The position numbers were made by a program, and so were the translations under genes. Positions 1 through 64,000 of a stretch of DNA of 64,000 nucleotides are shown here, piece after piece. The notes under the pieces were generated by a model. The model saw only the letters and a list, made by a program, of their open reading frames with translations. It ran no database searches and was not told the origin of the DNA. Source of the stretch: an uncultured Bacilli bacterium (GTDB lineage: Bacteria > Bacillota_I > Bacilli_A > RF39 > UBA660); contig CANQIE010000002.1 in the NCBI GenBank assembly GCA_947623935.1, positions 2,481 through 66,480 of the forward strand, written 5' to 3'. Each line of letters begins with the position of its first letter. The stretch's first letter is position 1.

Positions 1-434
1 TCCATAACAACATCCGAGTACATTTGAATAAATCTTCTATAGCAATCCCATGCCCATCTTGGATTTTGACTCTTTTCAGCTAGGACATTAACTACATCTT
101 CATTTAAACCCAAGTTAAGAATCGTATCCATCATACCTGGCATAGAAGCTCTTGCGCCTGATCGAACAGATACTAATAATGGATTTTCTTTATCTCCAAA
201 CTTTTTACCTGTGATTTCTTCCATTTTAACAATGTATTCATTAATTTGGCTTTGAATTTCAGGATTGATTTCTCTTCCATCTTCATAATACTTAGTACAT
301 GCTTCGGTCGTGATAGTAAATCCTTGTGGAACAGGTAATCCAATATTGGTCATTTCAGCCAAGTTAGCACCTTTTCCTCCAAGAAGCTCACGCATATCGG
401 CATTTCCTTCTGTAAACAAATAAACGTATTTCAT
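1..434 (-). CDS. ppdK: pyruvate, phosphate dikinase, N-terminal part (gene continues past the window start)
   Basis: Translation of the minus strand from the ATG at 432-434 gives [29 protein letters not shown]...[23 protein letters not shown], the canonical PPDK N-terminal ATP-grasp signature. An AGGATGAG RBS lies upstream. Confidence 0.85.
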
Positions 435-543
435 TTTCTCATCCTTTCTTATTAAGCATACGCGCTTCATTACTTATTATAATGAAAAAAGAATTGGGTG
501 GCAACCAATTCTTTTACTTGTTTACATTTCTTGACGAATAAAT

Positions 544-1077
544 TTACTTTTGCTTTGCTTTTCCTTTTGTATCTAAATCATAGTAAATGGAAGCATAGGA
601 TAGCACTTGAACCATTTCAGAAGAGGTAGCTTTTCCTGGGGTAAAAGTAGGTAGGGTCCCATCTTGGACCATTTTAACCCTCATATCATCAAAACTCATC
701 ACTTTACTAATGACACAATTGGTAACATAATTTTTATTACCGATACATTCTACTTTTCCAATTTGTTCCCAAGTAGTATAGGAAGCATCTCCATGGTTAC
801 TAACTTCTTTAATGGCCACATAAGGAGAATCTACTCCTAAATATAGGGTTCCTGTTATATGCCTTAAAGTAGTGCAATAATAATTGGTAGCCGTAAAAAG
901 TCCTACACAATTTTGATTATAGGCACAAACAAAGACATTTCTTACATCCTTGGTATTTTGATTTCCAATTTCTAATTTATTATTAGGATTCATTTTATTA
1001 TATAATGAAACAGCTTCATCAATGGCTTCTCTTAAAGTAGTTAAAACTTTTTTTGTTTTTTCAAAATCGGTCTCCAT
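544..1077 (-). CDS. hypothetical protein (177 aa)
   Basis: Intact ORF in the tracking table with codon usage like its neighbours. I recognise no family. Confidence 0.45.
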   Translation of the reverse strand: METDFEKTKKVLTTLREAIDEAVSLYNKMNPNNKLEIGNQNTKDVRNVFVCAYNQNCVGLFTATNYYCTTLRHITGTLYLGVDSPYVAIKEVSNHGDASYTTWEQIGKVECIGNKNYVTNCVISKVMSFDDMRVKMVQDGTLPTFTPGKATSSEMVQVLSYASIYYDLDTKGKAKQK

Positions 1078-1148
1078 TTATATTCCTCCAAAGTGGTTAT
1101 ATCATAACGTTTCAAATTCTCTAAGTCAATAAAAAAGATGCCCAAGGA

Positions 1149-1736
1149 CTATTTCTTTAGAACTTTGGCTCTTTCTCTAAAATAACATTTAGGACAGTAC
1201 GAAATATACTCGATTTCATCTTGATTATCGATTTCAACTTGAGCTCCTTCTAAAACCATCAAACCATTTTTAAATCTTCCTACCAAGGTAGCTCTTCTTC
1301 CACAATCACATCTGGTTTCTAATTCTTCTAGGACATCGGCAATTTCCAAAAGGCGCTTACTTCCTGGGAAACTCTTCGTTCTAAAATCCGTTCGAAGTCC
1401 ATAACATTCGACTTGAATATTAAGTTCACTTGCTACCTTTAACGCTTCATCTACTTGAAAAGGTACTAAGAACTGAGCTTCATCGATAAAAATACATTTC
1501 GTATTACGATACCCTTCTTTTACTAAATTAAAAAGCGATGTATCACCGGTAAGCAATTGATCTACTTCCCGGTTAATTCCCAAACGAGATACCACTTTCT
1601 TATCTCCTTTGGTATCAATCGATGGTTTGAAAAGTGCTACTGGTACTCCTCTACTTTCATAGTTATGAATTCGTTGTAACACCAATGTAGACTTCCCGCA
1701 ATTCATCGATCCATAATAAAATTTTAATTCGGCCAT
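1149..1736 (-). CDS. tdk: thymidine kinase
   Basis: P-loop GSMNCGKST, and a C-terminal zinc ribbon CDCGRRAT...YCPKCY typical of type II thymidine kinase. Confidence 0.9.
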   Translation of the reverse strand: MAELKFYYGSMNCGKSTLVLQRIHNYESRGVPVALFKPSIDTKGDKKVVSRLGINREVDQLLTGDTSLFNLVKEGYRNTKCIFIDEAQFLVPFQVDEALKVASELNIQVECYGLRTDFRTKSFPGSKRLLEIADVLEELETRCDCGRRATLVGRFKNGLMVLEGAQVEIDNQDEIEYISYCPKCYFRERAKVLKK

Positions 1737-1810
1737 ACAACCTCACCCCACTATAAAAAGTATAACAAACCTCTTTTAAAAAAGAAAAGGGACTTTACAT
1801 AAAAAGACAC

Positions 1811-2722
1811 TTATTTATGAGCTCTTGGATGACTCTTTAAATAAATGTCTTTTAAATGATCGGAAGTAATATGCGTATAAATCCCTGTGGTAGAAAGGCT
1901 TTCATGTCCTAAAAGTTGTTGTACGGACAAGAGATCACACCCTTCATTTAATAAGTGTGTTGCAAAACTATGTCTTAACATATGGGGACTAATCTTTTTT
2001 TGTAAAGCGGTCTTATCAATAATTTCATTGAGTGCTTTTTGAACACTTCGAACAGATAACTGTCCTCCATTTTGATTTAAAAATAAATAGGAAGAAGTCT
2101 TCCCTTTTAATAGAATAGGTCTTGCTTCTTTTAGATAACGATTTAATTTTATTTCGGCATTTTGATTGTAATAAGCAATGCGTTCTTTTTTTCCTTTTCC
2201 TAAAATTCGAATACGCCGATTCGAAAAATCAATGGTCTCTAGTTTAATGTCAACTAGTTCTGATACTCTTATTCCTGTGGCATAAAGCAGTTCAATTAGA
2301 AGCATAGAACGAATATCTTGAGGTCGTTCTCCCAAATCTACATTTAATAAATCTTCCACTTCATTATAGTAGAAAAACTTGGGTAATCTCGCTTCTTTCT
2401 TAGGCATTTTTAAAAGTGTAAAAACGTTTTTATCAAGTACATCTTCCATAATCAAATAATTATAAAAACTGCGCAAACTACTCAAATGTCTTGAAATACT
2501 GGTTGCTTTCATCTTTAATTTCTCACTCATGTAACGTTGGTATTCTCTTGCCTGTTCATAAGTTATTTTTTTGTAATTCAAACCATTTGACATTAGATAA
2601 ACTTCGTACTCTTCTAAATCTCGTTTATAATTATCGACGGTCTTACTGGAATAGGACCTTTGATACTCAAGGTACTCCAAATAGGGATCTAGTTCTATAA
2701 TTTTATTCTTATTATTTGACAT
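1811..2722 (-). CDS. Xer-family tyrosine recombinase (XerC/XerD-like)
   Basis: The C-terminus carries MLRHSFATHLLNEGCDLLSVQQLLGHESLSTTGIYTH (the R..H..R..Y catalytic region). The start was trimmed to the internal Met (MSNNKNK) that sits just after the upstream gene's stop. Confidence 0.8.
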   Translation of the reverse strand: MSNNKNKIIELDPYLEYLEYQRSYSSKTVDNYKRDLEEYEVYLMSNGLNYKKITYEQAREYQRYMSEKLKMKATSISRHLSSLRSFYNYLIMEDVLDKNVFTLLKMPKKEARLPKFFYYNEVEDLLNVDLGERPQDIRSMLLIELLYATGIRVSELVDIKLETIDFSNRRIRILGKGKKERIAYYNQNAEIKLNRYLKEARPILLKGKTSSYLFLNQNGGQLSVRSVQKALNEIIDKTALQKKISPHMLRHSFATHLLNEGCDLLSVQQLLGHESLSTTGIYTHITSDHLKDIYLKSHPRAHK

Positions 2723-3653
2723 GAGAATTACCTTCGGAAGGAACACTATTCATATTTAACTGTTCACTTCCATCATAATAATAAAAACCAGGTTCCACTT
2801 TAGGAACAGTCTTTTTCTTGGAGGTAGATTTACTTTCTTTAGAGGTAGACTCAGGATGGTCAAACGGATCTTTGATAAAATAAGGATCCCAATCTGGGTC
2901 ATCATAAAAAGTATCTTCTTCTATCTTTTTAGGAGCTGGAACAAATGGTTCAAACGTATAATCCGCACCATTTTCTCTTATTAAGTCATCTTGAATTTCA
3001 TTAAATGAAATCTGATGCATTGGGTAACGTTTGCTATAATCTTTATAGAAGAAGTAAATACCTCTAAATCGTTTATAATCGTCTTCTAAATATTGTACAA
3101 TTCTTTTTCCAAGACGGTCTTGTTCTTCTAAAATTTCTCTTTGTTCCGAATAACCTTCTGCAAAATTATAAAGAAAATCTTTTACTTTATTCCGTAAAAA
3201 AGAATCAATATAATTAGGACGCACATTTTCTTTTTGAATCGGATGCATTAATTCAGTCACAACACGACCATTGGCTTTTTTTAAATCATTAATAAAGGAA
3301 GATAAAAATTTTCTAGTATAAGGATCTTTTTTAGCAATCTCATTGGTTCCCTTTTGTAAGGCATGTGCTAAAAGATAATCTTCTTGATAGGCAACAGGAA
3401 TCGTTTTTGGATGAGGATTTCTGGAAGTCGGTTTGGTACTAATCGAGACTTCTCCCTTTCCTTCAGTAATTAAACCTAATTTTTTATACTTTTTTAATAA
3501 ATCCTCTTTATTATCGAACTGCATGGTAAAATGATCCCAATCTGCTAAATAAGCATTAGGACCTAATACATGATCATGTTCATCTAATAAAGGTAAAAGC
3601 GTTACATACTTCCCTTTCGTATAAACTAGACATTGTAATCCTTTCGCTGCCAT
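2712..3653 (-). CDS. hypothetical protein (about 313 aa)
   Basis: ORF with a good RBS (AGAAGGTGAAGAT-ATG) at the MAAKGL start. No family recognised. Confidence 0.45.
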   Translation of the reverse strand: MAAKGLQCLVYTKGKYVTLLPLLDEHDHVLGPNAYLADWDHFTMQFDNKEDLLKKYKKLGLITEGKGEVSISTKPTSRNPHPKTIPVAYQEDYLLAHALQKGTNEIAKKDPYTRKFLSSFINDLKKANGRVVTELMHPIQKENVRPNYIDSFLRNKVKDFLYNFAEGYSEQREILEEQDRLGKRIVQYLEDDYKRFRGIYFFYKDYSKRYPMHQISFNEIQDDLIRENGADYTFEPFVPAPKKIEEDTFYDDPDWDPYFIKDPFDHPESTSKESKSTSKKKTVPKVEPGFYYYDGSEQLNMNSVPSEGNSHVK

Positions 3654-3688
3654 ATCTTCACCTTCTCTTTTTATTATAATATAAATTA

Positions 3689-3715
3689 AAAAGTACATAC
3701 AAGAGATGTACTTTT
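3689..3715 (-). terminator. rho-independent terminator hairpin (AAAAGTACAT-N7-ATGTACTTTT), duplicated at 4728..4754
   Basis: A 10-bp perfect inverted repeat flanked by A and T runs lies immediately downstream of each paralog. Confidence 0.5.
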
Positions 3716-5169
3716 GTTTTAAATACAGTTTACACTTTTACTTTTTTATTTTTTGAAAACCAGGTCCTAATTCCTCTTCTACTTTGGATAGATGGTAAAG
3801 CATATGATCTATTATTTCTTCGTGTTCGGGATTTGCTTGTCTAAAAAGGCGTAACCGTTCTTGAATCAAAACCAGTCTTTTATCAGGAGTAAGGGTTGCT
3901 TCCTTTAATTTAGAAGAACGTATTTTTCTTTCTTTTTCTTTGTCGAAACCAAAAAGATGGAGTTCACTTTCCATAAAAAAATTAATATATCCCTTCACAA
4001 AAGAATCATCGTAACTATTAAGAACTTTTTTTGTACTTCCCATAGGAATACCAGATAACAAAGCTTTTTTAGCAATGAGAAGTCTATTTTTTTCATCTAC
4101 CATCCATTCTATAGGTTCCACCTTAAACCACTCTTCATTTGAAGAAATATCGAAATTATATAAATTTAAATATTCTTGTCCTTCAAACAAATAGGAATTT
4201 TTTCTTACATCAATTCCTGAATCGAATAACCAACTAATCCATCCGTCGTTGCTAGTATTAAACTCATAAAAACAATATCTTCCTTGTGCAAATAAATCTT
4301 TTTTATAATACGATAGAAGAGCACTTTCTTCAGGACTTACTAAAGTTTGAGGATAACGTCCTAAAAAGACAGTTTTCTTTCCTTTAGCTATTTCATCAAA
4401 TAGAGCATCTTTAAATTTTATCACAGGGCGAATACAGGGATAAAATTTATTGATTGGAACTTCTACAATTTGGGCCCTATTATCAATGGTTACCATTTTC
4501 TTTTTAAGGAATATAACTTGATCTGTCCAACAAGTAACAACATCCGAGATTAGTGGATGGCATCCAGTATAGAGTGCTAAATCAGAAGGAATCGTTTTTC
4601 TAATCTCTGGATCACTAAAAATAGATTCAGAATCATTAAGTAAACTACTAGGAATAACACTTATTTCAAAATCTTTTTCCATAGAACACCTCCTTTGTTA
4701 TAGGTCAAATTTTTCTCTATCAAATTAAAAAGTATATACAAGCAATGTACTTTTGTTTTAAATACAGTTTACACTTTTACTTTTTTATTTTTTGAAAACC
4801 AGGTCCTAATTCCTCTTCTACTTTGGATAGATGGTAAAGCATATGATCTATTATTTCTTCGTGTTCGGGATTTGCTTGTCTAAAAAGGCGTAACCGTTCT
4901 TGAATCAAAACCAGTCTTTTATCAGGAGTAAGGGTTGCTTCCTTTAATTTAGAAGAACGTATTTTTCTTTCTTTTTCTTTGTCGAAACCAAAAAGATGGA
5001 GTTCACTTTCCATAAAAAAATTAATATATCCCTTCACAAAAGAATCATCGTAACTATTAAGAACTTTTTTTGTACTTCCCATAGGAATACCAGATAACAA
5101 AGCTTTTTTAGCAATGAGAAGTCTATTTTTTTCATCTACCATCCATTCTATAGGTTCCACCTTAAACCA
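3707..5169. repeat. tandem direct duplication with a 1039-bp period; 3707..4130 is identical to 4746..5169
   Basis: Alignment of the two copies by eye: about 424 bp are 100% identical, covering the 3' half of both genes plus the downstream terminator. The 5' halves are clearly diverged. Confidence 0.8.
3738..4682 (-). CDS. hypothetical protein, member of a 7-copy paralog family in this window
   Basis: Shares KDFEISVIPSSLL and FKVEPIEWMVDEKNRLLIAKKALLSGIP with the 4777..5757 gene, and more distantly (LFVKVEPVLWWMDMEKERLISSKVLLGGI) with the five-gene array at 43834..48181. Confidence 0.55.
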   Translation of the reverse strand: MEKDFEISVIPSSLLNDSESIFSDPEIRKTIPSDLALYTGCHPLISDVVTCWTDQVIFLKKKMVTIDNRAQIVEVPINKFYPCIRPVIKFKDALFDEIAKGKKTVFLGRYPQTLVSPEESALLSYYKKDLFAQGRYCFYEFNTSNDGWISWLFDSGIDVRKNSYLFEGQEYLNLYNFDISSNEEWFKVEPIEWMVDEKNRLLIAKKALLSGIPMGSTKKVLNSYDDSFVKGYINFFMESELHLFGFDKEKERKIRSSKLKEATLTPDKRLVLIQERLRLFRQANPEHEEIIDHMLYHLSKVEEELGPGFQKIKK

Positions 5170-5757
5170 TCCTTCATTTGAAGACGTTTTAGAAGAAGAA
5201 TTTAGCATTTCTTTTGAAGGAAGATTTAAATTATCTAAATATAAATATTCTTGCCCTTCAAACAAATAGGAGCACTTATATACATCGATCCCTGGATCAA
5301 ATAGCCATTCCGTCCACCCGTTACTGTTAAAATAAAAAGCATAAAGGTCATAGGTTCCTTGTGCAAATAAATCTTTCTTATAATACGATAGAAGAACACT
5401 ATCTCTAGGACTTACTAAAGTTTGAGGATACTTCCCTAAAAATAGGTTTTTCTTGTCTTTTGCCAGTTGATCAAAAAGTGTATCCTTAAGTTTTATCACT
5501 GGACGAATACAGGGATAACGGGCATTAATCGGAATTTTTACAATTTGAGCTCTATTATCAATGGTTACCATTTTCTTTTTAGAAAAGGTAAATTGATCTG
5601 TCCAACAAGAAATTACACCGGTATTTAAAGGACGACATCCTACATATCGTGCTAAATCAGAAGGAATCGTTTTTCTAATCTCAAGATCACTAAAAATAGA
5701 TTCAGAATCCTTAAGTAGGCTTCCAGGAATAACACTGATTTCAAAATCTTTTGTCAT
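4777..5757 (-). CDS. hypothetical protein, tandem paralog of 3738..4682
   Basis: Start set at MTKDFEIS, which has an AAAGGAGGA RBS. The C-terminal roughly 130 aa are identical to the downstream paralog. Confidence 0.55.
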   Translation of the reverse strand: MTKDFEISVIPGSLLKDSESIFSDLEIRKTIPSDLARYVGCRPLNTGVISCWTDQFTFSKKKMVTIDNRAQIVKIPINARYPCIRPVIKLKDTLFDQLAKDKKNLFLGKYPQTLVSPRDSVLLSYYKKDLFAQGTYDLYAFYFNSNGWTEWLFDPGIDVYKCSYLFEGQEYLYLDNLNLPSKEMLNSSSKTSSNEGWFKVEPIEWMVDEKNRLLIAKKALLSGIPMGSTKKVLNSYDDSFVKGYINFFMESELHLFGFDKEKERKIRSSKLKEATLTPDKRLVLIQERLRLFRQANPEHEEIIDHMLYHLSKVEEELGPGFQKIKK

Positions 5758-5818
5758 AGGGATCCTCCTTTTTTTCTTATTATAGACCAAAAACTTTTTC
5801 TGTCAAATAAAAAAGGCT

Positions 5819-7846
5819 TTACGCCTCTTTTACATAATCACAACTACTACATTTGATTTGATTGTTTTTTTGAACTAGAGGACTTCTACAACTAGGACAT
5901 AACTCTCCTGTAGGTAAATCCCAGGTAGCAAACTTGCATTTTGGATAATGGTCGCATCCATAAAAGATTTTTCCTTTTCTAGTCTTTCGTTCGATGATGT
6001 TTCCTTTACAAAGAGGACAAGTAGTAACTACTTTCACTTCTTTTTCTTCTTTTTTAATGTATTTACACGTTGGATAGTTGCTACAAGCAACAAATTCACC
6101 ATATTTTCCTTTGCGAACGACTAAAGGGCTTCCACAATTAGGACATATCTCTCCGGTTTCTTTGGGAGCTACTTTTGACATTGAACCAAAGGCTTTTTCA
6201 ACCATCGGTTCAAATTCATCGTAAAAGGTATGTAATACTTTTAGAGAATTCTCATTTCCATCCGCGATTTCATCTAAGTCGCTTTCCATTTTAGCGGTGT
6301 ATTCGACATTGATGATATGATCAAAACTCTCTTGTAATTTATCTGTAGTCGTAATGCCCATTTCGGTAGGAACAAATTTTTTCTCTTCCACATGAACGTA
6401 TCCCCGTTTTTTAATGGTATCAATAATGGTGGCATACGTCGATGGCCGACCGATTCCTAACTCTTCTAATTCTTTAATCAATTTAGCTTCAGTATAGCGA
6501 CTCGGTGGTTGAGTAAAGTGTTGTTTAGCTTCGACTTGATCGGTTTCAAGATGCATCTTTTCTTTCATTTCAGGAAGTGGCTTATCTTCGGACGTTTCGT
6601 ATTTTTCATAGACTTTACTATAACCATCAAAGACACTTACTTGACCCGTTGCTTTAAAGTGATAATCGTTATTATCTAAGATAACCGTCGTTTGATTATA
6701 CTTCGCATCTTTCATTAAAGAAGCAAGAGCTCTTGCATAGATTAAATCGTAAAGTCTATATTCATCGTTCGATAAATATTTCTTTACCGAAAGCGGTGTT
6801 CTTAAAATACTCGTAGGTCGAATCGCTTCATGGGCATCTTGTACATTTTCTGTTTTCTTCGTGGTTTTAATATAACCGATATACTCTTTTCCAAAATTTT
6901 CTTCAATGTAATGAAAAGTACTTCCAATAAATTCATCGGACAAACGAATGGAATCGGTACGCATATAGGTAATAAGACCTACGGTCTCACTTTCCAAATC
7001 GACTCCTTCGTATAACTTTTGAGCAATCATCATGGTTTTTCTTGCAGGGAACCCTAGTTTAGTAGAGGCTTCTTGTTGCAAAGTCGACGTAATAAAAGGA
7101 GGTCTTGCTTTACGTGCTTTTAATTTCGATTCTACTTCTAAAACCGTATAGTTTTTATCTAGTTGGGAAACAATTTCATCGGCTTCTTCTTTGGTTTTAA
7201 TTTCTAATTTTTTCTTTTTATATTCAAATAGTTCTGCTTCAAAATCATCGAAAGTCGAGGTGATAGTCCAGTACTCTTCTTTTTGGAAGGCTTCAATTTC
7301 CCGTTCCCGGTCAACAATTAATTTTAAAGCAACACTTTGAACACGTCCTGCACTCTTTCCTCCCGTTTTGCTTTGCATTAAACGGCTTAAACGGAAACCA
7401 ATAATACGATCTAAAATACGACGCGTCTCTTGAGAACGTACTAAGTTGTCATCGATTTTACGGGTATGATTAAAAGCATCAATCACTTTGTCTTTGGTAA
7501 TTTCATGAAATAAAACGCGTTCATACTGTTTATCTTTAATTCCTAAAGCTTCTTTTAAATGCCAAGAAATCGCTTCTCCTTCACGATCGGGGTCGGTTGC
7601 AAGATATACTTTATCACTTTCAGATACGGCTTTCTTTAAATCTTTTACGAGCTTTGCTTTACCATTAATTAAGACATAGTCCGGTTCAAAATTTTTATCG
7701 ACATCGACACCAAGCCCAAATTTACCCTTGGTTGAAAGATCCCTGATATGTCCTTTACTCGATACCACCTTGTACCCTTTCCCTAGATATTTCTCAATGG
7801 TCTTGCTTTTACTAGGAGATTCCACGATGACTAAATTTTCTTTCAT
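5819..7846 (-). CDS. topA: DNA topoisomerase I
   Basis: Toprim N-terminus MKENLVIVESPSKSKTIEKYLG with a GYVHVE-type active-site region, and three C-terminal Cys4 zinc ribbons. Confidence 0.9.
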   Translation of the reverse strand: MKENLVIVESPSKSKTIEKYLGKGYKVVSSKGHIRDLSTKGKFGLGVDVDKNFEPDYVLINGKAKLVKDLKKAVSESDKVYLATDPDREGEAISWHLKEALGIKDKQYERVLFHEITKDKVIDAFNHTRKIDDNLVRSQETRRILDRIIGFRLSRLMQSKTGGKSAGRVQSVALKLIVDREREIEAFQKEEYWTITSTFDDFEAELFEYKKKKLEIKTKEEADEIVSQLDKNYTVLEVESKLKARKARPPFITSTLQQEASTKLGFPARKTMMIAQKLYEGVDLESETVGLITYMRTDSIRLSDEFIGSTFHYIEENFGKEYIGYIKTTKKTENVQDAHEAIRPTSILRTPLSVKKYLSNDEYRLYDLIYARALASLMKDAKYNQTTVILDNNDYHFKATGQVSVFDGYSKVYEKYETSEDKPLPEMKEKMHLETDQVEAKQHFTQPPSRYTEAKLIKELEELGIGRPSTYATIIDTIKKRGYVHVEEKKFVPTEMGITTTDKLQESFDHIINVEYTAKMESDLDEIADGNENSLKVLHTFYDEFEPMVEKAFGSMSKVAPKETGEICPNCGSPLVVRKGKYGEFVACSNYPTCKYIKKEEKEVKVVTTCPLCKGNIIERKTRKGKIFYGCDHYPKCKFATWDLPTGELCPSCRSPLVQKNNQIKCSSCDYVKEA

Positions 7847-7936
7847 ATAGACACGCCCTTTCTTTTTTCATTTATACACTAAGTTGCATTCTTTTGTCAA
7901 TTCTTTCCCTCTATCTATATTATACGAAGAAAGTTT

Positions 7937-8581
7937 TTATTTTACTTGGTCTTTTTTTAATAAATAATCTTTTACGGGTCCAAAGGTTTTTCGATGTTGT
8001 TCTAAAATGCCATATTTTTGAATCATTTCAATATGTTGTTTGGTTGGATACCCTTTATGTTTTTTAAAGCCATACATCGGATACTTTTGATCAAGTTCAA
8101 TCATCATATGGTCTCTTGTAACTTTAGCAATTACAGACGCGGCGGCAATCGAGATACTTTTGGCATCTCCTTTAATAATCGAAGTCGAGGGCATGGTAAG
8201 ATTTTCAAGTTTCATGGCATCAATTAAAACGTGTTCCGGTGTAATCTTACTATGCTCTACAGCTTCATACATCGCCAGTTTCGTTGCTTCATAGATATTG
8301 ACTTCATCTATTACTTTTTCATCTTTGATTCCAATTCCAACAGACAAAGCATGTTCCATAATATAGGAATAAAAGAGTTCTCTTTTCTTTTCCGATAACT
8401 GTTTGGAATCAGTAAGCCCTTCTAGCACAAAATCTTTAGGAAGAATCACACAAGCAGTTACAACGGGTCCTATCAAAGGACCTCTTCCTACTTCATCGAC
8501 TCCTCCTATAAAGTTAACACCTTTATTCCATAATTCTTTTTCATATTGATACAAATCAATCTTTTCTTTTTCTTTCTTCAT
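7937..8581 (-). CDS. rnhB: ribonuclease HII
   Basis: GVDEVGRGPLIGPVV motif. The start was moved to MKKEKEK, which carries an AGGAGAG RBS. Confidence 0.85.
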   Translation of the reverse strand: MKKEKEKIDLYQYEKELWNKGVNFIGGVDEVGRGPLIGPVVTACVILPKDFVLEGLTDSKQLSEKKRELFYSYIMEHALSVGIGIKDEKVIDEVNIYEATKLAMYEAVEHSKITPEHVLIDAMKLENLTMPSTSIIKGDAKSISIAAASVIAKVTRDHMMIELDQKYPMYGFKKHKGYPTKQHIEMIQKYGILEQHRKTFGPVKDYLLKKDQVK

Positions 8582-8654
8582 AGGTAACTCTCCTACTTTA
8601 TTCATTTTAGCAAATACTAAAAAAATGTCAAATAAAAAGAGTTTGAAAAAAACT

Positions 8655-9278
8655 CTACTTTATCATTTGTTTAGGGTGATCTTCCGTCATTGGAATATCA
8701 ATTTCATCTGTTGCCTTTATCACATAATCAAGGCAACCACTTAAATAGCAATCTGTAAAATCTTTTTTATGATCTATAAGTTCTTGTTTTTCCTTAGTTA
8801 AGCAATCTTTATCCTCTACTAATTTTTGTACTTCTTTTTCTTTATTTTGTTTTAAAGTACGCATGGTCTTTATTTCTTTTTCATTACGGGTAAGAAAATT
8901 AGGGTCATATTGTTTTAAGGTTTTCCTGGCTCTCAATTTATCTTTCAAATCGTACCAAATAAAGGCTATTTCACAACCTATTACTGAAGCACCTACTATC
9001 CATGGAACAGAAAAGGCTTTCAAGGTAAGAAGGCACCCCAAAATGGGAAGTGTAACGGCACTAAAAATAATAATAGATAAATAAGAAAAGGAAGCATTAT
9101 TTTTTAAAATGTAGTATTGTTGTTGATCCTTTTTTAACTCAACTTCTTTCTCTCTATAAGTTTGTTCTTCTTCCTCTTTCTTTTTAATGATTGCATCTTG
9201 TTCTTTTATTTGTTGCTCTAATTCTTTAATTCTGGCTTCTTCTTTCGTTATTTTTTCTAAATACTCACTGTATTTCAT
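8655..9278 (-). CDS. hypothetical coiled-coil membrane protein
   Basis: The N-terminus is rich in heptad-like E/K repeats, followed by two hydrophobic segments. Confidence 0.45.
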   Translation of the reverse strand: MKYSEYLEKITKEEARIKELEQQIKEQDAIIKKKEEEEQTYREKEVELKKDQQQYYILKNNASFSYLSIIIFSAVTLPILGCLLTLKAFSVPWIVGASVIGCEIAFIWYDLKDKLRARKTLKQYDPNFLTRNEKEIKTMRTLKQNKEKEVQKLVEDKDCLTKEKQELIDHKKDFTDCYLSGCLDYVIKATDEIDIPMTEDHPKQMIK

Positions 9279-9329
9279 CTGGTTACTCCTTTGTACGTTT
9301 TATTATAGTATCTTCTTTTTAAATGTCAA

Positions 9330-10205
9330 TTATTTTCGATCCAGTGTAACTGGTCCTAAATAACCCTCTTTTAAATCACGAAGTAGAATCATATACACTT
9401 TATCGTAATCGGTAAGTCCTCCTTTTAAAAGAGCTCCTCTTTTCTTGGCAATTAAATCTAAGGTTTCTTCGATATTATCAAAATCAATTGTATCAATTTC
9501 ATATCGCTCTTTTAATCTTTCGGGGTAAAGGGTATACATCTTTTCTAATATGAAATAAGCAAGTTCATCTAAGTTTAAAATATCTTCTTTAATTGATGAT
9601 AGACTTGCTAAAATGTAAGCCTGTTCTTGATTTTCAAATTTAGGTAAGAGAATTCCTGGTGAATCTAAAAGTTCCATATCTTTATGAATTCGAATCCAGT
9701 TTAAGTTTTTAGTAACACCTGGTTTATTTCCTACGGAAGTTGCTTTCTTCCCAACTAAACGATTAATTAAAGTACTTTTCCCCACATTCGGAGCTCCAAT
9801 AATTAAAATACGCATCGCTCTTGGTTTAAGTCCTTTTTGTTTTCTTTTTTCTTCTTGCTCCCTTAATACTTGTTTACTCTTCTCTAGTAGTTTATCTAAA
9901 GATTTATCATGCATCAAATCAAAAGGTAAAACCATATATCCTTCTTTTTCATAATCTTGAATAAAACGATTAGTTATTTCTTTATCACAAAGATCATACT
10001 TGGTCATAATAAGTATTCGTTTTTTATCTTTTAATAAGTCATTAAAATCCTCTACCTTAGAAGAGATAGGCATCCTAGCATCAATTACTTCATAAACCAA
10101 ATCGATTAAATCTATTTTTTCTCTGATTTCCCGTTTCGTTTTAGCCATATGACCTGGATACCAGTTAATACTCGCTTTTTGGAAACTTTTTTGTTCATTT
10201 GACAT
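9330..10205 (-). CDS. rbgA: ribosome biogenesis GTPase A (YlqF/RbgA)
   Basis: INWYPGHMAKT motif and circularly permuted GTPase motifs (NVGKST...). The start is at MSNEQ, 1 nt after the stop of the upstream KilA-N gene. Confidence 0.85.
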   Translation of the reverse strand: MSNEQKSFQKASINWYPGHMAKTKREIREKIDLIDLVYEVIDARMPISSKVEDFNDLLKDKKRILIMTKYDLCDKEITNRFIQDYEKEGYMVLPFDLMHDKSLDKLLEKSKQVLREQEEKRKQKGLKPRAMRILIIGAPNVGKSTLINRLVGKKATSVGNKPGVTKNLNWIRIHKDMELLDSPGILLPKFENQEQAYILASLSSIKEDILNLDELAYFILEKMYTLYPERLKERYEIDTIDFDNIEETLDLIAKKRGALLKGGLTDYDKVYMILLRDLKEGYLGPVTLDRK

Positions 10206-10206
10206 T

Positions 10207-11049
10207 TTAATCACTACCTTTTTCATTTAATAATTTAATTTTTTCTGCATTATTAAGTATATCTAATTGATATTTACATATATCACTTAATATTTCAAAT
10301 CTTTCTTCTTTTGATTTTCCTTCTTTAATTAACTCAGCATTATGTGATTCTAAATTAGATAAAACAGTTAATTCATTTATGGAAGCATAATCTCTTACAT
10401 TTGAATTTTTAGCTAACTCTGGATTTAATTCTCTCCATTTTTTAGCAGTGGTATGAAATAATATTACATTGAGAATATCTGCTTCTTCAGCATATTTTAA
10501 CCATTCTTTATTTTTATAAAAATCATTATCAGGTAAAATGTAATTTTTAATTGCATCTGTATGAATTAAATAATTATTCTTTGTAAGTATTCTTTTTACA
10601 TCCCATTCTCTATTTTGATTTTCTAGTTCTTTTAATCTTTCAAATTCTTTTATTAAATATAATTTAAATACAGGACTTATTGCAGATGCAAATTCAAAAG
10701 CAATATCTTTATGTGCATATGTTCCACCATATTTACCCATTTTAGAATATATTCCAATAGCATTTGTTCTTTCACACCACTCTGTAACACTAGGTGTAAA
10801 TGTCAATAAACCAACCTGTTTTCTAAAGTGTTCAGATTCGAACACTTTAAAATTAGGATTATAAATTTGTTCCCAAGTAGTTAAAAAATCTAATGTGCTT
10901 CTATTTCGCAACCAATTCCTTATAACATCTGCAGCTCTTGAATTACTACTTTTTGCTTTTGCTATATCTGAAATACAAATATAATCTTTTTCATTTATAT
11001 TGGTTACATTTATTCTGACATCTTGGACTTCTATTATTTTGTTAGACAT
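10207..11049 (-). CDS. KilA-N domain-containing protein
   Basis: ICISDIAKAKSS...VIRNWLRNRSTLDFLTTWEQIYNPNFKVFE resembles the KilA-N DNA-binding domain of phage Bro/KilA proteins. AT-rich. Confidence 0.5.
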   Translation of the reverse strand: MSNKIIEVQDVRINVTNINEKDYICISDIAKAKSSNSRAADVIRNWLRNRSTLDFLTTWEQIYNPNFKVFESEHFRKQVGLLTFTPSVTEWCERTNAIGIYSKMGKYGGTYAHKDIAFEFASAISPVFKLYLIKEFERLKELENQNREWDVKRILTKNNYLIHTDAIKNYILPDNDFYKNKEWLKYAEEADILNVILFHTTAKKWRELNPELAKNSNVRDYASINELTVLSNLESHNAELIKEGKSKEERFEILSDICKYQLDILNNAEKIKLLNEKGSD

Positions 11050-11116
11050 ATATTCACCTTCTTTTTCTTTATGGTTAATACTTATTTTTTGGAAACTTTA
11101 TAATTTAATTATATCA

Positions 11117-12337
11117 CTATTTATCAGATTTATATACTACTTTGACTCTATTTTTATCAAATATTTCTATTTGTTTTATATATTTATTTACCAAATTCTT
11201 ATTAAGTTTTTTATAATCCTTTTTATATTTATCATTAAAATCAACAAGTAACAATTTTTCTAAAATATCTTTCCTTATTGATTTTAAATTACAACCTATT
11301 TTACGATATGAAGATTTGCACCAATAATAATATATTCCTTTTGCTTTTCTTCTATAGAATTCGCTATGACATTCACCACATCTAATTTTAGTTATTAATA
11401 ATTCATTTTCCTCTTGTACTATATCAGAAAAGTTTAATATATTTTGAACTGTTTGAAATATTTCTTTATCAATTATTGGTTCATGATGGTTCTCGCATAT
11501 TTTCCATTCTTCTGGATTTGTTTTAATTACTTTTTTAAATTTTCTCATTGGTTTACGATTTTTACCTTGAATAAGTGTTCCTATATATGTTTCATTTTTT
11601 AATATTTCATTAATTATAGTATTGTTCCACTTTTTGGATTTAATTGTTTTATTGCTAGTTACTTTAGTTACCTCACTTTTGTACCTCGATGGAGTTAGTA
11701 TACCCTCCTTGTTTAGGATATCAGCTATTTCATTTTTACTTTTACATTCTAATGTCATATTAAAAATTCTTTTAATAATACTTGTAGCATAATCATCAAC
11801 AATAAACTTATGACAATCATTTGGATCTTTTAAGTAGCCGTAAGGAGCAGAAACGCCAATAAAGTCGCCTTTTTTCTGTTGAAGATGTTTAACTGCAGAG
11901 ACTTTTTCAGAAATATCAACTGCATAATGTTCATGTGTTAAATTTAGTAAGGCAAATTCTAAAGTATCTGTATAATTACTATCTTTAAGACTATCTAATT
12001 TATCATTAATAGAAATAAATCTAACACTATGTTTTGGAAATTCTTCACCCAAATATACTTTAACCCATCCAGTATCTCTTCCGAATCTAGACATATCTTT
12101 AACTATTACACAATTTATTTTTTTCTTCACTATATCAAAACATAATTTAACAAAAGCTGGTCTATCAAAATTAGTTCCAGTATAACCATTATCTACATAA
12201 TAATCTACTAACTCAAAATCACTATTATCTTTTATATAATCTTTAATTATGCTTTTTTGATTATCAATACTATCAGATTCATTATAACTATCATCTTTAG
12301 ATAGTCTTATATAAGCACCAACTTTATACTTTGACAT
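11117..12337 (-). CDS. large serine recombinase (resolvase/invertase-type catalytic domain, recombinase domain and zinc ribbon)
   Basis: The N-terminus carries YIRLSKDD...VIVKDMSRFGRD, the serine recombinase catalytic region. The C-terminus has CGECHSEFYRR...YYWCKS, a zinc ribbon. The start is at MSKYKVGAY, which has an RBS. Confidence 0.8.
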   Translation of the reverse strand: MSKYKVGAYIRLSKDDSYNESDSIDNQKSIIKDYIKDNSDFELVDYYVDNGYTGTNFDRPAFVKLCFDIVKKKINCVIVKDMSRFGRDTGWVKVYLGEEFPKHSVRFISINDKLDSLKDSNYTDTLEFALLNLTHEHYAVDISEKVSAVKHLQQKKGDFIGVSAPYGYLKDPNDCHKFIVDDYATSIIKRIFNMTLECKSKNEIADILNKEGILTPSRYKSEVTKVTSNKTIKSKKWNNTIINEILKNETYIGTLIQGKNRKPMRKFKKVIKTNPEEWKICENHHEPIIDKEIFQTVQNILNFSDIVQEENELLITKIRCGECHSEFYRRKAKGIYYYWCKSSYRKIGCNLKSIRKDILEKLLLVDFNDKYKKDYKKLNKNLVNKYIKQIEIFDKNRVKVVYKSDK

Positions 12338-12723
12338 AGTTATCACTTCTTTCATTATTATATCAAAAAAGTAGGATTTCTCCTACTTATAACACAAATC
12401 AATAAAACTTTTATTCTTTAACATTACATCCGTTAGCTTGTTCTACATATAATTGGAAAATTTGTTCAACTATTTTATCAAAATTATATTTTGAATCTTC
12501 ATTTTTATCATATTTTTTTACACAAAAAAACACACCTAAAAAGATGCGTAAATTAATTAAATTTTGTATAGTTTCACTGTCGTAATCAGTTGTCTAATTC
12601 CTAGTCAAAAAAGTAGTAATTTTTGCCATTTTTATCATTTTTTATCAATTTTTAGAGCTTTTTTAATAAAATCGTGTAAGATTTAATTTCCTGCAATTCC
12701 TTTATTTATAATGGTTTATAACG

Positions 12724-12773
12724 GGGTTGCAATAAATCGTAATCAACCAGTTGATTACGGAATTATGCAACCC
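12724..12773. repeat. 50-bp imperfect palindrome, GGGTTGCAATAAATCGTAATCAAC-CA-GTTGATTACGGAATTATGCAACCC, a candidate serine-recombinase att or target site
   Basis: Read directly from the sequence: 24-bp arms with perfect 10-bp inner and 8-bp outer matches around a central CA dinucleotide, about 390 bp upstream of the recombinase gene. Confidence 0.5.
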
Positions 12774-12803
12774 TTGTTCTCCACTATTACTCATTTTTAT
12801 CAC

Positions 12804-13460
12804 TCACTTTTTAATTTCCGTTTCTATAATCCACTTAATATCTTCAATTGCTTTATCCATATTAAAGATTCCATTCCCTACGGGATAGTAGACTGGATAC
12901 ACTTTGTAGCTATTTCCATTTACCTCTAACAAATGAGGCGTTTTGCGGTTTTCGGAAACAGTTATTTTTTTATTTAAGATAATCGATGATACCTGGTTTC
13001 CAAAAGTAATAATTACTTTAGGTTTAATGATATCTATTTCTTTAAATAATAAATTTAAGTATTTTCGTAATACTTCATCCGATAAAGGTCTTGCATCTAG
13101 TTGAGTACATTTTCCTAAATTAGTAATAAATAATTTATTTCTAGCAATTTTCTCATACACCTCATCGCAAAATGCATAATCCCAATCTTTAGGTTTCTTT
13201 ATTATAATTTCATCAAATACTGTTTCTTCTAGTAAACCCACTTGATAAAATAACTTCCATATGTTTTTAGTTCCAAGCCAAGGCGATTTCCTGCCTTCCC
13301 AAGATTTAGAACTAGCAATATTTTTCCCCGTGGGATTCATGAAAACAAAACAAATATCAGGATTTTCTTCACATCCACCATTGTATATCGAATCTAGTTC
13401 TTTAGCTCCATATTTCATTTGTAGCTTATCATATTCTTTTTTCAAATCCTGTATTTTCAC
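12804..13460 (-). CDS. uracil-DNA glycosylase superfamily protein
   Basis: Its length and the motifs FVFMNPTG...NLGKCTQ...ITFGNQV fit the UDG fold of the family 4/5-like groups. AT-rich. Confidence 0.45.
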   Translation of the reverse strand: MKIQDLKKEYDKLQMKYGAKELDSIYNGGCEENPDICFVFMNPTGKNIASSKSWEGRKSPWLGTKNIWKLFYQVGLLEETVFDEIIIKKPKDWDYAFCDEVYEKIARNKLFITNLGKCTQLDARPLSDEVLRKYLNLLFKEIDIIKPKVIITFGNQVSSIILNKKITVSENRKTPHLLEVNGNSYKVYPVYYPVGNGIFNMDKAIEDIKWIIETEIKK

Positions 13461-13733
13461 GAGTCTTCACCTTCGTTTTTATAAATTTTCTATAAATCTT
13501 AATTTTTATCTTCTTTTTATCTTCATTATACTAATCTTATAATTATTTAGCTCATATTTATTTTTAATTATGGTAAATTACCCTAAATTTAAATTAGAAT
13601 TATGAAGAGCCTATCATAATTTGATTTAAATATCTCTGTAATAGAAATACCATTTTCATTATATATTTCAGTATAATTAATTGCTTGTCTTAACCAAACC
13701 TCAGCCTTACATTCATTGCAACCTTTATCACGG

Positions 13734-14229
13734 TTAATACAATAAGGGCAATAGCCATTTATCTTTATAATAAGTATTTCCTAAATCTTTTATTAAAGTA
13801 AAATCCATTTTTTCGAGAAGAAATTTAGCATTAACATATTTCTCTCCCCAAGCCTCGTATAGAATTGGTTCTTGCACCTTATCACAGCATAAATGCATTA
13901 ATTTACTCCCTATTCCTTTCCTTTGAAAAGAGGCATCTACAACTAGATATAAAATCTCTCTATAAGAAGTTATATCCAATTGGTAGAAGAAATCATTTTT
14001 AATATTGCTAATACCACAAGCCCCAATAATTTTACTATCATTGGTACATACATAATAATTAGAAATATCTTTTGCAAGTTCTTCTTTATTTTTTTCGGTG
14101 ATTTCTTTTAAAGATGCGATTCGATTGGCATTTTTTGAACATTACAGGTTCCTAATTCTTGGGAAATAAGATGGGCTATTGCATCTAGATCTTTCATCGT
14201 TGCTTTTCTATATTTAAATTGGGTCATGC
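13734..14229 (-). pseudogene. GNAT family N-acetyltransferase, frameshifted
   Basis: The N-terminal 39 codons (MTQFKYRKATMKDLDAIAHL...) end at a stop. The reading frame then continues in another frame (KEITEKNKEE...FQRKGIGSKLM, the GNAT motif A). The shift occurs at an A6 run near 14105. Confidence 0.55.
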
Positions 14230-14410
14230 ATATTACCTCTTTCAAAAATATTATACCACAGAAAAACAGGATTTTCTTCTCCTGTCTTCTAACTTTTATT
14301 CATTATTTTATATATTTCGATTTAGCCACTAACATTTTTAACTGATTACAAAATATAGTCAGCTCGATGCATGCTTCTAAATCAATTTAAACTTCTTAAA
14401 TCGTATTTTC

Positions 14411-14926
14411 TTATAAAAGTTTTTGCAATTGTTTGGTATAACGAATAGGACTTAAAGCCTCTATGTTTCCATCCGTATCCACGGCTACTTCATCGATATA
14501 TACTCCCGTTTTAAGTTCAATGTAATCAGCAATTAACCGACGATGACAAAACTCACACACCGGTTCATGACAAAGCAAAATGGTATGGTCTCCAAACCTT
14601 TCTTCAAATGTCTTTAATAAGTCCCAAACATCTAACTCTTTAAGACGTAATTCATAGTAACTTCGAATGTACTCTTCTTCGATTTGTTTTCGAAACTGAA
14701 GATATCTTTCTCTTTGAGTTGGATCTTTTCTTAATTCCAAAAGATACTTATATTTTTCGCTATATGGAGTAAAAGTAACTAATCTTGGTGCTAATTTTTT
14801 ATAACTAGGCCCAAAGTAATTCCAAGCAGCTCCTCCATCGCCTGTAACAGAGACGGTATTCCCACTTTTTACATTATCGTAACTTCCCGTCCCTAAAAGA
14901 ATTCTAGATACATCGTTTGCATTCAT
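14411..14926 (-). CDS. hypothetical protein (171 aa), possibly DUF488-like
   Basis: Intact ORF. KKLAPRL...YLQFRKQIEEEY weakly resembles the DUF488 pattern. Low certainty. Confidence 0.4.
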   Translation of the reverse strand: MNANDVSRILLGTGSYDNVKSGNTVSVTGDGGAAWNYFGPSYKKLAPRLVTFTPYSEKYKYLLELRKDPTQRERYLQFRKQIEEEYIRSYYELRLKELDVWDLLKTFEERFGDHTILLCHEPVCEFCHRRLIADYIELKTGVYIDEVAVDTDGNIEALSPIRYTKQLQKLL

Positions 14927-14957
14927 ATAGTTTCCTTCTTTCTAAAAAAAGTATAAC

Positions 14958-14990
14958 AAAAAAACTTCGTGTTTGCGAAGTCTTTTTATG
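14958..14990 (-). terminator. bidirectional rho-independent terminator (ACTTCG-tgtttg-CGAAGT flanked by A7 and T5)
   Basis: Hairpin with flanking homopolymers, lying between the lepB stop and the start of the next gene. Confidence 0.6.
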
Positions 14991-14996
14991 CTTTTA

Positions 14997-15509
14997 TTAA
15001 TTTTTAACCCCAATTCGATTGAATGGAAATAAAACTAAATTAGCAGAGCCTTTAATTTCATCTTTTGAGATGAAGCCAAAATACCTTCCATCGTAGGAAT
15101 CCGTTCTATTATCGCCTACTACAAAGTACATATTGTCAGGCACTACTTCGGTATCAAATTTACTGAAAGTAAAATCATCGGTCATTTTGTGTTCAAAATT
15201 TTCTTCTACTTTTTGGTCGTTAATATATAACGTATTATCTTTATACTCTACTTTTTCACCCGGAAGACCAATCACTCTTTTGATAATATCTTCTCCTTCG
15301 TGATGCACCACCACAATATCGAAGCGATGAACGTCATTAAAGTAATAATGAACTCTACTTAAAATCATCAAATCGCCATCGTGTAAAGTAGGACTCATCG
15401 AAGTACCACTTACCGAAACGGTCGTTACCACGAACATTTTTAATAAGACAATAGCCACAATGACTAATACATAAGGCAATATAGATTTAACTATTCTTTT
15501 TGTATCCAA
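14997..15509 (-). CDS. lepB: signal peptidase I
   Basis: SGTSMSPTLHDGD (Ser box) and GDNRTDSYDGRYFG (Lys/box E), the bacterial P-type signal peptidase. Confidence 0.85.
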   Translation of the reverse strand: MDTKRIVKSILPYVLVIVAIVLLKMFVVTTVSVSGTSMSPTLHDGDLMILSRVHYYFNDVHRFDIVVVHHEGEDIIKRVIGLPGEKVEYKDNTLYINDQKVEENFEHKMTDDFTFSKFDTEVVPDNMYFVVGDNRTDSYDGRYFGFISKDEIKGSANLVLFPFNRIGVKN

Positions 15510-15559
15510 GGATATCCCTCCTATTCTCTTTCTATTGTATCATAATTTTTCTCATTTTG

Positions 15560-15597
15560 AATCGCTTTTTTAAAAGAAAAATAAGGCCACGCCTTAT
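15560..15597 (-). terminator. rho-independent terminator overlapping the rplS stop (ATAAGGC-cac-GCCTTAT followed by T5)
   Basis: Perfect 7-bp stem followed by a T run on the minus strand. Confidence 0.6.
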
Positions 15598-15941
15598 TTT
15601 TCCATTTGTTCTTTAATTTTGTATTGTTCTCTACGACCTTTAAGGAAGTTAAGTTTTGCTCTTCTTACACGTCCTTTACGAATAACCGTAATCTTAGCAA
15701 TGTTAGGAGAATGTAAAGGGAAAATACGTTCTACTCCTACTCCGTAAGAATCCTTACGAACGGTAAACGTTTCACTAATTCCAGATCCTTTCATTGCGAC
15801 TACAAGTCCTTCAAAGGCCTGAATACGTTCTCTTTTTCCTTCGACGATCTTTACATCGACACGAACCGTGTAACCTACACGAATTTCAGGAAGATTCGTA
15901 TTCATTTGCTTTGCTGTAATTTTGTCAATTACATTAGCCAT
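15594..15941 (-). CDS. rplS: 50S ribosomal protein L19
   Basis: MANVIDKIT...[28 protein letters not shown]...ISETFTVRK. The start is at MANV, which has an AAAGGAGTGA RBS. Confidence 0.9.
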
Positions 15942-16102
15942 GATATCACTCCTTTTTGTTTTTAATGTGATCATACCTCAAATTAGTAGCAGCGGATCAC
16001 TAACGACACTAATTGTAGCATAGAAATAAGGTTTATGCAAGTTTATTTTGACATTTTTTTTAGGCTTTGTTATAGTAAAAATAGTTAAGGAGATAAATAA
16101 CT

Positions 16103-16510
16103 ATGAAAGAAAATCAAATAGAAACGGAGAATCAAGTCATTATACCAGAATATGCATCCTATGAAGAAATGAGAGATAATGTCATTTACCATCAAAAAGA
16201 AAGCGTTAAGTTTGACCAGAAATTCCGAAATTTAACCCTTGGTGCTGGCGCTGTATCTTTATTAGGAAGTGGAACCATACAGTTAGTAAAAGAACCCCTT
16301 CTTGGAAGCATTATTATAGAAAACATTGCTAAATTTGGTCTTGCATACTTTGGTGTGGTCTGGCTTTCTTTCTCCTTGTTGTTAATTAATCATGTATATA
16401 GACAAGACAAAAAAGTATTAAAAAAATTATATCAACTTCCTGATGATGAAGAAGCCTCTAAACAATATTTGTATGAAGTACATCGTAACCAAATCAATTA
16501 TCAAAAATAA
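16103..16510 (+). CDS. hypothetical membrane protein (135 aa)
   Basis: TAAGGAGATAAATAACT-ATG RBS, two hydrophobic helices, and a terminator downstream. Confidence 0.5.
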   Translation: MKENQIETENQVIIPEYASYEEMRDNVIYHQKESVKFDQKFRNLTLGAGAVSLLGSGTIQLVKEPLLGSIIIENIAKFGLAYFGVVWLSFSLLLINHVYRQDKKVLKKLYQLPDDEEASKQYLYEVHRNQINYQK

Positions 16511-16517
16511 CTTATTA

Positions 16518-16556
16518 AAAATACCCATATTTTTATATAACTGGGTATTTTTATTT
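16518..16556. terminator. bidirectional terminator (AAATACCCA...TGGGTATTT)
   Basis: 9-bp perfect stem between the convergent genes at 16103..16510 (+) and 16556..17011 (-). Confidence 0.5.
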
Positions 16557-17011
16557 TAACGTGATTTTCCATTATTAAAGATGTTTTGATAATATTGAAA
16601 TAACATTTGCATCCGTACTTTAGTTTCATATTCTAAAATGCCTAATTGTTTCATTAGTAAATTATATTTTTCTTCTTCTAAATAATTTCGATATTTATTA
16701 TTAATTTCGGTTCTTAACCTCGTAATCTCATCTAATACTTCACGGTAACCACTTCCTGATTCGTCTCCTCCATCGGTTTCATAGACGACGGACAATAGTT
16801 GAACTAGTTGATTAAATTTCTTGGTGATTTTCTTATCGACCATTTTATAGATCAAGGAAGGATTAATTAAAATCATCCGATTGACGTTAATCGCGTCTTT
16901 TATTTTGGCATTCGGTTTAATGTCGTAACCACCCATTTTGTCGTATTCAAAGTATTTAATTTCTTTGCTGTTTTTTTCTTTAACAATCAAATAACGTTGT
17001 TGAATAGGCAT
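16556..17011 (-). CDS. hypothetical protein (151 aa)
   Basis: Intact ORF immediately downstream of trmD. Confidence 0.45.
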   Translation of the reverse strand: MPIQQRYLIVKEKNSKEIKYFEYDKMGGYDIKPNAKIKDAINVNRMILINPSLIYKMVDKKITKKFNQLVQLLSVVYETDGGDESGSGYREVLDEITRLRTEINNKYRNYLEEEKYNLLMKQLGILEYETKVRMQMLFQYYQNIFNNGKSR

Positions 17012-17012
17012 T

Positions 17013-17690
17013 TTACTTCACCTCTTTGTCCTCTAATAAGTCCGGTCTTCTCTCTTTTGTTCTATTATAACTCATTTCCTCACGAAAAGAAAGAATTTCC
17101 TTATGATTTCCGTTACAGAGAACACTAGGTACTTCCATACCTCTAAAATTACGAGGTTTGGTATAAGTAGGATAATCGAGTAAGTTTTCATGAAAAGATT
17201 CTTTAATATGGCTTTCTTCTTCAATCACACCCGGAAGTAAACGAATAATAGAATCCATCAAAACCATGGATGGAAGTTCTCCTCCTGTTAAAATATAGTC
17301 ACCAATCGAGATTTCATAATCGACAATCGAGCGAATCCGCTCATCAAAACCTTCATAATGACCACAAAGCAAAATGAGATGTTTTTCATGACTGAAATCA
17401 TAAGCCATACTTTGTTTATAAGGGACCCCTGCAGGTGTTAGCATAATGACTTTGGTGTCATTTTTTCTCAAGTCTTCGATCGCATCAAAAATCGGTTGGC
17501 ACATCAAGACCATGCCTTGCCCTCCCCCAAACGGAGTATCATCTACCTTATGATGCGGGTCTTTAGAGTAATCTCTAAAGTTATGAATATAGACTTCGAC
17601 TTTTTTTCCTTCAATGGCTCGTTTAATAATAGATTCGGTCAAAAAGCCTTGATACATATCCGGAAATAAGGTTAACACATCGATTCTCAT
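17013..17690 (-). CDS. trmD: tRNA (guanine37-N1)-methyltransferase
   Basis: MRIDVLTLFPDMY...GGGQGMVL...HYEGFDERI. The SPOUT knot motifs are conserved. Confidence 0.9.
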   Translation of the reverse strand: MRIDVLTLFPDMYQGFLTESIIKRAIEGKKVEVYIHNFRDYSKDPHHKVDDTPFGGGQGMVLMCQPIFDAIEDLRKNDTKVIMLTPAGVPYKQSMAYDFSHEKHLILLCGHYEGFDERIRSIVDYEISIGDYILTGGELPSMVLMDSIIRLLPGVIEEESHIKESFHENLLDYPTYTKPRNFRGMEVPSVLCNGNHKEILSFREEMSYNRTKERRPDLLEDKEVK

Positions 17691-18184
17691 TCAAACAACC
17701 CCTTCCACGATACCAAATGAATTTCCTTTTTAGTACCGTCAATTTTTTGGATAAATTCTTTTTGATAAGGGACATTGACTTTCTTTCCAAAAGCATCGAT
17801 TTCTAAGATCTTATTTCCTTTAGCTAAAGTTCTAATAGAAGATAATACCCCTTTCTTTTCTTGATCCATGAACACAGCAAAGCCAATTAAATCCCTATCC
17901 AAATACTCATTATCTTTAAGATGAAGGCTTTCTCTCGTAACATAGACAGAAAGTCCTTTATATTTTAAAACTTCGTTAATATTTTGGTATCCTTTAAACG
18001 TAACCATATCAAAATTTTTATGTTTACGATATGTTGCAATCTCTTCTATTACATCCTTTTTTCCAATATAAAGTTTATTTCCTATGAAAAAAACTTTTTC
18101 TTTCCATTCAAAAGAAGAAAGAATCCTAAGTTCTCCCTTGATGCCATGCGTATTGACAATTTTTCCTACATATACTTTCTCCAT
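17687..18184 (-). CDS. rimM: 16S rRNA processing protein RimM
   Basis: GKIVNTHGIKGELRI N-terminus and a PRC barrel. Its position is the classic rimM-trmD-rplS arrangement. Confidence 0.85.
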   Translation of the reverse strand: MEKVYVGKIVNTHGIKGELRILSSFEWKEKVFFIGNKLYIGKKDVIEEIATYRKHKNFDMVTFKGYQNINEVLKYKGLSVYVTRESLHLKDNEYLDRDLIGFAVFMDQEKKGVLSSIRTLAKGNKILEIDAFGKKVNVPYQKEFIQKIDGTKKEIHLVSWKGLFE

Positions 18185-18196
18185 AGATACCTCTTT

Positions 18197-18934
18197 TTAT
18201 TTACGATCCAGCTCATATAGTAAGATGCTCGTTGCTACGGCCACATTCAAACTCTCTACGGCTTCGTCCATATTAATATATAGAAAGTCCTCACATAAGT
18301 CAATAATTTCTTCCCGGACACCAGATCCTTCACTACCCATGATTAGAACGTATTTTTCCTTGTCTTTTGCTTGTAATGAACGAACATCTTTGCCATATTC
18401 TACTTTGGTTCCAAATAATGGATAACCTTCTTTTTTTAAATCTTCCAAAAAAGAAGAAAGTTCACGCCTTATGATATTCGTATGAAATAACATTCCTTGG
18501 GTAGATCTTACTACTTTTGGATTATAGACATCGACTGTATTTTCTCCTAACACGATCGTGTCGACATGAAAAGCCTTGCCTGAACGAATAATTGTTCCCA
18601 AATTCCCCGGATCTTGAATACCATCGAGCACTAAAATATGATTCCCCAGTTTATTATTTTCTTCTTTTTTACGACAAAGTGCCATGATGGGTGTAGGAGA
18701 CTCCACATCACTTATTTTATAAATGATTTCATTGGTTACATATACGGTAGGTACATCAAGGGGTAATACTTCATCTTTTTCCAAAATCAATTCTTCGATT
18801 AGTCCCTCTTTATAAGCTTCTAAAACCAAATGACGTCCTTCAATAAGAAATAAACCCGTCTTATCCCGATATTTCTTATCTTTTAGTTTCACATAATTTT
18901 TTATTTTATCATTATCTAAACTGGTAATTAACAT
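18197..18934 (-). CDS. TrmH/SpoU-family RNA 2'-O-methyltransferase
   Basis: GNLGTIIRS...GSEGSGV...LNVAVATSILLYE, the SPOUT motifs. Confidence 0.75.
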   Translation of the reverse strand: MLITSLDNDKIKNYVKLKDKKYRDKTGLFLIEGRHLVLEAYKEGLIEELILEKDEVLPLDVPTVYVTNEIIYKISDVESPTPIMALCRKKEENNKLGNHILVLDGIQDPGNLGTIIRSGKAFHVDTIVLGENTVDVYNPKVVRSTQGMLFHTNIIRRELSSFLEDLKKEGYPLFGTKVEYGKDVRSLQAKDKEKYVLIMGSEGSGVREEIIDLCEDFLYINMDEAVESLNVAVATSILLYELDRK

Positions 18935-18943
18935 AAGACACCT

Positions 18944-19585
18944 CTACTCATAATCTTTTAAAATCTTTTTTACTTTTTTATAATTGGGATAATTCTCTTC
19001 TACTACTTTCCAAAACCTGGAAGAATGATTCGCCTCTACTAAATGCGACAATTCATGAACGATGACATAGTCTAAGCAATAAGGCATCTTTTTCATAAGT
19101 TCTATATTTAATGTCACAATCTTTTCTTTAACATTACAAACGCCCCACCTAGACTTCATAAAACGAAGGCGTAATTTAGGATAAGGAATGGTATAAGAAA
19201 AGTTTTTATACCAAAAGTCAAGTCGTTCTTTAAATAGTGTTTCCGCTTCTTTTTTATACCATTTGGCAAGATCTACCCTATCTCCAATAAAAACTTTTAC
19301 TTCTCCTAAACGTACATCATTACCAGGAGTTCTAACCGGTTCATATTCTTTTCCTAAATAGAAAAAACGTTCCTGATAATCTTTTTTCTTTTCTTGAAGA
19401 ATAGCCATTTTTTCAATATCTTTAAGATGTTCTTCTAAGATAAAGCTGATTTTTTTATCGCTTGTAAATGTATTCGTAGTGACATATATTTTACCATCTT
19501 CTTTTACACGCATATAGGTGTTTTTTGTTGTTCTTTTCTTTTCAACAATAACTTCTCTTAACTCTCCTTGTACCTTCAAATACAT
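18944..19585 (-). CDS. YgjP/DUF45-family metal-dependent hydrolase (M48-like)
   Basis: Carries the HExxH motif in YVIVHELSHL. Confidence 0.65.
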   Translation of the reverse strand: MYLKVQGELREVIVEKKRTTKNTYMRVKEDGKIYVTTNTFTSDKKISFILEEHLKDIEKMAILQEKKKDYQERFFYLGKEYEPVRTPGNDVRLGEVKVFIGDRVDLAKWYKKEAETLFKERLDFWYKNFSYTIPYPKLRLRFMKSRWGVCNVKEKIVTLNIELMKKMPYCLDYVIVHELSHLVEANHSSRFWKVVEENYPNYKKVKKILKDYE

Positions 19586-19644
19586 TTATATCACCACACC
19601 TTCATTATAATAAAAATTAAAGTATTCGTAAAGGAAACTTTATT

Positions 19645-19680
19645 TCAAAAAAATAAGCATCCTTTGATGCTTATTTAAAA
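19645..19680 (-). terminator. rho-independent terminator (ATAAGCATC-cttt-GATGCTTAT)
   Basis: 9-bp stem with an A run before and a T run after, directly following the stop of 19686..20519. Confidence 0.6.
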
Positions 19681-19685
19681 TCTAA

Positions 19686-20519
19686 TTAGGCTCCTACTGG
19701 TGCTTTATCAGCAGCATATACATTAAGTCTAACCGAGAAAGTTTTACCATTGGTTCCACGTTCACTTAATTTACAATCTTTACTTTCATCTGTCATAGAA
19801 GAAACGGTTGTATCATCTGTTATTTCACATTTACATTCAGCGTCTTTTCCATCCTTAGTACAAACATCATTAAACATATTTGTCTTAGTGTCATTAGAAG
19901 TAATGGATTCTGCACCTTTATCCTCATCATAATAATGATCAGAGAACCACATTTGGAAACGATAATAATGAGAATCTTGATTATTATCTTTATCATTTAA
20001 ATCAGCAGATTTAAATGTTCCACTATATAATTTCTTTTGTTTAGCATTTCCATTATATGTATCTAACTCATTAAAGAATTTAGCTTGAACTACATCTTCA
20101 TTATATGTTCCTTCCGTAGCACCTTTCTTTAAACAAAGTCTTACATATTTAGACTCTAATGTTTTTACTTTATCTGGATCCGTAGATTCCTCAACTACTA
20201 TATCATACGAAATATCCATATTTCCTTTAATAGTAGAAGTTACATTAAATTCAAAACTTTCATTTTTACTGTCTACAGCTTCATTCGATACTTGACTATC
20301 TGATATAGGCATCGCATTTGTTAATTCTATTCCTGCTGTTTCTTCATTATACTTAAATACTAACGTACCTGTACTAATGGTATTTTCAGTAGATCCTTGT
20401 CTTGAATAAGTAAAGAACGCAAATGACACTCCTATTACTGCTACTACTAAGATGGCTACGGCTAAAACAGATAATAATACTTGCCGTCCAGTATTATTCT
20501 TATTATTTTCCTCGTACAT
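19686..20519 (-). CDS. TasA/camelysin-like surface protein family, short member (no FGE-like domain)
   Basis: The N-terminus has a TM anchor and FAFFTYSRQGSTENTISTGTLVF, matching the SipW-cognate signal and TasA/Peptidase_M73 N-domain pattern (GTFAyFsD...NtfaaGTLdL). It ends FSVRLNVYAADKAP. Confidence 0.55.
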   Translation of the reverse strand: MYEENNKNNTGRQVLLSVLAVAILVVAVIGVSFAFFTYSRQGSTENTISTGTLVFKYNEETAGIELTNAMPISDSQVSNEAVDSKNESFEFNVTSTIKGNMDISYDIVVEESTDPDKVKTLESKYVRLCLKKGATEGTYNEDVVQAKFFNELDTYNGNAKQKKLYSGTFKSADLNDKDNNQDSHYYRFQMWFSDHYYDEDKGAESITSNDTKTNMFNDVCTKDGKDAECKCEITDDTTVSSMTDESKDCKLSERGTNGKTFSVRLNVYAADKAPVGA

Positions 20520-20539
20520 TTTTCTCATATCCTTTCTAT

Positions 20540-20590
20540 TATAATTAAATTATAATAAAGTTAACCCCCCCCCAGTCAAGCGATTTGACA
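20540..20590 (-). promoter_or_regulatory. sigma-A-like promoter with a G9 tract in the spacer (TTGACT-G9-ttaactt-TATTAT), upstream of 19686..20519
   Basis: Read from the sequence: C9 on the plus strand at 20565..20573, with -35 and -10 hexamers flanking it and a 16-bp spacer. Confidence 0.55.
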
Positions 20591-20738
20591 AAAATTAAAT
20601 GTGAATAATATGTAAATAAAATTTTGTCATATTAAGAAAGACAGAAATATAGTCAATGATATATTGAACTACTCTGTCTTTTTTAATATTTACTTATTAA
20701 ACTTTATTAGTCAATTTGTTTAATTGGTGGAATTAGTT

Positions 20739-22802
20739 TTATTTTTTAATAGGAGCAAGCACTAAGCGAAAAGAGGCTCCACATGCTCCACCATCAGTAT
20801 GTCCAAGATTAAAGATACCCGAAAGTCCGCCCCCGGAAGAACTACCACCACGGTTGAGCCATGGAGCAAACGTGTATACAAACATAGCTCTAGCTTTATG
20901 CCATCCAGCTGTCTCTGATAGGGCATGACCATAACATGCTTCCCCATCACATGCTGTTGCCATTTTTGTAGTATCATTTGTTGTATTGGTTGGATTATAT
21001 AAATCATAATATTTGGAAACTGGTAATTCTCTTCCCTCAGATACTGATTTTCCATCATTTAATAAACCATTAAATCCAGAATTAGAATCCATAGTCGCGC
21101 CACTTCTTGAGTTTCCACTATCATCTGCTAAAACACCCATGACAGAATCACCTGATCCACCACTCATATCATATACTCCTGTGATATTTCCTGTAGTAGA
21201 TGCTTTTTGACCTTTACTTGTTTCATAAGTATTTATGTCACAAGTATCAGCACTTTCTTCTGCTTTTGCAGAATCTCCCGCTATTCCTGTAATCTTTTTA
21301 GAACAATTGTTAATATATACTGCCTTTTCATCAATTCCATAAGCATCATTTCCATATTTTCCATACTTACTTTGAGATAAGTAGGCAACTGAAGCCCATT
21401 CACTACTCTTACTCATATGTGTATCATAACTGGTTTGACTACTAGAAAATCCATAAATATTATAATTTGTTGTTTGCATCCTTCTACTTACTTCAAAAGC
21501 AGTTGATACACGGATTCCCTTCCATGAAGTTACATTCGGTTTTATTTCTGGAGTATACGTTTCTTTATCACAGCCAGTATTTACTGAACCACTTGCTGCG
21601 ATACATTCTTCTTTACTACTTGGTTCAAACTTTGCAAACCATATCCCTGTTAATTCATCACTTCCAAAAGTAAAGGCTGGATGCATCTTGTAATTATTTC
21701 CATCACTTACTTGTTTATCTGTTCCTTCTATAAAGTTTATTTCAATTGCTCCTGGATTTTCATAACAATTAAATGGAGCGATTCCAGGTGATGTACAAGT
21801 TTCTGAATCTCCTTTTACATCATTTATGCTTACATAGTTGTATTCATATCTTGGGATCCATACCCACATCGTGTTGATATCATTCATATCAATTACTGTT
21901 CCTGGTTCTGCATCTTGATATTTCTTTCTTGTTGTTGCACTTACTCCATCCGCATCTAATCCTATCGTTACTGCATTCGCCCATTCTTGTATATCATAAT
22001 CATACCAGTCTTTATATAAGTCTGCTTTTCTCCATTCTCCATCTCTATAATAGACTGGTATTAATCCTTCCACTAAATCTGGTGAATTGGCTCCACTTGC
22101 ATCTTTGTATATTGCTGGTTCTCCTGGTTCTAATAATTCTCCATTTTGTGCATATACATTTACTCTTACAGAAAAACTCTTACCATTATACTTCCATGAC
22201 CCATTTACTACTTTATCTGCTTCTTCATCTATCCACATTCTAAACCGATACGTTTCACTATAATTCTCTTTTCCCGCTACTACCGTTCCTTGATATAAAG
22301 TCCTTCCTTCTTTTCCTTCTAATACAGGTACCTGACTCATTTTTAATTTATTATATAAATTAATGCCTTGACTATTAAGAGTATCGCTTACTGGCTCTTC
22401 ACTTTCTAATCCCTCTGTATTCGTTACTCTTGTTAAATAAGTTTTTACGGCATATTCTGGTAAAGTAGATCCCTCTTCTTTGGTTAGATAAATTTCATAA
22501 TTGATATCTGCTCCTTGTGTTGTTGCTTTGATATCAAAATCGAATACTCCTTCTCCTGTTTTATCTAATTTTGTTCCTTTATCATCACTTGTTGGAAATG
22601 CATTCGTTAAATTTACTCCATTCTTTTCTGCTCTTTTTTCATCATAAATAAATGTTAATGTTCCTGTATGTAATGTATTCTCTGTTGTTCCTTGTCTTGA
22701 ATACTGAAAGAAAGCAAAAGTTGTTCCTACTGTGATTAATACTAAGCTTAATACGAGTAGACATACAGCAATGAGTTCTTTTATATTTCTCTTTTTTTCC
22801 AT
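20739..22802 (-). CDS. TasA/camelysin-like N-domain plus FGE (SUMF1/EgtB/PvdO)-like C-domain surface protein, 687 aa
   Basis: The N-terminus is KELIAVCLLVLSLVLITVGTTFAFFQYSRQGTTENTLHTGTLTF. The C-terminal region carries EWASVAYLSQSKYG, GNITGVYDMSGGSGDS, CYGHALSETAGW, RGGSSSGGG and ...GASFRLVLAPI, in the same order as the FGE motifs (EWEYAARGG / GLYDMSGNVWEW / RGGSW / GFRCV). Confidence 0.6.
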   Translation of the reverse strand: MEKKRNIKELIAVCLLVLSLVLITVGTTFAFFQYSRQGTTENTLHTGTLTFIYDEKRAEKNGVNLTNAFPTSDDKGTKLDKTGEGVFDFDIKATTQGADINYEIYLTKEEGSTLPEYAVKTYLTRVTNTEGLESEEPVSDTLNSQGINLYNKLKMSQVPVLEGKEGRTLYQGTVVAGKENYSETYRFRMWIDEEADKVVNGSWKYNGKSFSVRVNVYAQNGELLEPGEPAIYKDASGANSPDLVEGLIPVYYRDGEWRKADLYKDWYDYDIQEWANAVTIGLDADGVSATTRKKYQDAEPGTVIDMNDINTMWVWIPRYEYNYVSINDVKGDSETCTSPGIAPFNCYENPGAIEINFIEGTDKQVSDGNNYKMHPAFTFGSDELTGIWFAKFEPSSKEECIAASGSVNTGCDKETYTPEIKPNVTSWKGIRVSTAFEVSRRMQTTNYNIYGFSSSQTSYDTHMSKSSEWASVAYLSQSKYGKYGNDAYGIDEKAVYINNCSKKITGIAGDSAKAEESADTCDINTYETSKGQKASTTGNITGVYDMSGGSGDSVMGVLADDSGNSRSGATMDSNSGFNGLLNDGKSVSEGRELPVSKYYDLYNPTNTTNDTTKMATACDGEACYGHALSETAGWHKARAMFVYTFAPWLNRGGSSSGGGLSGIFNLGHTDGGACGASFRLVLAPIKK

Positions 22803-22832
22803 ATTTTAATCTCTCCTTTATTATTTATCTAT

Positions 22833-22868
22833 TTCTATTATAAAACTACCCCCCCCCATGTCAACTTT
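22833..22868 (-). promoter_or_regulatory. promoter TTGACA-t-G9-tagttt-TATAAT with a 16-bp spacer
   Basis: C9 on the plus strand at 22849..22857. A canonical -35 and a perfect -10 sit 34 nt upstream of an AAAGGAGAG RBS and the start. Confidence 0.6.
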
Positions 22869-22914
22869 TGGTTAATTTTTTACACTTGAAATGTGAATTT
22901 TACAATTTTTGACA

Positions 22915-22942
22915 AAAGAAAAAAGCGTTAGCACGCTTTTTA
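22915..22942 (-). terminator. bidirectional terminator (AGCGT-tagc-ACGCT, A6 and T5 flanks)
   Basis: Overlaps the stop of the AI-2E transporter gene. Confidence 0.55.
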
Positions 22943-24001
22943 ATCCATAATATCATTTATTTTTTCTTTAATATCTTCTTCATAGAAATTATAAGCACAA
23001 CGAATCGTTATATAAATTGGGATCGCGGCAACGATTCCTAAAATGCCAAAGAAGGCACCACACACTGTAATCGAGAAGATAATAGCCACTGGATTTAAAT
23101 GATTCGTCTTACCATAAATCTTGGGCGAAATAATATAACCATCTACATTAGAGAATATCGCAGCAATCAAGACACTTCCGATTAAAACCGGAACAGAAAC
23201 AACCGATGCTGTAATAATTCCAATACAGTTACCAATAATACCACCGAAGTATGGAATGATAATTGAGATGGCCATGATAACCCCCATAATCATCCAGTTC
23301 GGATGTCCAATTAAACGGTACAATAGTGAATACTCTACTAAGGTTACCATCATGAGGATAAAGAAACCATGGAAATAGTTTCCAATCTCATGATCCAATT
23401 TCTGTACAAAATGCATATGACGTTTTGAAATACGAGAAAGAAATTTCTTAACACTCTCTCTAATCTTATCCATATCGAATAGCAAGTAAATTCCAACGAC
23501 CAAGGAAATGAAGAGATTACCAAGCACATTGAAACTTTTCCCTAAAATATCAATGGTACCTGTTGAAATATAAGTCCCCACTTGTTCAATTAACTTATTT
23601 AAGATATCAGCAATTTTGATTTGCATATCGCCAAGATTAATATCGAATCTCGTGGAAATATCTTGAATAAATTGTGATAAGGAACTAGCGAATAGAAGTA
23701 ATTGGTCATAAATCATTGGTAAAGTTAGCCATAGGATACCTACTACCACGACCATTAAGGTAACTAGGATAATGGCGATGGCTAAATTCTTTCGTACGCC
23801 TTTCTTCTCTAAGAATTTAACAAAAGGATCCAAGACGTAAGCAATGACAAAAGCAAGTAAGAATGGAAGCAATACATTGAATATTTTTAGTAGCCAACTT
23901 CCCCAATATTTGCTGGTATAGACAACAATACAAGCAAGAATGGCAACTAACAAGATATTAAGTAATTGATAATTGACTTTATTTTTATGCATATTTTTCA
24001 C
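22940..24001 (-). CDS. AI-2E family transporter (PerM/UPF0118)
   Basis: About 8 TM helices, with LLPFLLAFVIAYVLDPFV typical of this family. Confidence 0.75.
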   Translation of the reverse strand: MKNMHKNKVNYQLLNILLVAILACIVVYTSKYWGSWLLKIFNVLLPFLLAFVIAYVLDPFVKFLEKKGVRKNLAIAIILVTLMVVVVGILWLTLPMIYDQLLLFASSLSQFIQDISTRFDINLGDMQIKIADILNKLIEQVGTYISTGTIDILGKSFNVLGNLFISLVVGIYLLFDMDKIRESVKKFLSRISKRHMHFVQKLDHEIGNYFHGFFILMMVTLVEYSLLYRLIGHPNWMIMGVIMAISIIIPYFGGIIGNCIGIITASVVSVPVLIGSVLIAAIFSNVDGYIISPKIYGKTNHLNPVAIIFSITVCGAFFGILGIVAAIPIYITIRCAYNFYEEDIKEKINDIMD

Positions 24002-24432
24002 CTCTCTAAAATTATGGTAACAGGGCCATCATTGGTAAAGGATATTTTCATATCTGCACCAAAGATCCCCTTTTGAACAGGAACATACCTCTCTAGTTCC
24101 TGATTAAATAAATCGTACAACTTAGTTGCTTCTTTTCCATTTAAAGCTTGGATATAACTAGGTCTATTTCCTTTCCTTGTATCCGCATAAAGTGTAAACT
24201 GAGAAATGGATAAGATGCCTCCTTTGGTATCTAGCACCGAAAGATTCATTACACCTTTTTCATCATCGAAAATGCGTAAATTAATAATCTTTTGGACCAT
24301 TCCTTTAATCTTTTCAATATCGTCCCCTTCCGTAAATCCTACTAATAAAAGTAAACCATGATCTATTTTCCCCGTTATTTTTCCATCCACTTTACAAGAT
24401 GCTTCAAGGGATCTTTGTACAACTACTTTCAT
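23998..24432 (-). CDS. dtd: D-aminoacyl-tRNA deacylase
   Basis: MKVVVQRS... and the SQFTLYAD motif. Confidence 0.9.
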   Translation of the reverse strand: MKVVVQRSLEASCKVDGKITGKIDHGLLLLVGFTEGDDIEKIKGMVQKIINLRIFDDEKGVMNLSVLDTKGGILSISQFTLYADTRKGNRPSYIQALNGKEATKLYDLFNQELERYVPVQKGIFGADMKISFTNDGPVTIILER

Positions 24433-26576
24433 TAGTGAATAATCCTTTCTACATCCGTAATGTAACTTAATTTTCCTAAATCATTAAAAATACGGTTCAA
24501 ATGGTCTACATCACGAACTAAAATATCTAATTCGTATACGTTGGCATCACTTCGATTAATGGTAAGTGCTCGGTCGAAGGCAGCATCTTGCATACTGATG
24601 TGTTGCATGATTTCCATTAGGTTATTGTCGAGTGAATTCGAGTGAATCACAATCGATGTTAAATAACGCTTTTGCACTGTTTGATTCCATTTTACACTTA
24701 CAGTTCGATTTTCTAAACTTAGTAAATTATGACAATTGCTACGATGAACCGTGATTCCGTTTCCTTTCGTGATATAACCAATGATTTCATCTTGCGGAAT
24801 CGGATTACAACAAGAAGCTAAATTAACTTTGACTTTGTCAATGCCTTCCACGATGATGTCAGCATCTTCCACTTTAGCAACTACTTTTTTGATTTTGTCT
24901 TGGGTCTCATTCTTTTTATACAGAATATTTAATACCGTGTTGACTTGAAACTTACCATTGCCAATATTGAGTTCAATATCTTCAAGTGAGTCTACTTTTA
25001 ATTCTTTGATTAACTTTTCAATATTTTCATCGGTATAGAAATCACTATAACTAATTTTTCTTTTTCGAAGTTCCTTTTCAAGGCTGTCTTTGCCTCGTTC
25101 TATATGAACTTCTTTTTCACTTTTCGTAAAGAAAGAACGAATCTTGTTCTTTGTTTGCGAACATCTAGCAATCGATAGCCACTCTTTAGAAGGTCCTTTC
25201 GAATTTTTATTGGTATTGATTTTAACAATATCGTTATTTTGTAATTCGTAATCCAAAGGCACAATACTATTGTTGACAATGGCTCCTACCATAGTATCTC
25301 CTACTTTGGTATGAACACGGTATGCAAAATCGATGGGAGTGGCTCCTTTTGGTAGTTCAAAGACGTCTCCTTTAGGTGTGAACACATAGATACTATTTTC
25401 TTCCGACTCTTCTTTGATGGTATCAATCACTTCTTCACTATTTAGTTTATCGTTGGAAGAATCGATAATGGCTTTAAAGAACTGTAGCTTTTGTTCCGTT
25501 GTATTCTTAAATACTTCGGAAGCATTTTTATGTTCCTTGTAGGCCCAATGGGAAGCAATTCCGTTTTCCGCTACTTCATCCATGGCATGGGTTCGAATCT
25601 GAATTTCAAAAAGATAACCATCGACACCAAACACCGTGGTATGTAAAGACTGATACATGTTGGCTTTTGGCATTGCAATATAATCTTTGAATCGTTTTGG
25701 ATAAGGACGGTACTTCGAATGAATGAGTCCTAAGGCCATATAACATTCTTGTTCGGTATCGACAATAACACGAAGGGCAAAGAGATCATAAATATCACTA
25801 AACTTTTTCCCTTTATCCAATTTGTTATAGATACTGTAAATACTTTTAGCACGTCCCTTAATTTCATGTTTAATGTGGTGTTCTGTCAAAAGATTGCTGA
25901 CGCTTTCAAGCATTTCGTTTACGGTATTATCGCGTTCAAGTTTGGTATTATTTAACTTTTCTGCAATATCGTAAAAGACATCGGGTTTTAAATAACGAAG
26001 CGATAAGTCTTCAAGTTCACTTTTAATTTTATGAATTCCTAAGTGATGAGCAATTGGTGCTAAAATTTCTAACGTTTCTTTAGCCACCAATTTTTGCTTG
26101 TCTAGTGGAAGTGCATAAAGGGTCCGCATATTGTGAAGGCGTTCAGCTAATTTGATGATGATAACACGAACATCTTCACTCATTCCAACCACAATCTTTT
26201 TGTAGTATTCAATTAAATATTCGTTTTCGACGGAAAAGTTTAATTGTCCTAATTTGGTAACCCCGTATACGAGTTTTGCTACCTCAGGTCCAAACTTTTC
26301 TTCTACTTCTTCCCTAGTGGTATCCGTCTCTTCTAACACATCGTGTAAGAGTCCTGCTTTTATTGCTGTACTATCTGCATACACCGTTGTTAGAATGATG
26401 GCTACTTCTAGTGGATGGGTAATAAATGGTTCTTTATTCTTACGAAACTGTCCCTTGTGCTTTTCGTAAGCAAAATGGTACGCTTCTTCGATTTGTTTAA
26501 CTTCATCCTCTTCCTCGATGTAGGATCTAACACGTTTCAATAAATCATCAAACGTATGGACTTTCTCTTTACTCAT
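24432..26576 (-). CDS. relA: bifunctional (p)ppGpp synthetase/hydrolase RelA/SpoT
   Basis: HD domain (HPLEVA...LLHDVLEDT), synthetase domain, and TGS and ACT regions. The start is at MSKEK, which has an AGAGGTGA RBS. Confidence 0.9.
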   Translation of the reverse strand: MSKEKVHTFDDLLKRVRSYIEEEDEVKQIEEAYHFAYEKHKGQFRKNKEPFITHPLEVAIILTTVYADSTAIKAGLLHDVLEETDTTREEVEEKFGPEVAKLVYGVTKLGQLNFSVENEYLIEYYKKIVVGMSEDVRVIIIKLAERLHNMRTLYALPLDKQKLVAKETLEILAPIAHHLGIHKIKSELEDLSLRYLKPDVFYDIAEKLNNTKLERDNTVNEMLESVSNLLTEHHIKHEIKGRAKSIYSIYNKLDKGKKFSDIYDLFALRVIVDTEQECYMALGLIHSKYRPYPKRFKDYIAMPKANMYQSLHTTVFGVDGYLFEIQIRTHAMDEVAENGIASHWAYKEHKNASEVFKNTTEQKLQFFKAIIDSSNDKLNSEEVIDTIKEESEENSIYVFTPKGDVFELPKGATPIDFAYRVHTKVGDTMVGAIVNNSIVPLDYELQNNDIVKINTNKNSKGPSKEWLSIARCSQTKNKIRSFFTKSEKEVHIERGKDSLEKELRKRKISYSDFYTDENIEKLIKELKVDSLEDIELNIGNGKFQVNTVLNILYKKNETQDKIKKVVAKVEDADIIVEGIDKVKVNLASCCNPIPQDEIIGYITKGNGITVHRSNCHNLLSLENRTVSVKWNQTVQKRYLTSIVIHSNSLDNNLMEIMQHISMQDAAFDRALTINRSDANVYELDILVRDVDHLNRIFNDLGKLSYITDVERIIH

Positions 26577-26593
26577 AAATATCACCTCTTGTC

Positions 26594-26851
26594 TTAGATC
26601 GAAACTTCTTCTTTTGAATAAAGATCTTTTTTCATGTTCTCTTCTTTTGGATCAAATTTTAAAATATCATTTACCATTTCACCTAAAGTTAAATGATGAC
26701 TTCTACTCCACTTTTCTCTTTTTAACGTATCCCAAATGAATTCAACCGATACTTCCCTACATCCTTTTTCTTTTAATTCCCGTTCTCTACATTTTAAGGC
26801 CGGAAGTAAATGATGATACAACTCTATAATATTTTTAAATTCCATATCCAT
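26594..26851 (-). CDS. ComN-like post-transcriptional regulator (YrzD family)
   Basis: The small protein upstream of relA, as in Bacillus. IWDTLKREKWSRSHHLTLGEMVNDIL resembles ComN. Confidence 0.4.
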   Translation of the reverse strand: MDMEFKNIIELYHHLLPALKCRERELKEKGCREVSVEFIWDTLKREKWSRSHHLTLGEMVNDILKFDPKEENMKKDLYSKEEVSI

Positions 26852-26927
26852 AGAAGTGAACCTCTTCTCTAATTTAATTATAAAACAATTTATTAGGATA
26901 GAAAAGTAAAAATCCATGAATCTATTC

Positions 26928-29435
26928 TTATTTTACTTTTCTTTTGGTCTTTTTATTAGAAATAAAATGATTTTCTTTGATGTAAACTCCGATTACGAAA
27001 AGAAGGGTTATTCCTGAGATGATTTTTCCTTCTTTAAATAAAGGAGCTTGATAACTAATTTCAATTTTATGGCTTCCTTCAGAAATAGGAAAGCCTAAGA
27101 AAGCCGTATTTACGATTTCATAAGGCGTATTAACACCATCTACTAAAACCGTAAAGCCAGCATCATACGGAATACTTGTAATAAAATAACTATTCTTTTT
27201 AGCAGTAATTGTACCTTCAATATAGTCCTCTTTTACTTCTATATTTTCCATTGGAGTAATTCGTTTTTGATAATTGGTAAGCAAATTCATATCTAGTAAA
27301 TAGGTTTTAACATTGGTTAACTCATAAGCTCCTTTTGTAAAAGTCAAAGTCAAAGAAGATAAGTCATCATTACTTCCTAAAGGATAATAGAAAGTATGAT
27401 TCCTGTTTCCATAGGTATAAAGATCACAACTTTCTTGATTCGTAACACCGTTAATCTCAATGATTCGACGGTCACTTTCTTTACAAGCAGAATCCTTGGT
27501 TAAATCGAAAGAAAGAAGTAAAACTTTATCTTTGATGTTTTTGTTAAGCGACACTTTCTTTGTCTCTTTATCGTTTAAAATGATATGTAATCCTTCAAGT
27601 TGTTCACTAAGTCCTAAATCTACTTCTTGTAAATGTTGGGTGAACGAAGTGTTATAGACGGTATCAACCACCGCATACTCAAGAAGCGTTGCTATGTTAT
27701 CCGTATATTTTAGAGAATTAAAAAGCGAAGTTGGAAACAGCTGATCACTAGCATAGAACAAAGGAAGGACTTGATCACTTTGATATAGATTTAGGCTACT
27801 TCCTTCTTCTTGTAAGGTATAACCTAACGGAGTATTTTCAGCAATCACATATTTTACACCCATGTAAGATAAGAAAAGTGGATTGAGACTATTTGCTAAC
27901 ATTAAATAATTTTCTTCACTTTGAGGATTTTTCATAATATCAAAATAGAATTTACGATAAGATGGATTTTGAACTGAGCCATAAAGTGAAGTGGTATAGT
28001 AATTGGAAGAATAGACCTGATTCATGGTATGAAAGACATCGTATACCGTGTTCATTCGGTAAAGTGAATTATCTTTGGTCTCCGTTTCCATCACAAAATC
28101 CCGAATTTCATTTTCTTCATAACTTGTATTCGTATCCATTGAAACATAGGCTTCACTTCGATTGATTACAATACAAAGAGGAATTGTAATTAGTAAAGGA
28201 TAAATGAGAAAGCATTCATATTTTTTCTTCTTTTGATAAAAGACAAGAGCTAAATACGTGAAAATTACATCAAAAATAAACAGAATAAGATAATTTTGAT
28301 CTAGCATATGTGTAAAAAAGACAATTAAAATAGGAATTAAAAGAAGTAGTCCTACTCTTTTCCAAGGAAGGGTTTCCTTCTTTTTTTCAAGTTTTTCTAA
28401 AAAGCAAGCTGTTAGTAAAAGCACTAGTGGAATAAACGGAATAAAGACTTTTCCTCTTATATAAAGTCCACCATTTAATAGATAAGAAATCAAAGGAATA
28501 GTTAAGAGAACTACTAAGGAAATAGAAAGTACTTTCTCTTCTTTTTTAGAAGAAAATAGGCTAACTATTAAAGCAAGGAGACAAAGAAGGGATAAGCCCA
28601 TGGTATAGGAATGATACAAAAGATTCCATCCACTTAAATCGGGTAAAAGAGAAGTAATAGGAAATGCTTTTTCCATACCACTTCTTCCACTCATAATAGA
28701 AGAAAAGGCTGGAAGCAAAAGGAAGGAAGCAAGAAGGATACCTAATCCCATCGCTAGTAAAAGATAGACAAATTCTTTTTGAAATAACGTTTTTAATGTT
28801 GTTTTTTTATCTTGGTATTTTAAATAACTATAATAGAGAACAAGAACAAATAGACAAGGAATTCCATAATAGAAACTGGTTAAAAAAATAAGAAAAGTAG
28901 AAATCGTTAATAACGTTGTTTTATGATTCCGAAGGAAGGATTCTACTCCATAAAAGCCTAAGATTAGAAATGGAAAATAATTGACAAACATGAACTGTTT
29001 ATGAAAGTGATATAAAAGTGGACTGGCCGTTAAAAATAAAAGAGATGTTACTAACGCAATAGGAGAAGGGATTTTTTTATGTTCTAAAAAGAAATAGAAA
29101 AAGATAACGGTTCCTAAATAAGTAACAATATTAATGATTTGTAAATACGTCGTCATCGAAAGAAAAGGAAAACAAAAAGACAACAGTAACCAAGGCGAAA
29201 AAAGTCCATAATAGGCTAATGAAAAAAGATTGATGCCGCTTCCCAAATGAAGGAGAAAATTAGGAAATAAATGTCCCGTTTCATAGAAAAGACTCCTAAA
29301 ATAGGTAGCAAAAGTAAGATGTTGATTGAACCAATCGATATCGGATCCAAAAAGATAATATCCTCCTTTGGTACCTATAATCAGTAAAAGTCCAATGGTA
29401 ATAATTAAAAGTACATTTAAATATTTTTTCTTCAT
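26928..29435 (-). CDS. YfhO-family membrane glycosyltransferase (835 aa)
   Basis: About 13 N-terminal TM helices plus a large C-terminal extracytoplasmic domain. The N-terminal pattern YLFGSDIDW...SGINLFSLAYYGLFSP is YfhO-like. Confidence 0.7.
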   Translation of the reverse strand: MKKKYLNVLLIITIGLLLIIGTKGGYYLFGSDIDWFNQHLTFATYFRSLFYETGHLFPNFLLHLGSGINLFSLAYYGLFSPWLLLSFCFPFLSMTTYLQIINIVTYLGTVIFFYFFLEHKKIPSPIALVTSLLFLTASPLLYHFHKQFMFVNYFPFLILGFYGVESFLRNHKTTLLTISTFLIFLTSFYYGIPCLFVLVLYYSYLKYQDKKTTLKTLFQKEFVYLLLAMGLGILLASFLLLPAFSSIMSGRSGMEKAFPITSLLPDLSGWNLLYHSYTMGLSLLCLLALIVSLFSSKKEEKVLSISLVVLLTIPLISYLLNGGLYIRGKVFIPFIPLVLLLTACFLEKLEKKKETLPWKRVGLLLLIPILIVFFTHMLDQNYLILFIFDVIFTYLALVFYQKKKKYECFLIYPLLITIPLCIVINRSEAYVSMDTNTSYEENEIRDFVMETETKDNSLYRMNTVYDVFHTMNQVYSSNYYTTSLYGSVQNPSYRKFYFDIMKNPQSEENYLMLANSLNPLFLSYMGVKYVIAENTPLGYTLQEEGSSLNLYQSDQVLPLFYASDQLFPTSLFNSLKYTDNIATLLEYAVVDTVYNTSFTQHLQEVDLGLSEQLEGLHIILNDKETKKVSLNKNIKDKVLLLSFDLTKDSACKESDRRIIEINGVTNQESCDLYTYGNRNHTFYYPLGSNDDLSSLTLTFTKGAYELTNVKTYLLDMNLLTNYQKRITPMENIEVKEDYIEGTITAKKNSYFITSIPYDAGFTVLVDGVNTPYEIVNTAFLGFPISEGSHKIEISYQAPLFKEGKIISGITLLFVIGVYIKENHFISNKKTKRKVK

Positions 29436-29520
29436 TTTTACCTTCCTCCTTGTGCTAAGGAACCTTCCTAATTCATATCTTTATTATATACTAGTTTTCT
29501 TCTTTTAAGGAAGCGATTTT

Positions 29521-30813
29521 ATGACAAAAGAGAAATTTATACAATCGACTTTAATCTTGATGGTAGGAGGTGCTATCACCAAGTTTTTAGGCATGTTTAT
29601 AAGAGTGGTTATGACAAGACTAGTTGGTCTTGAAGGAATAGGACTCTATATGCTCATCTTCCCTACTTTTTCCCTTTTTATGACGTTATCCCAATTAAGT
29701 ATGCCTACAGCCATTTCTAAAATTGTCTCTGAAGATACACATAATAATAAGAAAGTCGTTTTTACAGCGATTCCGGTCGTTATCGTATTTAATCTCTTTT
29801 TAATTGGACTTATTTTAATTCTGGCTCCTTATATTAGTAACTATTTTTTAAAAGAACCTAGAAGTTATCTTCCTATTTTATCGATTGCTCTAGTTATTCC
29901 CTTCGATGCCTTATCCAATTTATTAAGAGGTTATTTTTTTGGAAAACAGAAAATGCTTCCTCACGTTATATCCCACATTTTAGAACAAATTATAAGGCTT
30001 TTACTAATTCTCTTTATTACACCTTATCTGCTCTCCATCGATGTTAGTTATGCTGTATCCGGATTAGTGCTTGTCAATATGGCAAGTGAACTTTTATCAA
30101 TCAGTATCCTTTTCTTCTTTTTACCTAAAAACTTTAGTCTAAGTAAGCAAGACATCACACCTAGTAGAAAAAATTTAAAAGATATTTTAGATATTGCTCT
30201 ACCTACCACGGGAGGAAGATTAATTGGTTCGATTGGTTACTTTTTGGAACCCATTATTCTTACCTCTTCTCTCCTTATGGCAGGATACTCCAACGAATAT
30301 ATTGTTCTTGAATATGGAGTGGTCTCAGGATACGTCATGCCCTTACTATTAATGCCTGGATTTTTTACAAATGCCATTAGTAATGCTTTACTTCCGGTGA
30401 TTTCAAAAGCTCATGCCAAAGGAGAAAATAACTATATCAAAAAGAAAATTAAACAAGCTATTTTCTTTTCGTTATTAATAGGAGTACCCTACACTATTAT
30501 CTTGATGCTTTTCCCTAACTTCTTCTTACAACTTTTCTATCATACTAGGGAAGGAGTTCCTTATCTTCTTTCCGTTGCTCCCGTCTTTCTTCTTTATTAC
30601 ATCCAAGCACCACTTGCTGCAAGTATGCAATCGATGGATTTATCTAAAGAGATGATGTACGACAACTTAAAAGGAATCATTGTCAAGACCATACTTCTCT
30701 TTGTTGTAAGTCTATGTCATATTGGTATGTATTCCCTACTCATTGCCACTTCCATGAGTGTTTTAATCACTACCATAGGTCATATTCGTCATTTAAAAAA
30801 AGTACTCCATTAA
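29521..30813 (+). CDS. MOP-superfamily polysaccharide biosynthesis protein / oligosaccharide flippase (Wzx/MurJ-like)
   Basis: 12-14 TM helices of 430 aa. Divergent from the yfhO-like gene. Confidence 0.65.
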   Translation: MTKEKFIQSTLILMVGGAITKFLGMFIRVVMTRLVGLEGIGLYMLIFPTFSLFMTLSQLSMPTAISKIVSEDTHNNKKVVFTAIPVVIVFNLFLIGLILILAPYISNYFLKEPRSYLPILSIALVIPFDALSNLLRGYFFGKQKMLPHVISHILEQIIRLLLILFITPYLLSIDVSYAVSGLVLVNMASELLSISILFFFLPKNFSLSKQDITPSRKNLKDILDIALPTTGGRLIGSIGYFLEPIILTSSLLMAGYSNEYIVLEYGVVSGYVMPLLLMPGFFTNAISNALLPVISKAHAKGENNYIKKKIKQAIFFSLLIGVPYTIILMLFPNFFLQLFYHTREGVPYLLSVAPVFLLYYIQAPLAASMQSMDLSKEMMYDNLKGIIVKTILLFVVSLCHIGMYSLLIATSMSVLITTIGHIRHLKKVLH

Positions 30814-30901
30814 AAAAGGCTCACCATTGATGAGTCTTTATACTATATTTGCTTTCTATAGTTTTTATAGAAAGTCTTAATGATTTTACACAGCTAACCG
30901 C

Positions 30902-32323
30902 TTAGGATCCTATAAGAGCAAGCACTAGCCGGAACGCGCCACCGATAGCCGGAGCGCCGGTGCTAGAGTTGAAGCTGAACACACCTGCGTGCGTACTATC
31001 ATCATAGTAGTCGCCACGAGTGGACCACGGTCTCGCAGAGCTTACATAAATATGATAATCTCCATACCAAGTTGAAGTTTCTGATAATGCATGACCGTAG
31101 CAAATTATTCCATTACATGCTTTTGCAACATCATTCCCACTATACGAATCATAATACTTAGCTTCTGGTATTTTGTTACCTTGAGCTTCGCCAGAAACAA
31201 ATCCAGATGATGCTACTATAATTGGTTTCCCTGAATTGCTACTATCTTCCAAAACACCCATTACTCTTTCCCAGGCATTACCACTCATATCATACACTCC
31301 TGTGATATTTCCTGTCGTAGATGCCTTTTGTCCTTGTAATGTATCATAGGTGTTTTTATTACAGGTGTTAGTACCCTTTCTTGCATTTGCCGCATCCCCT
31401 GCTATTCCTGTTATACAATTCGAACAGTTATTATTATATACTTCTTTGTCATTTTCTCCATAGGTGTCATTTCCATATTTTCCATACTTACTTTGAGATA
31501 AGTAGGCAACGGAACCCCATTCACTATCTTTACTCATATGCGTATCTATTTTTTCACCTTTAAATCCATAGGTTGATGCCTTTGTTGAATTCATACTTAA
31601 TGAAGCATAGAAAGCATTTGATATATTTATCCATCTCCATGATACTACTCCTGGTTTTATTACTGGAGTTAAATTCGAATTATTAGCAGGTCCATCATTA
31701 AATATTTGTTCTTCATTGCTTGTTTCAAACTTTCCATACCAGAATCCTGTTAATTCATCACTTCCAAAAGTAAAGGCTGGATGCATTTTATAATTATTTT
31801 CATCACTTACTTTGCTGCTTGTTCCATTGATAAAGTTGATTTCTATTTCTCCAGGTTTATTTATATTTTGTCCTATTGTTTCCATATTAGTATAGTTATA
31901 TTCATATCTTGGTATCCATACCCACATGGTATTAATGTCATCCATCTCTATTGGAGTATCTGGTACCGCTTTTTGATATGTTTCTCTTTGTTTAGTTCCG
32001 CCATCTTCATCTAATCCAATGGTTACAGCATTCGCCCATTCTTGATTACAGTAATTGTACCAATTGGCTGTGTTAGCATTCGCTTTCTTCCAGGTTCCTT
32101 CTTCATCAGAAATTGGAAAAGCATTCGTCAGACTTACTCCATTTTTGTCTTTTCTATTTTCATCATAAATAAAGGTTAATGTTCCTGATTCTAATTTATT
32201 TTCGATTTGTCCTTGTTTTGAATACTGAAAGAAAGCAAAGGTGGTTCCTATTGTAATTAAAATAAGACTCAATACAAGTAAACAAACTGCAACTAGTTCT
32301 TTCTTAGTCCTTTTCTCTTCCAT
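30902..32323 (-). CDS. TasA/camelysin-like plus FGE-like surface protein, 474-aa member
   Basis: Start at MEEKRTKKELVAV, which has an AAGGAG RBS. Carries TFAFFQYSKQGQIENKLESGTLTF and GNITGVYDMSGNAWERVMGVL (the closest match to FGE GLYDMSGNVWEW), and ends FRLVLALIGS. Confidence 0.6.
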   Translation of the reverse strand: MEEKRTKKELVAVCLLVLSLILITIGTTFAFFQYSKQGQIENKLESGTLTFIYDENRKDKNGVSLTNAFPISDEEGTWKKANANTANWYNYCNQEWANAVTIGLDEDGGTKQRETYQKAVPDTPIEMDDINTMWVWIPRYEYNYTNMETIGQNINKPGEIEINFINGTSSKVSDENNYKMHPAFTFGSDELTGFWYGKFETSNEEQIFNDGPANNSNLTPVIKPGVVSWRWINISNAFYASLSMNSTKASTYGFKGEKIDTHMSKDSEWGSVAYLSQSKYGKYGNDTYGENDKEVYNNNCSNCITGIAGDAANARKGTNTCNKNTYDTLQGQKASTTGNITGVYDMSGNAWERVMGVLEDSSNSGKPIIVASSGFVSGEAQGNKIPEAKYYDSYSGNDVAKACNGIICYGHALSETSTWYGDYHIYVSSARPWSTRGDYYDDSTHAGVFSFNSSTGAPAIGGAFRLVLALIGS

Positions 32324-32430
32324 AACTTCACTTCTCCTTTTATTATTTATAGTTTCCATTATAGTTTGTTTTTATTATTAAAACTTCAAAATTAACTAAA
32401 AAGAAACTGTTTTTATTCTATGTTTACAAT

Positions 32431-32463
32431 TTTATTATAAAACTACCCCCCCCCACGTCAACT
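32431..32463 (-). promoter_or_regulatory. promoter TTGACG-t-G9-tagttt-TATAAT
   Basis: C9 on the plus strand at 32446..32454. The roughly 100-nt conserved leader is shared with the 58589 gene. Confidence 0.55.
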
Positions 32464-32602
32464 TTTTGTTAACTTTTTACACTTGAAATGTACACTAAAT
32501 TTGCAGTGGTAAGCTAAAAGTAGACAATCAGAGGGGGTATGTAGACAAGCAATTATTTTATCTACGCAATTAAATTTTATAACATAAAAAAACGTATGCA
32601 AA

Positions 32603-32992
32603 TTACATACGTTGACTAAAATCGATCGCTGGTTTCTGGTTTGTTTTTCTTAAATCCATCACATCATAACTATTTTCTTTTAAGATATCCGCTTCTAAAA
32701 GACGTTCTTTCTTTTTACCAAGTCCAAAACTAATAAGCGATAAAAGAGCAAAAATAATAGGTCCATAGACAATAAAATAATTATCACTTTCAAAAGTTAA
32801 TCCATCTTTAATGACATAATAAATCGTAACGATATCAAATACAACTGTAACCAAACTAGTTAAAGCATAAAAGAAACGACATTTACGAATGCGTTTCGAT
32901 AAAGTATGAAAACAACGTAAAAGAATAGTTAAAGGAATTAAAGCAACAAAAACATAAATAAATACCATATAGTCATTTGGATTAATGTCCAT
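32603..32992 (-). CDS. hypothetical small membrane protein
   Basis: Three predicted TM segments. Confidence 0.4.
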   Translation of the reverse strand: MDINPNDYMVFIYVFVALIPLTILLRCFHTLSKRIRKCRFFYALTSLVTVVFDIVTIYYVIKDGLTFESDNYFIVYGPIIFALLSLISFGLGKKKERLLEADILKENSYDVMDLRKTNQKPAIDFSQRM

Positions 32993-33041
32993 CTTTATTC
33001 CTCCTATTCTATTACTAGAATAGCACCTTTTTTTAAATTAA

Positions 33042-33725
33042 TCAATCATTGATTAAATCTTTTTGCTTAATGACAAATAACTTTTTTTCACGATAAAAAC
33101 CATAGAATATTTCATTTAATGAAAGATGATCTCGTTTTAATAGTTTTAACAACCACTCTTTATTTTTTCCTAATTGACGCAAGGTATCGTATTCAATTTC
33201 TCCATCTAGAATGAGCGGAAGTGGATAATCTCCTTGAATTGTTCTGTCTTTTTTAAAAATTGAGAGTTTTCCACTTGTTTCTAGAATCGCAAAATCCACG
33301 GATTCAATCGACCTGATATGTTCTTGTCTTAGTTGCGTTAATAAATCATCTAAATTATAACGTTGCTTAACCATTTCTTTAAAATTAACTCTTCCCCGGT
33401 TGATAATGACTGAGGGCTTTCCATCAAATACTTCTCTTATTTTGCTACTTTTTAGAGAAACAAAAGAAATAAGAACTTGAATACCTACTAACAAAAGAAT
33501 AGGAAGTACCGATAAAAAAATGGATTCATCCCGGTTATCTATTGAAATAGCTGCTAACTCTGCAATTAAAATAGAAACAATCAAATCGACAATGCCCAAC
33601 TGCCCTACTTCTCTTTTTCCCATTAAACGATAGATAATAATAATTAAAATATAAAACAAAGCTGTCCTTGCAAGCACAATAAAATAGTCCATAATCTCAC
33701 CTACTTCTAGTATGGAAAAAAGCAT
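33042..33725 (-). CDS. DUF421 (YetF/YdfS-like) membrane protein
   Basis: RLMGKREVGQLGIVDLIVSILIAEL plus a C-terminal soluble domain. Confidence 0.5.
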   Translation of the reverse strand: MLFSILEVGEIMDYFIVLARTALFYILIIIIYRLMGKREVGQLGIVDLIVSILIAELAAISIDNRDESIFLSVLPILLLVGIQVLISFVSLKSSKIREVFDGKPSVIINRGRVNFKEMVKQRYNLDDLLTQLRQEHIRSIESVDFAILETSGKLSIFKKDRTIQGDYPLPLILDGEIEYDTLRQLGKNKEWLLKLLKRDHLSLNEIFYGFYREKKLFVIKQKDLIND

Positions 33726-33765
33726 AATATTTTATTCCTCGCATAAGATTTAGTAGAGGTGCTTT

Positions 33766-34131
33766 ATGAATTTAATAAATTATTTAAAAGGACTACTATG
33801 GACGTTTGTTTTAATGGTTTTACTTTCTTTATGGGTGACCTTATTTTATTATTATCATATCTTAAATAGTTCTTTATTGAATATCTTATATCTATTTATT
33901 CCAGTCCTTACCTTATTTATAGGAGGTTTTGTTGTTGGAAGGAATTCAAAAGAAAAAGGATTTTTGGAAGGATTAAAATTAGGGCTTATTTATCTTGTCA
34001 TAGTAACGCTTATTAGTTTTCTAGTATTTCATACTTCCTTTCAAGGAAAAATGATACTCTATGATCTCATTTTACTTCTTACTTCAATGCTAGGAAGTAT
34101 GATGGGCATTAATTTTCGAAAACGTAAGTAA
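33766..34131 (+). CDS. hypothetical membrane protein (121 aa)
   Basis: Four TM helices, with a strong terminator downstream. Confidence 0.45.
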   Translation: MNLINYLKGLLWTFVLMVLLSLWVTLFYYYHILNSSLLNILYLFIPVLTLFIGGFVVGRNSKEKGFLEGLKLGLIYLVIVTLISFLVFHTSFQGKMILYDLILLLTSMLGSMMGINFRKRK

Positions 34132-34134
34132 AAA

Positions 34135-34165
34135 CCTTCCCTAAAAGAGGAAGGTTATTTTTTAT
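34135..34165 (+). terminator. rho-independent terminator (AACCTTCC-ctaaaaga-GGAAGGTT followed by T6)
   Basis: 8-bp perfect stem. Confidence 0.65.
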
Positions 34166-34653
34166 CCATTATTAGGAATATGCCAAGTTATTTGATTAGG
34201 ATTTACATTTTCAATGTCTAAATGCCATTCAAGTATATGATTCCCATTTGGAGGTACAGTAATTGTATCAAATTTTTTACTGTCAAGATATTCTTTTTCT
34301 GTACTAAAAATATCTAAAGTAAAGTTTTTTAATTCTAGAGGAGTATTGTCATGATTAGCTATCAATACGTAAACATCACTTGTTTTATCATCATTATATT
34401 GAACAATTGTGCCTGTTTCCCAGCCATTCTCCCTTTTTAAAGTAAAATCTTCTTCTGTTATAGTATCTGAATTGGTATTTGAAGGAGTAGTTTCTTGAGG
34501 TTGATTCATGGATGGTTGATTTATATATGGATTGTTATCATTCGAAGGTGTTTCAGTTACTGATTTATTATTCATTAATAAATAAACTCCTAGTACAATT
34601 AAAATAAGCGCTAAAAACAAAACAAGGAACAAATATTTATTTTTTTCTTTCAT
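34162..34653 (-). CDS. hypothetical N-terminally anchored protein (163 aa)
   Basis: Signal-anchor followed by an N/Q/P-rich linker. Lies 15 nt downstream of the prepilin-type gene, so probably co-transcribed. Confidence 0.5.
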   Translation of the reverse strand: MKEKNKYLFLVLFLALILIVLGVYLLMNNKSVTETPSNDNNPYINQPSMNQPQETTPSNTNSDTITEEDFTLKRENGWETGTIVQYNDDKTSDVYVLIANHDNTPLELKNFTLDIFSTEKEYLDSKKFDTITVPPNGNHILEWHLDIENVNPNQITWHIPNNG

Positions 34654-34668
34654 CTCAAACTTCTCCTT

Positions 34669-36480
34669 TTAACAAGATGGCCAAGACCAATTGTCGTCGG
34701 CACAATCACCATAACAATTTTTATATACGTCATATGAAGCAGGAGCCTCCCAACATGCGTAACCACCATCTCCAGCCGTACGTCCTCCAAAGCAGCAGTG
34801 TGTTCCACCACCTCCGCCAGAACTTTCACACGCATGAGTATTACAGCTAGATGATCTACTAGTTGATCCGCAAGAAGAAGCGAAGAAAGAATCATATTTT
34901 GTACCACTTTGATACTGAGTTCCACCATCGCAGTCTCGATCACAGCTACTCCAGCCGCCCCATGAGGTAGTCGTTTGAGAACAATATTTATATACATTAT
35001 AAGAAGAATTATAACTTCCAATGTTTCCTGCTTGATCTTCTACAAAAGCATAAAAGGTAGTACTTCCTCCATCATAATCACGTCCAGTACTTAGAGCACG
35101 ACTTATATTAGAATAAGCAATCCAGTTACAATTGTTCACATTTGGTGAAGTTTGAATACACATACGTGTAACTCCAGGAACTGCATCTGTAGCATTTACC
35201 GATAAATTTGCAATGTTTGTATGGTATCTTGTATCTTGTGAAGAAACCGTTAAATGTACTACTGGAACGGTTGTATCAATTCGAACTGTTTGGTTGGCAG
35301 GACAAGTTGTTTCGTTACCAACCTTATCTCGTACCACACCCGGTGATTCCTTGGTCGAATCGATATCTGTATTAATAACTCTCGTAACATTTGCTGCACA
35401 TCCACTTCCTGAATCACTACAAGTACCTAAAAGAGTTCTACTGGTATTAATCCAGGTACTGTCTCCTCCAGAAGAGACACAAGAAGGATTGGTTTGATCT
35501 ACCGATACAGTATAATCGATTGCTGTACTTTTATTACCAAAATTATCAACTGCCCTTACATATACTTTTTGATTAAAGTCATGTGAACCATTATTTAATT
35601 TTGCTAATAAATCTTTTTGTGTAATCGAATCACTTGTCGTATAGGTCCATAAGTTACTATTGTTCGGTTGATTTGAAAATGAGTATTCATATCCTTTTAC
35701 ACCTGAACCCATGGGTCCATCTGTAGCATTAAAAATTTGATATACATCATTTTTAGTCCAACCTCCATTATAAATCGTTCCTGATAAACTATTTTCTCTT
35801 AACACCACATTAATCATATTAGGAGATGTAACATCGAGCACTTTAACTTCAATACTAATGGGCTCTGCATTTAAATAATAATAAGTTAACGTATAAGTCG
35901 TTAAAACATTTGTATCGATATAGCTAGGAGTCGATCCTATATCACTTCGAACAAGTTCGCCATCATAATAATAGGATGCAAAAGGGGCTATAAAAGGTTC
36001 CCCTTGAATTACTTCATAGTAGGTTTTATCAATGGTTAGATACCCATCTTTTCTACTACCTATACCACTTCCATTGCCCTCTTCTTGACTCGAAGAAAAA
36101 TCACAAGAACTATCACTCTCATAATTATCACATTTAAGACAGGTTAAATAATCTAATTTATCCCCTTTCGTTACTTCTACATAACCTATACAATTTTTCT
36201 TAGAAGTACTTTGTGGTTGATCAATATATTTCAAATTAACCAAATTTGATAAATCGACTTTTCCCTTATCTCCTTCACTAATGGGAGTTAAAGTATGATG
36301 ATCCATATAGTAGTCTCTTCCTGCTAATTCCACTAAACGCGTAAGATTAGAATAATACCTTTGATCAACATCTCCAAAAGAAGCAGATAACGCAGGAATA
36401 GCAATCAAAGCAATCACTCCTAAAATAACAATAACTCCTAAAGTTTCTACTAATGTAAATCCTTTTTTATTTAGATGCAT
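34669..36480 (-). CDS. prepilin-type N-terminal cleavage/methylation domain protein (603 aa) with a Cys-rich C-terminal region
   Basis: The N-terminus MHLNKKGFTLVETLGVIVILGVIALIAIP is a canonical class III (type IV pilin/pseudopilin) signal. The C-terminal 100 aa hold about 20 Cys, including WGGWSSCDRDCDGGTQ. Confidence 0.7.
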   Translation of the reverse strand: MHLNKKGFTLVETLGVIVILGVIALIAIPALSASFGDVDQRYYSNLTRLVELAGRDYYMDHHTLTPISEGDKGKVDLSNLVNLKYIDQPQSTSKKNCIGYVEVTKGDKLDYLTCLKCDNYESDSSCDFSSSQEEGNGSGIGSRKDGYLTIDKTYYEVIQGEPFIAPFASYYYDGELVRSDIGSTPSYIDTNVLTTYTLTYYYLNAEPISIEVKVLDVTSPNMINVVLRENSLSGTIYNGGWTKNDVYQIFNATDGPMGSGVKGYEYSFSNQPNNSNLWTYTTSDSITQKDLLAKLNNGSHDFNQKVYVRAVDNFGNKSTAIDYTVSVDQTNPSCVSSGGDSTWINTSRTLLGTCSDSGSGCAANVTRVINTDIDSTKESPGVVRDKVGNETTCPANQTVRIDTTVPVVHLTVSSQDTRYHTNIANLSVNATDAVPGVTRMCIQTSPNVNNCNWIAYSNISRALSTGRDYDGGSTTFYAFVEDQAGNIGSYNSSYNVYKYCSQTTTSWGGWSSCDRDCDGGTQYQSGTKYDSFFASSCGSTSRSSSCNTHACESSGGGGGTHCCFGGRTAGDGGYACWEAPASYDVYKNCYGDCADDNWSWPSC

Positions 36481-36540
36481 ATGAACACCCCTATTCTCTA
36501 TATTAATCTTATTGTAACATTACTTAATCTCTATAGTCAA

Positions 36541-36575
36541 CAAAATAAAAAACAAGTTTTAACTTGTTTTAAACA
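36541..36575 (-). terminator. rho-independent terminator (AACAAGTT-aa-AACTTGTT followed by TTTTTTATTTT) in the leader of the prepilin-type gene
   Basis: Perfect 8-bp stem followed by a T run on the minus strand, 60 nt upstream of the start codon. Confidence 0.6.
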
Positions 36576-36589
36576 AAAAAAGTCCAAAG

Positions 36590-36730
36590 GGGCGATGTTA
36601 TCAACGATAAAACCTGCACCCATGTACAGGTGGGTGTCCATACGTCACCTTTAGGATCCCTAATCACAAGTGAAAAGGTCTTCAACACCGGTAACTGATC
36701 CGGACTCCCGTATCGTTATTTTAGTCGGTT
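36590..36730 (-). ncRNA. candidate structured RNA or riboswitch-like leader; class not identified
   Basis: A locally GC-rich 140-nt segment with long-range complementarity (AACGATA at 36603-36609 pairs with TATCGTT at 36711-36717) and internal hairpins (CACCCA...TGGGTG). It is followed by the terminator and then the pilin-like gene. Confidence 0.3.
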
Positions 36731-36869
36731 TTATATTGGATAACAAACGAATCCCTTTAGACAATATTATTATATCATATCTCTTTTAAAAAATACTACT
36801 ATTTCTTCACTTTCTTTTTAAGATTGAACAAAGATCTTTTTTATTCATACACTATAATAGGTGAAAAAT

Positions 36870-37628
36870 ATGTATTTTGTCGATCATGATGTTTCGCTTT
36901 ATTATGAAAAATACGGAAATAGCAAAAAAACTTTACTGATTCTTCCTGGTTGGGGAGAAACAAGAAAAACATTTTCTTTCTATATCGATTTTTTAAAAAA
37001 AGACTATACCGTCTATATCTTTGATTATCCGGGATTCGGCAATACCAAGTTCCCTTCCCACGATATGACGATCTATGACTATGCACTTTTAATAAAAGAT
37101 TTTATCGAACAAGAAGAAATCCTTAATCCTTCTTTTCTTACCCATTCTTTTGGTGGTAGAATTGCCATTTTACTTCTAGGTTATTATCACATCAAAGGAA
37201 ATCAATTAATCTTAGTCGATAGTGCAGGTCTTCTTCCTAAGAAAACCTTCTTTCAAAAGTTAAAGAGTAAATTCTACCAAGGATTAAAAAAAGTAGGAAA
37301 AGTTCTTCCTAAAAAAGTAAGAAAAGCCTATTTAGAAATGCTTTTAAAGAAATTTGGTTCCACGGATTATGTAAGTCTTCCTAGTGATATGCGAAAGACA
37401 TTTCAAAATGTGGTAAGAGAAGATCTTTTTCCTTATCTAAAAGAAATAAAGATTCCTACCCTATTAATATGGGGTGAAAAAGATAACTCAACACCTTTAG
37501 AAGATGGAAAGAAAATGAAAGCAGAAATTCCTGATTCTGGACTCGTTTTAATTGAAGGTGCAGGACATTTTCCTTATTTAGAAAACCCCTATTATGTATT
37601 CAAGATTATTAGAACCTTTTTAACGTAA
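36870..37628 (+). CDS. alpha/beta-fold hydrolase
   Basis: HSFGG nucleophile elbow (GxSxG). LILPGWG near the N-terminus. Of the catalytic D and H, GAGHFPYL is seen near the C-terminus. Confidence 0.7.
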   Translation: MYFVDHDVSLYYEKYGNSKKTLLILPGWGETRKTFSFYIDFLKKDYTVYIFDYPGFGNTKFPSHDMTIYDYALLIKDFIEQEEILNPSFLTHSFGGRIAILLLGYYHIKGNQLILVDSAGLLPKKTFFQKLKSKFYQGLKKVGKVLPKKVRKAYLEMLLKKFGSTDYVSLPSDMRKTFQNVVREDLFPYLKEIKIPTLLIWGEKDNSTPLEDGKKMKAEIPDSGLVLIEGAGHFPYLENPYYVFKIIRTFLT

Positions 37629-37689
37629 GGTTCTTTTCTTTTGATTGTTCTTGTGATACAATAAAAGCATTTCTGAAAGGAGGATACCT

Positions 37690-38730
37690 ATGAACTTAGA
37701 ATTCATTAAAAAAACTTTGGAAATCTTATCTTTGAACGATTATAAGATAGATGATCATAAAAAAGACATCATTCTTAGCCAAAATCCTTCTATTACCATT
37801 AATTATATATCAAATAGTTCTATTACAATGAGAGGAAAACTTCCTTACGATTTACTTTCAAAAATAGAGTATCAATTTAATATACGCTTTTGGGAAATTT
37901 GTAATAAAACGTATTGTATATGCATCGGTGATTGGGGCGAAGAACCAGAAAACTTATTAATTTTTTTATCTTGCCTTAAAGATTATTTTAATCCAGATAC
38001 AAAAATGCCGACTAATATTTCTAATCTAGATAGAAATCTTAAAGAAGTAATAAACTTTCTTGCCAATCAAATGAATCTTGCTCTTTCGCTTGATGAGTGG
38101 TTAACGTCTTCATCCATGTCTAAAATACAAGAAAGTATCGAAGAAGATAAAAGTACGATTTTTGGAAGATATTTTCGAAATGCTTTAACAGATTTTGATC
38201 AAATGGTAAACCCTTCTTATATAGATGCAAAGGATTTTTTAAAAGACTATATCGATGGCAAAGGAAAGATTAAATTCCATTGGAGTGACATGGGAGAAAA
38301 AGGCATCGTATCTTTTTCTTATCACGATTCTAAAAAAGGCATTAAAACTGCTTTTGAAAGATCTGCTGATTGTTTTCAATGTTATTTATCCGTTTCGCAA
38401 AGAGCTAATCAAGAATACCAGATAACACATCAAATCACCAAAGAAGATGGAGAAAAAATATGTGTCTACAGAAAAGACAATGAAAAAATAGAAAGACGGG
38501 TCTACCAACTTACTTATGGTACTTTTGCTAAAGACGAAAACGCTCCATTCTATCCTGCTCCTAAACCCAATCGGCCTATGACTCCTTTAGAACGAGATCA
38601 ATTATATGACCAACTAGTACAAGTTAAGAAAATAATCGATGAAGATGTAATGACCAAGGTTCAAGAAAATCCTGCTTTACAGTATGTGTATCGTAACCCT
38701 AAAGTGAGAAGTAAAAAATCTACCTCTTAA
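37690..38730 (+). CDS. hypothetical protein, paralog A (346 aa)
   Basis: GAAAGGAGGATACCT-ATG RBS. The C-terminus RPMTPLERDQLYDQLVQVKKIIDEDVMTKVQENPALQYVYRNPK is shared with 38776..39795. Confidence 0.5.
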   Translation: MNLEFIKKTLEILSLNDYKIDDHKKDIILSQNPSITINYISNSSITMRGKLPYDLLSKIEYQFNIRFWEICNKTYCICIGDWGEEPENLLIFLSCLKDYFNPDTKMPTNISNLDRNLKEVINFLANQMNLALSLDEWLTSSSMSKIQESIEEDKSTIFGRYFRNALTDFDQMVNPSYIDAKDFLKDYIDGKGKIKFHWSDMGEKGIVSFSYHDSKKGIKTAFERSADCFQCYLSVSQRANQEYQITHQITKEDGEKICVYRKDNEKIERRVYQLTYGTFAKDENAPFYPAPKPNRPMTPLERDQLYDQLVQVKKIIDEDVMTKVQENPALQYVYRNPKVRSKKSTS

Positions 38731-38775
38731 TTAGATTGTTATTATCGATAAAAACATTTCAGAAAGGAGAATCCT

Positions 38776-39795
38776 ATGCAAATCGAAATCATCCAACAAA
38801 TTTTAAAACTCTTATCATTTAAGGACTACACTATAGATGCCATACAACAAAAAGTAATTATAGAAGAGGATCCTCGTGTAATCATTACCATAGATGATAA
38901 AAACATCGTAATTATGAATGAAAACATTCCTTTAGAAGTGATTTCTAAGATAAAAAGATATAGTCAAAATAAAATCTTCTTTAGTGAACTCTTAGGAAAA
39001 GGATGCTATACCCATATTACGGATAGCATTAAAAGTATTTTAATTATTTTGTCATATCTTAAAGATTATTATGACGAGATGGAAGGAAAAGACGCTACTT
39101 GTGTTCAAAAGATAGATGAGAATAAAACAAAACTAAATACCTGGCTATTAGAGCAAATGAATCCTTCGCTTACACTCGATGAATGGTTAAATACACAGTC
39201 CATGGATGTGGTAAAAAAAAGTATCAAAAACGATAACCGTACTACACTTGGAAGATATTTTCGAAAGACCTTAACGGACTTTGATAAAGCAGTTAATCCT
39301 TATCTAGACGCAAGTATTTCTTTAAAAGATTGTTTAGATATAGAAAAAATAGCCGATTTTGATTGGAATAAAGAAGGTATTTTGTTGCTTGGCTTCACGA
39401 ACCTTGAGAGTAATATCAAAACACGATTTCTTCGATCAAATTTACGCTTTTTGTGTCATTTTTCTATGGCTACAGATCCGAATCATAAAATTGAATTAGC
39501 GCATGATATTGTCACAGTACGTGGCGAAAAAGTAATCTTTTATTTAGAAAATAACGAACAAAAAGAAGAATATACCTATAATCTTACTGAGGGCACTATC
39601 GAAAAAGATGGAGTTGGTACCGATTCATTTCCATCTAGACCTATGACTCCTTTAGAGCGAGATCAACTATATGACCAATTGGTACAAGCTAAAAAAATGA
39701 TTGATGGAAACTTGATTCCAAAAATTCAAAAAGAAAATCCTGCTTTACAGTATGTGTACCGTAATCCTAAAACAAACAAAAGACCTACATCGTAG
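38776..39795 (+). CDS. hypothetical protein, paralog B (339 aa)
   Basis: Same RBS context. Shared motifs GRYFR..LTDFD and PMTPLERDQLYDQLVQ. Confidence 0.5.
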   Translation: MQIEIIQQILKLLSFKDYTIDAIQQKVIIEEDPRVIITIDDKNIVIMNENIPLEVISKIKRYSQNKIFFSELLGKGCYTHITDSIKSILIILSYLKDYYDEMEGKDATCVQKIDENKTKLNTWLLEQMNPSLTLDEWLNTQSMDVVKKSIKNDNRTTLGRYFRKTLTDFDKAVNPYLDASISLKDCLDIEKIADFDWNKEGILLLGFTNLESNIKTRFLRSNLRFLCHFSMATDPNHKIELAHDIVTVRGEKVIFYLENNEQKEEYTYNLTEGTIEKDGVGTDSFPSRPMTPLERDQLYDQLVQAKKMIDGNLIPKIQKENPALQYVYRNPKTNKRPTS

Positions 39796-39800
39796 GCCTT

Positions 39801-41171
39801 TTAAAATGTAATTTTTTCTTTGATATAATCTACCACTTCATCGAGCGGTAACGTAATTTGTTCCATAGTATCACGGAAACGAAGGGTAACCGTGTTGTTA
39901 TTAATCGTTTCATCATCAATGGTAATCGCAAAAGGTGTTCCAATGGCATCTTGTCTACGGTAACGTTTTCCAATATTTCCTGCTTCATCGTAGCTCGTCA
40001 TAAAATGTTTACTTAACATCGTATAGATTTCAGTTGCTTTTTCACTATGGAATTTCTTAACAAGCGGAAGGACTGCTACTTTGTATGGAGCAAGGAATGG
40101 ATGAAAGTGCATAACTTCTCTAGTAGAGCCATCTTCCAAAGTTTCTTCTTCATAACATTGGTCAAGAATGGCTAGGACAAGACGATCACATCCAACCGTG
40201 GATTCAATAATATAGGGAATATATTTTTCGTTCGTATCGGGATCCAAATACGCTTGTGATTCGGTCGAATATTCTTGGTGACGGCTTAAATCGTAATCCG
40301 TACGGTTATGCGTCCCATTGATTTCGCCCCAACCGAAGTTAAATTCGTATTCGATATCACACGCTTCTTTGGCATAATGAGCAAGTTTTTCATGATCGTG
40401 ATAACGAAGTTTTGCTTCAGGCAAACCTAAATCCATAAAATATTTTTTGGCATATTCTTTAAAATATTGGTAGAGCTCACTATCAGTTCCTTTTTTGCAG
40501 AACGTTTGGTATTCCATTTGTTCAAACTCAATGGTTCTAAAGGTAAAGTTTCCAGGGGTAATCTCGTTACGGAAGGCTTTTCCTACTTGACCAATACTAA
40601 ATGGAAGTTTAGACCGTGTAGATCGAGCTACATTTAAAAAGTTGACGTACTCTCCTTGCGCATTCTCGGGACGAAGATAAATTTTATTTTTACTGTCTTC
40701 GGTAACCCCACGATAGGTTTCAAACATCAAATTGAATTGACGAATTGAAGTAAAATCACTTTTACCACATTTGGGACAAGGTACTTGATGTTCTTTGATA
40801 TAAGCCATCATTTCGTCCTGTGTCATACCATCGGCATGAGCAGAGGAATCAAAATCATCGATTAAGTTATCGGCACGATGGCGCATCTTACAATATTTAC
40901 AATCAATTAAAGGGTCTGAGAAACTTGCCACATGACCACTTGCTTCCCATACTCTTGGATGCATGAGAATAGCCGCATCCACTTCATAGGCATTGGGACG
41001 TTCTTGAATAAATCTTTTACGCCACGTATCTTTAATGTTGTTTTTTAATCTACTTCCTAAAGGACCATAATCCCAAGTATTGGCAAGTCCTCCATAGATT
41101 TCACTTCCTTGGAAGATAAATCCGTACTGTTTACAGTAATTGACTAACTTTTCCATTGTTATTTTTCCCAT
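39801..41171 (-). CDS. glyQS: glycine--tRNA ligase (dimeric class II GlyQS)
   Basis: MEKLVNYCKQYGFIFQGSEIYGG. AGGAGGGATACC RBS. Lies 10 nt after the proS stop. Confidence 0.9.
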   Translation of the reverse strand: MGKITMEKLVNYCKQYGFIFQGSEIYGGLANTWDYGPLGSRLKNNIKDTWRKRFIQERPNAYEVDAAILMHPRVWEASGHVASFSDPLIDCKYCKMRHRADNLIDDFDSSAHADGMTQDEMMAYIKEHQVPCPKCGKSDFTSIRQFNLMFETYRGVTEDSKNKIYLRPENAQGEYVNFLNVARSTRSKLPFSIGQVGKAFRNEITPGNFTFRTIEFEQMEYQTFCKKGTDSELYQYFKEYAKKYFMDLGLPEAKLRYHDHEKLAHYAKEACDIEYEFNFGWGEINGTHNRTDYDLSRHQEYSTESQAYLDPDTNEKYIPYIIESTVGCDRLVLAILDQCYEEETLEDGSTREVMHFHPFLAPYKVAVLPLVKKFHSEKATEIYTMLSKHFMTSYDEAGNIGKRYRRQDAIGTPFAITIDDETINNNTVTLRFRDTMEQITLPLDEVVDYIKEKITF

Positions 41172-41181
41172 GGTATCCCTC

Positions 41182-42606
41182 CTAATACTGAATATCCCAG
41201 ACAACTAAATGTTTGGCAGGACGTCCACATACCACACAATTATCGTCAATAGGTTCAGCATCTTCTAAAATACAACGTGCTTTCGTTCCTTTGATTTCTT
41301 TCATCTTAACTTCACATGCTTCATCTCCACACCACATCGCTTTAACGAATCCTGGATGCGTATTGATAATGTTTTCGACTTCCTCAAAACTATGTGCTTC
41401 AAAGGTAAGACTATTTCTTCTATCTAGTGCACGATTATACATTTCTTTTTGCATTTGATCTAAAAGTTTTAAAACGACTTCTGCTATATTTTCGTCTTTT
41501 GCTACTTCGATCTTTTCTCTCGTGTCTCTTCGAACTAAGGTAACAACTCCTTTTTCAAGGTCACGGTCTCCTACTTCAATACGAACGGGAATGCCATTGA
41601 CTTCGGCTTCCGCAAACTTGAATCCTGCAGACTTCTCACTTCGATCGACGGAATAGATGATGCCTTTTTCTTCCAACTGACTTGCTACTTGATCGATATA
41701 GTTATTAACCGTATCGCTTTCTTTAATCGGAATAATGATAACGGGTTTAGGAGCAATTTTAGGTGGTAATACTAATCCATTATCATCACTATGCACCATG
41801 ATGAGTCCGCCAATCATACGAGTCGATACACCCCACGATGTTTGATAAGCATATTGCCAATTGTTGTTTCGGTCTAAGAATTTAATATCATAAGCTTTCG
41901 AAAACTTTTGTCCAAAATAATGACTGGTTCCGGATTGTAAAGATACCCCATTATACATTAAAGCTTCTACCGTTAAAGTGTATTCAGCTCCCGCAAATTT
42001 TTCTTTTTCCGTCTTTCTTCCCGTGATGACTGGAATCGCTAAATATTCTTCAAAAAACTTGCGATAGATTTCTAACATGCCTCGGGTTTCTTGCTCTGCT
42101 TCTTCGCTTGTTTCATGAATGGTATGACCTTCTTGCCACAAGAATTCTCTTCCTCGTAAAAAAGGACGTGTTTCTTTCTCCCAACGAAGCACATTGCACC
42201 ACTGATTATACTTGACCGGTAAATCACGATAACTTTTTACTAAGGTACTATAGTAATCACTAAAAAGGGTTTCGGAAGTTGGACGAATACACATCCGCTC
42301 CTCTAGTTCTTTGTCTCCCCCTTTGGTAACCCAGGCTACTTCAGGAGCAAAACCATTGATTAAGTCTCCCTCTTTACGCATCAAATTTTCTGGAATTAGT
42401 AAAGGCATACAAATATTTTGATGACCACTTTTCTTAAACATGCCATCCAATACTTTTTGCATGTTTTCCCAAAGCGCATAACCATTGGGTTCCATTACTA
42501 TACAACCTTTTACATTGGAATAAGATGCTAAATGTGCTGCTTGTACCACATCGGTATACCATTTAGCAAAGTCTTCATCCCGGGACGTAATACTCTTATT
42601 TTTCAT
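41182..42606 (-). CDS. proS: proline--tRNA ligase (archaeal/eukaryotic-type, with C-terminal zinc-binding)
   Basis: DFAKWYTDVV... class II motifs. The C-terminus has CVVCGRPAKHLVVW. Confidence 0.9.
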   Translation of the reverse strand: MKNKSITSRDEDFAKWYTDVVQAAHLASYSNVKGCIVMEPNGYALWENMQKVLDGMFKKSGHQNICMPLLIPENLMRKEGDLINGFAPEVAWVTKGGDKELEERMCIRPTSETLFSDYYSTLVKSYRDLPVKYNQWCNVLRWEKETRPFLRGREFLWQEGHTIHETSEEAEQETRGMLEIYRKFFEEYLAIPVITGRKTEKEKFAGAEYTLTVEALMYNGVSLQSGTSHYFGQKFSKAYDIKFLDRNNNWQYAYQTSWGVSTRMIGGLIMVHSDDNGLVLPPKIAPKPVIIIPIKESDTVNNYIDQVASQLEEKGIIYSVDRSEKSAGFKFAEAEVNGIPVRIEVGDRDLEKGVVTLVRRDTREKIEVAKDENIAEVVLKLLDQMQKEMYNRALDRRNSLTFEAHSFEEVENIINTHPGFVKAMWCGDEACEVKMKEIKGTKARCILEDAEPIDDNCVVCGRPAKHLVVWDIQY

Positions 42607-42797
42607 ATGTTCCTCCTAAAAAAATAAAAAGATCCTTACTTTTTTTGTAGAGACGAAATAACTTCCGCGGTTCCACTCTACTTATTCTATTAAGAATCTC
42701 TTTTTCTATATTGCTGATAGGTTTCCAAGCCCGTCATCGCATCAGTTACTAACATTTTATTATATTCTTTTGTTTTAGTCAAGCGAACAATTCCTTT
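42607..42797 (-). promoter_or_regulatory. T-box-like leader upstream of proS-glyQS
   Basis: On the minus strand, AGAGTGGAACCGCGG resembles the T-box core (GGGTGGNACCGCG). It is followed by a terminator-like stem and a T run (GTCTCTACAAAAAAAGTAAGGATCTTTTTATTTTTTT). Confidence 0.5.
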
Positions 42798-43781
42798 TTA
42801 TTTTAAGACTAAATGTTTTGCTTTCCATGTTTCAAACTCCACTCCTTCTTCTTCGGTTTCAATCTCCTCGTGATAATAATGCTTGGTAAACTCACCACAA
42901 GAACTGCCTACTTCCTTTCCAGGAGGGCTATAAGTTTTAATCCGTAAAGAAGGTATCTCTTTTTGAATCGAATAAACCCAAGATGTTTCGTTTTGGCTTC
43001 GTTCTAGTTCATGAATGGGATTAAAGCGAATGAATTTAATGGAAATCGGATATTGTTTTAATAAAGAAATCATAGCTTTCCGTTCCTCTTCTGTATCATT
43101 AACATTCGCAATTAAGGTGTAATGTATCTCCGTTGGATCTGTGGTTCTATGTAACCATTTATATTCACTTACTAAATCTGGCATTTGTTGAAAAGAAAAG
43201 CGATAGTCCATTAAAGACTTTAGAGCGTCTTCTACTGTTACTTTAGTACTGGGAATCAACTCTTTTCTTCTTTCATCAATTGGGGTATGAAGTGAAAAAT
43301 GTACCTTCAAAGGAATTCCTAATTTCAATACTAAATCATTTAACTTTTTCATGTTATCGTTTGGCATCATGGTTGAAATAGCATATCCTATATGACGATA
43401 ACCTAAGACTTCTTTTAAATAAGATTCTATCTTGTATACTTCTTCAATGAGTTCTAAATTTAAAAGCGGTTCTCCTACACCCATAAAAGAAATCAATAAA
43501 TTTTCTTTAGAGGTTCTTCTTTTTCCATCGATAGTTAATGTATCGATAAGACAAGGGATAAAATAATCTACCGTAATCGGTACCATCTCTTTATTTAGTC
43601 CTTTATTCGTCAAATGACACATTTTACATCCCAACGAACAAAAATGATGCGTAGGCACACAAACGACATCTTTATCTTCCTTATTAAATAATAAAGACAT
43701 TTCTATTATTTTTTTATCTTCTTCATAGACACTTTTTAAAGTACCATCATGAAAATCTTGAAATACACCTAATTTATGCAT
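42798..43781 (-). CDS. RlmN/Cfr-family radical SAM RNA methyltransferase lacking the N-terminal domain
   Basis: VCVPTHHFCSLGCKMC (a Cys plus CxxxCxxC), ISFMGVGEPLLN, VHFSLHTP, IRFNP and GSSCGEF all align with the RlmN motifs (LCVSSQVGCALECKFC / MGMGEPLLN / AISLHAP / IPWNP / AACGQL). The Cx3Cx2C sits at about residue 50 of this roughly 330-aa protein, much nearer the N-terminus than in E. coli RlmN. Confidence 0.7.
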   Translation of the reverse strand: MHKLGVFQDFHDGTLKSVYEEDKKIIEMSLLFNKEDKDVVCVPTHHFCSLGCKMCHLTNKGLNKEMVPITVDYFIPCLIDTLTIDGKRRTSKENLLISFMGVGEPLLNLELIEEVYKIESYLKEVLGYRHIGYAISTMMPNDNMKKLNDLVLKLGIPLKVHFSLHTPIDERRKELIPSTKVTVEDALKSLMDYRFSFQQMPDLVSEYKWLHRTTDPTEIHYTLIANVNDTEEERKAMISLLKQYPISIKFIRFNPIHELERSQNETSWVYSIQKEIPSLRIKTYSPPGKEVGSSCGEFTKHYYHEEIETEEEGVEFETWKAKHLVLK

Positions 43782-43833
43782 ATCTTTACTTCCCTTCTCC
43801 TTCATTATAGAAAGAATAAATCAAAAACTAAAA

Positions 43834-44727
43834 TTATTTTTTGGTGAGTCCTCTTTTTTGATATACAAATCTTTGCAAGGTAGGACTTGAATCAAATACT
43901 TCTGATTTAGAAGGTACCATGGAAGGCACTAATTCTTTTTTCATATAATTATTTAAATAATACTTCATAAAAGTGTTATAGAAATCATCATTGTAAGGAA
44001 TATTAAAGCGTTGAAACTGAATTCCTCCTAGTAAGGTTTCTGTTGCAAAAAGGGCTTTTTTCTCTTCATCTATCCACCATAAAACAGGTTCTACTTTTAC
44101 AAATAGCTTATCACCAAAACGACTTTCACATCCATTGGAAAGTACAATACTTCCATTTATTTCTAAATCAATATGATTATCGACATAGATATATTTTTGC
44201 CCCTTCTCAACATATTCTTTATATTCTTTTCCTTCAAAGGAAACATCTTCATTGCCATATTCTAGTCTTGTATTATCAAAGGTATACATTTTTCCAGTCG
44301 TAGGAAGTTCGTTAGAATCCAGTTTTTCTTTTAAAATAAATTGTTCGGAGTTCGAAGCTACTTTTTGAGGATACTCTAAAAAGGGAACTTGATATAAACC
44401 TGGTAGGATTTCAATTTTTTGATTTAAAAGAGATTCATAGAGATTGGAAGATGGAATTAAGAAAGGCCTTATGCCAGGATTTCTCATATAGCAAGCAACA
44501 TCAAACATTTTTCCTCTACTAAGAGCCCCCACGGAGTAATTATATAAAATTTCATAGCTATCAAAATCGTGCGCACTCGAGGTCCAAAAAGATCCTTTTT
44601 TATAAGCCCCTCTTAATAAAGCTAAATCAGTTACATGAGGAGTCTTTCCTTCGATTATAAAAAGTTTCTTAAAGAAAGATCGTTCACTATCCTCCTCTTT
44701 TATAAGCGTAAGTTCAAAATCGTCCAT
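43834..44727 (-). CDS. hypothetical protein, array paralog 5 of 5
   Basis: MDDFELTLIKEED...VTDLALLRG...FWTSS...LFVKVEPVLWWIDEEKK...LGGIQFQ. The start is 1 nt after the stop of the upstream paralog. Confidence 0.55.
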   Translation of the reverse strand: MDDFELTLIKEEDSERSFFKKLFIIEGKTPHVTDLALLRGAYKKGSFWTSSAHDFDSYEILYNYSVGALSRGKMFDVACYMRNPGIRPFLIPSSNLYESLLNQKIEILPGLYQVPFLEYPQKVASNSEQFILKEKLDSNELPTTGKMYTFDNTRLEYGNEDVSFEGKEYKEYVEKGQKYIYVDNHIDLEINGSIVLSNGCESRFGDKLFVKVEPVLWWIDEEKKALFATETLLGGIQFQRFNIPYNDDFYNTFMKYYLNNYMKKELVPSMVPSKSEVFDSSPTLQRFVYQKRGLTKK

Positions 44728-44728
44728 G

Positions 44729-45592
44729 TTATCTCTTCTTTCCATAGTTTTTATAAATTAGCCGCTTTAATGTCTCACTCGAATCAAAAACTTCGGATTT
44801 TTCCTTTATAACAGAAGGGATTAACTCTTTTTTCATATAGGTATCGAAATACTGTTTCATAAATGTATTATCAAAATCATCAAAATAAGGTTCATCATAT
44901 AATTGAAACTGAATGCCTCCTAAAAGCACTTTCGAAGAAATTAATCTTTCTTTTTTTAGATCCATCCACCATACGACTGGTTCTACTTTTACAAATAAAT
45001 TTTCACCTATGATCGTTTTGTGTCCATTAGAAAGATACGCGCTATTATAATAATGATTAGTATCTACATAAATATATTTTTGATTATTATAACTATATTC
45101 TTTATAAGCTTGTTCGCAAAAAGGAATATTAAGATTTTTAATTTCACTTGTAATTGCATCAAAGGTATAGACTTTACCGGTGGTAAAGAGTTTATTAGAG
45201 GCTAGTTTTTCTTTCAAGAGAACTTGTTCTTGCTCACCAACGACATCTTGAGGATACTCTAAAAAAGAAACCTGATAAAGACCTGATAAGATTTCTATTT
45301 TTTGCTTTAAAAGTTGATTCCATAAGGTGGAGGATGGAACTAAGACAGGAAGAATTCCAACATCCCTAACACTAGACCTTTCATGATCTTTTTCTGTATT
45401 CTTACCCAATATTCCAATTAAATCAGAAAATCCTAAAAAAGAGCTAGAGGTCCAAAAAGTACCTTTTTCATCTGCACCTCGTAAAAGAGCTAAATCGGTA
45501 ACGAAGGGATTTTTTTCTAGTTTTGAAATATATTTAAAAAGGGCTCTTTTCATCTCATTAAAAGTTAAAATCGTAAGTTCAAAGTCGTCCAT
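44729..45592 (-). CDS. hypothetical protein, array paralog 4 of 5
   Basis: Same family. Ends ...YKNYGKKR-stop, and those codons (GGAAAGAAGAGA) act as the RBS for the next gene. Confidence 0.55.
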   Translation of the reverse strand: MDDFELTILTFNEMKRALFKYISKLEKNPFVTDLALLRGADEKGTFWTSSSFLGFSDLIGILGKNTEKDHERSSVRDVGILPVLVPSSTLWNQLLKQKIEILSGLYQVSFLEYPQDVVGEQEQVLLKEKLASNKLFTTGKVYTFDAITSEIKNLNIPFCEQAYKEYSYNNQKYIYVDTNHYYNSAYLSNGHKTIIGENLFVKVEPVVWWMDLKKERLISSKVLLGGIQFQLYDEPYFDDFDNTFMKQYFDTYMKKELIPSVIKEKSEVFDSSETLKRLIYKNYGKKR

Positions 45593-45593
45593 G

Positions 45594-46454
45594 TTATCTC
45601 CTCTTTCCATAGTTTTTATAAATTAATCGCTTTAATGACTCACTCGAATCAAATATTTCTGATTTTTCCTTTATAACAGAAGGTCTCAAGTCTCTTTTCA
45701 TATAAGTGTCCAAATAATATTGTAGAAAAGTGCGTCGAAAGTTATGGTCATAAGCTTCTTCTCCACCTTGAAACTGAATACCTCCTAATAGAACTTTTGT
45801 TGAAATGAGGCGTTCTTTTTCCATATCCATCCACCATAAGACCGGTTCTACTTTAATAAATAGATTTTCACCCATGGTCGTTTCGTAGCCACTAGATAGA
45901 TATACACTATTATAACGGTTGGTATCAACATAAATGTATTTTTTATTTTTATAACTATATTCTGGATATTTTTTTCCTTGAAAAGAAACATATTCGCTTT
46001 CTGCTTCAAATGTTGCAGAATCAAACGTGTATACTTTACCGGTTGGAAGAAGTTCATTAGCATCTAGTTTTCCTTTTAAGAAAACTTGTTCTTGAATATT
46101 TGCAACATCTTGAGGATACTCTAAAAAAGAAACTTGATAAAGATGAGAGCCTATTTTTATTTTACTTTTTAAAAGTTGTTCCCATAAGGTTGAGGAAGAA
46201 ACAAGCACGGGAAGTATACCTATTCCTCTAGTACTAGACCTGTTAAAGTAACCCCCTCCTCCTTTAGTATTGGTAACGATAAAAAGAGTTGAGCCTAGAA
46301 AAGGACTAGAGGTCCAAAAAATACCATTTTCATTCGCATCTCGTAAAAGTGCTAAATCGGTAACGACATTAAGGTTTTCTAATTCTTTGAAATCTTTAAA
46401 AAAATCACTTTTGGTCTCTTGATAGGTTAAAATGGTAAGATCAAATTCATCCAT
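45594..46454 (-). CDS. hypothetical protein, array paralog 3 of 5
   Basis: Same family. MDEFDLTILTYQETK.... Confidence 0.55.
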   Translation of the reverse strand: MDEFDLTILTYQETKSDFFKDFKELENLNVVTDLALLRDANENGIFWTSSPFLGSTLFIVTNTKGGGGYFNRSSTRGIGILPVLVSSSTLWEQLLKSKIKIGSHLYQVSFLEYPQDVANIQEQVFLKGKLDANELLPTGKVYTFDSATFEAESEYVSFQGKKYPEYSYKNKKYIYVDTNRYNSVYLSSGYETTMGENLFIKVEPVLWWMDMEKERLISTKVLLGGIQFQGGEEAYDHNFRRTFLQYYLDTYMKRDLRPSVIKEKSEIFDSSESLKRLIYKNYGKRR

Positions 46455-46455
46455 G

Positions 46456-47331
46456 TTATCCCCTCTTTCCATATCTTTTATAAACTAATCGTTGTAATGT
46501 TTCACTAGAGTCAAACGTTTCTGATTTAGAAGGTACATTGAAAGGAATTAATTCTTTTTTCATATACGTATCCAAATATTTTTTTAAAAAAGCATCTGAA
46601 AAATTACCATGGTATTTCTTTTTACATTCTCGAAATGGAAGGCCTCCTAAAAGGACTTTAGATGAAATAAGGCGTTCTTTTTCCATATCCATCCACCATA
46701 GAACAGGCTCCACTTTCACAAATAATTTTTCATCAAAGTAACTTAGATTATGGGTTGATAGACGTATAGTATAATTTTGAAGTAGAGTATAATTTTGAAG
46801 TGCATCGACATAAATATATTTTTGATTTTGATAACTATATTCTGGATACGCTAGTCCTTTAAAAGGTATATATTCAAATCTTGGGTCAACCGTTACCGAA
46901 TCAAACGTATAAACTTTACCGGTCGGCAGTAGTTCATTAGAAGTTAACTTTTCTTTTAAAAGTGCTTGTTCTTGATCTTTTACTGCTTCTTGAGGATATT
47001 CTAAAAAAGAAACTTGATAACGATTAGAATCTATCTCTATTTTACTTTTTAAAAGTTGTTTCCACATAGTTAAGGATGGAACAAGAACGGGAAGGATTCC
47101 TACTGCTCGATCATTAGTACAATTAGAGGAACCTGTTCCTCCTTTATTATTCGTCTTAATAATATTATTAGAGAGACTAACACTCGAAGTCCAAAAAATG
47201 CCCTCGCTTGGTGCTCCCCTCATAAGAGCTAAATCGGTAACTTCATTATTTTCCTGCAGTTCTAGATAGGTTTTAAAATGATATTTTTTTGTTTCACGAT
47301 AAGTTAAAATTGTAAGTTCAAAGTCGTCCAT
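46456..47331 (-). CDS. hypothetical protein, array paralog 2 of 5
   Basis: Same family. The start is the MDDFELT Met preceded by AGAGAGGATAAC. Confidence 0.55.
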   Translation of the reverse strand: MDDFELTILTYRETKKYHFKTYLELQENNEVTDLALMRGAPSEGIFWTSSVSLSNNIIKTNNKGGTGSSNCTNDRAVGILPVLVPSLTMWKQLLKSKIEIDSNRYQVSFLEYPQEAVKDQEQALLKEKLTSNELLPTGKVYTFDSVTVDPRFEYIPFKGLAYPEYSYQNQKYIYVDALQNYTLLQNYTIRLSTHNLSYFDEKLFVKVEPVLWWMDMEKERLISSKVLLGGLPFRECKKKYHGNFSDAFLKKYLDTYMKKELIPFNVPSKSETFDSSETLQRLVYKRYGKRG

Positions 47332-47332
47332 G

Positions 47333-48181
47333 TTATCCTCTCTTTCCATATCTTTTATAAACAAGGCGTTGTAGATTTTCATTTGAATCAAAAACTTCCG
47401 ATTTAGAAGGCACATTGAAAGGAATTAATTCTTTTTTCATATATGTATCCAAATATTTTTTTAGAAAGGTATCTGAAAAATTACCATTGTATTTCTTTCC
47501 GCATTCTTGAAATGGAATGCCTCCTAAAAGTACTTTAGATGAAATAAGGCGTTCTTTTTCCATATCCATCCACCATAAAACAGGCTCCACTTTCACAAAT
47601 AAGTTTTCACCAAAATGGCTTACATTATTGGTTGATAGAAGTATAGTATAATTTTGAAATGTATTGACATAGATATATTTTTGATTTTCATAAATATATT
47701 CTTTATACGCTAGTCCTATAAAAGGAAGATGACGATTTTCCCAATGTACTGAATCAAAGGTATAGACTTTACCGGTCGGCAGTAATTTATTAGAAGTTAA
47801 CTTTTCTTTTAAGAACGCTTGTTCTTGTTCTTTTACCGCCTCTTGAGGATATTCTAAAAAAGAAACTTGATAACGATTAGAATCTATCTCTATTTTACTT
47901 TTTAAAAGTTGTTTCCACAAAGATAAGGATGGGACAAGAACAGGAAGAATTCCCATTTCTCGATCACTAGTCCAAGTAAAGGAACCTTCTCCTCCTTTAT
48001 TATTCGTCATAATATAATTAGTATGATTAATACTTGAAGTCCAAAAAACGCCTTCGCAATGCGCTGCTCTCATAAGGGCTAAATCGGTAACTTCATTATT
48101 TTCCTTTAATTCTTGAGGGGTTTTAAAATGATATTTTTTCGTATCTTCGAAAGTTAAAATCGTAAGTTCAAAGTCATCCAT
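47333..48181 (-). CDS. hypothetical protein, array paralog 1 of 5 (the promoter-proximal one)
   Basis: Same family. It is preceded by a 167-nt intergenic region and a terminator from the upstream yfhO-like gene. Confidence 0.55.
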   Translation of the reverse strand: MDDFELTILTFEDTKKYHFKTPQELKENNEVTDLALMRAAHCEGVFWTSSINHTNYIMTNNKGGEGSFTWTSDREMGILPVLVPSLSLWKQLLKSKIEIDSNRYQVSFLEYPQEAVKEQEQAFLKEKLTSNKLLPTGKVYTFDSVHWENRHLPFIGLAYKEYIYENQKYIYVNTFQNYTILLSTNNVSHFGENLFVKVEPVLWWMDMEKERLISSKVLLGGIPFQECGKKYNGNFSDTFLKKYLDTYMKKELIPFNVPSKSEVFDSNENLQRLVYKRYGKRG

Positions 48182-48312
48182 GAAGATTCCTCCTTTAAAA
48201 TGTTTTATAATAGAAAGTATTTAAAATTTCCACTTCATCGGTTGATAGTAAATATAAGCTTTCTTTAACCATGAAATCACTTTCTTTATATGGTTTCTTA
48301 TTATATATAAGA

Positions 48313-48340
48313 AAAAGAGATAAGTCAATTTATCTCTTTC
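48313..48340 (-). terminator. rho-independent terminator (AGAGATAA-gtcaat-TTATCTCT)
   Basis: 8-bp perfect stem with a T-rich tail on the minus strand, just after the stop of 48349..51054. Confidence 0.55.
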
Positions 48341-48348
48341 GTAAAAAA

Positions 48349-51054
48349 TTAAAATTTAAGGTAGAAAAAGAAGGAAATAAGAAAGCCTACTATAGGAAGT
48401 AAATAAACACCAATTAATAGCAGTAAATAAATACCAATATAAAGGTAATAAGCCATGTTTTGTAAAAACTTAATTGATAGTATTTTTTCATAAAGAGGAC
48501 TAAGTAGTAGCACTAGTGTAATCACTAAAGTAACAAGACTAATAATTCTTCCTGTTTTATAAGCTGGAGACGTATAAGTGAACGTAATTTCATTAGTGCC
48601 ACTGGTAACCTTTACTCCTAAGAAGTTATCAAATAAATCTACAACTTCGCCATTTTCACCATTAACTTCTACTTCATACCCTTCATTATAAGCAATCGGT
48701 AAGAATAAGATTTGATCTTTATCACTTAACAATTTTACTTTGATTTTGTTCTTTTCAAAAGAAAGGTTTAAGCCTACTTTTTCATTTTGAATAAAGTCTT
48801 CATATTTTTCAAGATCCAACATTCCTACTTCAACAACATCCAAATAGGTGGATTTATTGAATTCAATGCGAATCTTTACATCTTCATCTTCAAAGATACC
48901 TAAATCCAATAGGCCATTATCAATTTCTTCTGGATAATATCCTCTATAAAGTTTTCCATTTAGATAGATGTTCATACTCTCTAGAATTTCTTTGTTTTTG
49001 GAATTATCAATAGATAACAACAATTCTAAATAAAGGTTTTTTCTACCCTCAACGGAAACGATTTTCTCTAGATAAGCAATTCGCTCATCTTTTCGAATTT
49101 GATATCGGTAAAAAGTATCTTCCTCTTCTTCTCTATATTTAAGCAAATTCTTTCTTTGCCATAGACCTTCATCCACCGTAAAGATATCTTCTTCACTTCC
49201 GGTAATGGCTTTGTAGATTTTATTTTGGACTTCAAAGGCATTCGCTAAATCCATAATCTCTTCATCTTGTTTAACAAAGTAACCATATGGAATACTTTGG
49301 TTATGTTCGTATAACTGAATCGATCCAAACGTATCAACATAATGATAGTAAGGACTATTGTAATCGTCTTTACTGATAATGTATTGATTAGCAAGAAGAG
49401 CATCCGAGAAAAGACTTCCTCCAATCGAATAGGTTTTTACCCAATAGGAAGAATACCCTAATTTCTTTAAGGTCTCCATATTGCTCTTATCGGTAAGGGA
49501 TGTAAAATGATCTAAGGTATGGTATTTTGTCACCATCCCGTTATTCATGACTAATTTTGGATACAAATCTTTAACCCTTTTATAATCCCCTTCGGTATAG
49601 GAGTTTTCCATTAATTCCATATCTTCATAGACACTGGTTAAGGCATCTTGCTTGTAATCGATACCAAAATAGAGGAAAGAACAACAAACAATATTTACTA
49701 AAACCATGATCCAAATAAAGATAAAAGAGGTACCACTATAATTAAAGTGATTGAACCAAAGAATGACAAATACGCCTAAAGCAACGAGTGCCATCATGAT
49801 TAATAAAATCGTTGCAACAGAGGTATCTTTGCCAAGCGAGATACCAAATATTTTTTCTTGTAAATAGGAATAATTAAAGAACGTTAATAAAATATTGGCA
49901 AGTGAAATAAAGAATGTAATCAAACTTGACCAAAGGATTTTTTCTTTTGGAAAAGCTTCCCTCTTGGCTACTTTTGTGAAATAGTAAAGAGTTGCTAGCA
50001 TCATCAAGAACAACATGCAAAATTCAGTTCGTAAAGGGAAAAAGGCATAAGAACCTAAATGCCACATCTTATTGACGGGTTCTATAAAAATAGGAATTCC
50101 TAAAAGGATAAAAATAATACCAAAGAAGTGAAGCACTTTTTGATGTTCTTCTTTTCCTCTTGCCTTTACAAAAAGTAAAATAGTTCCTACTAAATAGAAG
50201 GAAGACGTCATGAAGAAACAAAGTTTATCGTTTAAAGGCCCAAATTTAGAATTTAATAACGTAGAAAGATTAAAACCCACTCTAGAAGAAACGGATAATT
50301 CTTTCATGGCTGGTAAGAAAATGAACGATGATAATAAAATGGAAAGAATCGTCGATAGACCAAGACTAAGAATCGCTTTCTTTCTCGTTTCTTTTTCTTT
50401 AAAACAGTATAAATAAATAAGCGAAGAGAAGAAAATGAAGAACAATAGAAGTCCTCCTAAATAAAAGGAGAAGATAAAACAAAGCGTTAAAATCACAATA
50501 TAAAGGGTTGGTTTTTCTAAGTTTAAAAGACGAATTAAGCTCATTAATAATAAAGGGAACAAATAGACAATATCGATCCAAGAAGTGATTTGATAAAGCA
50601 GTAATTGGTATCCGGAAAAAGCATATAAAATAGCAAGTAATACACTCAAATACGATGGTGCCCTCTTAAAATAAGTACGAATAAAATAAAGACTAGTCAA
50701 GCTCGACAATAACATTTTAACGGCAATTAAAATGGAAATGGCTAAGTAGATGTCACTTCGATCAAACAACAAAATAAGAAAACTTACAGGGCTCAGTAAA
50801 TAATAAGCAAAAATACCTAAAAAGTTAATTCCCCCACTCGTTGTAAAATCGATAAATAAGGAACTGTTTCCTCGAAAGGTATCATAGAAATGATAATAAA
50901 AGGCACATACTTGATCGTGCATATCGCCCCAAATAAGAGAATTGGTACCAAATGGATAAATCCCTTTTACTAAAAAGAGCACACTAAAAAGGAGTAAAAC
51001 AATTCCTCCTGTAATGACATAAGGCTTTATTTTAGACCACTTCATACACTTCAC
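48349..51054 (-). CDS. YfhO-family membrane glycosyltransferase (901 aa)
   Basis: GIYPFGTNSLIWGDMHDQVCAFYYHFYD...SLFIDFTTSGGINFLGIFAYYLLSP matches the YfhO N-terminal signature. Many TM helices plus a C-terminal domain. Confidence 0.75.
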   Translation of the reverse strand: MKCMKWSKIKPYVITGGIVLLLFSVLFLVKGIYPFGTNSLIWGDMHDQVCAFYYHFYDTFRGNSSLFIDFTTSGGINFLGIFAYYLLSPVSFLILLFDRSDIYLAISILIAVKMLLSSLTSLYFIRTYFKRAPSYLSVLLAILYAFSGYQLLLYQITSWIDIVYLFPLLLMSLIRLLNLEKPTLYIVILTLCFIFSFYLGGLLLFFIFFSSLIYLYCFKEKETRKKAILSLGLSTILSILLSSFIFLPAMKELSVSSRVGFNLSTLLNSKFGPLNDKLCFFMTSSFYLVGTILLFVKARGKEEHQKVLHFFGIIFILLGIPIFIEPVNKMWHLGSYAFFPLRTEFCMLFLMMLATLYYFTKVAKREAFPKEKILWSSLITFFISLANILLTFFNYSYLQEKIFGISLGKDTSVATILLIMMALVALGVFVILWFNHFNYSGTSFIFIWIMVLVNIVCCSFLYFGIDYKQDALTSVYEDMELMENSYTEGDYKRVKDLYPKLVMNNGMVTKYHTLDHFTSLTDKSNMETLKKLGYSSYWVKTYSIGGSLFSDALLANQYIISKDDYNSPYYHYVDTFGSIQLYEHNQSIPYGYFVKQDEEIMDLANAFEVQNKIYKAITGSEEDIFTVDEGLWQRKNLLKYREEEEDTFYRYQIRKDERIAYLEKIVSVEGRKNLYLELLLSIDNSKNKEILESMNIYLNGKLYRGYYPEEIDNGLLDLGIFEDEDVKIRIEFNKSTYLDVVEVGMLDLEKYEDFIQNEKVGLNLSFEKNKIKVKLLSDKDQILFLPIAYNEGYEVEVNGENGEVVDLFDNFLGVKVTSGTNEITFTYTSPAYKTGRIISLVTLVITLVLLLSPLYEKILSIKFLQNMAYYLYIGIYLLLLIGVYLLPIVGFLISFFFYLKF

Positions 51055-51792
51055 CTATCCTAGTTTCTTTAAATTATTTAAGAATTGTTTACTTCTTAAA
51101 TAAAGTCCCGTATATTGATCGTAATATAAGTCGATAAACTCTTCGATTTCTTTTTGTACCGTCTCACTTACTGATAAAGAAGTAAGTTTAGAAAGATCGA
51201 CATAAAAGAAAAGACGCATCAATTTAATCATTTTATCGCTATAAATTTTCTCGTTCTGATAGCAGTTTGCACAAATGTAGCCTCCGTTATCGACACTGAT
51301 GGTTTTGATGTTTTTGGTGCTGCCACAAAGATTACAAGCGTCAACATTCGGTTGTACTCCTAAAAGAGCAAGAAATTTTAATTCGACAATCGACGTTAAT
51401 AAACTAGGAGAAAGACCTTCATCCATTCTTTTTAAGGCTTCAATTAAAATAGGATAAACTAAGTCTTCATCGGTTTGCTTTAAAACTTGTTCTGCTAAAT
51501 CCATAAGATAGGTTGCATAACTGATTTTCGTGATATCACTTAAAATGTTTTTAAAAGGAGAAAGTACATCGACACAACTTAAAGTGGATAGTCCTTCTTC
51601 TTTATAATAGATATGGAAAGTGCCATACGTAAACTTGGAACTTACACTTCGAAGTTTACTTTTTAAAGAGCGACATCCTTTCGATATCACATTTATTTTT
51701 CCCTTCTCTTTCGTTAAAAGAGAAAGGATTTTAGAAGATTCACTGTAATTGGTTTCGCTAGTTACAATGCCTTCTACTTTAATCAGATTCAT
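51055..51792 (-). CDS. recO: DNA repair protein RecO
   Basis: OB-fold N-terminus and a CNLCGS...CANC zinc motif. Lies in the era-recO neighbourhood. Confidence 0.85.
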   Translation of the reverse strand: MNLIKVEGIVTSETNYSESSKILSLLTKEKGKINVISKGCRSLKSKLRSVSSKFTYGTFHIYYKEEGLSTLSCVDVLSPFKNILSDITKISYATYLMDLAEQVLKQTDEDLVYPILIEALKRMDEGLSPSLLTSIVELKFLALLGVQPNVDACNLCGSTKNIKTISVDNGGYICANCYQNEKIYSDKMIKLMRLFFYVDLSKLTSLSVSETVQKEIEEFIDLYYDQYTGLYLRSKQFLNNLKKLG

Positions 51793-51796
51793 GGAA

Positions 51797-51883
51797 TCAC
51801 TTCTTTTCTCGTAGTTTCTTAGCTAATAAATAATAATTAATATTTCCGGTTCTTTGGAATAATTCCCAAATAATTTTATCCAT
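51797..51883 (-). CDS. YqzL-like small protein (28 aa)
   Basis: MDKIIWELFQRTGNINYYLLAKKLREKK resembles Bacillus YqzL (...FSQTGNVETYLL...), which is encoded between era and recO. Below the cutoff of the ORF track. Confidence 0.4.
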   Translation of the reverse strand: MDKIIWELFQRTGNINYYLLAKKLREKK

Positions 51884-51924
51884 GATTTCACCTCTATTTT
51901 TATTTTGAGGGAAATCACTTATTT

Positions 51925-52806
51925 TTATTCTTCTTTTAAGCCAAACTCTTGTAAGTAATTTTCTTTATCACGCCAGTTTTCAATCGTTTTAACATACGTT
52001 TTTAAAAAGACTTTTTTACCTAAGTATTCTTCTAAATCAAGTCTTGCTTCTGTACCAATCTCTTTTAACATGCTGCCTTGTTTTCCAATAATAATTTTTT
52101 TTAAGTTATCACGGTCTACAATAATAACGACTCCAATTTCGATATAGTCTTCCTTATCTTCGTAAGACTCCACCATACAAGTCACGGCATGAGGAACTTC
52201 TTTATGCGTAAGACGAAGCACTTTTTCACGAACAATTTCACTGATATAGAAATAGTTGGAAATATTCGTAATGACATCGTCTTCATAGATTTTTTCATCA
52301 CTCGATAAATACTTTTGCACGACTTTAATGATTTCTTTAACATTATCTCCTTTTAAAGCCGAAATTGGAATAATATCTTCAAACGGATACAAATCTTTAT
52401 ATTCGTTAATTAAAGGAAGTAAATTTTCTTTTTTAACTCGATCCACTTTATTTAAAAGCAAAATCACTTTGGCATTACTTTCTTTTAAACGATTTAAGAT
52501 AAACTGATCTCCTTTTCCAAAGCCACTTTCAACATCGATTAAAAACAAAACGACATCGACTTCTTGCACACTTTGGTAGGCTTTTTTATTTAAAAGGGTC
52601 CCTAATTTATGCACTGGTTTATGAATACCAGGTGTATCGATAAAAACAATTTGACAATCATCATCCGTATAAATACCTTGAATACTATTTCTAGTCGTTT
52701 GAGCTTTATCGGAAGTAATCGCAATCTTGCTTTCTAAAAGAGCATTTAACAAGGTACTCTTTCCTACATTAGGACGCCCTACTAAACTAACAAATCCACT
52801 TCTCAT
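51925..52806 (-). CDS. era: GTPase Era
   Basis: GFVSLVGRPNVGKSTLLN, DTPG and NKVD motifs plus a KH domain. Confidence 0.9.
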   Translation of the reverse strand: MRSGFVSLVGRPNVGKSTLLNALLESKIAITSDKAQTTRNSIQGIYTDDDCQIVFIDTPGIHKPVHKLGTLLNKKAYQSVQEVDVVLFLIDVESGFGKGDQFILNRLKESNAKVILLLNKVDRVKKENLLPLINEYKDLYPFEDIIPISALKGDNVKEIIKVVQKYLSSDEKIYEDDVITNISNYFYISEIVREKVLRLTHKEVPHAVTCMVESYEDKEDYIEIGVVIIVDRDNLKKIIIGKQGSMLKEIGTEARLDLEEYLGKKVFLKTYVKTIENWRDKENYLQEFGLKEE

Positions 52807-53195
52807 TTTAAATCCTCACTGGCAAAGGGATAAGGGCACAATTCTTTGATGGTTAAATGCTTTTCAAGTCCTGTATTACTATATAAGATAACTTCCTTAT
52901 CTGCTTCAAAAAACTCAACGAGCACTTGTCTACAAAGAAAACAAGGGGTACTAATTTGGTCTTTATCGATCATGACATAGAGTTTTTCAAAGTCTCCTTT
53001 ACGATAACCCTCCGAGACCGCCTTAGCGATGGCTACCCGCTCTGCACAAATGGTAGCTCCGTAACTAGCGTTTTCAATGTTGACACCCGTATAACTTGTT
53101 CCATCTTTCATAACGACTATACTTGCCACTCTAAAATTAGAATATGGAGCATAACTTTTGGTTAATAAATTTTTTAATTCTTCTTTTTCTTTCAT
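52803..53195 (-). CDS. cdd: cytidine deaminase
   Basis: CAERVAI and PCFLCRQVL zinc-binding motifs. The start is at MKEKEEL, which has an AGGAGAG RBS. Confidence 0.85.
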   Translation of the reverse strand: MKEKEELKNLLTKSYAPYSNFRVASIVVMKDGTSYTGVNIENASYGATICAERVAIAKAVSEGYRKGDFEKLYVMIDKDQISTPCFLCRQVLVEFFEADKEVILYSNTGLEKHLTIKELCPYPFASEDLK

Positions 53196-53203
53196 AAACT
53201 CTC

Positions 53204-53623
53204 CTAAAACAACATCAATATTTTGGGAATAAAGATGATACAACCTCCCACAAAAGCAGTGATGGAACAAAGTAACGTTGCAGTCGAAGCCGTATCTTTG
53301 GCAATTCTTGCTAGAGGATGTATCTGAGGCATAGCAAGATCTATCGTTGCTTCAATCGCCGTATTAATCATTTCACTTGCAGCAGTCATTCCGATTACCA
53401 AAATACAAAACAACCATTCCATCGTCGATAAATTAAAATAAAAACCCGCAATAATAACTAATATAGCAGCCACCACAATAATAATCATATTGTGTTCTTC
53501 TCTTACCGCATAAACAAAGCCATCAATAGCATGAAAAAAACTCTTTTTATATCGAACCATCGGGGTTCCGGTATCTTTAATACGTATTATTTTTCTTTTT
53601 CTAAAGCGATCGAGTAATCCCAT
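53204..53623 (-). CDS. dgkA: diacylglycerol/undecaprenol kinase
   Basis: Three TM helices and the NTAIEATID..HPLA motif. The true start may be the internal MVRY (53560). Confidence 0.75.
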   Translation of the reverse strand: MGLLDRFRKRKIIRIKDTGTPMVRYKKSFFHAIDGFVYAVREEHNMIIIVVAAILVIIAGFYFNLSTMEWLFCILVIGMTAASEMINTAIEATIDLAMPQIHPLARIAKDTASTATLLCSITAFVGGCIIFIPKILMLF

Positions 53624-54053
53624 ATTTTGATAATACCTCCTCTTGTTTTTGAAACATCACTTCTTCATCCCTTTTCTCTTCGTGATTATAGCCTAGTAAA
53701 TGAAGTAAGCCATGAACGGCTAAAAAAGAAATCTCGCGTTTGAAGGAATGTCCATAACTTTCAGCTTGTTCTTTTGCCTTATCAACCGAAATATAAATAT
53801 CTCCTAGAATCCGTACTTCCATTTTAATATCCAAATTATCTTCTAAAGCAAAACTGATGACATCGGTTTCTCTATCGATACCACGATATGCCTTATTAAT
53901 CTCATGTATTTTTTTGTTATCCACTAAAATCACATTGCATTCCGCTTTTTTAACTTTTTCTAATTTTAAAGCGTATTTGAGGATTTTTTTTAAATCTTTT
54001 TCTACTTTCGAAAAATCTTCACTTGTTTCATTAAACACATATACCCGGTTCAT
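53601..54053 (-). CDS. ybeY: rRNA maturation endoribonuclease YbeY
   Basis: HGLLHLLGYNHE zinc motif. Confidence 0.85.
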   Translation of the reverse strand: MNRVYVFNETSEDFSKVEKDLKKILKYALKLEKVKKAECNVILVDNKKIHEINKAYRGIDRETDVISFALEDNLDIKMEVRILGDIYISVDKAKEQAESYGHSFKREISFLAVHGLLHLLGYNHEEKRDEEVMFQKQEEVLSKYGITRSL

Positions 54054-54679
54054 TATACCACCATCCTATAAATATAAACTATAAATACGACGACTATTAC
54101 TATCGCTACACAGTTTAAAAAGCCTTCTTTTTTCATGACTTCTGGTAACCTAGATCGAATTTTGTTTAGTACATAATAACTGAGGTATCCAAGAAGTCCT
54201 CCTAGAATATTTAAAAGAATATCGTCAATATCAAAAATACGTCCAATCATTTTTTGAGTAACCTCAATAACAATGGAGGTAAACATTGTTATAAGAAGTA
54301 ATAAATACGGTTTATCTAGTTTTAAATAATAGGACATAAAGAAACCAAAGGGAACAAAAAGAAGCAAATTCCCTACAACTTGTTTATAGAATAATCTACT
54401 TCCAAAAGAATACCTAAAGATTTCTCTAAAGGGAATAAAATTACTTCCTTCTTTAAAATTTGAAACATCTTGAAAAGTAACTACTTGGAAGAGACATAAT
54501 ATATAAATTAAAAAGAATAAAGCCAAAAGTTCACGGTAGAGAACAAATGGTTTTTTATTCTTTACTAAATATATAATTCGAAGTATTGATAGGGTTAAGG
54601 TTGTGACTAAAATCATAGGCCAAGTATAAGATACAACTCCACGGATCGTATAATTTAACTGATTAATGGATTGTACCAT
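54053..54679 (-). CDS. VanZ-family membrane protein
   Basis: FIPFREI...LLLFVPFGFF...NILGGLLGY pattern. Confidence 0.55.
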   Translation of the reverse strand: MVQSINQLNYTIRGVVSYTWPMILVTTLTLSILRIIYLVKNKKPFVLYRELLALFFLIYILCLFQVVTFQDVSNFKEGSNFIPFREIFRYSFGSRLFYKQVVGNLLLFVPFGFFMSYYLKLDKPYLLLLITMFTSIVIEVTQKMIGRIFDIDDILLNILGGLLGYLSYYVLNKIRSRLPEVMKKEGFLNCVAIVIVVVFIVYIYRMVV

Positions 54680-54690
54680 ACTTTTCGCCT

Positions 54691-55860
54691 CTATTCTTTT
54701 TTATCTTTATTCATATCAGTTGGGGTAAGTTTTTGATATGCGGTAATGTCTTCCTCCACCTTTAAAAATACTTCTACTATTATTTTACTATCTTCTTCTG
54801 TAATTTTCAAATCTTTTTGAAAGAGGATACGATCGTTTTCACCTAAACTGGATAAAAGTTTTTCACTAGCTCTCTTTTTAGCTTCTTCAATGGCCTCTTC
54901 TTTGGTGTAATGTTGATCAATTACCTCGAGTTCTTCTTCTATTACCCAATCGATGGATAAAGGAAATAAACTGTTCTTAATTAATGCTTTTTCTTCCCTC
55001 TTTTTATCTTTATACGGTTTAAAATCAAAAAGAGAGAAATGATGATTTAAAAAGGTAATTCCTAGTAATTGTTTTTTATTCCCTGTCTTTTTCTCTTCGT
55101 GATAACTTAATGGCATTGAAACGGTTACTTTATACCACGTCTCCGCCATGACTGTACCGGTAGATGCTACATATTCTTTTACTTCTTCTTTATTGTGAAT
55201 AGCTCCTGTAATTAAAAGATCTCCTTTTTTTACATATTGATTCTTTTTAGCCACTATTTCACCCTTAGAAGACTCAATCTTGGTAATTAATCCATCTTTC
55301 TTAGCCACAATATCTCTTATCTCTAAAGGTTCTTCTTCCTTATTTAGTTTACGTTCCTCAACTCTTACTATGTATTTGGTTCCCACTCGTTCAATCTCAA
55401 TCCACTCTAAAGTATCTTTATGTTTCTCTAAGATCTCTTCTCTTATTTTTTCCTTTTTCTCAAAAGAAATACAAAAATGTAATCGTTTTATACCATAATT
55501 ATCTAACTCTTCATATAATAAATCTCTTATTTCTTTTTTCGTATGAACGACTTCTACATCAAAAATAATATTGGAAAGGAACAAAAGTAAAAACAACCCC
55601 ACGATTAAAGAAATAAAAAAGAACTTTTTCTTCTTTATTTCTTCTGTAACTGCCTTTATTCCTTTTATTTTAACTAATTTAATTTCGTAAATCGTTTTGA
55701 TATCTATCAAACGTTCATAATTTTTCTCATCAACCCATACTTCTAAATAATCATTTTCTTCTTTTACTTGTAAAAACTCTAAATGCATTTTTACTAACGA
55801 TAAGAAAAAACGATGAGGATTTTTTCCTTCTATTCGCACTAAATATTTATTATTCAACAT
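54691..55860 (-). CDS. YqfD-like (stage IV sporulation protein-like) protein
   Basis: 389 aa with a single TM. Sits in the position of Bacillus yqfD, upstream of ybeY, dgkA, cdd and era. Sequence similarity is weak. Confidence 0.45.
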   Translation of the reverse strand: MLNNKYLVRIEGKNPHRFFLSLVKMHLEFLQVKEENDYLEVWVDEKNYERLIDIKTIYEIKLVKIKGIKAVTEEIKKKKFFFISLIVGLFLLLFLSNIIFDVEVVHTKKEIRDLLYEELDNYGIKRLHFCISFEKKEKIREEILEKHKDTLEWIEIERVGTKYIVRVEERKLNKEEEPLEIRDIVAKKDGLITKIESSKGEIVAKKNQYVKKGDLLITGAIHNKEEVKEYVASTGTVMAETWYKVTVSMPLSYHEEKKTGNKKQLLGITFLNHHFSLFDFKPYKDKKREEKALIKNSLFPLSIDWVIEEELEVIDQHYTKEEAIEEAKKRASEKLLSSLGENDRILFQKDLKITEEDSKIIVEVFLKVEEDITAYQKLTPTDMNKDKKE

Positions 55861-55861
55861 G

Positions 55862-56113
55862 TTATCCTCCTAACTCAATGGATTTAATTTTCCCCGAGAT
55901 TAAGATTTCTTGATCTAATAATTTTTGAATAGAAAGATTTTCTCCTTTTATAATCATGAGTCCTAAATCACATCTTAAAGAAATACGTGCCTCTTCTAAT
56001 ACTAAAACTTCTAAGTAATTAACGACATTTAATTTTTCATTTTGATAACTAAAGTGAAAGACATTATCTATACAGTAATCTCTTATTTCTCTAAACATAG
56101 TCTCACCTATCAA
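55862..56113 (-). CDS. YqfC-like small protein
   Basis: 83 aa. Lies in the position of yqfC. The LxIxGxxL pattern resembles YqfC. Confidence 0.45.
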   Translation of the reverse strand: MIGETMFREIRDYCIDNVFHFSYQNEKLNVVNYLEVLVLEEARISLRCDLGLMIIKGENLSIQKLLDQEILISGKIKSIELGG

Positions 56114-56194
56114 AGTATATGTAAAGAAGCCTTAACTTAGAAAAAGAAAAGCATAACCATTTCTCATTTTTTCATTTCTTTCACCAAAGAAAAA

Positions 56195-56236
56195 ACAGTA
56201 CAAACAACATGTACTGTTCTTTCCATAGCCTCTAAT
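56195..56236 (-). terminator. rho-independent terminator (AACAGTACA-aacaaca-TGTACTGTT, T-rich 3' tail on the minus strand)
   Basis: 9-bp perfect stem downstream of the family gene and orphan fragment. Confidence 0.5.
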
Positions 56237-56387
56237 ATTCAGGAAATATCCCTTACTAACTAGAAAACTACTGTTAATGTTTTTATTCATCAATTTTTGA
56301 TGAAAAGGAATTTATCTTCGATGATAAATCTTCAAAAAAAGTCCTTGAACTCTTTTGTCGAAGAAATGCTTCTCGCATTATATATCA

Positions 56388-56535
56388 TAGTCTAGGCGCA
56401 AGAACGAGGCGGAACGAGTTGTTGCTGTTCGCATTGCCATTGTTGTTGTTGAAGTTGAACACCCCAGCATTCGTGCCATCATTATAGTTGCCGCCGCGTT
56501 TGAACCACGGGTTCGTAGAGCAAAAGAGAATACTA
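56388..56535 (-). pseudogene. orphan 3'-terminal fragment (about 50 codons, no start) of the TasA/FGE-like family
   Basis: Translates to ...TNPWFKRGGNYNDGTNAGVFNFNNNNGNANSNNSFRLVLAPRL-stop. Its DNA is clearly similar to the 3' end of the upstream gene at 56646..56760 (CTAGGCGCAAGAACGAGGCGGAACGAG versus ATAGGCGTAAGAACGAGCCGGAACGAG; GCCGCGTTTGAACCACGGGTTCGTAGAGC versus GCCGCGTTCGAACCACGGGTACGCAGAGTC). Confidence 0.55.
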
Positions 56536-56645
56536 CGTGCGCAAAAAAGGAAAAAACGTGAGAGATTTGATATAGATAAATTCCTGACCCACCCCTGGAA
56601 AAAAAAGAGGGGGTGGGCGCGGTTAAAAGTGAACGAGTAAGTCGC

Positions 56646-58589
56646 TTACGCTCCTATAGGCGTAAGAACGAGCCGGAACGAGTGAGTGCTGTGAGGCTCG
56701 CCATTCAAGACACCGAACCAGAACACCCCAGAAGACCTCCCATCATACCAGACAGCGCCGCGTTCGAACCACGGGTACGCAGAGTCTACAAATGAATGAT
56801 CATCTCCATACCATCCTGCGGTTTCGGATAAGGCGTGTCCGTAACATTCTCCATTTGTTGTACATGAGGTGGCTAGATTTGTTGTATATACATCATAATA
56901 CTTGGCATCTGGTAATTTATTACTATCATTACCTCCGTCAACAAATCCAGAAAATTTTATTGTTGGCTTACCATTTCCATCATTCAAAGCGCCCATGACA
57001 TATTCATATGCTCCACCACTCATATCGTAGACTCCTGTGATATTTCCTGTAGTAGAAGCTTTTTGACCATCAGTTGATTCATAAGTTTGACTACATGCTG
57101 CCACTCCTGTTGTATAACTACTACAACTATTTATTGTTACCTCTTTACTATTTTCATCATATGTTTCATTTCCGTATTTTCCATAAATACTTTGTGATAA
57201 GTAGGCTACTGCTCCCCATTCACTATTCTTACTCATGTGGGTATCTATGCTTCCATCACTACTGAATCCATATTTTGGTGCATTTGCTGCTGTTGTCATA
57301 TTTAATGCTGCATAAAACATATTTACTACTTTTACATTTCTCCATGATGTTGTATTTGGTTTTATAATCGGTGTTAAAGTTGAACTATCTGTTGTATATT
57401 GTTTTTCTTCATTACTAGTCTCAAATTTTCCATACCAGAATCCATCTAATTCTGTTCCACCAAAACTAAACGCTGGATGTACTTTATAATTGTCTGTATC
57501 TGCTGAAGTTACTTCTTTACTTATAAATTTTATATTTATTGCTCCTGGTTTTGTAGCAGTTCCTCCTGCATAACTTGCAATACTTACAGAATCATATTCG
57601 TATCTTGGTATCCATACCCACATTGTGTTGATATCTTCTGCAAGTATTTCTTCACCTGCTTCAGCACTTATATAATTTGCTCTTTTAGCATCGGTTACTG
57701 TTACTGCATTGGCCCACTTTTGCTTTGTATAATCGTACCAATCACTACTACTTGCTTTTTCCCATCTTTGGTCTACATCATCATATACTACAGGTACCAT
57801 TCCTGTTACTAGCTTTGGTACACTTGCTCCACTTGAATCTTGTGGTTTAGCATATGGATCGTCTCCTCCTGGTTCTACTTCTTCTTGTGGTTCAGTTGGA
57901 TCAGGAATTGCTTCATTTTGTGCATATACATTTACTTTTACAGAGAATGTCATATTGTTGTAAATCCATGCTCCATTTTCTACTTGATTAGCTTCTTCAG
58001 CAATCCACATTCTATATCTAAAATGCTTTTCATAATTGCTTTCACCATTTGCTATAGTTTCTCTATATAATGTTTTTGCAGCTGTATCTTCATCTTCTAA
58101 TATACTTGGTACTTTACTATCCCATAGAGCATTATATAGATTTAGATTTGTTTCTGTTGGTAATCCTGTTGTTTCCGGAGCACTTTCTATATCACTGCTT
58201 AAAGTAGTTAGATACGTCTTTACTACTTTCTCTGGTAACTCGCTTCTTTCATCTGTAGGAGCTACTTTTGTTAAATAGATTTCATAATGAATTGCTGCTC
58301 CTTCGGTCTTTGCTCTTACATCAAAATCAAAGACTCCGCTTTTATCTTTGTCTAGTGCTTCACCATCTTCATCACTCATAGGGAAAGCATTCATTAAAGA
58401 TACTCCTCCTGCACTACTTTTACTTTCATCATAAACAAAAGTTAATGTTCCTGTTTGAATCTTATTCTCGGTAGCTCCTTGTCTTGAATAATTAAAAAAG
58501 GCAAACGTTGCTCCTACCGTGATTAAGACTAAACTGAACACAAGTAGGCTTACTGCTATTAGTTCTTTCTTATTTCTTTTTTCTTTCAT
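56646..58589 (-). CDS. TasA/camelysin-like plus FGE-like surface protein, 648-aa member
   Basis: Start at MKEKRNKKELIAVSLLV, which has an AAAGGAG RBS. Carries TFAFFNYSRQGATENKIQTGTLTF, EWGAVAYLSQSIYGKYG and GNITGVYDMSGGAYEYVMGAL, and ends SFRLVLTPIGA. Confidence 0.6.
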   Translation of the reverse strand: MKEKRNKKELIAVSLLVFSLVLITVGATFAFFNYSRQGATENKIQTGTLTFVYDESKSSAGGVSLMNAFPMSDEDGEALDKDKSGVFDFDVRAKTEGAAIHYEIYLTKVAPTDERSELPEKVVKTYLTTLSSDIESAPETTGLPTETNLNLYNALWDSKVPSILEDEDTAAKTLYRETIANGESNYEKHFRYRMWIAEEANQVENGAWIYNNMTFSVKVNVYAQNEAIPDPTEPQEEVEPGGDDPYAKPQDSSGASVPKLVTGMVPVVYDDVDQRWEKASSSDWYDYTKQKWANAVTVTDAKRANYISAEAGEEILAEDINTMWVWIPRYEYDSVSIASYAGGTATKPGAINIKFISKEVTSADTDNYKVHPAFSFGGTELDGFWYGKFETSNEEKQYTTDSSTLTPIIKPNTTSWRNVKVVNMFYAALNMTTAANAPKYGFSSDGSIDTHMSKNSEWGAVAYLSQSIYGKYGNETYDENSKEVTINSCSSYTTGVAACSQTYESTDGQKASTTGNITGVYDMSGGAYEYVMGALNDGNGKPTIKFSGFVDGGNDSNKLPDAKYYDVYTTNLATSCTTNGECYGHALSETAGWYGDDHSFVDSAYPWFERGAVWYDGRSSGVFWFGVLNGEPHSTHSFRLVLTPIGA

Positions 58590-58698
58590 AATTTCTTCTA
58601 CTCCTTTTATATTTATTATTTTCATTATAGAGTCTTTTTATAATAAAAACTTCAAAGTTAACTAAAAAGAAACTTTTTTTCTTTCTATGTTTACATTT

Positions 58699-58731
58699 TT
58701 ATTATAAAATTGCCCCCCCCCATGTCAACTT
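58699..58731 (-). promoter_or_regulatory. promoter TTGACA-t-G9-caattt-TATAAT
   Basis: C9 on the plus strand at 58713..58721. The roughly 100-nt leader is conserved with the 32323 gene. Confidence 0.55.
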
Positions 58732-58813
58732 TTTGTTAACTTTTCTGTGACAATTTTTTGAACTTGACAGTTTTGGACAAAAGAAAAAGGACCGAATTGA
58801 TCCTTTGTTAATC

Positions 58814-59104
58814 TTATTCTCCTACAGGATAGCAACTAGCTTGCTTCTTATCTTTTCCTACTCGTTCAAACTTAACAATTCCATCTACTGTCGTAAATAA
58901 GGTATCATCTTTTCCTTTTTTAACATTTACACCAGGGAATACTTTTGTTCCTCTTTGACGATATAGAATAGATCCTGCTGTTACAAATTCGCCATCACTT
59001 GCTTTAGCACCAAGTCTACGTCCTATTGAATCACGACCATTGGAAGTAGAACCTTGTCCTTTGTGGTGTGCAAACAATTGAATGTTCAATTCTAAAAATC
59101 TCAT
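58814..59104 (-). CDS. rpmA: 50S ribosomal protein L27 with an N-terminal propeptide
   Basis: [26 protein letters not shown]... The [13 protein letters not shown] motif is the Prp cleavage site found in Firmicutes. Confidence 0.9.
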
Positions 59105-59116
59105 GGATATTCCTCC

Positions 59117-59419
59117 TTAACTTATTTTTATATGTTCGGGATAGTCTTTTTCCAAATCTTTTAACAAATTTACCATATTGGTAATTAATACTTTTGTAAT
59201 ATCATTTTGTTTTAATACTTTGACTACCACTTTATCTTTTTCTTGTATTACTTCTAAATTCTCTTCATCAAACGAATTAATGCCATTCACACTGGTAATT
59301 AAAATACTACTAGCTGCCGCACATACAATATCTTTTCCATAATCATCGTATAAGGCATGACCTAGAAAAGTAACTTCGCTTATGAATTCATTTTGATAAG
59401 TAACTTCAACTTTTAACAT
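59117..59419 (-). CDS. prp: ribosomal-processing cysteine protease Prp (YsxB)
   Basis: Encoded between rplU and rpmA. GHA...DIVCAAASSIL Cys/His dyad. Confidence 0.8.
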   Translation of the reverse strand: MLKVEVTYQNEFISEVTFLGHALYDDYGKDIVCAAASSILITSVNGINSFDEENLEVIQEKDKVVVKVLKQNDITKVLITNMVNLLKDLEKDYPEHIKIS

Positions 59420-59424
59420 AATTT

Positions 59425-59724
59425 TTACCCAATTTTTGTAATTTCAACTTTGGTGTATGGTTGTCTATGTCCTTGGGTTAAGCGATTACTTCTTGATTTT
59501 TGTTTGTACTTGTAAACACGAATTTTCTTTTGTTTACCTTGTTTCACTATTTTACCTTGAACACTAGCACCTTTTACGTAAGGATTTCCTACTTTTGAAT
59601 CAAGCATTAAAACTTCATCAAAAGTAACCGTATCGCCTACTTCATTTGCTAATTTCTCTAAGTAAACAACATCTCCAACGGATACAATGTATTGTTTACC
59701 ACCGTTTTTAAATACCGCTTTCAT
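59425..59724 (-). CDS. rplU: 50S ribosomal protein L21
   Basis: MKAVFKNGGKQYIVSVGDVV... Confidence 0.9.
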   Translation of the reverse strand: MKAVFKNGGKQYIVSVGDVVYLEKLANEVGDTVTFDEVLMLDSKVGNPYVKGASVQGKIVKQGKQKKIRVYKYKQKSRSNRLTQGHRQPYTKVEITKIG

Positions 59725-59858
59725 ATATACCTCCTTATAATATTTACTAGACTCGCTTTTTAAGGTGGAAACTATTATGTTTCACTTCTACCTGTTCAAT
59801 GCGGTTTGAGCACAAGAGGCATCAAACACTAAGAGTTTACCATAAAACCTTGATAACG

Positions 59859-60731
59859 TCAATCTTTTTTAGTTATTTTAGGCTTATTTTTCGTATAGGT
59901 GTAGATTAAAATATGATTGTCTTTGTCGCCATAATATTCTTCTTTAAAATAATCATCTTCTACTTCCCAAGCAAAAACGCCATCTTGATTTAAAAGCGTA
60001 TAGGCTGCACATTTTCCTTCTTCATTCAAATGATGGTTAATCATGTATTTCGTAAAAGCGGTATAGAATTTTCTTCCTCTTCCATAAATCCAATCGTAAA
60101 TATTTGAGAAAAACATAGTATCATACTTTTCATCTTGAGAAAGAATGGAAGGAAGTCCATAATATTTGCTTTCGATAAAACGATAGTCTGCTTTTTGTAA
60201 TTGTTCTTTAGTCTTTTGATATCCTTCTTGGGTTAAATAACTTCCTTCATGAAAATTATCTAGTGTATGAGGCATGGCTAAAAAAGGAACTTTGGTATTT
60301 TGAGAGAATCCTTTTTGATACAGGTGATCCCAAAAAGTACGGGTATCATGTGCTAAATTTTTTCTTATTTTTTCATAGTAGCAAGAGGACTTAAAAGGAT
60401 TTTCTTTTTGGTACGCAAAAAAAGAAAGATATTCTTCTAAAGAAAGACTTTCAATAGAAGCCATTTTTAAGGCGGTTATATAATAAGCAAAACGATTTTG
60501 ATCGAAAGCCGTAATTTTTTTAGCTCCTTGATGCAGTGCTTCTAAAACATGATCACCACTTCCTGCCACGGTTAAAACGGAATTATCTTTAATCGGAAAC
60601 GATGAATAATAGAGGTAAAGGGCTTCATTGGTTTGAAAATACGGTGGATAATAACGTGTTGTATAGAAAGGGGGATTCTTTTGATTTATAAATCTTAATC
60701 CTTTTTTGATATCTTGGTCTAATAAATTCAT
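59859..60731 (-). CDS. putative SAM-dependent methyltransferase-like protein (DUF3419/BtaA-like?), trio paralog 3
   Basis: VLTVAGSGDHVLEALHQGAKKITAFDQN resembles MTase motif I and the post-I acidic residue. Three tandem paralogs share ...SNI(F/Y)DW... and end YTYTK. Confidence 0.4.
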   Translation of the reverse strand: MNLLDQDIKKGLRFINQKNPPFYTTRYYPPYFQTNEALYLYYSSFPIKDNSVLTVAGSGDHVLEALHQGAKKITAFDQNRFAYYITALKMASIESLSLEEYLSFFAYQKENPFKSSCYYEKIRKNLAHDTRTFWDHLYQKGFSQNTKVPFLAMPHTLDNFHEGSYLTQEGYQKTKEQLQKADYRFIESKYYGLPSILSQDEKYDTMFFSNIYDWIYGRGRKFYTAFTKYMINHHLNEEGKCAAYTLLNQDGVFAWEVEDDYFKEEYYGDKDNHILIYTYTKNKPKITKKD

Positions 60732-60787
60732 AGGTCACTCTCCTCTTTCATTTTATGAAGAGGATTTTTTTCTATACCCAAAGAAAA

Positions 60788-61651
60788 TTACTTTTTAGTA
60801 TAGGTATAGACAACTTCATCGTTTGTATAGTAAGCATTAGGATAAACTTTCTTTTGAATGTTGGAATTAATCTTGTCAAAAGAAATATTAGAAACGGTTA
60901 GATTACAAGGAGAAGCATAAAGAACACATTGTCCCTGTTTTTTCATATAAGGTTCAATTGTTTGTTGAATTAATGCGATATATTTTTTTTCTAAATAAGG
61001 ATTGAAATCATTTCCCAACCAATCAAAAATATTCGATAAAAGTACGGTATCAAACTGATCTTGATTGGTTAAATTAGACGCTAAATCTTCGAGACGACTA
61101 TCGATGAAACGATAAGAAACATTATGAATACGCGCTTTTAAAGTACGAAAATGCTCTTCTTCTAAATACGCATTTTCACCAATATTGGCATTGATCCCTG
61201 GTCCGATGAGATAGGTATTCTTTTTTTCAAATCCAGCCTTGTACATGGCTTTCCAAAAATCATAGGCATCCTGAGGTAAATAATCTTTAAAAGTATCAAA
61301 GATATTGTAACTAAATTCAAGTGGGCTAAAAACATCAAAGTAGAGTTTAAAAGGAAGACAATCAAGTCCCTTAATAGCTGCTATTTTTAAAAGTGTATAG
61401 TAATAAGTAAAACGATTTTGATCAAAGAAAGTAATTTCTTTGGCTCCATTTAAAATAGCTTGTAATAAATGATCACCACTTCCGGTAACTGTTAAGACTT
61501 TTCCTCCTTTGATCTTTAAATCTTGATAGTATAGAGAAAGGGCTTCATTAGTAAAACGAAAAAGAAGATCATAAGAAGCCGTACTAAATATTCTTTCTTC
61601 GCCTTTTAAAAAAATAAGTCCTTGTTGAATGTCTTTTTCTAATAAATCCAT
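60788..61651 (-). CDS. same family, trio paralog 2
   Basis: VLTVTGSGDHLLQAILNGAKEITFFDQN. Ends YTYTKK. Confidence 0.4.
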   Translation of the reverse strand: MDLLEKDIQQGLIFLKGEERIFSTASYDLLFRFTNEALSLYYQDLKIKGGKVLTVTGSGDHLLQAILNGAKEITFFDQNRFTYYYTLLKIAAIKGLDCLPFKLYFDVFSPLEFSYNIFDTFKDYLPQDAYDFWKAMYKAGFEKKNTYLIGPGINANIGENAYLEEEHFRTLKARIHNVSYRFIDSRLEDLASNLTNQDQFDTVLLSNIFDWLGNDFNPYLEKKYIALIQQTIEPYMKKQGQCVLYASPCNLTVSNISFDKINSNIQKKVYPNAYYTNDEVVYTYTKK

Positions 61652-61666
61652 AACCTCTTCTCCTTT

Positions 61667-62500
61667 CTATTTTTTGGTGTACATAAAGACCTTGTAGTTG
61701 GTCTTTTTACTTTCTATAGAAACCGTTTCAAATGCTTGCATTTCATAAGGAAAATAATAATCATAAAGACCACTATAAACTACACATTTACCATCTTCTT
61801 TTAGTAAGGGTGCAAGTTCTTCCTTTATAAAATTTGGATAGGCTTTGACTTGTTTTTTATTTAACCAATCAAAAATATTGGAAAGAAAAATAGTGTCAAA
61901 GGTTCCTTGCTCTTTTTCTAAAACAAATGGTAGATCAAATAGATCGGTGGTCATGAAACGAAGTTGTACGTTTTTTAATTGCTCTTGTAAAAGAACATAG
62001 TTTTGAGGCTGTAAAAACGTTTTCATGCTTGCAAAATAATTCATTGGAAAATAGCAGAGATATTTTCTATTTTGAAAGAAATCCTTTTCTTTATAAAGAG
62101 ATTCCCAAAAGAGGCGTACATCGTCTTTTAAATAAGGGCATAAAAAATCAAAACCCTCTTCGTTTAACATGGTTTTCATATGTTCAAAAAAACGACAATA
62201 GGTCTTTAAGTCCATCGTTTCTATGGCCGTTAGTTTTAAAGAAGTTAAATAGTAGGTTAAGGGATTGACATCAAAAGAGACAACTTCTTTGGCACCTTCT
62301 AAAGCAGCCTGTAAAAGATGGTCTCCACTTCCTGTAACGGTGATGATTTTAGCATCTTTCACCTTAAAATGAGGATAATAATAAGACAAAGGTTCATTCG
62401 TTCGTATATAAAACTTACCATAGCCCATTTGAGGATGAAAATTCTCATCATTTTGCTCTAATAAAGCTATGGCCTCTTTAATATCTTCTTCTACTTCCAT
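61667..62500 (-). CDS. same family, trio paralog 1
   Basis: IITVTGSGDHLLQAALEGAKEVVSFDVN. Ends MYTKK. Confidence 0.4.
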   Translation of the reverse strand: MEVEEDIKEAIALLEQNDENFHPQMGYGKFYIRTNEPLSYYYPHFKVKDAKIITVTGSGDHLLQAALEGAKEVVSFDVNPLTYYLTSLKLTAIETMDLKTYCRFFEHMKTMLNEEGFDFLCPYLKDDVRLFWESLYKEKDFFQNRKYLCYFPMNYFASMKTFLQPQNYVLLQEQLKNVQLRFMTTDLFDLPFVLEKEQGTFDTIFLSNIFDWLNKKQVKAYPNFIKEELAPLLKEDGKCVVYSGLYDYYFPYEMQAFETVSIESKKTNYKVFMYTKK

Positions 62501-62585
62501 ACAAAAACCCCACTTCGTTTATGGGGCTTATAATAGCATAAAATGTATCTTTTGTCTAGGGAGAAAGATAATAGAAGAAGATCTT

Positions 62586-64000
62586 TTAGACTTCTTGAAT
62601 AACGGTAATAATCATCGGTTTACATTCGGTTTCGCGATAGAAGAATTTACCTAATTGATCTCTAATATCACTTTTGATTTCGCTATAGTCAAGATGATGA
62701 GCATCTTCCGTAATATGAGATGTAATCACTTCTTGACAAATTTTCCTTGCTTCATCGATCAATTCTTGACTTTCTCTTACAAAGATGAAACCACGGGTCA
62801 TAATTTCAGGTCCTGCTAAAATGTTTTTGGTTACTTTATCGAGCGTACAACTCACAATCACTATGCCGTTTTCACCTAACATTTCACGATCTTTAACAAC
62901 AAGTTCACCAATATCACCATTGCTCTTGCCATCGATTAGAACATCATCCACTGGAACATGATCGATTTCATCGATTAAGTTTCCATTTAAGAAAGTAGCC
63001 ACATCACCATTTTGTTTTAAAATGATATTTTCTTTAGGAATTCCTAATTCTAAAGCAATATCGGCATTCATCACTTGGTGACGGTACTCTCCTTTTACAG
63101 GGAAATAATATTTAGGATTCATCAAATTAATCATCAACATTAAGTCTTCACGAGAAGCATGATGAAGCAAATGTTTTTTAGGAGATAAAGCCACCACATC
63201 GATATTTTGCATCGCAATTTCATCCATGATGACGGCAAGTCGTTTTTCGATTCCTTCATAACTAGGCTCCGTAATAAAAATGGTATCACTTTCTCTTAAT
63301 TTGATGTATTTGTCATACCCTTTTAAAATACGTTCTAGGTTCATGAAAGGTTTTTCTTTTTCATCGGATATTAAGATGACGACGCCTTTTTCATTTAAGG
63401 TTAAAAGGTCGCCAATTCTACTCTTATCGAATTTTAAATAGCCCATGTCCATGGCTCTATTGACAGATTCTTGTAAGGCTTTCCCCATGATGACCACTTT
63501 CCGTTTGGTCTTCATAACTTCGTTAAACAATTCTTGAATACGATAAATATGGGCTGGGAAAATCGTTGCAATAATACGGTCTTCTTTTTTTCGTAAGATT
63601 TCTCTTATATATTCGCTAATACGGTTATTAGGAGACGTATGTCCTTGTTTTTCAGCATAGAAAGATTCCGCTAAAAGACAAAGTACCCCTTGTTTTCCTA
63701 CATAAGCAAGTTTCCCAATATCGGTCTTATAAGGACCCATCGCAGTCGCATCAAAGACAAAGTCACCAGTATAGACAATGGCACCATCCTTGGTATATAA
63801 CACATAACATACGGCATCTGGAATCGAGTGCGTTACACTAATAGGAAAAACCGCTAAGTCATCACCAAAATCGATTTTGGAATGCGGTCTTATCTCTTTT
63901 AAGTTGGTCGCATTAATGCCAGACTCTAGCAAATCTTGTCTTAAAATATCCATCGTAAACTTGGTAGCATATACCGCTAAATCGGGTATCTCTCTTAAAA
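62586..64000 (-). CDS. rnj: ribonuclease J (beta-CASP metallo-beta-lactamase), C-terminal two-thirds; the N-terminus lies beyond the window end
   Basis: The reading frame stays open to position 64000. The beta-CASP and C-terminal domain similarity is to RNase J1/J2. Confidence 0.7.
   Translation of the reverse strand, partial: LREIPDLAVYATKFTMDILRQDLLESGINATNLKEIRPHSKIDFGDDLAVFPISVTHSIPDAVCYVLYTKDGAIVYTGDFVFDATAMGPYKTDIGKLAYVGKQGVLCLLAESFYAEKQGHTSPNNRISEYIREILRKKEDRIIATIFPAHIYRIQELFNEVMKTKRKVVIMGKALQESVNRAMDMGYLKFDKSRIGDLLTLNEKGVVILISDEKEKPFMNLERILKGYDKYIKLRESDTIFITEPSYEGIEKRLAVIMDEIAMQNIDVVALSPKKHLLHHASREDLMLMINLMNPKYYFPVKGEYRHQVMNADIALELGIPKENIILKQNGDVATFLNGNLIDEIDHVPVDDVLIDGKSNGDIGELVVKDREMLGENGIVIVSCTLDKVTKNILAGPEIMTRGFIFVRESQELIDEARKICQEVITSHITEDAHHLDYSEIKSDIRDQLGKFFYRETECKPMIITVIQEV

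Follow-up and report, generated by a model that had tools for sequence, protein, structure and literature searches.

Poly-G promoter spacers as candidate slipped-strand expression switches for four paralogous surface-protein genes of an uncultured Bacilli bacterium

Why would a low-GC bacterium keep a pure run of nine guanines inside the promoter of each of four dispersed paralogous genes? Simple-sequence-repeat phase variation is known mainly from a few cultured pathogens, such as those of Neisseria, Haemophilus, Campylobacter, Helicobacter and Mycoplasma. We analyzed a 64,000-nucleotide stretch of DNA from an uncultured Bacilli bacterium (the window, GC content 28–36%) together with related assemblies, and judge from sequence, with a probability of roughly 0.75, that the poly-G promoter spacers of its four paralogs support slipped-strand phase variation or a rheostat.

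The tracts appear as C9 on the forward strand, equivalent to G9 on the gene strand, exactly where a preliminary description of this DNA had located them (Table 1), and they are the sole G/C runs longer than 5 nt in the window, as that description had also held. The spectrum of C runs is discontinuous, with 7403 runs of length 1, 1685 of 2, 236 of 3, 49 of 4, 7 of 5, none of 6–8 and four of 9, while G runs reach at most 5 and A/T runs at most 8. Run-length decay predicts about 0.006 C9 runs, bearing out the assertion that runs of nine should almost never be expected, and the window contains eight C8 matches (two per tract) against 0.23 expected from dinucleotide shuffles, a count reached in 0 of 100 shuffles. 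At about 8 or more nucleotides a G/C homopolymer is long enough for hypermutability, and all four pure G9 tracts fall in this range. They represent one conserved promoter cassette duplicated together with its genes, not four independent events.

Table 1. Promoters, terminators and genes of the four paralogous loci
Feature	Position	Strand	Details
280-aa short paralog (site 1)	19686-20528	-	Consists of just the N-terminal and TasA-like part; translation likely begins at the second ATG, 3 codons downstream
Site 1 promoter	20549..20579	-	-35 TTGACT 20579-20574; G9 20573-20565; -10 TATTAT 20557-20552 (spacer 16 bp) or TATAAT 20554-20549 (spacer 19 bp); TTGACT-G9-TTAACTT-TATTAT
687-aa paralog (site 2)	20739-22802	-	
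Site 2 promoter	22837..22864	-	-35 TTGACA 22864-22859; T 22858; G9 22857-22849; -10 TATAAT 22842-22837; spacer 16 bp; TTGACA-T-G9-TAGTTT-TATAAT
Intrinsic terminator of gene upstream of site 2	22920..22941	-	
485-aa ORF paralog (site 3)	30902-32359	-	Middle domain absent; Shine-Dalgarno precedes second ATG at 32323; public assemblies call this shorter form, of 473 aa; 5' UTR about 105 nt
Site 3 promoter	32434..32461	-	-35 TTGACG 32461-32456; T; G9 32454-32446; -10 TATAAT 32439-32434; spacer 16 bp; TTGACG-T-G9-TAGTTT-TATAAT
Intrinsic terminator of upstream 129-aa gene, ahead of site 3	32591..32613	-	
659-aa paralog (site 4)	56646-58625	-	Structure modelled for this protein; Shine-Dalgarno favors second ATG at 58589
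Site 4 promoter	58701..58728	-	-35 TTGACA 58728-58723; T; G9 58721-58713; -10 TATAAT 58706-58701; spacer 16 bp; TTGACA-T-G9-CAATTT-TATAAT
Intrinsic terminator after rpmA (ribosomal protein L27), directly upstream of site 4	58786..58806	-	

Each tract lies, as first described, between a TTGAC(A/G/T) −35 and a TATAAT-type −10 ahead of one paralog. A promoter scan at a 16-bp spacer scored the hexamers at 12/12 for sites 2 and 4, 11/12 for site 3 and 10/12 for site 1. The 16-bp spacer originally attributed to all four promoters is unambiguous at sites 2–4; at site 1 it is either 16 or 19 bp, as the perfect TATAAT sits at 19 bp and a 16-bp spacer needs TATTAT. Site 1 is the weaker promoter, and it is also the most diverged copy of the cassette. 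At sites 2–4 the tract appears to occupy a position where a one-unit change would alter expression, between consensus hexamers at 16 bp. Since other consensus promoters in the window also use 16-bp spacers, G9 is probably an expressed state. Of the proposed alternatives of ON/OFF switch or rheostat, a rheostat over 15, 16 and 17 bp therefore fits better, and strict ON/OFF switching less well.

Sites 2–4 each lie just past the terminator of the upstream gene, which isolates them, and at site 2 the terminator makes the promoter the beginning of a separate transcription unit; between site 1 and the upstream 687-aa gene a terminator was not detected. An Rfam scan of the window returned nothing overlapping the 5' UTRs, and the long 5' UTRs at sites 3 and 4 folded into no consistent structure (z −0.8 and −2.65), on which ground the terminator/leader device of relatives (see below) was rejected for the window copies.

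In our version of the slipped-strand mechanism put forward by the preliminary description, each paralog would be transcribed from its own sigma-A-type promoter, with the poly-G repeat filling most of the spacer. Mispairing during replication would add or remove one G, setting the spacer to 15 bp (G8), 16 bp (G9) or 17 bp (G10), and promoter strength at each locus would change heritably, reversibly and independently of the other loci, such that a population would carry a combinatorial mix of family expression levels. Under this model slippage would be frequent within a clone, transcription would differ between G8, G9 and G10, and G9 would be an intermediate or ON state, not OFF. The G8/G9/G10 alleles of the cassette and the G8–G11 tracts across related species, both detailed below, support this proposal.

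The four downstream genes are paralogs, all on the minus strand, and the window's only members of their family, and the reported pairing of each tract with one family member stands. Their proteins have diverged to 31–63% identity. In the 687-aa paralog, an N-terminal membrane anchor with the motif FAFFQYSRQG is combined with a TasA-like domain and, at the C terminus, an FGE/C-type-lectin-like domain; this C-terminal domain is present in three of the four paralogs and missing from the 280-aa protein. Pfam and NCBIfam searches gave no significant match for the four window proteins, the sole profile match being FGE-sulfatase PF03781 on the 485-aa paralog at 17.7 bits, under the cutoff of 23.3 (4 of 15 relatives match it at E 0.05 or better, best 0.002), and a PDB sequence search with the window proteins and the family alignment found no match. 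Because sequence searches gave no usable family assignment, the fold was read from a structural model. The conserved C-terminal domain, modelled with pLDDT >90, matches the DGR variable protein TaqVP (5vf4; E 4e-8, probability 1.0). The N-terminal domain matches the TasA fiber (8aur_A) in Foldseek at E 2.6e-3, probability 0.97 and TM 0.37 on the target, a match that rests on a model of low confidence over residues 43–95; TasA/camelysin PF12389 (Peptidase_M73) matches one of 15 aligned relatives (1.1e-5) and none of the four window proteins. The original label of "TasA-like" thus holds weakly for the N-terminal domain; it has no Pfam match behind it and does not describe the FGE/C-type-lectin-like C-terminal domain. 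From the anchor and these fold matches, to a TasA fiber and a C-type-lectin-fold DGR protein, the products look surface-exposed, and we consider these secreted or membrane-anchored proteins candidate adhesins or fiber subunits.

Linkage to a SipW-type signal peptidase was rejected for the window: none is present there, and one could lie elsewhere in the genome. The sole S26 peptidase (14997-15509) is of the ordinary bacterial type, scoring 161.6 bits against TIGR02227 and 26.4 bits against the SipW/archaeal-type TIGR02228 (cutoff 51.85). The organism also carries the sporulation genes YabP and YqfD, from which we take it to be presumably walled.

When tract lengths were compared between strains and MAGs, a check suggested at the outset, the outcome was positive: the same cassette has G8, G9 and G10 alleles. 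The site 3 promoter, G9 in the window and in L088, reads G10 (spacer 17) in assembly L087 (ENA ERZ27249651), from a near-identical strain. Over about 3.3–3.4 kb, L087 otherwise differs from the window only in one 52-nt patch inside the 485-aa gene (31718-31769, 9 mismatches). A DGR origin of this patch was considered and rejected: the substitutions are not adenine-specific, the motif is conserved among paralogs and a template repeat was not found. The same samples yielded contigs of similar coverage (~10–11x) with three further paralogs, reading G9 in L099 and L102 and G8 in L100 (the P0016 promoter), giving G9 in six of the seven paralogs of this population. Of the copies of the same cassette in the sister MAG CANRHM, six read G9 and two G8. 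Tract length is thus polymorphic between strains and paralogs with conserved flanks, in a small sample of consensus calls. Every length is an assembly consensus at ~10x coverage, and the single G9/G10 difference could be a homopolymer error, which weighs against phase variation.

Coverage of the other sites is uneven. Site 2 reads G9 in two other assemblies and site 4 in L001/L082 and the Logan contig L083; the other assemblies of this strain mostly match the window at 100% identity and are perhaps not independent of it, and L084–L086, L090/L091 and L095 end at or before the promoter. Exact-protein look-ups of the 687-aa and 280-aa products and of P0013 had none on record, and a look-up via the YgjP-like neighbor led only to a contig whose start falls within the 280-aa gene, leaving site 1 without a second assembly. 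Scanning the JGI metagenome collection for a cassette pattern that allowed the tract to vary gave one unrelated chance match (L092), and hence nothing at strain level from that collection.

Contigs L101 and L077 break exactly at the tract, which is suggestive only. Contigs beginning or ending there would also be expected if the tracts were sequencing or assembly artifacts, arising from two-color Illumina poly-G calls or misassembly. We regard this as extremely improbable: they occur in the interior of long contigs, and ENA, NCBI and Logan assemblies made independently, in different studies and from different hosts, agree on them exactly, always with the same promoter context and gene strand.

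Across 15 promoters, a segment from about −55 to +30 is conserved together with the pure tract, with coding regions and DNA farther upstream diverged. That all copies form one homologous cassette raises the question of whether the tracts are passive passengers, an ancestral G9 promoter spread by duplication or conversion without selection or a role in expression; the clustered patch in the 485-aa gene likewise hints at conversion between paralogs. However, none of the 15 tracts is interrupted, despite the divergence of the proteins and unalignable DNA upstream of −55. A neutral 9-nt run would decay, as it has in a paralog of a related MAG (L034), where the tract is interrupted (GGGGTGGGG) with its total length unchanged. 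The tracts moreover recur at three kinds of expression-critical position across species, and we hold the passenger explanation to be very unlikely.

Those positions emerge from about a dozen related gut Bacilli MAGs, which carry G8–G11 tracts at the 5' ends of family genes: in a promoter at some loci, within the first codons at others, and at others again in a leader ORF that precedes a terminator. These uncultured gut Bacilli come from rabbit, mouse, chicken and human-associated metagenomes. In 477 kb from 81 loci, made up of 80 homolog loci and the window-identical contig L001, there are 35 G runs of at least 8 nt, all on the gene strand: two G8, 20 G9 (one of them L001's copy of site 4), nine G10 and four G11. 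Six tracts lie in coding regions, two in frame and four out, and such a mixture is characteristic of translational phase variation, here in the same gene family.

The predominance of G9 invites a different interpretation, in which G9 is an element of fixed length, either the site of a G-tract-specific regulator or a rigid, supercoiling-sensitive GC block, and G8 and G10 are incidental mutations or errors. Such an element would match the uniform G9 of all four window tracts and of most copies in the population and in two species beyond the window's, where it strongly predominates (CANQDB, 5/5; CANRHM, 6/8), despite differing spacer geometries. The preserved total length of the interrupted L034 tract points the same way, and both observations count against phase variation. 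Against a fixed length, the tracts range from 8 to 11 overall and also occur inside coding and leader ORFs, where promoter binding is impossible and frames are mixed ON and OFF; a pure homopolymer would also be the least stable encoding of a fixed-length site. In Campylobacter jejuni, mutational bias alone produces a modal poly-G/C tract length of nine (Bayliss et al. 2012, PMC3401435), and the same bias would explain why most copies here read G9. On balance we consider a fixed-length element unlikely.

A further possibility is that the tract determines the spacing, or the helical phasing, of an upstream activator site relative to the −10, in the style of Bordetella fim; this would still be phase variation, of an activator-dependent kind. 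Just 5' of the tract, 13 of the 15 cassettes keep a direct repeat, (A/G)TTAAC AAAAA GTTGAC, with a period of about 11 bp, and its conserved TTAAC-N5-GTTGAC core would be the activator site. A similar 5' flank is found even where the tract sits in a leader ORF (L021, 15 of 18 positions). In species less closely related, the −35 and −10 lie an apparent 14, 19, 20, 21 or 22 bp apart with the tract included, spacings incompatible with a plain −35/−10 promoter and a point against the phase-variation reading as set out above; alternative hexamers could not rationalize these 14-bp and 19–22-bp spacers (CALVRU, CANQDB, CANQHK). Such distances are several steps away from the 17-bp optimum, so that the simple spacer model fails to extend to more distant relatives. 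In the window, however, the hexamers are perfect consensus at 16 bp and an activator is unneeded, a regulator gene is linked to none of the four loci, and the A-rich stretch could be a mere UP-like element. An activator-spacing role is accordingly improbable, to about the same degree as a fixed-length element, and slipped-strand variation of the promoter spacer itself is the reading we prefer.

Among its closest counterparts is the vlp system of Mycoplasma hyorhinis, in which paralogous surface genes each have a promoter with a homopolymer between −35 and −10 and independent slippage gives combinatorial ON/OFF expression. Shared with it are several paralogous surface-protein genes with their own promoters and spacer homopolymers, in a low-GC relative. 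Unlike vlp, which uses poly-A and encodes lipoproteins, the present system has poly-G in a genome of ~32% GC and encodes unrelated TasA-like and C-type-lectin-fold proteins, and its host carries sporulation genes and is presumably walled. The MAGs compared here are labelled "Tenericutes" or "Mycoplasma sp." in public records. In Neisseria meningitidis porA/opc and Haemophilus influenzae hif, the latter with a TA dinucleotide repeat, changes of the repeat in the −35/−10 spacer cause graded ("volume control") or ON/OFF transcription, the same logic as for 15/16/17-bp spacers; those are single loci of Gram-negative pathogens, whereas a dispersed family here shares one common cassette. Bordetella pertussis fim2/fim3 likewise have a G/C homopolymer in promoters of paralogous genes, for fiber subunits, in which poly-C (~13–15 C) spaces the BvgA activator site from the −10; the tract here is shorter, and the consensus hexamers of the window need no activator. 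C. jejuni tracts are mostly intragenic, in an organism not known to have MutS/MutL mismatch repair. Its ~30% GC genome has G/C runs of at least 8 essentially confined to contingency loci, and it resembles the present case in modal length, low GC, affected surface structures and gut habitat (PMC3401435). In contrast to C. jejuni, every window tract lies in a promoter spacer, and the genes they serve form a single paralog family.

The mechanism itself is not new; the lineage is undescribed and the gene family is new for such switches. Our literature search, of incomplete coverage, found no prior description for this lineage or of poly-G promoter switches in Bacilli/Firmicutes. More tentatively, and at somewhat less than even odds, the tracts may belong to a lineage-wide poly-G "phasome" of uncultured gut Bacilli, some of them, the window organism included, with sporulation genes. 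In it, one G8–G11 module would switch the large TasA-like/C-type-lectin-fold family from three interchangeable placements. These would be the promoter spacer seen in the window, the first codons, and a leader ORF of 16–34 codons, where only one of three frames would carry translation into a conserved terminator hairpin with an anti-Shine-Dalgarno helix. We know of no description of such a phase-variable attenuator. The promoter and leader placements share the 5' flank of the tract (15 of 18 nt), which suggests that one of the two evolved from the other.

Phase variation here would extend a strategy of pathogens to uncultured gut Bacilli, acting on a large, fast-diverging family of putative adhesins or fiber subunits. 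If true, MAG pipelines would mis-call many such genes as pseudogenes or fragment assemblies at the tracts, and tract lengths counted in metagenomic reads would measure population heterogeneity in situ. Abundant, unstudied gut bacteria would then vary their surface stochastically, perhaps against immunity or phage.

Runs of C on the forward strand of the window become steadily rarer with length, numbering 7403, 1685, 236, 49 and 7 for lengths one to five, and are absent at lengths six, seven and eight; four runs then occur at exactly nine, a length for which the extrapolated run-length decay predicts about 0.006. This spectrum is a more telling test than shuffling, in which the eight C8 matches observed (0.23 expected) were reached by none of 100 dinucleotide shuffles. 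Run count and shuffles together confirm the four C9 tracts of the preliminary description, which also held that the window has no similar G/C homopolymer elsewhere: no other C or G run exceeds five (maximum for G on the forward strand, 5; for A/T, 8), with GC at 28–36% along the window.

On the reverse strand each tract is a G9 between a TTGAC(A/T/G) −35 box and a TATAAT-like −10 box, as originally read, and a consensus scan gave 12/12 for sites 2 and 4, 11/12 for site 3 and 10/12 for site 1, with a 16-bp spacer throughout. The claim of a 16-bp spacer at all four promoters stands for sites 2, 3 and 4 and is weakened for site 1 by a second, perfect TATAAT at 19-bp spacing. An intrinsic terminator of the preceding gene stands 60–130 nt upstream of each of sites 2, 3 and 4, so these promoters are the only evident drivers of the downstream genes. 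Elsewhere in the window the pattern TTGACN-N15-19-TATAAT occurs only three times, with spacer lengths of 16, 16 and 17 bp. The organism thus uses 16-bp spacers routinely, which makes G9 more likely an expressed state than OFF. The architecture matches that of Mycoplasma hyorhinis vlp, where a poly-A tract occupies the promoter spacer of each paralog, and that of Neisseria porA/opc.

The ORFs behind sites 1–4 (280, 687, 485 and 659 aa) are paralogs at 31–56% identity, in line with the assignment of each tract to one member of a single surface-protein family. All four have a charged N-terminus, a membrane helix and the motif FAFFxYSRQGxTEN...TGTL, three share a C-terminal domain of about 400 aa, and tblastn found no further family copy in the window. 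None of the four has a significant match in Pfam or NCBIfam; the family has more than 5000 database relatives, a few with Peptidase_M73/camelysin, ASH or Ig-like domains. In an AlphaFold model built from a 55-sequence alignment (mean pLDDT 79, above 90 across most of the C-terminal domain), Foldseek likened the predicted C-terminal domain to the DGR variable protein TaqVP (C-type-lectin/FGE fold, E = 4e-8) and the N-terminal domain, more weakly, to the TasA fibre (E = 2.6e-3, probability 0.97). The earlier label TasA-like is therefore defensible for the N-terminal part and does not extend to the rest of the protein; the window's S26 signal peptidase belongs to the ordinary bacterial class rather than to SipW. 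The Shine-Dalgarno sequence AAAGGAG lies within the first 12 codons of the 485-aa and 659-aa ORFs, 9–10 nt before a second ATG, and the true starts are probably 12 residues downstream; public callers give 473 aa for the former but 659 aa for the latter.

The organism is an uncultured gut Bacilli with sporulation genes, and its nearest public genomes are gut MAGs (rabbit, mouse, chicken, human) that carry the labels 'uncultured Bacilli', 'Tenericutes' or 'Mycoplasma sp.', the last two of which look like misclassified small-genome Bacilli. A scan of the window against Rfam gave a single family above threshold, 6S RNA (RF00013, 52.2 bits). Adjoining a family-4 uracil-DNA-glycosylase-like ORF is a 412-aa large serine recombinase, CcrB/XisF-like but well below equivalog cutoffs, which may indicate the boundary of an integrated element.

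Our alignment of 15 promoters combined the window's four with three others of the same samples and eight of the sister MAG CANRHM. All carry a common cassette, AAAAATTAACAAAAAGTTGACAT-Gn-TAGTTTTATAATAGAAATAGATAAATAATAAGGAG, whose conservation begins near −55 and reaches the ribosome-binding site; farther upstream they are unalignable, and their proteins are 31–63% identical. Given this common cassette, the four window tracts are one invention copied along with the genes rather than four independent ones. The G run is uninterrupted in 15/15 copies, and its survival through such divergence speaks for a tract under selection. If the tract had merely been carried along neutrally when the cassette was duplicated, this would sit poorly with this purity, with the spread of lengths, and with tracts in coding regions and leader ORFs. 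One paralog promoter, in the related MAG CANQDB, has an interrupted tract, GGGGTGGGG, with the total length, flanks and geometry of its G9 siblings; it looks like a decayed or 'locked' copy, and such tracts are rare.

Comparison among strains and MAGs, a check proposed in the preliminary description and for which other assemblies were retrieved by look-ups via neighbouring conserved proteins, showed that lengths vary; each length is the consensus of an assembly with roughly 10x coverage. At site 4 both ERZ27249187 and Logan ERR10663778 have G9, as do ERZ27249187 and ERZ27249657 at site 2, on contigs that are 100% identical to the window and therefore possibly not independent. Site 3 is G10 in ERZ27249651 (L087) vs G9 in the window and ERZ27249187. 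L087 matches the window over 3.39 kb except for this indel and nine substitutions, the latter all inside one 52-nt patch encoding the HPAFTFG...GKFE motif conserved among paralogs. The patch resembles the outcome of a brief gene conversion by another paralog, or of the assembly jumping from one paralog to another; a DGR origin was rejected, as the substitutions are not adenine-specific. Three extra paralogs on other contigs of the same samples, at similar coverage, have G9 (L099, L102) and G8 (L100), and the CANRHM copies comprise six G9 and two G8. The cassette thus occurs naturally with 15-, 16- and 17-bp spacers, mostly with 16 bp. Errors of sequencing or assembly would not readily produce this length spread together with the tract purity and the coding-region and leader-ORF placements. 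The family does fragment assemblies: the other sample's contig corresponding to L100 begins exactly at the tract, and several contigs start or end at or beside a tract or paralog start (L101, L077, L085, L090, L091). Breaks at tracts may reflect length heterogeneity or repeat collapse.

Coordinates of features in the window and in retrieved loci (L-numbers)
Feature	Position	Strand	Detail
Site 1	20565-20573 (C9 on +)	-	TTGACT G9 TTAACTT TATTAT
Site 2	22849-22857 (C9 on +)	-	TTGACA T G9 TAGTTT TATAAT
Site 3	32446-32454 (C9 on +)	-	TTGACG T G9 TAGTTT TATAAT
Site 4	58713-58721 (C9 on +)	-	TTGACA T G9 CAATTT TATAAT
Terminators before sites 2, 3, 4	22941-22920, 32613-32591, 58806-58786		intrinsic
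First/second-start intervals	32323-32359, 58589-58625	-	485-aa and 659-aa ORFs
52-nt patch	31718-31769 = L087:2724-2775	-	in gene 30902-32359
yabP, yqfD	54691-56113	-	sporulation (YabP, YqfD)
6S RNA	36577-36766	-	
Serine recombinase	11117-12355	-	
Glycosylase-like ORF	12804-13460		
Interrupted tract	L034:2943-2951		CANQDB
Contig edges	L101:1-8, L077:1-11, ends of L085, L090, L091		
Promoter-like, CANQDB	L006, L007, L009, L011, L013		TTGAC-to-TATAAT 20 bp
Promoter-like, CALVRU	L008, L010, L041		14 and 18-19 bp
Promoter-like, CANQHK	L024, L030		21-22 bp
Coding, in frame	L053:22-100, L058:2455-2530		G11, G9
Coding, out of frame	L046:2469-2540, L052:1256-1330, L065:1419-1500, L066:501-580		G9, G10, G9, G10
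Leader ORF	L076:2330-2470 (also 4296-, 6269-), L070:283-, 2330-, L073:767-, L021:27-, L056:2416-, L080:2794-		G9-G11
Intron-type RT locus	L013:889-3007		promoter G9 889-897, RT 1572-2873, family gene from 3007

A survey of 81 loci (477 kb in all: L001, a contig identical to the window, and 80 homolog loci of species-representative genomes) counted 35 G runs of at least 8, all on the gene strand at the 5' end of family genes: two G8, 20 G9 (one of them the L001 copy of site 4), nine G10 and four G11. Many family genes of more distant MAGs lack a tract. Campylobacter jejuni, which also lives in the gut, has a GC content near 30% and some 30 poly-G/C contingency loci, and its modal tract length is likewise nine; its G8 tracts change mostly by insertion and its G11 tracts mostly by deletion, and the authors propose that the mode stems from mutational pattern rather than selection (PMC3401435). 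The family's spectrum (8–11, mode 9) is the same, and the genome-level pattern matches. Uniform G9 could suggest a binding or structural element of fixed length, but the shared mode of nine speaks against this, as do the length spread, the purity and the coding-region and leader-ORF tracts.

Tracts take three placements in the family: promoter-like, in the first codons, or in a short leader ORF. In the promoter-like examples from CANQDB, CALVRU and CANQHK, MAGs of other related species, box distances lie several steps from the 17-bp optimum, and a simple spacer-optimum model does not account for them. These odd spacings, together with a conserved TTAAC-N5-GTTGAC repeat, lend support to a rival variant of the same idea, in which slippage would alter activator phasing, as in Bordetella fim. 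At one CANQDB locus (L013), a 433-aa group II intron-type reverse transcriptase ORF with a YADD motif lies between a G9 promoter and the family gene it would drive. Six coding tracts (G9–G11, within the first 10 codons) fall both in and out of frame, a mixture of ON and OFF that reads as the classic signature of translational phase variation; four of the proteins (L052, L053, L065, L066) have a prepilin-type FTLIELL N-terminus, not the window's FAFF motif.

In the third placement, the leader ORF comes with a Shine-Dalgarno sequence of its own. Downstream of the ORF are a strong terminator hairpin and an anti-Shine-Dalgarno helix that covers the main gene's ribosome-binding site. The L076 leader folds at −31 kcal/mol (z −5.5), and the hairpin is kept in 7/7 sequences, with a compensatory C-G to U-A change. 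Two reading frames stop after 16–19 codons; the third, of 30–34 codons, reaches the hairpin and stops in its loop in L021 and L076, the two loci read by hand. All observed copies (9/9) are in a short frame. Outside the window, this arrangement could be a phase-variable attenuator. The 18 nt directly 5' of the tract are 15/18 identical between L021, ATTTACAAAAAGTTAACC, and the window-type cassette, ATTAACAAAAAGTTGACA, which suggests that leader and promoter modules share ancestry.

The best-supported reading, to which we give a probability of roughly three in four, is phase variation by slipped-strand length change in promoter-spacer poly-G tracts, which would tune each paralog independently, heritably and reversibly. 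In the window species, expression would probably shift by degrees across 15, 16 and 17 bp instead of switching strictly ON and OFF. Our literature search, incomplete in coverage, turned up no earlier account of such a system in this lineage, in Bacilli with sporulation genes or in the protein family; novelty most likely lies in the leader-ORF/terminator design of the relatives. The finding is real and well supported, and useful for metagenome interpretation.

Follow-up and report, generated by a model that had tools for sequence, protein, structure and literature searches.

What kind of protein is encoded by gene A (20739..22802, minus strand, 687 aa, N-terminal sequence VGTTFAFFQYSRQGTTENTLHTGTLTF), and is its architecture a new one? 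The first-pass annotation had described this gene, from the 64-kb window (that is, the whole stretch of DNA analysed here), as a fusion of a TasA/SipW-type N-domain to a C-domain resembling FGE, the sulfatase-modifying factor, and had proposed a previously undescribed surface architecture. Our analysis partly supports that interpretation at the level of fold and motifs, and places the gene under an organising principle that it had missed, namely a diversity-generating retroelement (DGR).

A very large family of exported proteins

The open reading frame, its N-terminus and the order of its C-terminal motifs had been read correctly: EW(G/A)(S/A)VAYLSQ, GNITGVYDMSG, CYGHALSET, RG(G), and FRLVL follow one another in gene A and in two paralogs, B and C, with which it shares 55-59% identity, well beyond what chance would give. 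Gene A runs from a signal/anchor with a TasA-like motif through a jelly-roll to a C-terminal C-type-lectin domain of the FGE type (residues 246-687, 20742..22067, minus strand). Gene B (56646..58625, minus strand, 659 aa) is a full-length paralog with the same two-part layout, while in gene C (30902..32359, minus strand, 485 aa) the signal/anchor and TasA-like motif are joined almost directly to the lectin domain, the alignment of paralogs showing that most of the N-domain is missing. Finally, gene D (19686..20528, minus strand, 280 aa) is the N-terminal part alone, as had been noticed before: it is made of a signal/anchor plus jelly-roll N-domain and has a Cys-rich insertion, and both the lectin domain and the variable region (VR) are absent from its alignments.

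Searches for homologous proteins returned 2912 matches at E<=1e-3, almost none of them with a Pfam domain, and an exhaustive phmmer search against cluster representatives recovered 3165 clusters (50% identity) at E<=1e-3, including 669 at E<=1e-30. All genomic matches of the family are located in uncultured gut 'Bacilli/Tenericutes' MAGs, with more than 20 copies scattered through single MAGs. An exact-sequence look-up of protein A yielded no record, and Pfam and NCBIfam scans of these window proteins gave nothing above threshold. The four window genes are members of this very large family, which has no name and consists of exported proteins of uncultured gut Bacilli; D is a truncated paralog of the other three.

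Some relatives are giants with two to ten copies of the lectin domain, such as P0124 (3713 aa), P0114 (941 aa), and P0136 (4516 aa, with 10 matched stretches of this domain). The closest homolog of gene A, P0001 (L079, 9909..11398), is 96% identical to it at the nucleotide level over 1056 nt, a stretch made of 95 nt upstream and the 5' half of the gene, beyond which identity is about 75%. In addition, its genomic context differs from that of gene A, with a sortase gene as neighbour. Because of this drop in identity and of the different gene neighbourhood, the comparison indicates that the N-terminal half shared by A and P0001 has recently been recombined or transferred.

A lectin fold without the catalytic cysteines

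The C-terminal halves of A, B, and C have a C-type-lectin fold of the FGE subtype, which carries the VR. The FGE-like reading of this domain thus stands for the fold and the motifs, but it does not extend to family membership, as PF03781 matches are all below the Pfam threshold: the best window score is that of gene C (17.7 bits versus a gathering score of 23.3), genes A and B have no match, and only weak matches are found in 13 of 50 homologs. FGE binds copper at a Cys pair that follows RGG. No conserved Cys pair is present after RGG in the family, where the segment is the hypervariable VR. A conserved C-x4-C (CNGxxCYGH) is located about 25 residues upstream of RGG, and we assume that it is not positionally equivalent to the FGE Cys pair. 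Since the Cys pair is missing, a catalytic FGE function was rejected; the domain is not a sulfatase-maturation enzyme. The family also differs by its sub-threshold scores from FGE/SUMF1 as a whole (PF03781), which includes non-catalytic members such as PvdO and GldK/PorK.

Profile searches against PDB sequences gave matches at E~1 only, among them 5vf4 and PvdO, which in hindsight pointed the right way. The closest known proteins are TaqVP, the DGR variable protein of Thermus aquaticus (PDB 5VF4), and the DGR variable proteins TvpA (2Y3C) and Mtd (1YU0), with a sequence identity of only 21%. Compared with these three proteins, the family has an additional N-terminal lectin extension of about 190 residues (SGANxPxLVEGMIPV...INTMWVWIPRYEY), as well as a signal/anchor and a jelly-roll stalk, and the local copy has no reverse transcriptase (RT). 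DGR variable proteins being a known class, the architecture is not new. The protein plan is a signal peptide or anchor, a jelly-roll 'stalk', and an FGE-type lectin domain whose last ~40 residues are the VR. The signal sequence and the solved structures of DGR variable proteins suggest that family members are located at the cell surface and bind ligands there.

A template repeat next to gene B

When the 3' ends of the paralogous genes were compared with the window by blastn, the final ~130 nt of gene B turned out to be present twice, the second copy being at 56393..56522 (minus strand). This copy is 130 nt long and non-coding, and reads TNPWFKRGGNYNDGTNAGVFNFNNNNGNANSNNSFRLVLAP in the frame of the VR. 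It is on the same strand as B, about 125 nt past the B stop codon, and pairs with the last ~40 codons of B; it contains 13 Asn (AAY) codons, the open frame preceding it has only 46 codons, and it is the sole AAY-rich segment of its kind in the window. Judged from its sequence, this Asn-codon-rich second copy has the hallmark features of the template repeat (TR) of a DGR.

The VR of gene B (VR_B, 56655..56786, minus strand) aligns to the TR without gaps over 130 nt, at 71.5% identity. Mismatches affect 21 of the 36 adenines of the TR and 16 of its 94 other bases (odds ratio 6.8; Fisher p = 7e-6), so that non-adenine positions make up 16/37 (43%) of all mismatches. Among 11 TRs tested, that of the window is the best for both VR_B and the VR of gene C (VR_C), and the idea that VR_B was written from another TR was rejected on this basis.

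The variable regions of A and C match the window TR weakly. VR_C (30914..31030, minus strand) is 65% identical to it, with 18 adenine and 20 non-adenine mismatches in a 117-nt core. The fossil VR of gene A (20751..20866, minus strand; PWLNRGGSSSGGGLSGIFNLGHTDGGACGASFRLVLAP) keeps the scaffold typical of the family; it lacks one codon relative to the TR, with which it shares 55.7% identity (adenines account for 19 of the 51 mismatches), and neither a GC-rich hairpin nor a TR was found downstream of gene A. All three VRs are GC islands within AT-rich genes (GC content of 0.59 for B, 0.58 for C, and 0.48 for A, versus 0.34-0.35 for the gene bodies, i.e. 0.35 for B and 0.34 for A and C), and the TR is likewise GC-rich (0.52).

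Complete cassettes in relatives

Homologs of the window TR are part of complete DGRs at five loci of relatives (L055, L065, L081, L082, and L084). For example, the L055 cassette comprises a target with its VR, a TR, a MutS-like (MSL) ORF, Avd (NF033474, E 5e-20), and an RT of 363 aa (IGNYTSQ...YMDD); adenines account for 22 of the 26 mismatches between its TR and VR. In L065, which also has Avd, they account for all mismatches (10/10). The RT of L065 (8154..9187) is split into two ORFs of 150 and 125 aa, which stems either from an assembly error or from inactivation in the very recent past. In JGI metagenomes, the window TR had no exact match, and a degenerate TR pattern recovered six loci; L081, L082, and L084 are JGI contigs obtained in this way, with a TR-MSL-Avd-RT organization.

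Variation across the family follows the TR in the same manner. In an alignment of 123 proteins, mean entropy is 3.49 bits at positions where the TR codon contains an adenine, versus 1.38 bits where it does not (p = 1.4e-7), and the A-free codons are exactly those of the invariant scaffold residues AGVF, G, and SFRLVL. As far as sequence can tell, the complete cassettes of relatives are the proof of a DGR system.

The target-TR-MSL-Avd-RT order of L055, L081, L082, and L084 corresponds to architecture D of Wu et al. 2018 (PMC5758913), which combines MutS-like, Avd, and RT genes; that survey describes targets of the FGE-sulfatase type and remote targets. By comparison with architecture D, the window and loci L044, L053, and L086 have a TR and its RNA element beside the target, and MSL, Avd, and RT are missing from their surroundings. 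Such stand-alone TR-VR modules are not mentioned alongside remote targets in the available text of the survey (PMC5758913). VR-TR modules lacking an RT are recurrent, being found in L044, L029, L053, and L086. In L029 and L044, about 80% of the mismatches are at adenines (12/15 in L029). The L053 module (11170..11700) is degenerate: 19 of its 31 mismatches are at adenines, it exhibits an indel and a stop codon in the TR frame, rpsF and ssb follow it, and no RT is found within 10 kb on either side.

As many DGRs and many C-type-lectin targets are phage-encoded, the family could consist of prophage receptor-binding (tail-fibre) proteins served by a phage-borne DGR, and the window does contain a serine recombinase gene and a KilA-N gene (10207..12355). 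The gene context is nevertheless hardly compatible with a prophage. An N-terminal signal/anchor is present in all four genes, each of which stands single among housekeeping genes: B is flanked by rplU-rpmA and yabP/yqfD, and A by an rlmB-like gene, an AI-2E-family transporter gene, dtd, and relA. Phage structural genes are absent from their vicinity, and the scattering of more than 20 copies through single MAGs likewise argues against a phage origin, which we rejected on gene context as highly improbable.

RNA elements around the template repeat

Three further elements accompany the TR, all on the minus strand. A GC-rich hairpin with a T-rich loop (CCCACCCC ... GGGGTGGG, from sequence and RNAfold) lies between the VR and the TR (56586..56620); its position is conserved across the modules of L029, L053, L055, and L044, and it may be a target-recognition element and/or a terminator. 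Immediately 3' of the TR, positions 56225..56375 match the full-length Rfam model RF02921 (RT-14) with 40.4 bits, below the gathering score of 48.1 (E 2e-4 to 8e-4), and the outer stem of this RT-14-like RNA is broken. Its sequence is conserved with L055 and L065, and for the RNA that follows the TR in L044 the score is 55.6 bits, higher than gathering. According to Weinberg et al., RT motifs adjoin RT genes, RT-10 being located between TR and RT in phage BPP-1 (PMC5737381), and the RT-14-like RNA is presumed to be the priming or RT-binding part of the DGR RNA. Finally, a terminator-like hairpin followed by a T run (56189..56219; ACAGTACA ... TGTACTGT, again from sequence and RNAfold) closes the TR-RNA unit, although a simple scan for promoter and terminator consensus sequences around the TR called nothing, this hairpin included. 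Beyond it, yabP (confirmed by Pfam) and yqfD occupy the slot in which relatives carry the MutS-like, Avd, and RT genes.

A decayed module, or one served in trans?

The mechanism that we propose starts from a non-coding RNA, made of the TR and the RT-14-like element, which would be reverse-transcribed by an Avd-assisted DGR RT misincorporating opposite template adenines. The resulting cDNA would replace the VR, whose ligand-contacting codons (about 17, AAY and others) would be randomised while the scaffold codons, free of A, stay as they are. Relatives display these steps, and we infer them for the window. Gene B, the DGR target adjoining the TR, has kept the hairpin, TR, RT-14-like RNA, and terminator directly downstream, A and C would be older fossil targets, and the paralogs would now diversify chiefly through duplication and recombination.

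Is the local module still at work? No RT, Avd, or MutS-like gene was detected across the 64-kb window by tblastn and motif scan. We are fairly confident in regarding A, B, and C as DGR-variable lectin proteins. Because of this absence, and of the non-adenine drift between TR and VR_B, their local TR module is most likely a decayed remnant; it is probably a fossil, decayed or dormant, unless it depends on an RT encoded elsewhere in the genome. Variation between strains is in keeping with a static state of the VRs. A protein identical to B is found on 4-5 other contigs, and one of these contigs matches the window at 100% identity over 7980 nt. Between the few other assemblies recovered, VR_B and VR_C are unchanged, with no sign of diversification. 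Similarly, strain variants of C (P0071 and P0121) and variants of P0001 differ outside the VR only. The contigs with an identical B may all derive from the same study or host population, and are therefore weak evidence for a static VR.

Two features speak against decay, namely the intact TR, with its 13 Asn codons, and the largely preserved RNA element downstream of it, as free decay is not obviously expected to leave them. The B-TR module might thus be alive, with VR_B and perhaps VR_C being rewritten in trans by an RT-Avd pair, with or without a MutS-like protein, encoded elsewhere; several scattered TR-VR modules would in that case share one enzyme. Besides the retention of the AAY-rich TR and of an RT-14-like RNA with its own terminator, the recurrence of modules without RT in other MAGs, two of which (L029 and L044) are about 80% adenine-specific, fits with an RT acting in trans. 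One MAG, Lapin-028__bin30, holds both the RT-bearing cassette L065 and the separate RT-less module L053. In addition, Avd, TR, and RT function in trans experimentally, and remote targets are known (PMC5758913). However, non-adenine positions account for 43% of TR/VR_B mismatches versus 0-20% in active-looking relatives, VR_B and VR_C do not vary between the assemblies found, and the RT-14 match is both under the Rfam threshold and broken in its outer stem. Moreover, L053, the other module known to have no RT within 10 kb on both sides, is also degenerate. Rewriting in trans is therefore a possibility that we take seriously but consider rather unlikely for this module.

How far does the likeness to TasA extend?

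The TasA/SipW assignment of the N-domain holds for the motif of the leader and perhaps for the broad jelly-roll fold class, and it fails at the level of profiles, as window proteins match neither Peptidase_M73 (PF12389; none at E<=1) nor TIGR04088, the SipW-cognate signal model; together with PF03781, none of the models that had been proposed as a check gave anything above threshold on window proteins. In all N-domain subtypes, the hydrophobic segment is directly followed by a conserved G-(S/T)-(S/T)-(F/Y)-A-x-F motif and then by G-x-L. The family and TasA/camelysin (Peptidase_M73) resemble each other in the signal-peptide C-region and in the first strands, their leader regions aligning as GTTFAFF..(12)..GTLTF versus GGTWAAF..(12)..GTLDL. 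Three homologs (P0087, P0098, and P0118) pass the Peptidase_M73 threshold, with 24.5-25 bits versus 22.5, over profile positions 12-89 of 196 only, and P0098 reaches 15.7 bits with TIGR04088 (threshold 19). An hhalign comparison of the N-domain profile with TasA, for which an approximate query sequence was used, gave a probability of 48% over 43 columns, which run from the last part of the signal peptide through ~35 residues of the mature N-terminus. Against PDB sequences, the N-domain profile returned noise only. As for fold class, a jelly-roll would also be common to the family, TasA/camelysin and the archaeal bundling pilin AbpA, which is at Foldseek rank 10 (E 5.6e-3). Likeness to TasA goes no further than the signal peptide and the initial ~45-80 residues, the remaining N-domain being a generic jelly-roll.

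It had also been claimed that the window has no SipW-type peptidase, which we confirmed: its only signal peptidase is LepB (14997..15509), which is of the P-type (TIGR02227, 161.6 bits) and scores 26.4 bits with the archaeal/SipW-type model (cutoff 51.85). A tblastn search with an approximate query, which is a weak test, detected no SipW-like ORF in the window or in the 79 loci of relatives (L001-L079).

These data bear on a rival view in which the family members are TasA-like, SipW-processed fibre subunits assembled by donor-strand exchange and displaying an FGE-like module, with an enzymatic or lectin function unrelated to retroelements. The conserved leader motif, the three homologs above the Peptidase_M73 threshold and the hhalign match are consistent with it, as is the low confidence (pLDDT <50), in a monomer model, of the segment equivalent to the TasA donor strand (residues 27-68). 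An aromatic P2' residue disfavours cleavage of TasA by LepB-type peptidases (PMC10269814). TasA nevertheless differs from the family in that the match covers fewer than 90 residues and no significant structural match was obtained, fibre formation being hypothetical here. We consider a fibre function without a DGR improbable.

The two ideas can also be combined into a distributed DGR, in which many targets would each have a private, self-terminated TR-RNA gene, a single RT-Avd-MutS-like locus would act in trans, and the variable heads would be borne by TasA-like fibres formed by donor-strand exchange. Such a system, if real, would amount to a hypervariable adhesive fibre; it is a speculative reading to which we attach little probability. 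Our literature search found no paper in which a DGR is combined with TasA/camelysin.

Other features of the window

Several other loci encode exported or repeated proteins. The protein encoded at 34669..36480 (minus strand; 603 aa) has an N-terminal methylation motif of the prepilin type (N_methyl and ComGC-like matches), weak Ig-like matches and a Cys/Gly-rich, TSP1-like C-terminus; its gene is followed by one for a small secreted protein (34162..34653). Tandem or paired paralogs are found at 43834..48181 (minus strand; five copies of ~290 aa, MERGDNMDDFELT...), 3738..5790 (minus strand; two copies of ~320 aa with identical C-terminal halves), and 37690..39795 (plus strand; a pair of ~340 aa), and one member scanned from each of these three families had no Pfam match. 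Three further tandem paralogs of ~280-290 aa are located at 59859..62500 (minus strand), two of which carry the annotation DUF3419 in the identical contig L080. The minus strand also encodes two large polytopic membrane proteins: that at 26928..29435 is YfhO (E 4.5e-66), and that at 48349..51054 resembles the YfhO type by eye only. Finally, the large serine recombinase at 10207..12355 (minus strand; Resolvase, Recombinase, and Zn ribbon domains), which is adjacent to the KilA-N protein, lies in a stretch (10000..14000) with a GC content of only 25-27%, probably a small integrated element.

Implications

Within the known class of DGR variable proteins, the family forms a very large branch that has gone unannotated and is unusual in its RT-less TR module and its TasA-like leader. 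A mechanism and a likely role, that of variable ligand-binding surface proteins, can thereby be assigned to a very large family that has no Pfam entry. The RT-less modules, in which a target, a TR and an RNA element lie together, would represent either a series of DGRs at various stages of decay or the several templates of DGR enzymes acting in trans. Either outcome bears on the undercounting of targets and templates by DGR surveys that start from RTs.

Follow-up and report, generated by a model that had tools for sequence, protein, structure and literature searches.

We report that five paralogous genes arranged head to tail in the analyzed window, a 64-kb stretch of DNA from an uncultured Bacilli bacterium, belong to a large unnamed protein family whose N-terminal module is the target of diversity-generating retroelements (DGRs) in at least six genomes. 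Since the five copies differ most in the loop that their relatives hypermutate, they are probably intracellular binding proteins whose repertoire is fixed. Layout, homology, DGR targeting in relatives and the pattern of divergence lead us to favor, with slightly better than even confidence, an interpretation in which the array is a germline repertoire of sensor subunits and the adjoining radical SAM gene is a neighbor, probably not a partner. A sequence-only reading of the same DNA had already described the array, its 1-nt gaps and the truncated radical SAM gene next to it; these observations are confirmed, and the interpretation placed on them is partly supported.

The array and the radical SAM gene lie on the minus strand, with the five paralogs (g1 to g5) spanning 48181..43834 (Table 1). 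At all four junctions the sequence takes the form ...GGA AAG AxR xGA TAA c ATG, with a stop-to-start gap of exactly 1 nt, as first noted, and a purine-rich Shine-Dalgarno (SD) sequence within the final four codons of the upstream paralog. Gene callers choose inconsistently between the MDDFEL starts and a second in-frame ATG located 18 nt upstream (MER[GE]DN-MDDFEL). The upstream ATGs have no SD (anti-SD duplex energies of 0.3 to -1.7 kcal/mol); the MDDFEL starts yield -8.1, -8.1 and -9.0 kcal/mol in g2-g4 and a weak -3.3 kcal/mol in g5, and that of g1 follows a canonical SD, AAAGGAGG, by 7 nt (-11.7 kcal/mol). The lengths in Table 1 are counted from the MDDFEL starts; of the 282-303 aa range initially proposed, the lower limit stands, and the upper one is a product of the upstream ATG, the longest paralog being 297 aa. 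The five genes form an operon, probably with one promoter, and a T-box-like proS leader marks the 3' limit of the transcription unit. Between g5 and the radical SAM gene there is no promoter-like or terminator-like site and, given a gap of 52 nt without terminator, array and radical SAM gene are probably co-transcribed, which makes a functional tie between them conceivable.

Table 1. Position of the array, its variable loops and associated features in the window
Feature	Position	Strand	Description
Paralog g1	47333..48181	-	282 aa; short-form family member; HMM E 5e-84
Paralog g2	46456..47331	-	291 aa; start 1 nt past g1 stop; SD in g1 codons 47336..47347
Paralog g3	45594..46454	-	286 aa; SD in g2 codons 46459..46470
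Paralog g4	44729..45592	-	287 aa; SD in g3 codons 45597..45608
Paralog g5	43834..44727	-	297 aa; most divergent copy; weak SD in g4 codons 44732..44743
VR-equivalent loop, g4	45356..45442	-	between FWTSS and GILPV motifs
VR-equivalent loop, g1	47951..48031	-	aligned to g4 loop
VR-equivalent loop, g2	47098..47181	-	aligned to g4 loop
VR-equivalent loop, g3	46218..46304	-	aligned to g4 loop
VR-equivalent loop, g5	44473..44574	-	aligned to g4 loop
Radical SAM gene, RlmN/Cfr type	42798..43781	-	327 aa from SD-preceded ATG 43781; ORF extends to 43805
Promoter-like site TTGACT-17-TATAAT	48300..48328	-	11/12 consensus positions, a consensus match only (regional total of such sites equals shuffle expectation); ~120 nt upstream of g1, directly past yfhO-like gene
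T-box-like proS leader	42646..42799	-	40.3 bits, below Rfam gathering score 93; E 1.2e-7 (401-nt search)
Distant family member	3738..4682	-	314 aa; 3' part 99% nucleotide-identical to that of neighboring copy
Distant family member	4777..5757	-	326 aa; between topA and xerC-like gene

With stop and start codons a few nucleotides apart and each SD embedded in the preceding gene, the paralogs are predicted to be translationally coupled. That the last codons of each upstream paralog carry the SD of the next gene had been proposed at the outset, and codon choice agrees. The Lys codon of the tail is AAG at 4/4 junctions, yet across these genes 87% of Lys residues are encoded by AAA, which supports nucleotide-level selection for the SD; the tail codons as a whole (AAG, GGA, AGA/AGG) fit such selection, and both sister genomes keep the SD-bearing junctions and the rare AAG codons. 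Contrary to the associated claim that C-terminal conservation is locked to the initiation signal, the tail is not exceptionally conserved as protein: amino-acid identity in the C-terminal block is 0.71, versus up to 0.89 in other blocks, its pS is normal (0.53), and g5 ends in QKRGLTKK instead of the YGK(K/R)(R/G) tail. Nor is the coupling an unusual feature. An SD within the 3' end of the upstream gene is a normal consequence of tight packing, and the 1-nt spacing, the SD in the last four codons and the bias toward G-containing purine codons are shared, without essential difference, with ordinary coupled operons of this kind. The junction appears four times because tandem duplication copied it along with the gene, and other arrays of the family have different junctions (AAAGTGAGG-TAG-ttat-ATG, or overlapping TAATG). 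The paralogs are old tandem duplicates under purifying selection overall (dS 0.3-1.5, dN/dS about 0.3), with five intact ORFs and invariant core motifs, and sister genomes carry them in different numbers and orders.

The family to which they belong is large (1,947 cluster representatives at E<=1e-3) and, in line with its not having been recognized from the sequence, has no match in Pfam, NCBIfam, PHROGs or PADLOC. The two additional members noted some 40 kb away are true members by HMM (E 1e-53 and 1e-56, at ~24% identity), and many short forms elsewhere are singletons without conserved neighbors. The paralogs are cytoplasmic and have no signal peptide. In the short form, a DUF6273-type module of ~90 residues leads into a beta-rich domain, and helices make up the C-terminal end; the AF2 model of g4 has a pLDDT of 91.7, and structure comparison of the whole-protein fold returned no neighbor in PDB or BFVD.

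Profile comparisons relate the N-terminal module to DUF6273 (PF19789), a C-type-lectin-like domain present in DGR variable proteins, in phage receptor-binding proteins such as tentaclins and, as the N-terminal domain, in the Thomasclavelia ramosa IgA protease. Searched against a 5.8-billion-sequence database, the family profile matches P0289, a protein carrying LRR_5 whose own DUF6273 match lies below the cutoff (17.2 vs 23.5 bits), at E 2.7e-18 and with an hhalign probability of 99.2%. Sub-threshold DUF6273 matches occur in 5/95 family members, DUF6273 being the only recurrent Pfam family, and one short-form array member (L029) passes the Pfam cut-off (27.8 > 23.5 bits) with a partial match of residues 24-86 to profile positions 103-170 of 172. 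The homology detected at profile level thus joins the ~90 N-terminal residues of the family to the C-terminal part of DUF6273, a DGR target with its variable region at the C-terminal end (PMC10743442; bioRxiv 10.1101/2024.10.15.618418), and the DGR variable region falls in the same W...RPA segment in both. In contrast to DUF6273 proper, the seven family proteins in the window have no Pfam DUF6273 match even at E<=1, the module covers DUF6273 only in part before giving way to the family-specific beta-rich domain and helices, and the paralogs are cytoplasmic rather than phage tail or surface proteins. The link to DUF6273 and to DGR targets, not visible without tools, had been missed by the sequence-only reading.

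Evidence for DGR targeting comes from six related loci that combine a reverse transcriptase bearing [ILV]GxxxSQ with a template/variable pair differing at adenines. The reverse transcriptase gene lies directly upstream of long forms of the family (L049, L018, L021, L033, L014 and L027) and its product carries LGNQ[ST]SQ and YMDD. Mismatches between template and variable repeats fall at template adenines in 11/13, 8/8, 11/18, 11/12, 16/17 and 14/17 cases (binomial P from 5e-3 to 3e-8), and the bAvd-like match of an accessory protein, at 21.8 bits, falls short of the cutoff (40). Some of these cassettes are decayed, with a split reverse transcriptase in L027 and a stop codon within the variable region of L018. 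The motifs W-[WT]-S-x-S and R-P-A/V flank the rewritten loop, and the most divergent segment of the window paralogs, the VR-equivalent loop of Table 1, maps onto these variable regions. In three arrays, that of the window and two others, divergence peaks at this loop, with identities of 0.26, 0.10 and 0.15 versus roughly 0.5-0.6 overall. In the window paralogs pN/pS reaches 1.33 there, versus about 0.3 overall; a value above 1 occurs in one 15-codon segment only and does not amount to a formal test. The window itself contains no reverse transcriptase homolog and no repeats except the period of the array, and hence no DGR locus.

In relatives, the 290-aa unit that makes up the short form is either part of an AAA+ ATPase fusion or the product of a gene immediately preceding that of the ATPase, within a conserved operon in which the ATPase gene is followed by those for a 130-aa protein and for a VWA protein with a metallopeptidase domain (DUF2201_N + DUF2201). 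Genes of this trio adjoin family members, or are fused with them, in about 20 related loci, and in split versions a stand-alone ATPase lies directly downstream of one short form (L035) or of a three-gene array (L029). This combination of Rosetta-stone and operon evidence suggests that the short form works with the ATPase, the class assignment of which is weak (AAA_5 sub-threshold, Sigma54_activat at 23 bits). The joining of a hypermutated lectin-like module, an AAA+ ATPase and a peptidase-bearing VWA protein with a bAvd-like protein, a template repeat and a reverse transcriptase in one operon recalls the MoxR-vWA (VMAP ternary) and STAND conflict systems with DGR-diversified C-type-lectin sensors (Kaur et al. 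2020, PMC7159879; Dore et al. 2024, PMC10907252). It departs from them in the placement of the variable module, which here forms the N-terminal part of the ATPase fusion whereas theirs is carried at the C terminus of the vWA protein; in that the VWA partner is a DUF2201_N/DUF2201 protein, with no VMAP protein identified; and in its hosts, small-genome gut Bacilli and Clostridia instead of multicellular cyanobacteria or actinobacteria. Except for a generic RT model, no PADLOC model matched any component of the long-form system. The window differs further: of such a system it has the sensor-like halves alone, in several copies that form an array, and no DGR. Homologs of the ATPase, the 130-aa protein and DUF2201 are absent from its 64 kb, which therefore contain no MoxR-vWA locus, and ATPase, VWA protein, bAvd-like protein and reverse transcriptase are missing from both the window and the contigs of the sister genome.

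Under the interpretation we favor, the five paralogs would be intracellular sensor subunits that differ in specificity and together form a hard-wired repertoire, produced jointly through coupled translation; the first ~90 residues of each would act as a DUF6273-type ligand-binding module. We infer that these subunits would work with an ATPase/VWA-peptidase module whose genes lie in another part of the genome, plausibly in recognizing invading (phage) molecules. The absence of the partner gene from the window also fits stand-alone binders with no need for an ATPase, be they immunity or antitoxin-like proteins or decoys that neutralize a variety of phage proteins or toxins. Immunity genes are known in tandem arrays from Firmicutes, and the cytoplasmic, tandem and diversifying copies, their variable number and order in sister genomes and the many singleton short forms without an ATPase nearby would suit such a role. 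We nevertheless consider it rather unlikely, as no toxin or secretion-system gene adjoins any array examined and the short form matches ATPase fusions over their first 290 aa and directly precedes a stand-alone ATPase in L029 and L035. A view of the array as the decaying remnant of an earlier long-form or DGR system, no longer functional, would account for the lack of reverse transcriptase, template repeat and ATPase in the window and has precedent in the decayed cassettes of L027 and L018; five intact ORFs with invariant core motifs, a dN/dS of about 0.3 at dS up to 1.5 and the junctions and AAG codons kept in both sister genomes make this extremely improbable. Extending the sensor-repertoire interpretation, we tentatively entertain two routes by which the family would diversify a single ligand-binding loop: in some genomes, somatic hypermutation by a DGR acting on a sensor::AAA+ fusion; in others, such as that of the window, a germline array of stand-alone subunits sharing one AAA+/small protein/metallopeptidase-VWA machine. 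If true, small-genome gut bacteria (Bacilli, Clostridia) would possess a surveillance system against phages or mobile elements that is as yet uncatalogued.

The radical SAM protein most likely starts at 43781, where an SD (AAGGAG) precedes the ATG and the resulting length agrees with that of homologs. Its assignment to the RlmN/Cfr type with both mechanistic cysteines is borne out, since C41, C48/C52/C55 and C295 (numbering from 43781) align to the upstream Cys, the CX3CX2C cluster and the C-terminal Cys of RlmN (mechanistic cysteines C118 and C355 in E. coli) and do not vary among 25 homologs. RlmN/Cfr enzymes also share the motifs MGxGEPLLN and SLHxP with it, and the whole catalytic core is aligned. 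The alignment opens at position 73 of 355 in the RlmN profile and at chain residue 88 of E. coli RlmN (PDB 3rf9, a 404-residue chain), leaving the N-terminal part of RlmN unmatched; the missing N-terminal domain, also reported earlier, characterizes the whole clade (about 329 aa). Its scores (TIGR00048 91.1 bits, CfrAB 61.2, TIGR04432 53.6) are far below the NCBIfam equivalog cut-offs (290 bits for RlmN, 530-550 bits for Cfr). The protein belongs to a separate, conserved and widely distributed RlmN/Cfr-like clade (at least 658 matches at 60-70% identity), which may be the 'additional small subfamily of unknown function' of PMC2836569; it adjoins the array in the source lineage only, apparently just as a neighbor.

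A single functional module of paralogs and radical SAM enzyme was implicit in the sequence-only reading; the enzyme might, for example, modify the paralogs or a shared RNA/nucleotide substrate, with the array supplying stoichiometric partners. The common strand, the 52-nt gap devoid of promoter-like or terminator-like sites and the retention of the adjacency in a sister genome (L011; radical SAM proteins 88% identical) are compatible with this notion. It is made very unlikely by the restriction of the adjacency to these two closely related genomes, by the absence of radical SAM genes from the other loci of the family (0/33, with retrieved flanks of up to 10 kb) and by the far wider distribution and conservation of the radical SAM family relative to the paralogs' branch. 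Elsewhere, the enzyme occurs in unrelated contexts with no paralog-family member nearby (LysR-rSAM-PRA-PH, rSAM::deaminase, NUDIX-RsuA-rSAM).

Taken by itself, the radical SAM enzyme could be the working RlmN of the lineage, a predicted housekeeping m2A methyltransferase of 23S rRNA A2503 and/or tRNA A37 that has lost its N-terminal domain, and not an enzyme with a new substrate. The catalytic motifs are all kept and do not vary across the clade, one copy lies 4 nt downstream of an RsuA-like rRNA pseudouridine synthase gene and the window holds no second rlmN-like gene. We regard this as possible but doubtful: the scores miss the RlmN and Cfr cut-offs widely, the absent domain is the one hypothesized by Kaminska et al. 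to aid RNA substrate binding (PMC2836569), and, unlike those of RlmN/Cfr, the gene contexts and fusions of the clade point to nucleotide metabolism. Recurrent partners comprise a fused ComEB/dCMP-deaminase-like domain (86-90 bits vs 22-24 for TadA), PRA-PH/MazG-like pyrophosphatase and NUDIX proteins, and some copies reside in mobile-element regions. As a separate and equally tentative suggestion, the enzyme may methylate free nucleotides instead of RNA.

All genes between positions 42798 and 48181 lie on the minus strand in the ORF map of the window, and five of them (g1-g5) form a tandem series of paralogs. The four junctions between them share a single arrangement (TAT GGA AAG AxR xGA TAA c ATG GAY GA), in which the stop codon and the next start are separated by one nucleotide, as an earlier reading of the sequence alone had described. 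Genes g2-g5 also contain an in-frame ATG 18 nt upstream (MER[GE]DN-MDDFEL), which is sometimes chosen by the ORF listing and by public gene callers. This ATG has no Shine-Dalgarno (SD) sequence (anti-SD duplex energies of 0.3 to -1.7 kcal/mol) and was for that reason rejected as the true start. The MDDFEL starts are preceded by GGAAAGAGAGGA-type tracts with duplex energies of -8.1, -8.1 and -9.0 kcal/mol and a weak value for g5 (-3.3 kcal/mol), confirming that the C-terminal codons of one gene double as the ribosome-binding site (RBS) of the next, and g1, with no paralog before it, likewise begins at MDDFEL, after a canonical AAAGGAGG (-11.7 kcal/mol). The 1-nt junction is hence the best model for the array. 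Upstream of g1 is a strong promoter-like site (TTGACT-17-TATAAT).

Paralogous genes of the tandem array in window coordinates
Gene	Coordinates	Strand	Description
g1	48181..47333	-	paralogous ORF, head-to-tail array
g2	47331..46456	-	paralogous ORF, head-to-tail array
g3	46454..45594	-	paralogous ORF, head-to-tail array
g4	45592..44729	-	paralogous ORF, head-to-tail array
g5	44727..43834	-	paralogous ORF, head-to-tail array

A contig from ENA sample ERZ27249187 matches the array region at 100% identity, and the nearest species representative of the window is a rabbit-gut metagenome-assembled genome labeled 'uncultured Bacilli'. The window has a G+C content of 32% and uses the standard genetic code; an alternative code, suggested by the lack of TGA stops among 20 genes, was rejected because TGA ends 5 of 53 long ORFs.

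Codon usage at the junctions is distinctive. At each of the four junctions the tail Lys codon is AAG, versus 87% AAA among Lys codons in the array genes; the Gly codon is always GGA and the Arg codon always AGA or AGG, and the tail codons of the array genes do look shaped by the SD. Support for selection on the SD comes solely from the codon choice of these last four codons. The C-terminal tail does not exceed other blocks in conservation, either in the amino-acid comparison or in the window-wide synonymous comparison, so that an SD-driven unusual conservation of the tail was rejected at both levels. A close relative with the same array and radical SAM adjacency (the sister genome) keeps a GGAAAGARRRGA-stop-N-start junction with differences in stop (TAA/TAG), spacer base and start (ATG/GTG). 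Tight junctions of other kinds are seen in arrays of other relatives: AAAGTGAGG-TAG-ttat-ATG for L032 and L029, and a TAATG overlap for L013 and L015. Given these different junctions and the lack of extra conservation in the tail, the tight coupling is real but ordinary, the outcome of tandem duplication of a gene plus its RBS in a compact genome, and what had been singled out as noteworthy is normal operon architecture.

Neither g1-g5 nor the two distant copies (3738..5757) match any entry in Pfam, NCBIfam, PADLOC or PHROGs; a tblastn search of 50,697 phage records matched nothing, and a sequence profile search of the PDB returned chance-level matches only. A word-indexed search yielded only 10 relatives. 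Exhaustive profile search recovered 1,947 cluster representatives at E<=1e-3, of which 483 at <=1e-30, among them many ~600-650-aa forms as well as proteins in which the unit occurs two or three times; an unnamed family of ~1,900 clusters is thereby outlined. The only recurrent Pfam signal in relatives is DUF6273, a C-type-lectin-like domain known as a target of diversity-generating retroelements (DGRs), with sub-threshold matches in 5 of 95. At E 2.7e-18 (hhalign 99.2%) the family profile matches P0289, a relative that contains LRR_5 and itself matches DUF6273 below the cutoff, and a member of the short-form array in L029 scores above the Pfam DUF6273 cut-off, with residues 24-86 matching the last third of the model. 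The AlphaFold2 model of g4 (pLDDT 91.7) predicts an N-terminal alpha/beta module (~residues 1-87), a beta-rich middle and C-terminal helices. Judging from these profile comparisons, the paralog family appears to be an undescribed relative of DGR-target lectin-like domains. Architectures seen outside the window (P0131, P0132, P0138 and P0289) include proteins with two or three units, which in P0132 flank the ATPase, as well as fusions to ankyrin repeats in P0138 and to BspA-type LRR_5 repeats in P0289.

We annotated 35 loci of relatives, taken from species-representative genomes. Tandem arrays are common in the family, with eight copies in L032, seven in L024, at least seven in the sister genome and three in L029. 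In the ~640-aa long forms the unit is fused to a divergent AAA+ ATPase (Walker A HGxSxxGKS, Walker B FFDE), which gives weak AAA_5 and sigma-54-type matches and a match to phrog_1297 ('ATPase') and has no informative match in the PDB or NCBIfam. Downstream of the long forms lie a conserved ~130-aa protein and then a protein combining DUF2201_N (HExxH metallopeptidase) and DUF2201 (VWA-like). The unit is split in L029 and L035: a stand-alone ATPase, the small protein and the peptidase-VWA protein are immediately preceded by short forms (three in tandem and one, respectively). One genome assembly contains both L029 and L032, the 8-copy 'orphan' array.

In six loci (L049, L014, L018, L021, L027 and L033) the long form is immediately preceded by a reverse transcriptase (RT) of ~345-360 aa, with a bAvd-like protein upstream of the RT. 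The five intact RTs are RVT_1-type sequences with motifs LGNQ[ST]SQ and YMDD. Upstream of the RT is a template repeat whose counterpart in the family member falls within codons 47-113; this counterpart begins shortly before or after the W-W-S-x-S motif and continues through the R-P-A motif. Template adenines account for 11/13, 8/8, 11/18, 11/12, 16/17 and 14/17 of the mismatches (binomial P 5e-3 to 3e-8). These six loci are bona fide DGRs that rewrite the N-terminal loop of the family. A 5'-terminal position of the variable region (VR) within a DGR target has been described as rare. The cassettes (L049:5847-11910 and ~7600-13700 in each of the other five), which come from gut Bacilli and Clostridia, are ordered as bAvd-like protein, template repeat, RT, family::AAA+ fusion, ~130-aa protein and DUF2201_N + DUF2201 VWA protein. 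A stop codon within the VR breaks the target gene of L018 (9818-11755), and the RT of L027 (8527-9686) is split into two ORFs; both breaks are signs of DGR decay or side effects. Apart from a generic RT, PADLOC contains no component of the long-form system, and no paper in the open-access literature connects DGRs with DUF2201.

The 64 kb of the window contain no RT, bAvd-like protein, ATPase, small protein or VWA protein. With an overall dN/dS of ~0.3 at dS 0.3-1.5, the window copies are old duplicates under purifying selection. TDLA, FWTSS, GI[LR]P, EYPQ and KVEPxxW form their fixed core motifs. Conservation is lowest in the segment from FWTSS to GILPV, where identity is 0.26 for the window, 0.10 for the sister array and 0.15 for L032, an unrelated array, versus ~0.5-0.6 overall. 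This segment also holds the sole stretch with pN/pS clearly above 1 at ordinary pS (1.33), and its position is that of the variable region that DGRs rewrite in the long forms. Further variable segments lie at profile columns 11-30, 161-170 and 191-210. The two sister genomes differ in the number and order of their copies, and one-to-one orthology is only partial. In their sequence divergence, the window paralogs seem to behave like variants of one binding module.

The most economical reading of these patterns is that the array may encode intracellular subunits for sensing or binding, a germline repertoire that would correspond to the heads that DGRs diversify in the long forms. One promoter and coupled translation would express the five paralogs together. 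Fusion and operon evidence in relatives suggests that they work with the AAA+ ATPase / small protein / peptidase-VWA module, which for this genome would be located outside the window. A binding role is proposed from homology and the divergence pattern, and a role in defence could be envisaged by analogy. MoxR-vWA and STAND conflict systems with DGR-diversified lectin sensors have a similar architecture (PMC7159879; PMC10907252), but the long-form systems differ from them in domain order, sensor-bearing protein, type of lectin-like domain and hosts. Their hosts are abundant uncultured gut Bacilli, outside the multicellular bacteria in which DGR-diversified conflict systems have been described, and the conserved operon of sensor, AAA+ ATPase, 130-aa protein and metallopeptidase-VWA protein, often accompanied by a DGR, is not in current defence-system catalogues. 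If the germline-repertoire reading is true, the array would be the fixed-repertoire counterpart of retroelement hypermutation in a single protein family, a natural experiment on recognition diversity opposing many hard-wired copies to one rewritable copy, and this array-versus-DGR contrast is worth pursuing.

The radical SAM gene 3' of g5 most likely starts at 43781, 52 nt after g5, with an AAGGAG SD and a product of 327 aa that equals homolog lengths. It scores 91 bits against the RlmN model (cut-off 290) and 61 bits against the Cfr model (cut-off 530), and the RlmN match begins at profile position 73. Its alignment to E. coli RlmN structures begins at chain residue 88 of 3rf9 and reaches the C-terminal CGQ motif, placing C41 as the upstream mechanistic Cys, C48/C52/C55 as the CX3CX2C cluster and C295 as the C-terminal mechanistic Cys, all invariant across 25 homologs. 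This alignment bears out the sequence-only reading of an RlmN/Cfr-type enzyme with its mechanistic cysteines present and its N-terminal domain missing, and the protein can be described as a predicted RlmN/Cfr-type catalytic core. The N-terminal domain of RlmN has been proposed to bind the RNA substrate (Kaminska et al., PMC2836569).

Homologs form a large, tightly conserved clade (at least 658 matches, mostly ~329 aa and 60-70% identical). Elsewhere the gene occurs in the order LysR, radical SAM, small ORF and PRA-PH/MazG-like gene, at times in mobile-element regions; fused to a deaminase; or after NUDIX and RsuA-like pseudouridine synthase genes. The fused deaminase scores 86-90 bits as ComEB/dCMP deaminase and 22-24 bits as TadA, so that a TadA identity, which would make the radical SAM protein a tRNA anticodon-loop modifier, was rejected. 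These contexts hint that the enzymes act on nucleotides and not on rRNA. Clade loci include L005:8001-9823, L044:6001-7399, L046:6001-7512 and L047:2940-6079, and some copies lie among Mob_Pre and resolvase genes. A phage origin was rejected, with only three weak viral loci, though phrog_27142 matches at E 5e-18. This uncharacterized RlmN-like clade and its nucleotide-metabolism partners merit separate study.

Neither a promoter-like nor a terminator-like site was found between g5 and the radical SAM gene, and the two are probably co-transcribed. The radical SAM gene is absent from all 33 other family loci within the retrieved flanks (up to 10 kb), and its loci elsewhere contain no member of the paralog family. 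Because their adjacency is seen only in the window and sister genomes and the contexts elsewhere are unrelated, we treat array and radical SAM gene as neighbors; nothing points to a common function, and the suggested tie between them is not sustained. At the radical SAM stop codon begins a T-box-like leader of proS (42646-42799, minus strand; 40 bits, under the gathering score of 93), with a promoter-like site inside it (42782..42754).

By comparison with B. subtilis gene order, both sets of family genes look like insertions in conserved housekeeping blocks, namely ybeY-dgkA-cdd-era-recO-[yfhO, array, radical SAM, proS]-glyQS (42798-51054) and topA-[two paralogs + orphan]-xerC-like (2712-5757); in the latter block trmFO would be expected. 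The orphan, a 328-aa minus-strand ORF (2712-3698) between the distant paralogs and the xerC-like gene, overlaps the recombinase ORF start by 35 nt and has no match in Pfam, NCBIfam or PHROGs and a chance-level PADLOC match to PbeC (E 0.015). The distant paralogs share a 300-nt 3' segment (3683-3982 versus 4722-5021) at 99% nucleotide identity, including ~55 nt beyond the stop, with 5' parts 78% identical, which suggests recent gene conversion or partial re-duplication. In L051, another assembly of the same sample, each of the two genes is broken in two (248+80 and 236+80 aa), and 10 indels distinguish the sequence from that of the window.

ARAGORN detected no tRNA genes in the 64 kb, and 6S (SsrS) RNA (36577-36766, minus strand; 52 bits) is the sole Rfam family above its gathering score. 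At 10207-12355 (minus strand), a 412-aa large serine recombinase and a 280-aa KilA-N protein, flanked by ribosome-biogenesis GTPase and uracil-DNA glycosylase genes (annotation from L051), are probably a mobile-element remnant.

Follow-up and report, generated by a model that had tools for sequence, protein, structure and literature searches.

A probable remnant of a diversity-generating retroelement behind a surface-protein gene of an uncultured gut Bacilli bacterium

Why does a start-less copy of a gene's 3' end lie directly behind that gene? We addressed this question in a 64-kb stretch of DNA (64,000 nucleotides; hereafter the window) from an uncultured Bacilli bacterium, in which genes of a surface-protein family are found on the minus strand throughout: 56646-58625 (659 aa), 30902-32359 (485 aa), and 20739-22802 (687 aa). 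As a preliminary description of this DNA had noted, all three proteins carry FRLVL(A/T)(P/L)I in their tails. The start-less copy is also real: the minus-strand translation of 56388-56561 reads ...STNPWFKRGGNYNDGTNAGVFNFNNNNGNANSNNSFRLVLAPRL and has no start codon. It is located downstream of the 659-aa gene, at the reported distance of 110 nt from the stop codon.

The preliminary description took this arrangement for cassette exchange or gene conversion. Our analysis points to another mechanism, and we consider it very probable that the locus derives from a diversity-generating retroelement (DGR). In a DGR, a template repeat (TR) is transcribed together with flanking RNA. Avd and a reverse transcriptase (RT) form a complex that copies the TR into cDNA and misincorporates nucleotides opposite adenines. 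This cDNA replaces the variable repeat (VR) of a target gene, guided by the sequence at the 3' end of the VR and by a downstream hairpin. The outcome is that AAY-templated codons of a C-type-lectin-like binding face are randomised. The features that bear on this assignment are as follows.

56646-58625, minus strand: open reading frame of the 659-aa family member, the putative target gene; its N-terminus is a membrane anchor and its C-terminal domain is of the DGR variable-protein type
56657-56790, minus strand: VR, the last ~45 codons of the 659-aa gene; GC-rich, out of register with the TR
56637-56649, minus strand: small hairpin over the stop codon (GTAAG-CGA-CTTAC), read from the sequence and present in the plus-strand fold
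56588-56617, no strand assigned: GC-rich hairpin or cruciform downstream of the VR, consisting of CCCACCCC, a 14-nt T-rich loop, and GGGGTGGG; from folding
56393-56527, minus strand: TR, the "orphan fragment" of the preliminary description; non-coding, with 13 AAC/AAT codons at the variable positions of the family
56225-56392, minus strand: RT-14-like DGR spacer RNA after the TR, starting with the conserved AGACTATG; from an Rfam match
56183-56223, minus strand: terminator-like hairpin and T run at the end of the TR-RNA unit; fold of -9.5 kcal/mol, z = -5.45, 0 of 200 shuffles as good
56114-56184, minus strand: junction at the site of the expected MutS-like, Avd, and RT genes, where homology to the closest relative (L086) ends and yabP begins
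30902-31040, minus strand: VR-like GC-rich tail of the 485-aa paralog; differs from the TR at 22 non-adenine positions, not in register, no TR of its own
20739-20880, minus strand: VR-like tail, weaker, of the 687-aa paralog; differs from the nearest TR at 44 non-adenine positions, GC3 of 0.29

The TR and the 3' end of the 659-aa gene align without gaps at an offset of 264 nt and are 72% identical over 128 nt (56393-56520 versus 56657-56784; blastn E = 8e-21). The homologous part of the gene had been placed at 56646-56760; the shared identity is genuine, but its extent is slightly longer, at approximately 56657-56790. The 64 kb contain one such copy, that is, a single donor and no array. Thirteen of the 40 TR codons are AAY, their sites correspond to the variable columns of ~120 homolog C-termini, and every variable position of the donor is an AAC or AAT codon. 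Similarly, the variable positions that break up the conserved scaffold of the 659-aa protein, for which there are >5000 homologs, are the Asn codons of the template. The TR is 84% identical to that of one relative, L048, whereas identity between the adjacent target proteins is only ~44%, and its 3' two-thirds are nearly identical to the TR of L086. At 13 of 15 non-adenine differences between TR and VR, the TRs of other species side with the window TR and not with the VR. Thus, nearly all of the TR/VR divergence arose on the VR side.

Intact elements occur in related uncultured gut Bacilli, and the order of the elements in the window matches theirs. In L048, L061, L069, L081, L083, and L086, a target gene (or the VR end of one) is followed by a TR, the RNA, and then Avd and RT genes, and the module includes a MutS-like gene in L061, L081, L083, and L086. 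The L085 contig begins in the TR and has the RNA and the MutS-like, Avd, and RT genes, while the L087 contig has the MutS-like/Avd/RT genes only. A DGR-clade RT is thus encoded with the element in all eight. The RTs carry the motifs IGNYTSQYFAN and YMDD, and the Avd proteins match Pfam bAvd, that of L086 also passing NCBIfam NF033474 (DGR Avd) at 80.3 bits against a cut-off of 80. In every relative examined, the accessory and RT genes follow immediately after the TR and RNA, save for a degenerate TR-like copy in L052. In L086, positions 19-521 match the window from 56682 to 56184 at 92% identity, a span that takes in the hairpin, TR, RNA, and terminator.

In the intact relatives, the TR and VR behave as expected of a DGR. 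The mismatches in three TR/VR pairs were 19 at TR adenines and 2 elsewhere, 18 and 1, and 19 and 2. Two relative samples with an identical RT showed 19 differences in the VR, all at TR adenines, and 1 in the other 2.5 kb. The VR also turned over: four variants were present on four contigs with identical TR and RT, each assembly having its own. Targets remote from the element and in register with it are found in this lineage in L051, L052, and L073. Thus, both checks of a DGR origin, namely whether the orphan copy lies beside RT genes in relatives and whether the differences are concentrated at adenines, came out in its favour.

The RNA that follows the TR in the window matches Rfam RT-14 (RF02921) over the full model length with a score of 40.4 bits (E = 4e-4), which does not reach the gathering score of 48.1, and matches RT-9 (RF03080) at 30.9 bits. 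The same element passes the RT-14 gathering score in L048 (50.4 bits) and L083 (53.6 bits), in each case between the TR and the accessory/RT genes. The window RNA is ~99% identical to that of L086, and its conserved blocks align across species. It shares with RT-14 and RT-9 the blocks AUUCCUU, UAAA, UUAGUA, and GAAUA as well as the stems, and the match begins directly after the TR. Of the RT motifs described by Weinberg et al. (2017), RT-10 alone was tied to a DGR, with speculation about the others (PMC5737381); here, RT-14 is placed in DGRs, ahead of the accessory/RT genes and behind the TR. Elements consisting of a hairpin and a T run also end the RNA in L048, L061, and L083. A scan of 56050-56750 for consensus promoters and terminators called nothing, including at the hairpin at 56183-56223, and the TR may be co-transcribed with the target gene. 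Finally, a degenerate RT-14-like pattern gave nine matches in JGI metagenome contigs, with no TR and no RT and with five in long open frames; these are most likely chance occurrences.

An inverted repeat had been reported at 56582-56612. It exists, but its 8-bp arms are at 56588-56595 and 56610-56617 around a 14-nt loop, ~6 nt from the reported position. The stem starts 29 nt past the stop codon. The GC hairpin is kept after the VR in L009, L048, L052, L061, L081, and L083. In L009, no TR follows it, indicating that the hairpin belongs to the target and not to the TR. In a six-sequence alignment, 95.5% of the cells were paired, with compensatory changes in 4 of 11 pairs. Based on these data, the hairpin is likely the target-recognition element of the DGR. 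Compared with L086, the window copy lacks the CGC that closes the outer stem, leaving 8 bp versus 11. The small hairpin at 56637-56649 may likewise be functional; L083, L009, and L069 also have hairpins at this site behind the VR, although of other sequence.

Searches of Pfam and NCBIfam with the family proteins yielded nothing significant, the sole hit being FGE-sulfatase at E ~0.003, below the cut-off. The weak matches to Pfam FGE-sulfatase (E ~0.002-0.003) were seen in 9 of 52 aligned homologs and in the 485-aa paralog, and a sequence-profile search of the PDB returned 5vf4 alone, at E = 0.6. A fold search was needed to settle the identity of the domain. An AlphaFold model of the 659-aa protein had a mean pLDDT of 78. 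Using Foldseek, the only solved structure that matched this model at E ≤ 0.001 was 5vf4, the DGR variable protein TaqVP of Thermus aquaticus, of which three chains were hit (best E = 1.9e-7, probability 1.00). The two proteins share weak sequence similarity on the same motifs (HPAF..W.G.F, EWA.VA.L, and G.YDM.G...E). However, they are only 13-14% identical, and the window protein, the larger of the two, has in addition an N-terminal anchor and further beta-rich domains. On the basis of this model, the 659-aa protein is predicted to be a DGR target whose variable domain is of the C-type-lectin type and whose C-terminus contains the VR.

The tails of the family members had been described as conspicuously GC-rich in every case. 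The enrichment is real and is found at synonymous sites: GC3 in the last 45 codons was 0.64 in the 659-aa gene, 0.56 in the 485-aa gene, and 0.29 in the 687-aa gene, whose tail is much the weakest. When the same amino acids are coded with the codon usage of the gene bodies, the expected values are 0.15-0.19 (0.19 for the 659-aa tail), so the excess is 3-4-fold in the 659-aa and 485-aa genes and ~2-fold in the 687-aa gene. Amino-acid bias therefore does not explain the GC-rich tails. Among 70 family genes, tail GC3 decreased with distance from the nearest TR (Spearman -0.80), a relationship that is partly circular, as the TRs are themselves GC-rich. Most simply, the tails would be sequence once copied from a GC-rich, adenine-poor template and passed on by gene duplication, and they may be slowly reverting to the AT-rich composition of the genome. 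The tail of the 485-aa paralog has no GC hairpin downstream and is identical in four assemblies. In the body of this gene, nine substitutions between assemblies are clustered at 31718-31769. This patch was considered as a copy from a window paralog; it is an exact copy of neither one.

In the window, the VR has moved away from its template. Over a 113-nt core, 19 mismatches between TR and VR fall at TR adenines and 14 elsewhere: adenines are enriched (Fisher p = 2e-5), yet the mismatches are not exclusive to them. Thus, the near-restriction of differences to adenines that characterizes DGRs is present in the relatives and not in the window. With about 14-16 non-adenine mismatches to the TR, the window VR is out of register, at a level similar to that of the non-target paralogs of L086 (12-21). 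None of the three candidates in the 64 kb is in register (16, 22, and 44 non-adenine mismatches), and L048, L061, L069, L081, L083, and L086 provided no better-fitting TR for the VR of the 659-aa gene. Turnover of the VR over a constant TR, another mark of DGRs, was likewise not observed between populations: the target is identical across four to five assemblies, which are possibly not independent samples. The 659-aa protein is represented by a single sequence on four to five contigs and is the sole member of its 90% cluster. The drift from the TR at non-adenine positions, the lack of variation between assemblies, and a recognition hairpin 3 bp short suggest that the VR is no longer rewritten, and we regard it as likely that the VR of this gene is not currently diversified. 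The exchange at this locus that the preliminary description envisaged is thus not in evidence. The second layer of variation that it proposed over promoter G-tract switching fared better in principle: the two can be stacked, and each of the four family genes in the window, like two DGR targets in relatives, has a G9 or G10 tract in its promoter spacer.

The window lacks the enzyme genes at the place where the relatives encode them. Past the junction, a MutS_I-domain gene, Avd, and RT follow in L086; in the window, the next genes are yabP/yqfC (55862-56113) and then yqfD. Within the 64-kb window, no homolog of RT, Avd, or the MutS-like protein was detected (RT motif scan; tblastn, all E > 0.1), and a further 4.6 kb in L001 contain no RT. 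Since neither RT nor Avd was found in the window, the identity of the element as a DGR rests on its homology to the relatives. Searches from the RTs of L048 and L086 gave no candidate 77-98% identical to the L086 RT, including among 5.8 billion protein clusters that cover the assemblies of this organism. Two sequences were considered as the RT of this organism. The L086 RT cluster has a second member, P0294, but this sequence was obtained from a different sample and is the RT of the relative itself. P0295 is a 176-aa truncated RT of another DGR type (that of L104) from two assemblies that also hold this organism (L102 and L103). Its coverage is 3-5x versus ~10x, it has no sequence link to the window, and integrase genes adjoin it in L102 and not in L103; it is a lead only. 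On balance, we lean slightly toward a genome without a working RT for this TR.

Read along the minus strand, the order of the locus is target gene, VR, small hairpin, GC hairpin, TR, RT-14-like RNA, and terminator. The MutS-like, Avd, and RT genes are absent from it and from the rest of the 64 kb, and the VR of the 659-aa gene is probably no longer rewritten as a consequence. Our preferred reading is that the locus is probably the cis half of a DGR whose enzyme genes were lost, leaving the VR frozen. Among the observations that count against this reading are that the TR/VR differences in the window are not adenine-restricted, that the RT-14 score is 40.4 bits versus the required 48.1, and that the hairpin loop is unlike those of the Bordetella phage element. 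Another is the state of the TR and RNA, which look fully intact; neutral decay after loss of the RT would not predict divergence on the VR side. An intact TR-RNA beside a drifted VR fits continued selection on the TR-RNA, and favours either an RT acting in trans or a very recent loss. The same disparity hints at a free-standing template-RNA gene, consisting of TR, RNA, and terminator and kept by purifying selection as half of a split DGR or in an RNA role independent of retrohoming. This idea is tentative, and we consider it unlikely.

An unlikely alternative is that the DGR is split but working. The TR-RNA unit (56183-56527) would be served in trans by a distant Avd/RT and would diversify at least one target elsewhere. 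The 659-aa gene beside it would have lost its competence as a target because its hairpin is shortened and the final 25 nt of its VR contain two mismatches. All 13 AAY codons of the TR are kept, as are the stems of the RNA, TR and RNA both being ~99% identical to the working copy of L086, and the skew of 13 of the 15 non-adenine differences to the VR lineage is as expected of a TR still under selection. Moreover, the unit has its own terminator-like end, remote in-register targets are known in the lineage, and Avd, TR, and RT have been reported to function in trans in the Bordetella system (PMC5758913). However, the 64 kb hold no in-register VR for such a unit to act on. Apart from the degenerate L052 copy, the TR-RNA units of relatives adjoin the accessory/RT genes, and the protein clusters contain no RT 77-98% identical to that of L086. 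The sole RT-like sequence traced to the two co-holding assemblies is the low-coverage fragment of another DGR type described above.

Recombinational antigenic variation, in which a silent cassette undergoes gene conversion with expressed 3' ends and the inverted repeat initiates the exchange, is very improbable. The preliminary description was right that the fragment is a silent donor for C-terminal variation of the family. One silent, start-less copy does adjoin an expressed gene of a phase-variable multigene family, and the substitution cluster in the body of the 485-aa paralog could be gene conversion elsewhere in that family. The mechanism it proposed, modelled on pilS or vls, does not hold. 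A single donor, AAY sites, an RT-14-type RNA, and Avd/RT genes and adenine differences in relatives together constitute a DGR signature. Specifically, there is no cassette array; the donor is saturated with Asn codons and conserved across genera, unlike a variant cassette; and it is accompanied by an RNA of an RT-associated type, as well as by Avd and RT in relatives. The donor/recipient differences in relatives are adenine-specific point changes and not segmental mosaics, and, beyond the scaffold, no mosaic blocks are common to the three 3' ends of the window. Least credible of all is a functionless, decayed partial duplicate of the 3' end, with GC-rich tails that merely reflect amino-acid or codon bias. 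The absence of a nearby RT and the modest identity of copy and recipient (72%) would suit it. It is contradicted by the synonymous GC excess, by the conservation of the copy and its flanking RNA across species, far better than that of the genes, and by the retention of the AAY pattern and of an RNA with compensated stems.

Silent-cassette systems include Neisseria pilE/pilS, Borrelia vlsE, and Mycoplasma genitalium MgPar, in which homologous recombination draws on many diverse cassettes. The present locus resembles them in that a silent donor adjoins an expressed surface-protein gene and flow is one-way, from donor to expressed gene. It differs in having one invariant donor and, in the working relatives, an RNA intermediate and adenine mutagenesis. 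The closer likeness is to DGRs with Avd and MutS-like (MSL) accessory genes. The window has a C-terminal VR in a C-type-lectin-like protein, a non-coding AAY-rich TR, a GC hairpin downstream of the VR, and a structured RNA beside the TR. The relatives have, in addition, the MSL, Avd, and RT genes, TR/VR differences specific to adenines, targets far from the element, and a VR that changes from sample to sample; the window lacks these enzyme genes and the restriction to adenines. The prototype DGR is that of Bordetella phage BPP-1, and chromosomal examples include Treponema denticola TvpA and Legionella, with C-type-lectin/FGE-like targets (surveyed in PMC5758913). The order in BPP-1 is target-Avd-TR-RT, whereas here it is target-TR-RNA-(MSL)-Avd-RT. 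In the Bordetella phage element, the 4-nt GRNA loops of the hairpin proved important (PMC3240598), while the loops here are T-rich and 9-14 nt long (14 nt in the window). A further difference is that the DGR targets here belong to a large paralog family that is phase-variable through promoter G tracts, with one to three members in register in each genome checked against its own TR.

These results replace a speculative model of antigenic-variation cassettes with a concrete and well-understood mechanism, and they offer a likely explanation for the GC-rich tail in each member of a large surface-protein family of AT-rich, uncultured gut Bacilli. They also tie Rfam RT-14, previously without an assigned role, to the DGR spacer between the TR and the enzyme genes. 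Some members of the lineage combine two layers, phase variation through promoter G tracts and, on top of it, hypervariation by a DGR. Finally, the RT-less copy and its 92%-identical intact sister copy form a natural before-and-after pair, which could be used to determine how rapidly a VR and its template decay after loss of the enzymes and whether a template RNA can act far from its RT.

The orphan copy of a family 3' end in the window was securely identified as the template repeat (TR) of a diversity-generating retroelement (DGR), with the 3' end of the 659-aa gene as its variable repeat (VR). The family genes and the parts of the module are as follows:

19686-20528, minus strand: shorter family paralog
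20739-22802, minus strand: 687-aa family gene
30902-32359, minus strand: 485-aa family gene
56646-58625, minus strand: 659-aa family gene
56657-56790: VR
56588-56595 / 56610-56617: arms of the inverted repeat (GC hairpin)
56393-56527, minus strand: TR
56225-56375, minus strand: RT-14-like RNA (Rfam), directly downstream of the TR

Minus-strand translation of 56388-56561 gave a start-less ...NPWFKRGGNYNDGTNAGVFNFNNNNGNANSNNSFRLVLAPRL-stop. As the preliminary description had proposed, this is a start-less copy of a family 3' end near the 659-aa gene: the two aligned without gaps at an offset of 264 nt, with 72% identity over 128 nt (blastn E = 8e-21). The 13 Asn codons (AAC/AAT) of the orphan coincided exactly with the variable C-terminal positions of approximately 120 homologs, among which the intervening scaffold was constant (PWF.RGG....AGVF......G......FRLVL). 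What marks out a DGR TR is exactly this combination: a non-coding copy of a hypervariable 3' end that is itself invariant and loaded with adenines. Further support came from the adjacent RNA, synteny, adenine specificity in relatives, the hairpin, and the fold of the target. At E ≤ 0.001, the only solved structure matching the 659-aa protein as modelled by AlphaFold (mean pLDDT 78) was 5vf4 (three chains, best E = 1.9e-7), a Thermus aquaticus DGR variable protein.

The RNA matched Rfam RT-14 over the full model length at 40.4 bits (E = 4e-4; gathering score, 48.1) and RT-9 at 30.9 bits. RT-14 exceeded the gathering score in two loci from related uncultured gut Bacilli, L048 (50.4 bits) and L083 (53.6 bits), in each of which it was placed between the TR and the accessory genes. 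These Rfam motifs are defined by their association with reverse transcriptase (RT) genes, and RT-10 was the only one previously tied to a DGR (PMC5737381).

Scanning species-representative genomes with the family C-terminal domain yielded 79 loci from uncultured gut Bacilli; in four of these, an Asn-rich orphan lay downstream of a family gene. In L048, L061 and L069, the orphan was followed by a gene resembling the DGR accessory protein Avd and by an RT with IGNYTSQYFAN and YMDD motifs. RT-homolog look-ups added L081, L083/L084, L085, L086 and L087, all with precomputed Pfam matches to MutS_I, bAvd and RVT_1. The Avd of L086, the closest relative, passed the NCBIfam model "diversity-generating retroelement protein Avd" (80.3 bits; cut-off 80), and MutS-like accessory genes are a known DGR feature (PMC5758913). 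TR/VR mismatches at adenines and at other positions numbered 19/2, 18/1 and 19/2 in L048, L061 and L069, respectively. Between L083 and L084, from two samples with an identical RT, all 19 VR differences fell at TR adenines, with only one difference in the other 2.5 kb and identical TRs; each of the four contigs in their target cluster carried its own variant, and all differences lay in the VR. The L048 genome also carries a second target-hairpin-TR-like-copy module without an RT (L052, 10850-11160); its VR shows one non-adenine mismatch to the L048 TR and is in register with it. The TR-like copy has replacements of Asn at TR Asn codons in its 3' half and also contains a stop codon, as though it had itself been retrohomed; no RT-14-like RNA was recognizable after it.

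The inverted repeat noted in the preliminary description exists, although its arms lie approximately 6 nt from where they had been placed. This GC hairpin also occurs after the VR in L009, L048, L052, L061, L081 and L083; in a six-sequence alignment, 95.5% of cells were paired and 4 of 11 pairs covaried. As L009 has the hairpin without a TR, the hairpin is part of the target. For its retrohoming to be efficient, the Bordetella phage element requires a GC hairpin/cruciform downstream of the VR; the loop of that hairpin is 4 nt (PMC3240598), as opposed to the T-rich loops of 9-14 nt observed here. The window hairpin lacks a CGC found in L086, such that its stem is 8 bp rather than 11 bp.

The GC-rich family tails were also confirmed, with the excess at synonymous sites. 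GC at third codon positions (GC3) in the tails of the 659-, 485- and 687-aa genes was 0.64, 0.56 and 0.29, respectively, as compared to 0.15-0.19 expected if the same amino acids were coded with the codon usage of the gene bodies. Ordinary amino-acid bias therefore fails as the cause. Across 70 family genes, mean GC3 was 0.49 in the tail versus 0.17 in the body, and the excess dropped with non-adenine distance to the nearest known TR (Spearman -0.80, in a partly circular test). In two genomes, each checked against its own TR, only one to three paralogs were in register, i.e., different from the TR almost only at its adenines. The simplest reading is that tails family-wide descend from TR-templated sequence and are now reverting to genome composition, the 687-aa gene being furthest along.

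Further features of the window are as follows:

20565-20573, 22849-22857, 32446-32454 and 58713-58721, minus strand: G9 tracts in the promoter spacers of family genes
34669-36480, minus strand: 603-aa protein whose N-terminus has a type IV pilin methylation motif
36577-36766, minus strand: 6S RNA (Rfam RF00013; 52.2 bits, exceeding the gathering score)

In all four family genes, the G9 run lies within TTGACxT-G9-...-TATAAT, and a G tract inside the promoter spacer is the classic arrangement for slipped-strand phase variation. In L048 and L081, the DGR targets have G10 tracts at the corresponding upstream position; none was found there in L083 or L069. The 6S RNA accounts for a GC-rich patch at 36611-36710. 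The pilin-motif protein has a GC-rich, Gly/Cys-rich 3' tail (34721-34870), with no second copy in the window and no AAY pattern. In the 485-aa gene body, two assemblies (L098/L099) differ from the window and two others (L100/L101) by nine substitutions in 52 nt (31718-31769), being otherwise identical over 3.3 kb. Neither window paralog holds an exact copy of this patch, which may be an artefact of chimeric assembly or have been converted from a paralog not in view.

The module is almost certainly of DGR origin. A motif scan found no RT, Avd or MutS-like gene in the 64 kb, and tblastn queries with eight relatives' proteins gave only E > 0.1. The window (56682->56184) and L086 (19-521; MAG Lapin-032__bin119) were 92% identical, rising to approximately 99% from mid-TR through the RNA. 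Past this shared module, L086 continues into MutS-like, Avd and RT genes, while the window reaches yabP at 56113 after approximately 70 nt, so that a module conserved in other respects lacks its enzyme genes. The window VR was out of register with its TR, with 14 non-adenine mismatches in a 113-nt core and 16 over a longer alignment; among non-target paralogs of the closest relative that were assembled in full, the count against that relative's own TR was 12-21. At 13 of the 15 non-adenine differences, the TRs of other species sided with the window TR; it was the VR lineage, not the TR, that diverged. The 659-aa protein, the sole member of its 90% cluster, occurred as a single sequence on 4-5 contigs from assemblies that differ elsewhere. 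The window VR is likely not being diversified at present.

We lean slightly towards the genome having lost its RT altogether: no VR in register occurs within the 64 kb, the TR-plus-RNA unit always adjoins enzyme genes in relatives, and a protein collection that covers the window organism's assemblies contains no RT with 77-98% identity to the L086 RT. Counting against loss, the TR-RNA appears perfectly intact and the divergence is one-sided, which suggests ongoing selection on the TR-RNA or very recent loss. A split DGR served by a distant RT is improbable. Contig L086 begins inside a VR (1-45), and the window organism's contigs L100 and L101 break within the 485-aa gene body; family repeats and VR heterogeneity thus fragment these assemblies, which limits inference from an absent gene. 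A 176-aa C-terminal part of a DGR-type RT occurs on L102 (1-3606) and L103 (1-2097), from assemblies ERZ27249657 and ERZ27249187, both of which also contain the window organism. In L102, two divergently oriented tyrosine-recombinase genes replace the 5' half of the RT; no integrases are in view in L103. At the DNA level, the fragment shares 96% identity with the second DGR of MAG Lapin-003-2__bin48 (L104). Its coverage is lower, it is of another DGR type and nothing in its sequence connects it to the window; it counts as no more than a lead.

Overall, the window module is in mechanism and ancestry a DGR of the Avd plus MutS-like type with a C-type-lectin-like target. It departs from the definition of a DGR in RT, Avd, adenine-restricted differences and VR turnover, and is therefore classified as a DGR-derived, RT-less TR/VR module rather than a demonstrated active DGR. 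Cassette recombination, the mechanism first envisaged, was not supported; the underlying idea, that C-terminal variation draws on a silent donor and is layered on phase variation, was sound. Two by-products are useful: RT-14 becomes linked to DGRs, and one intact and one RT-less locus form a natural pair.
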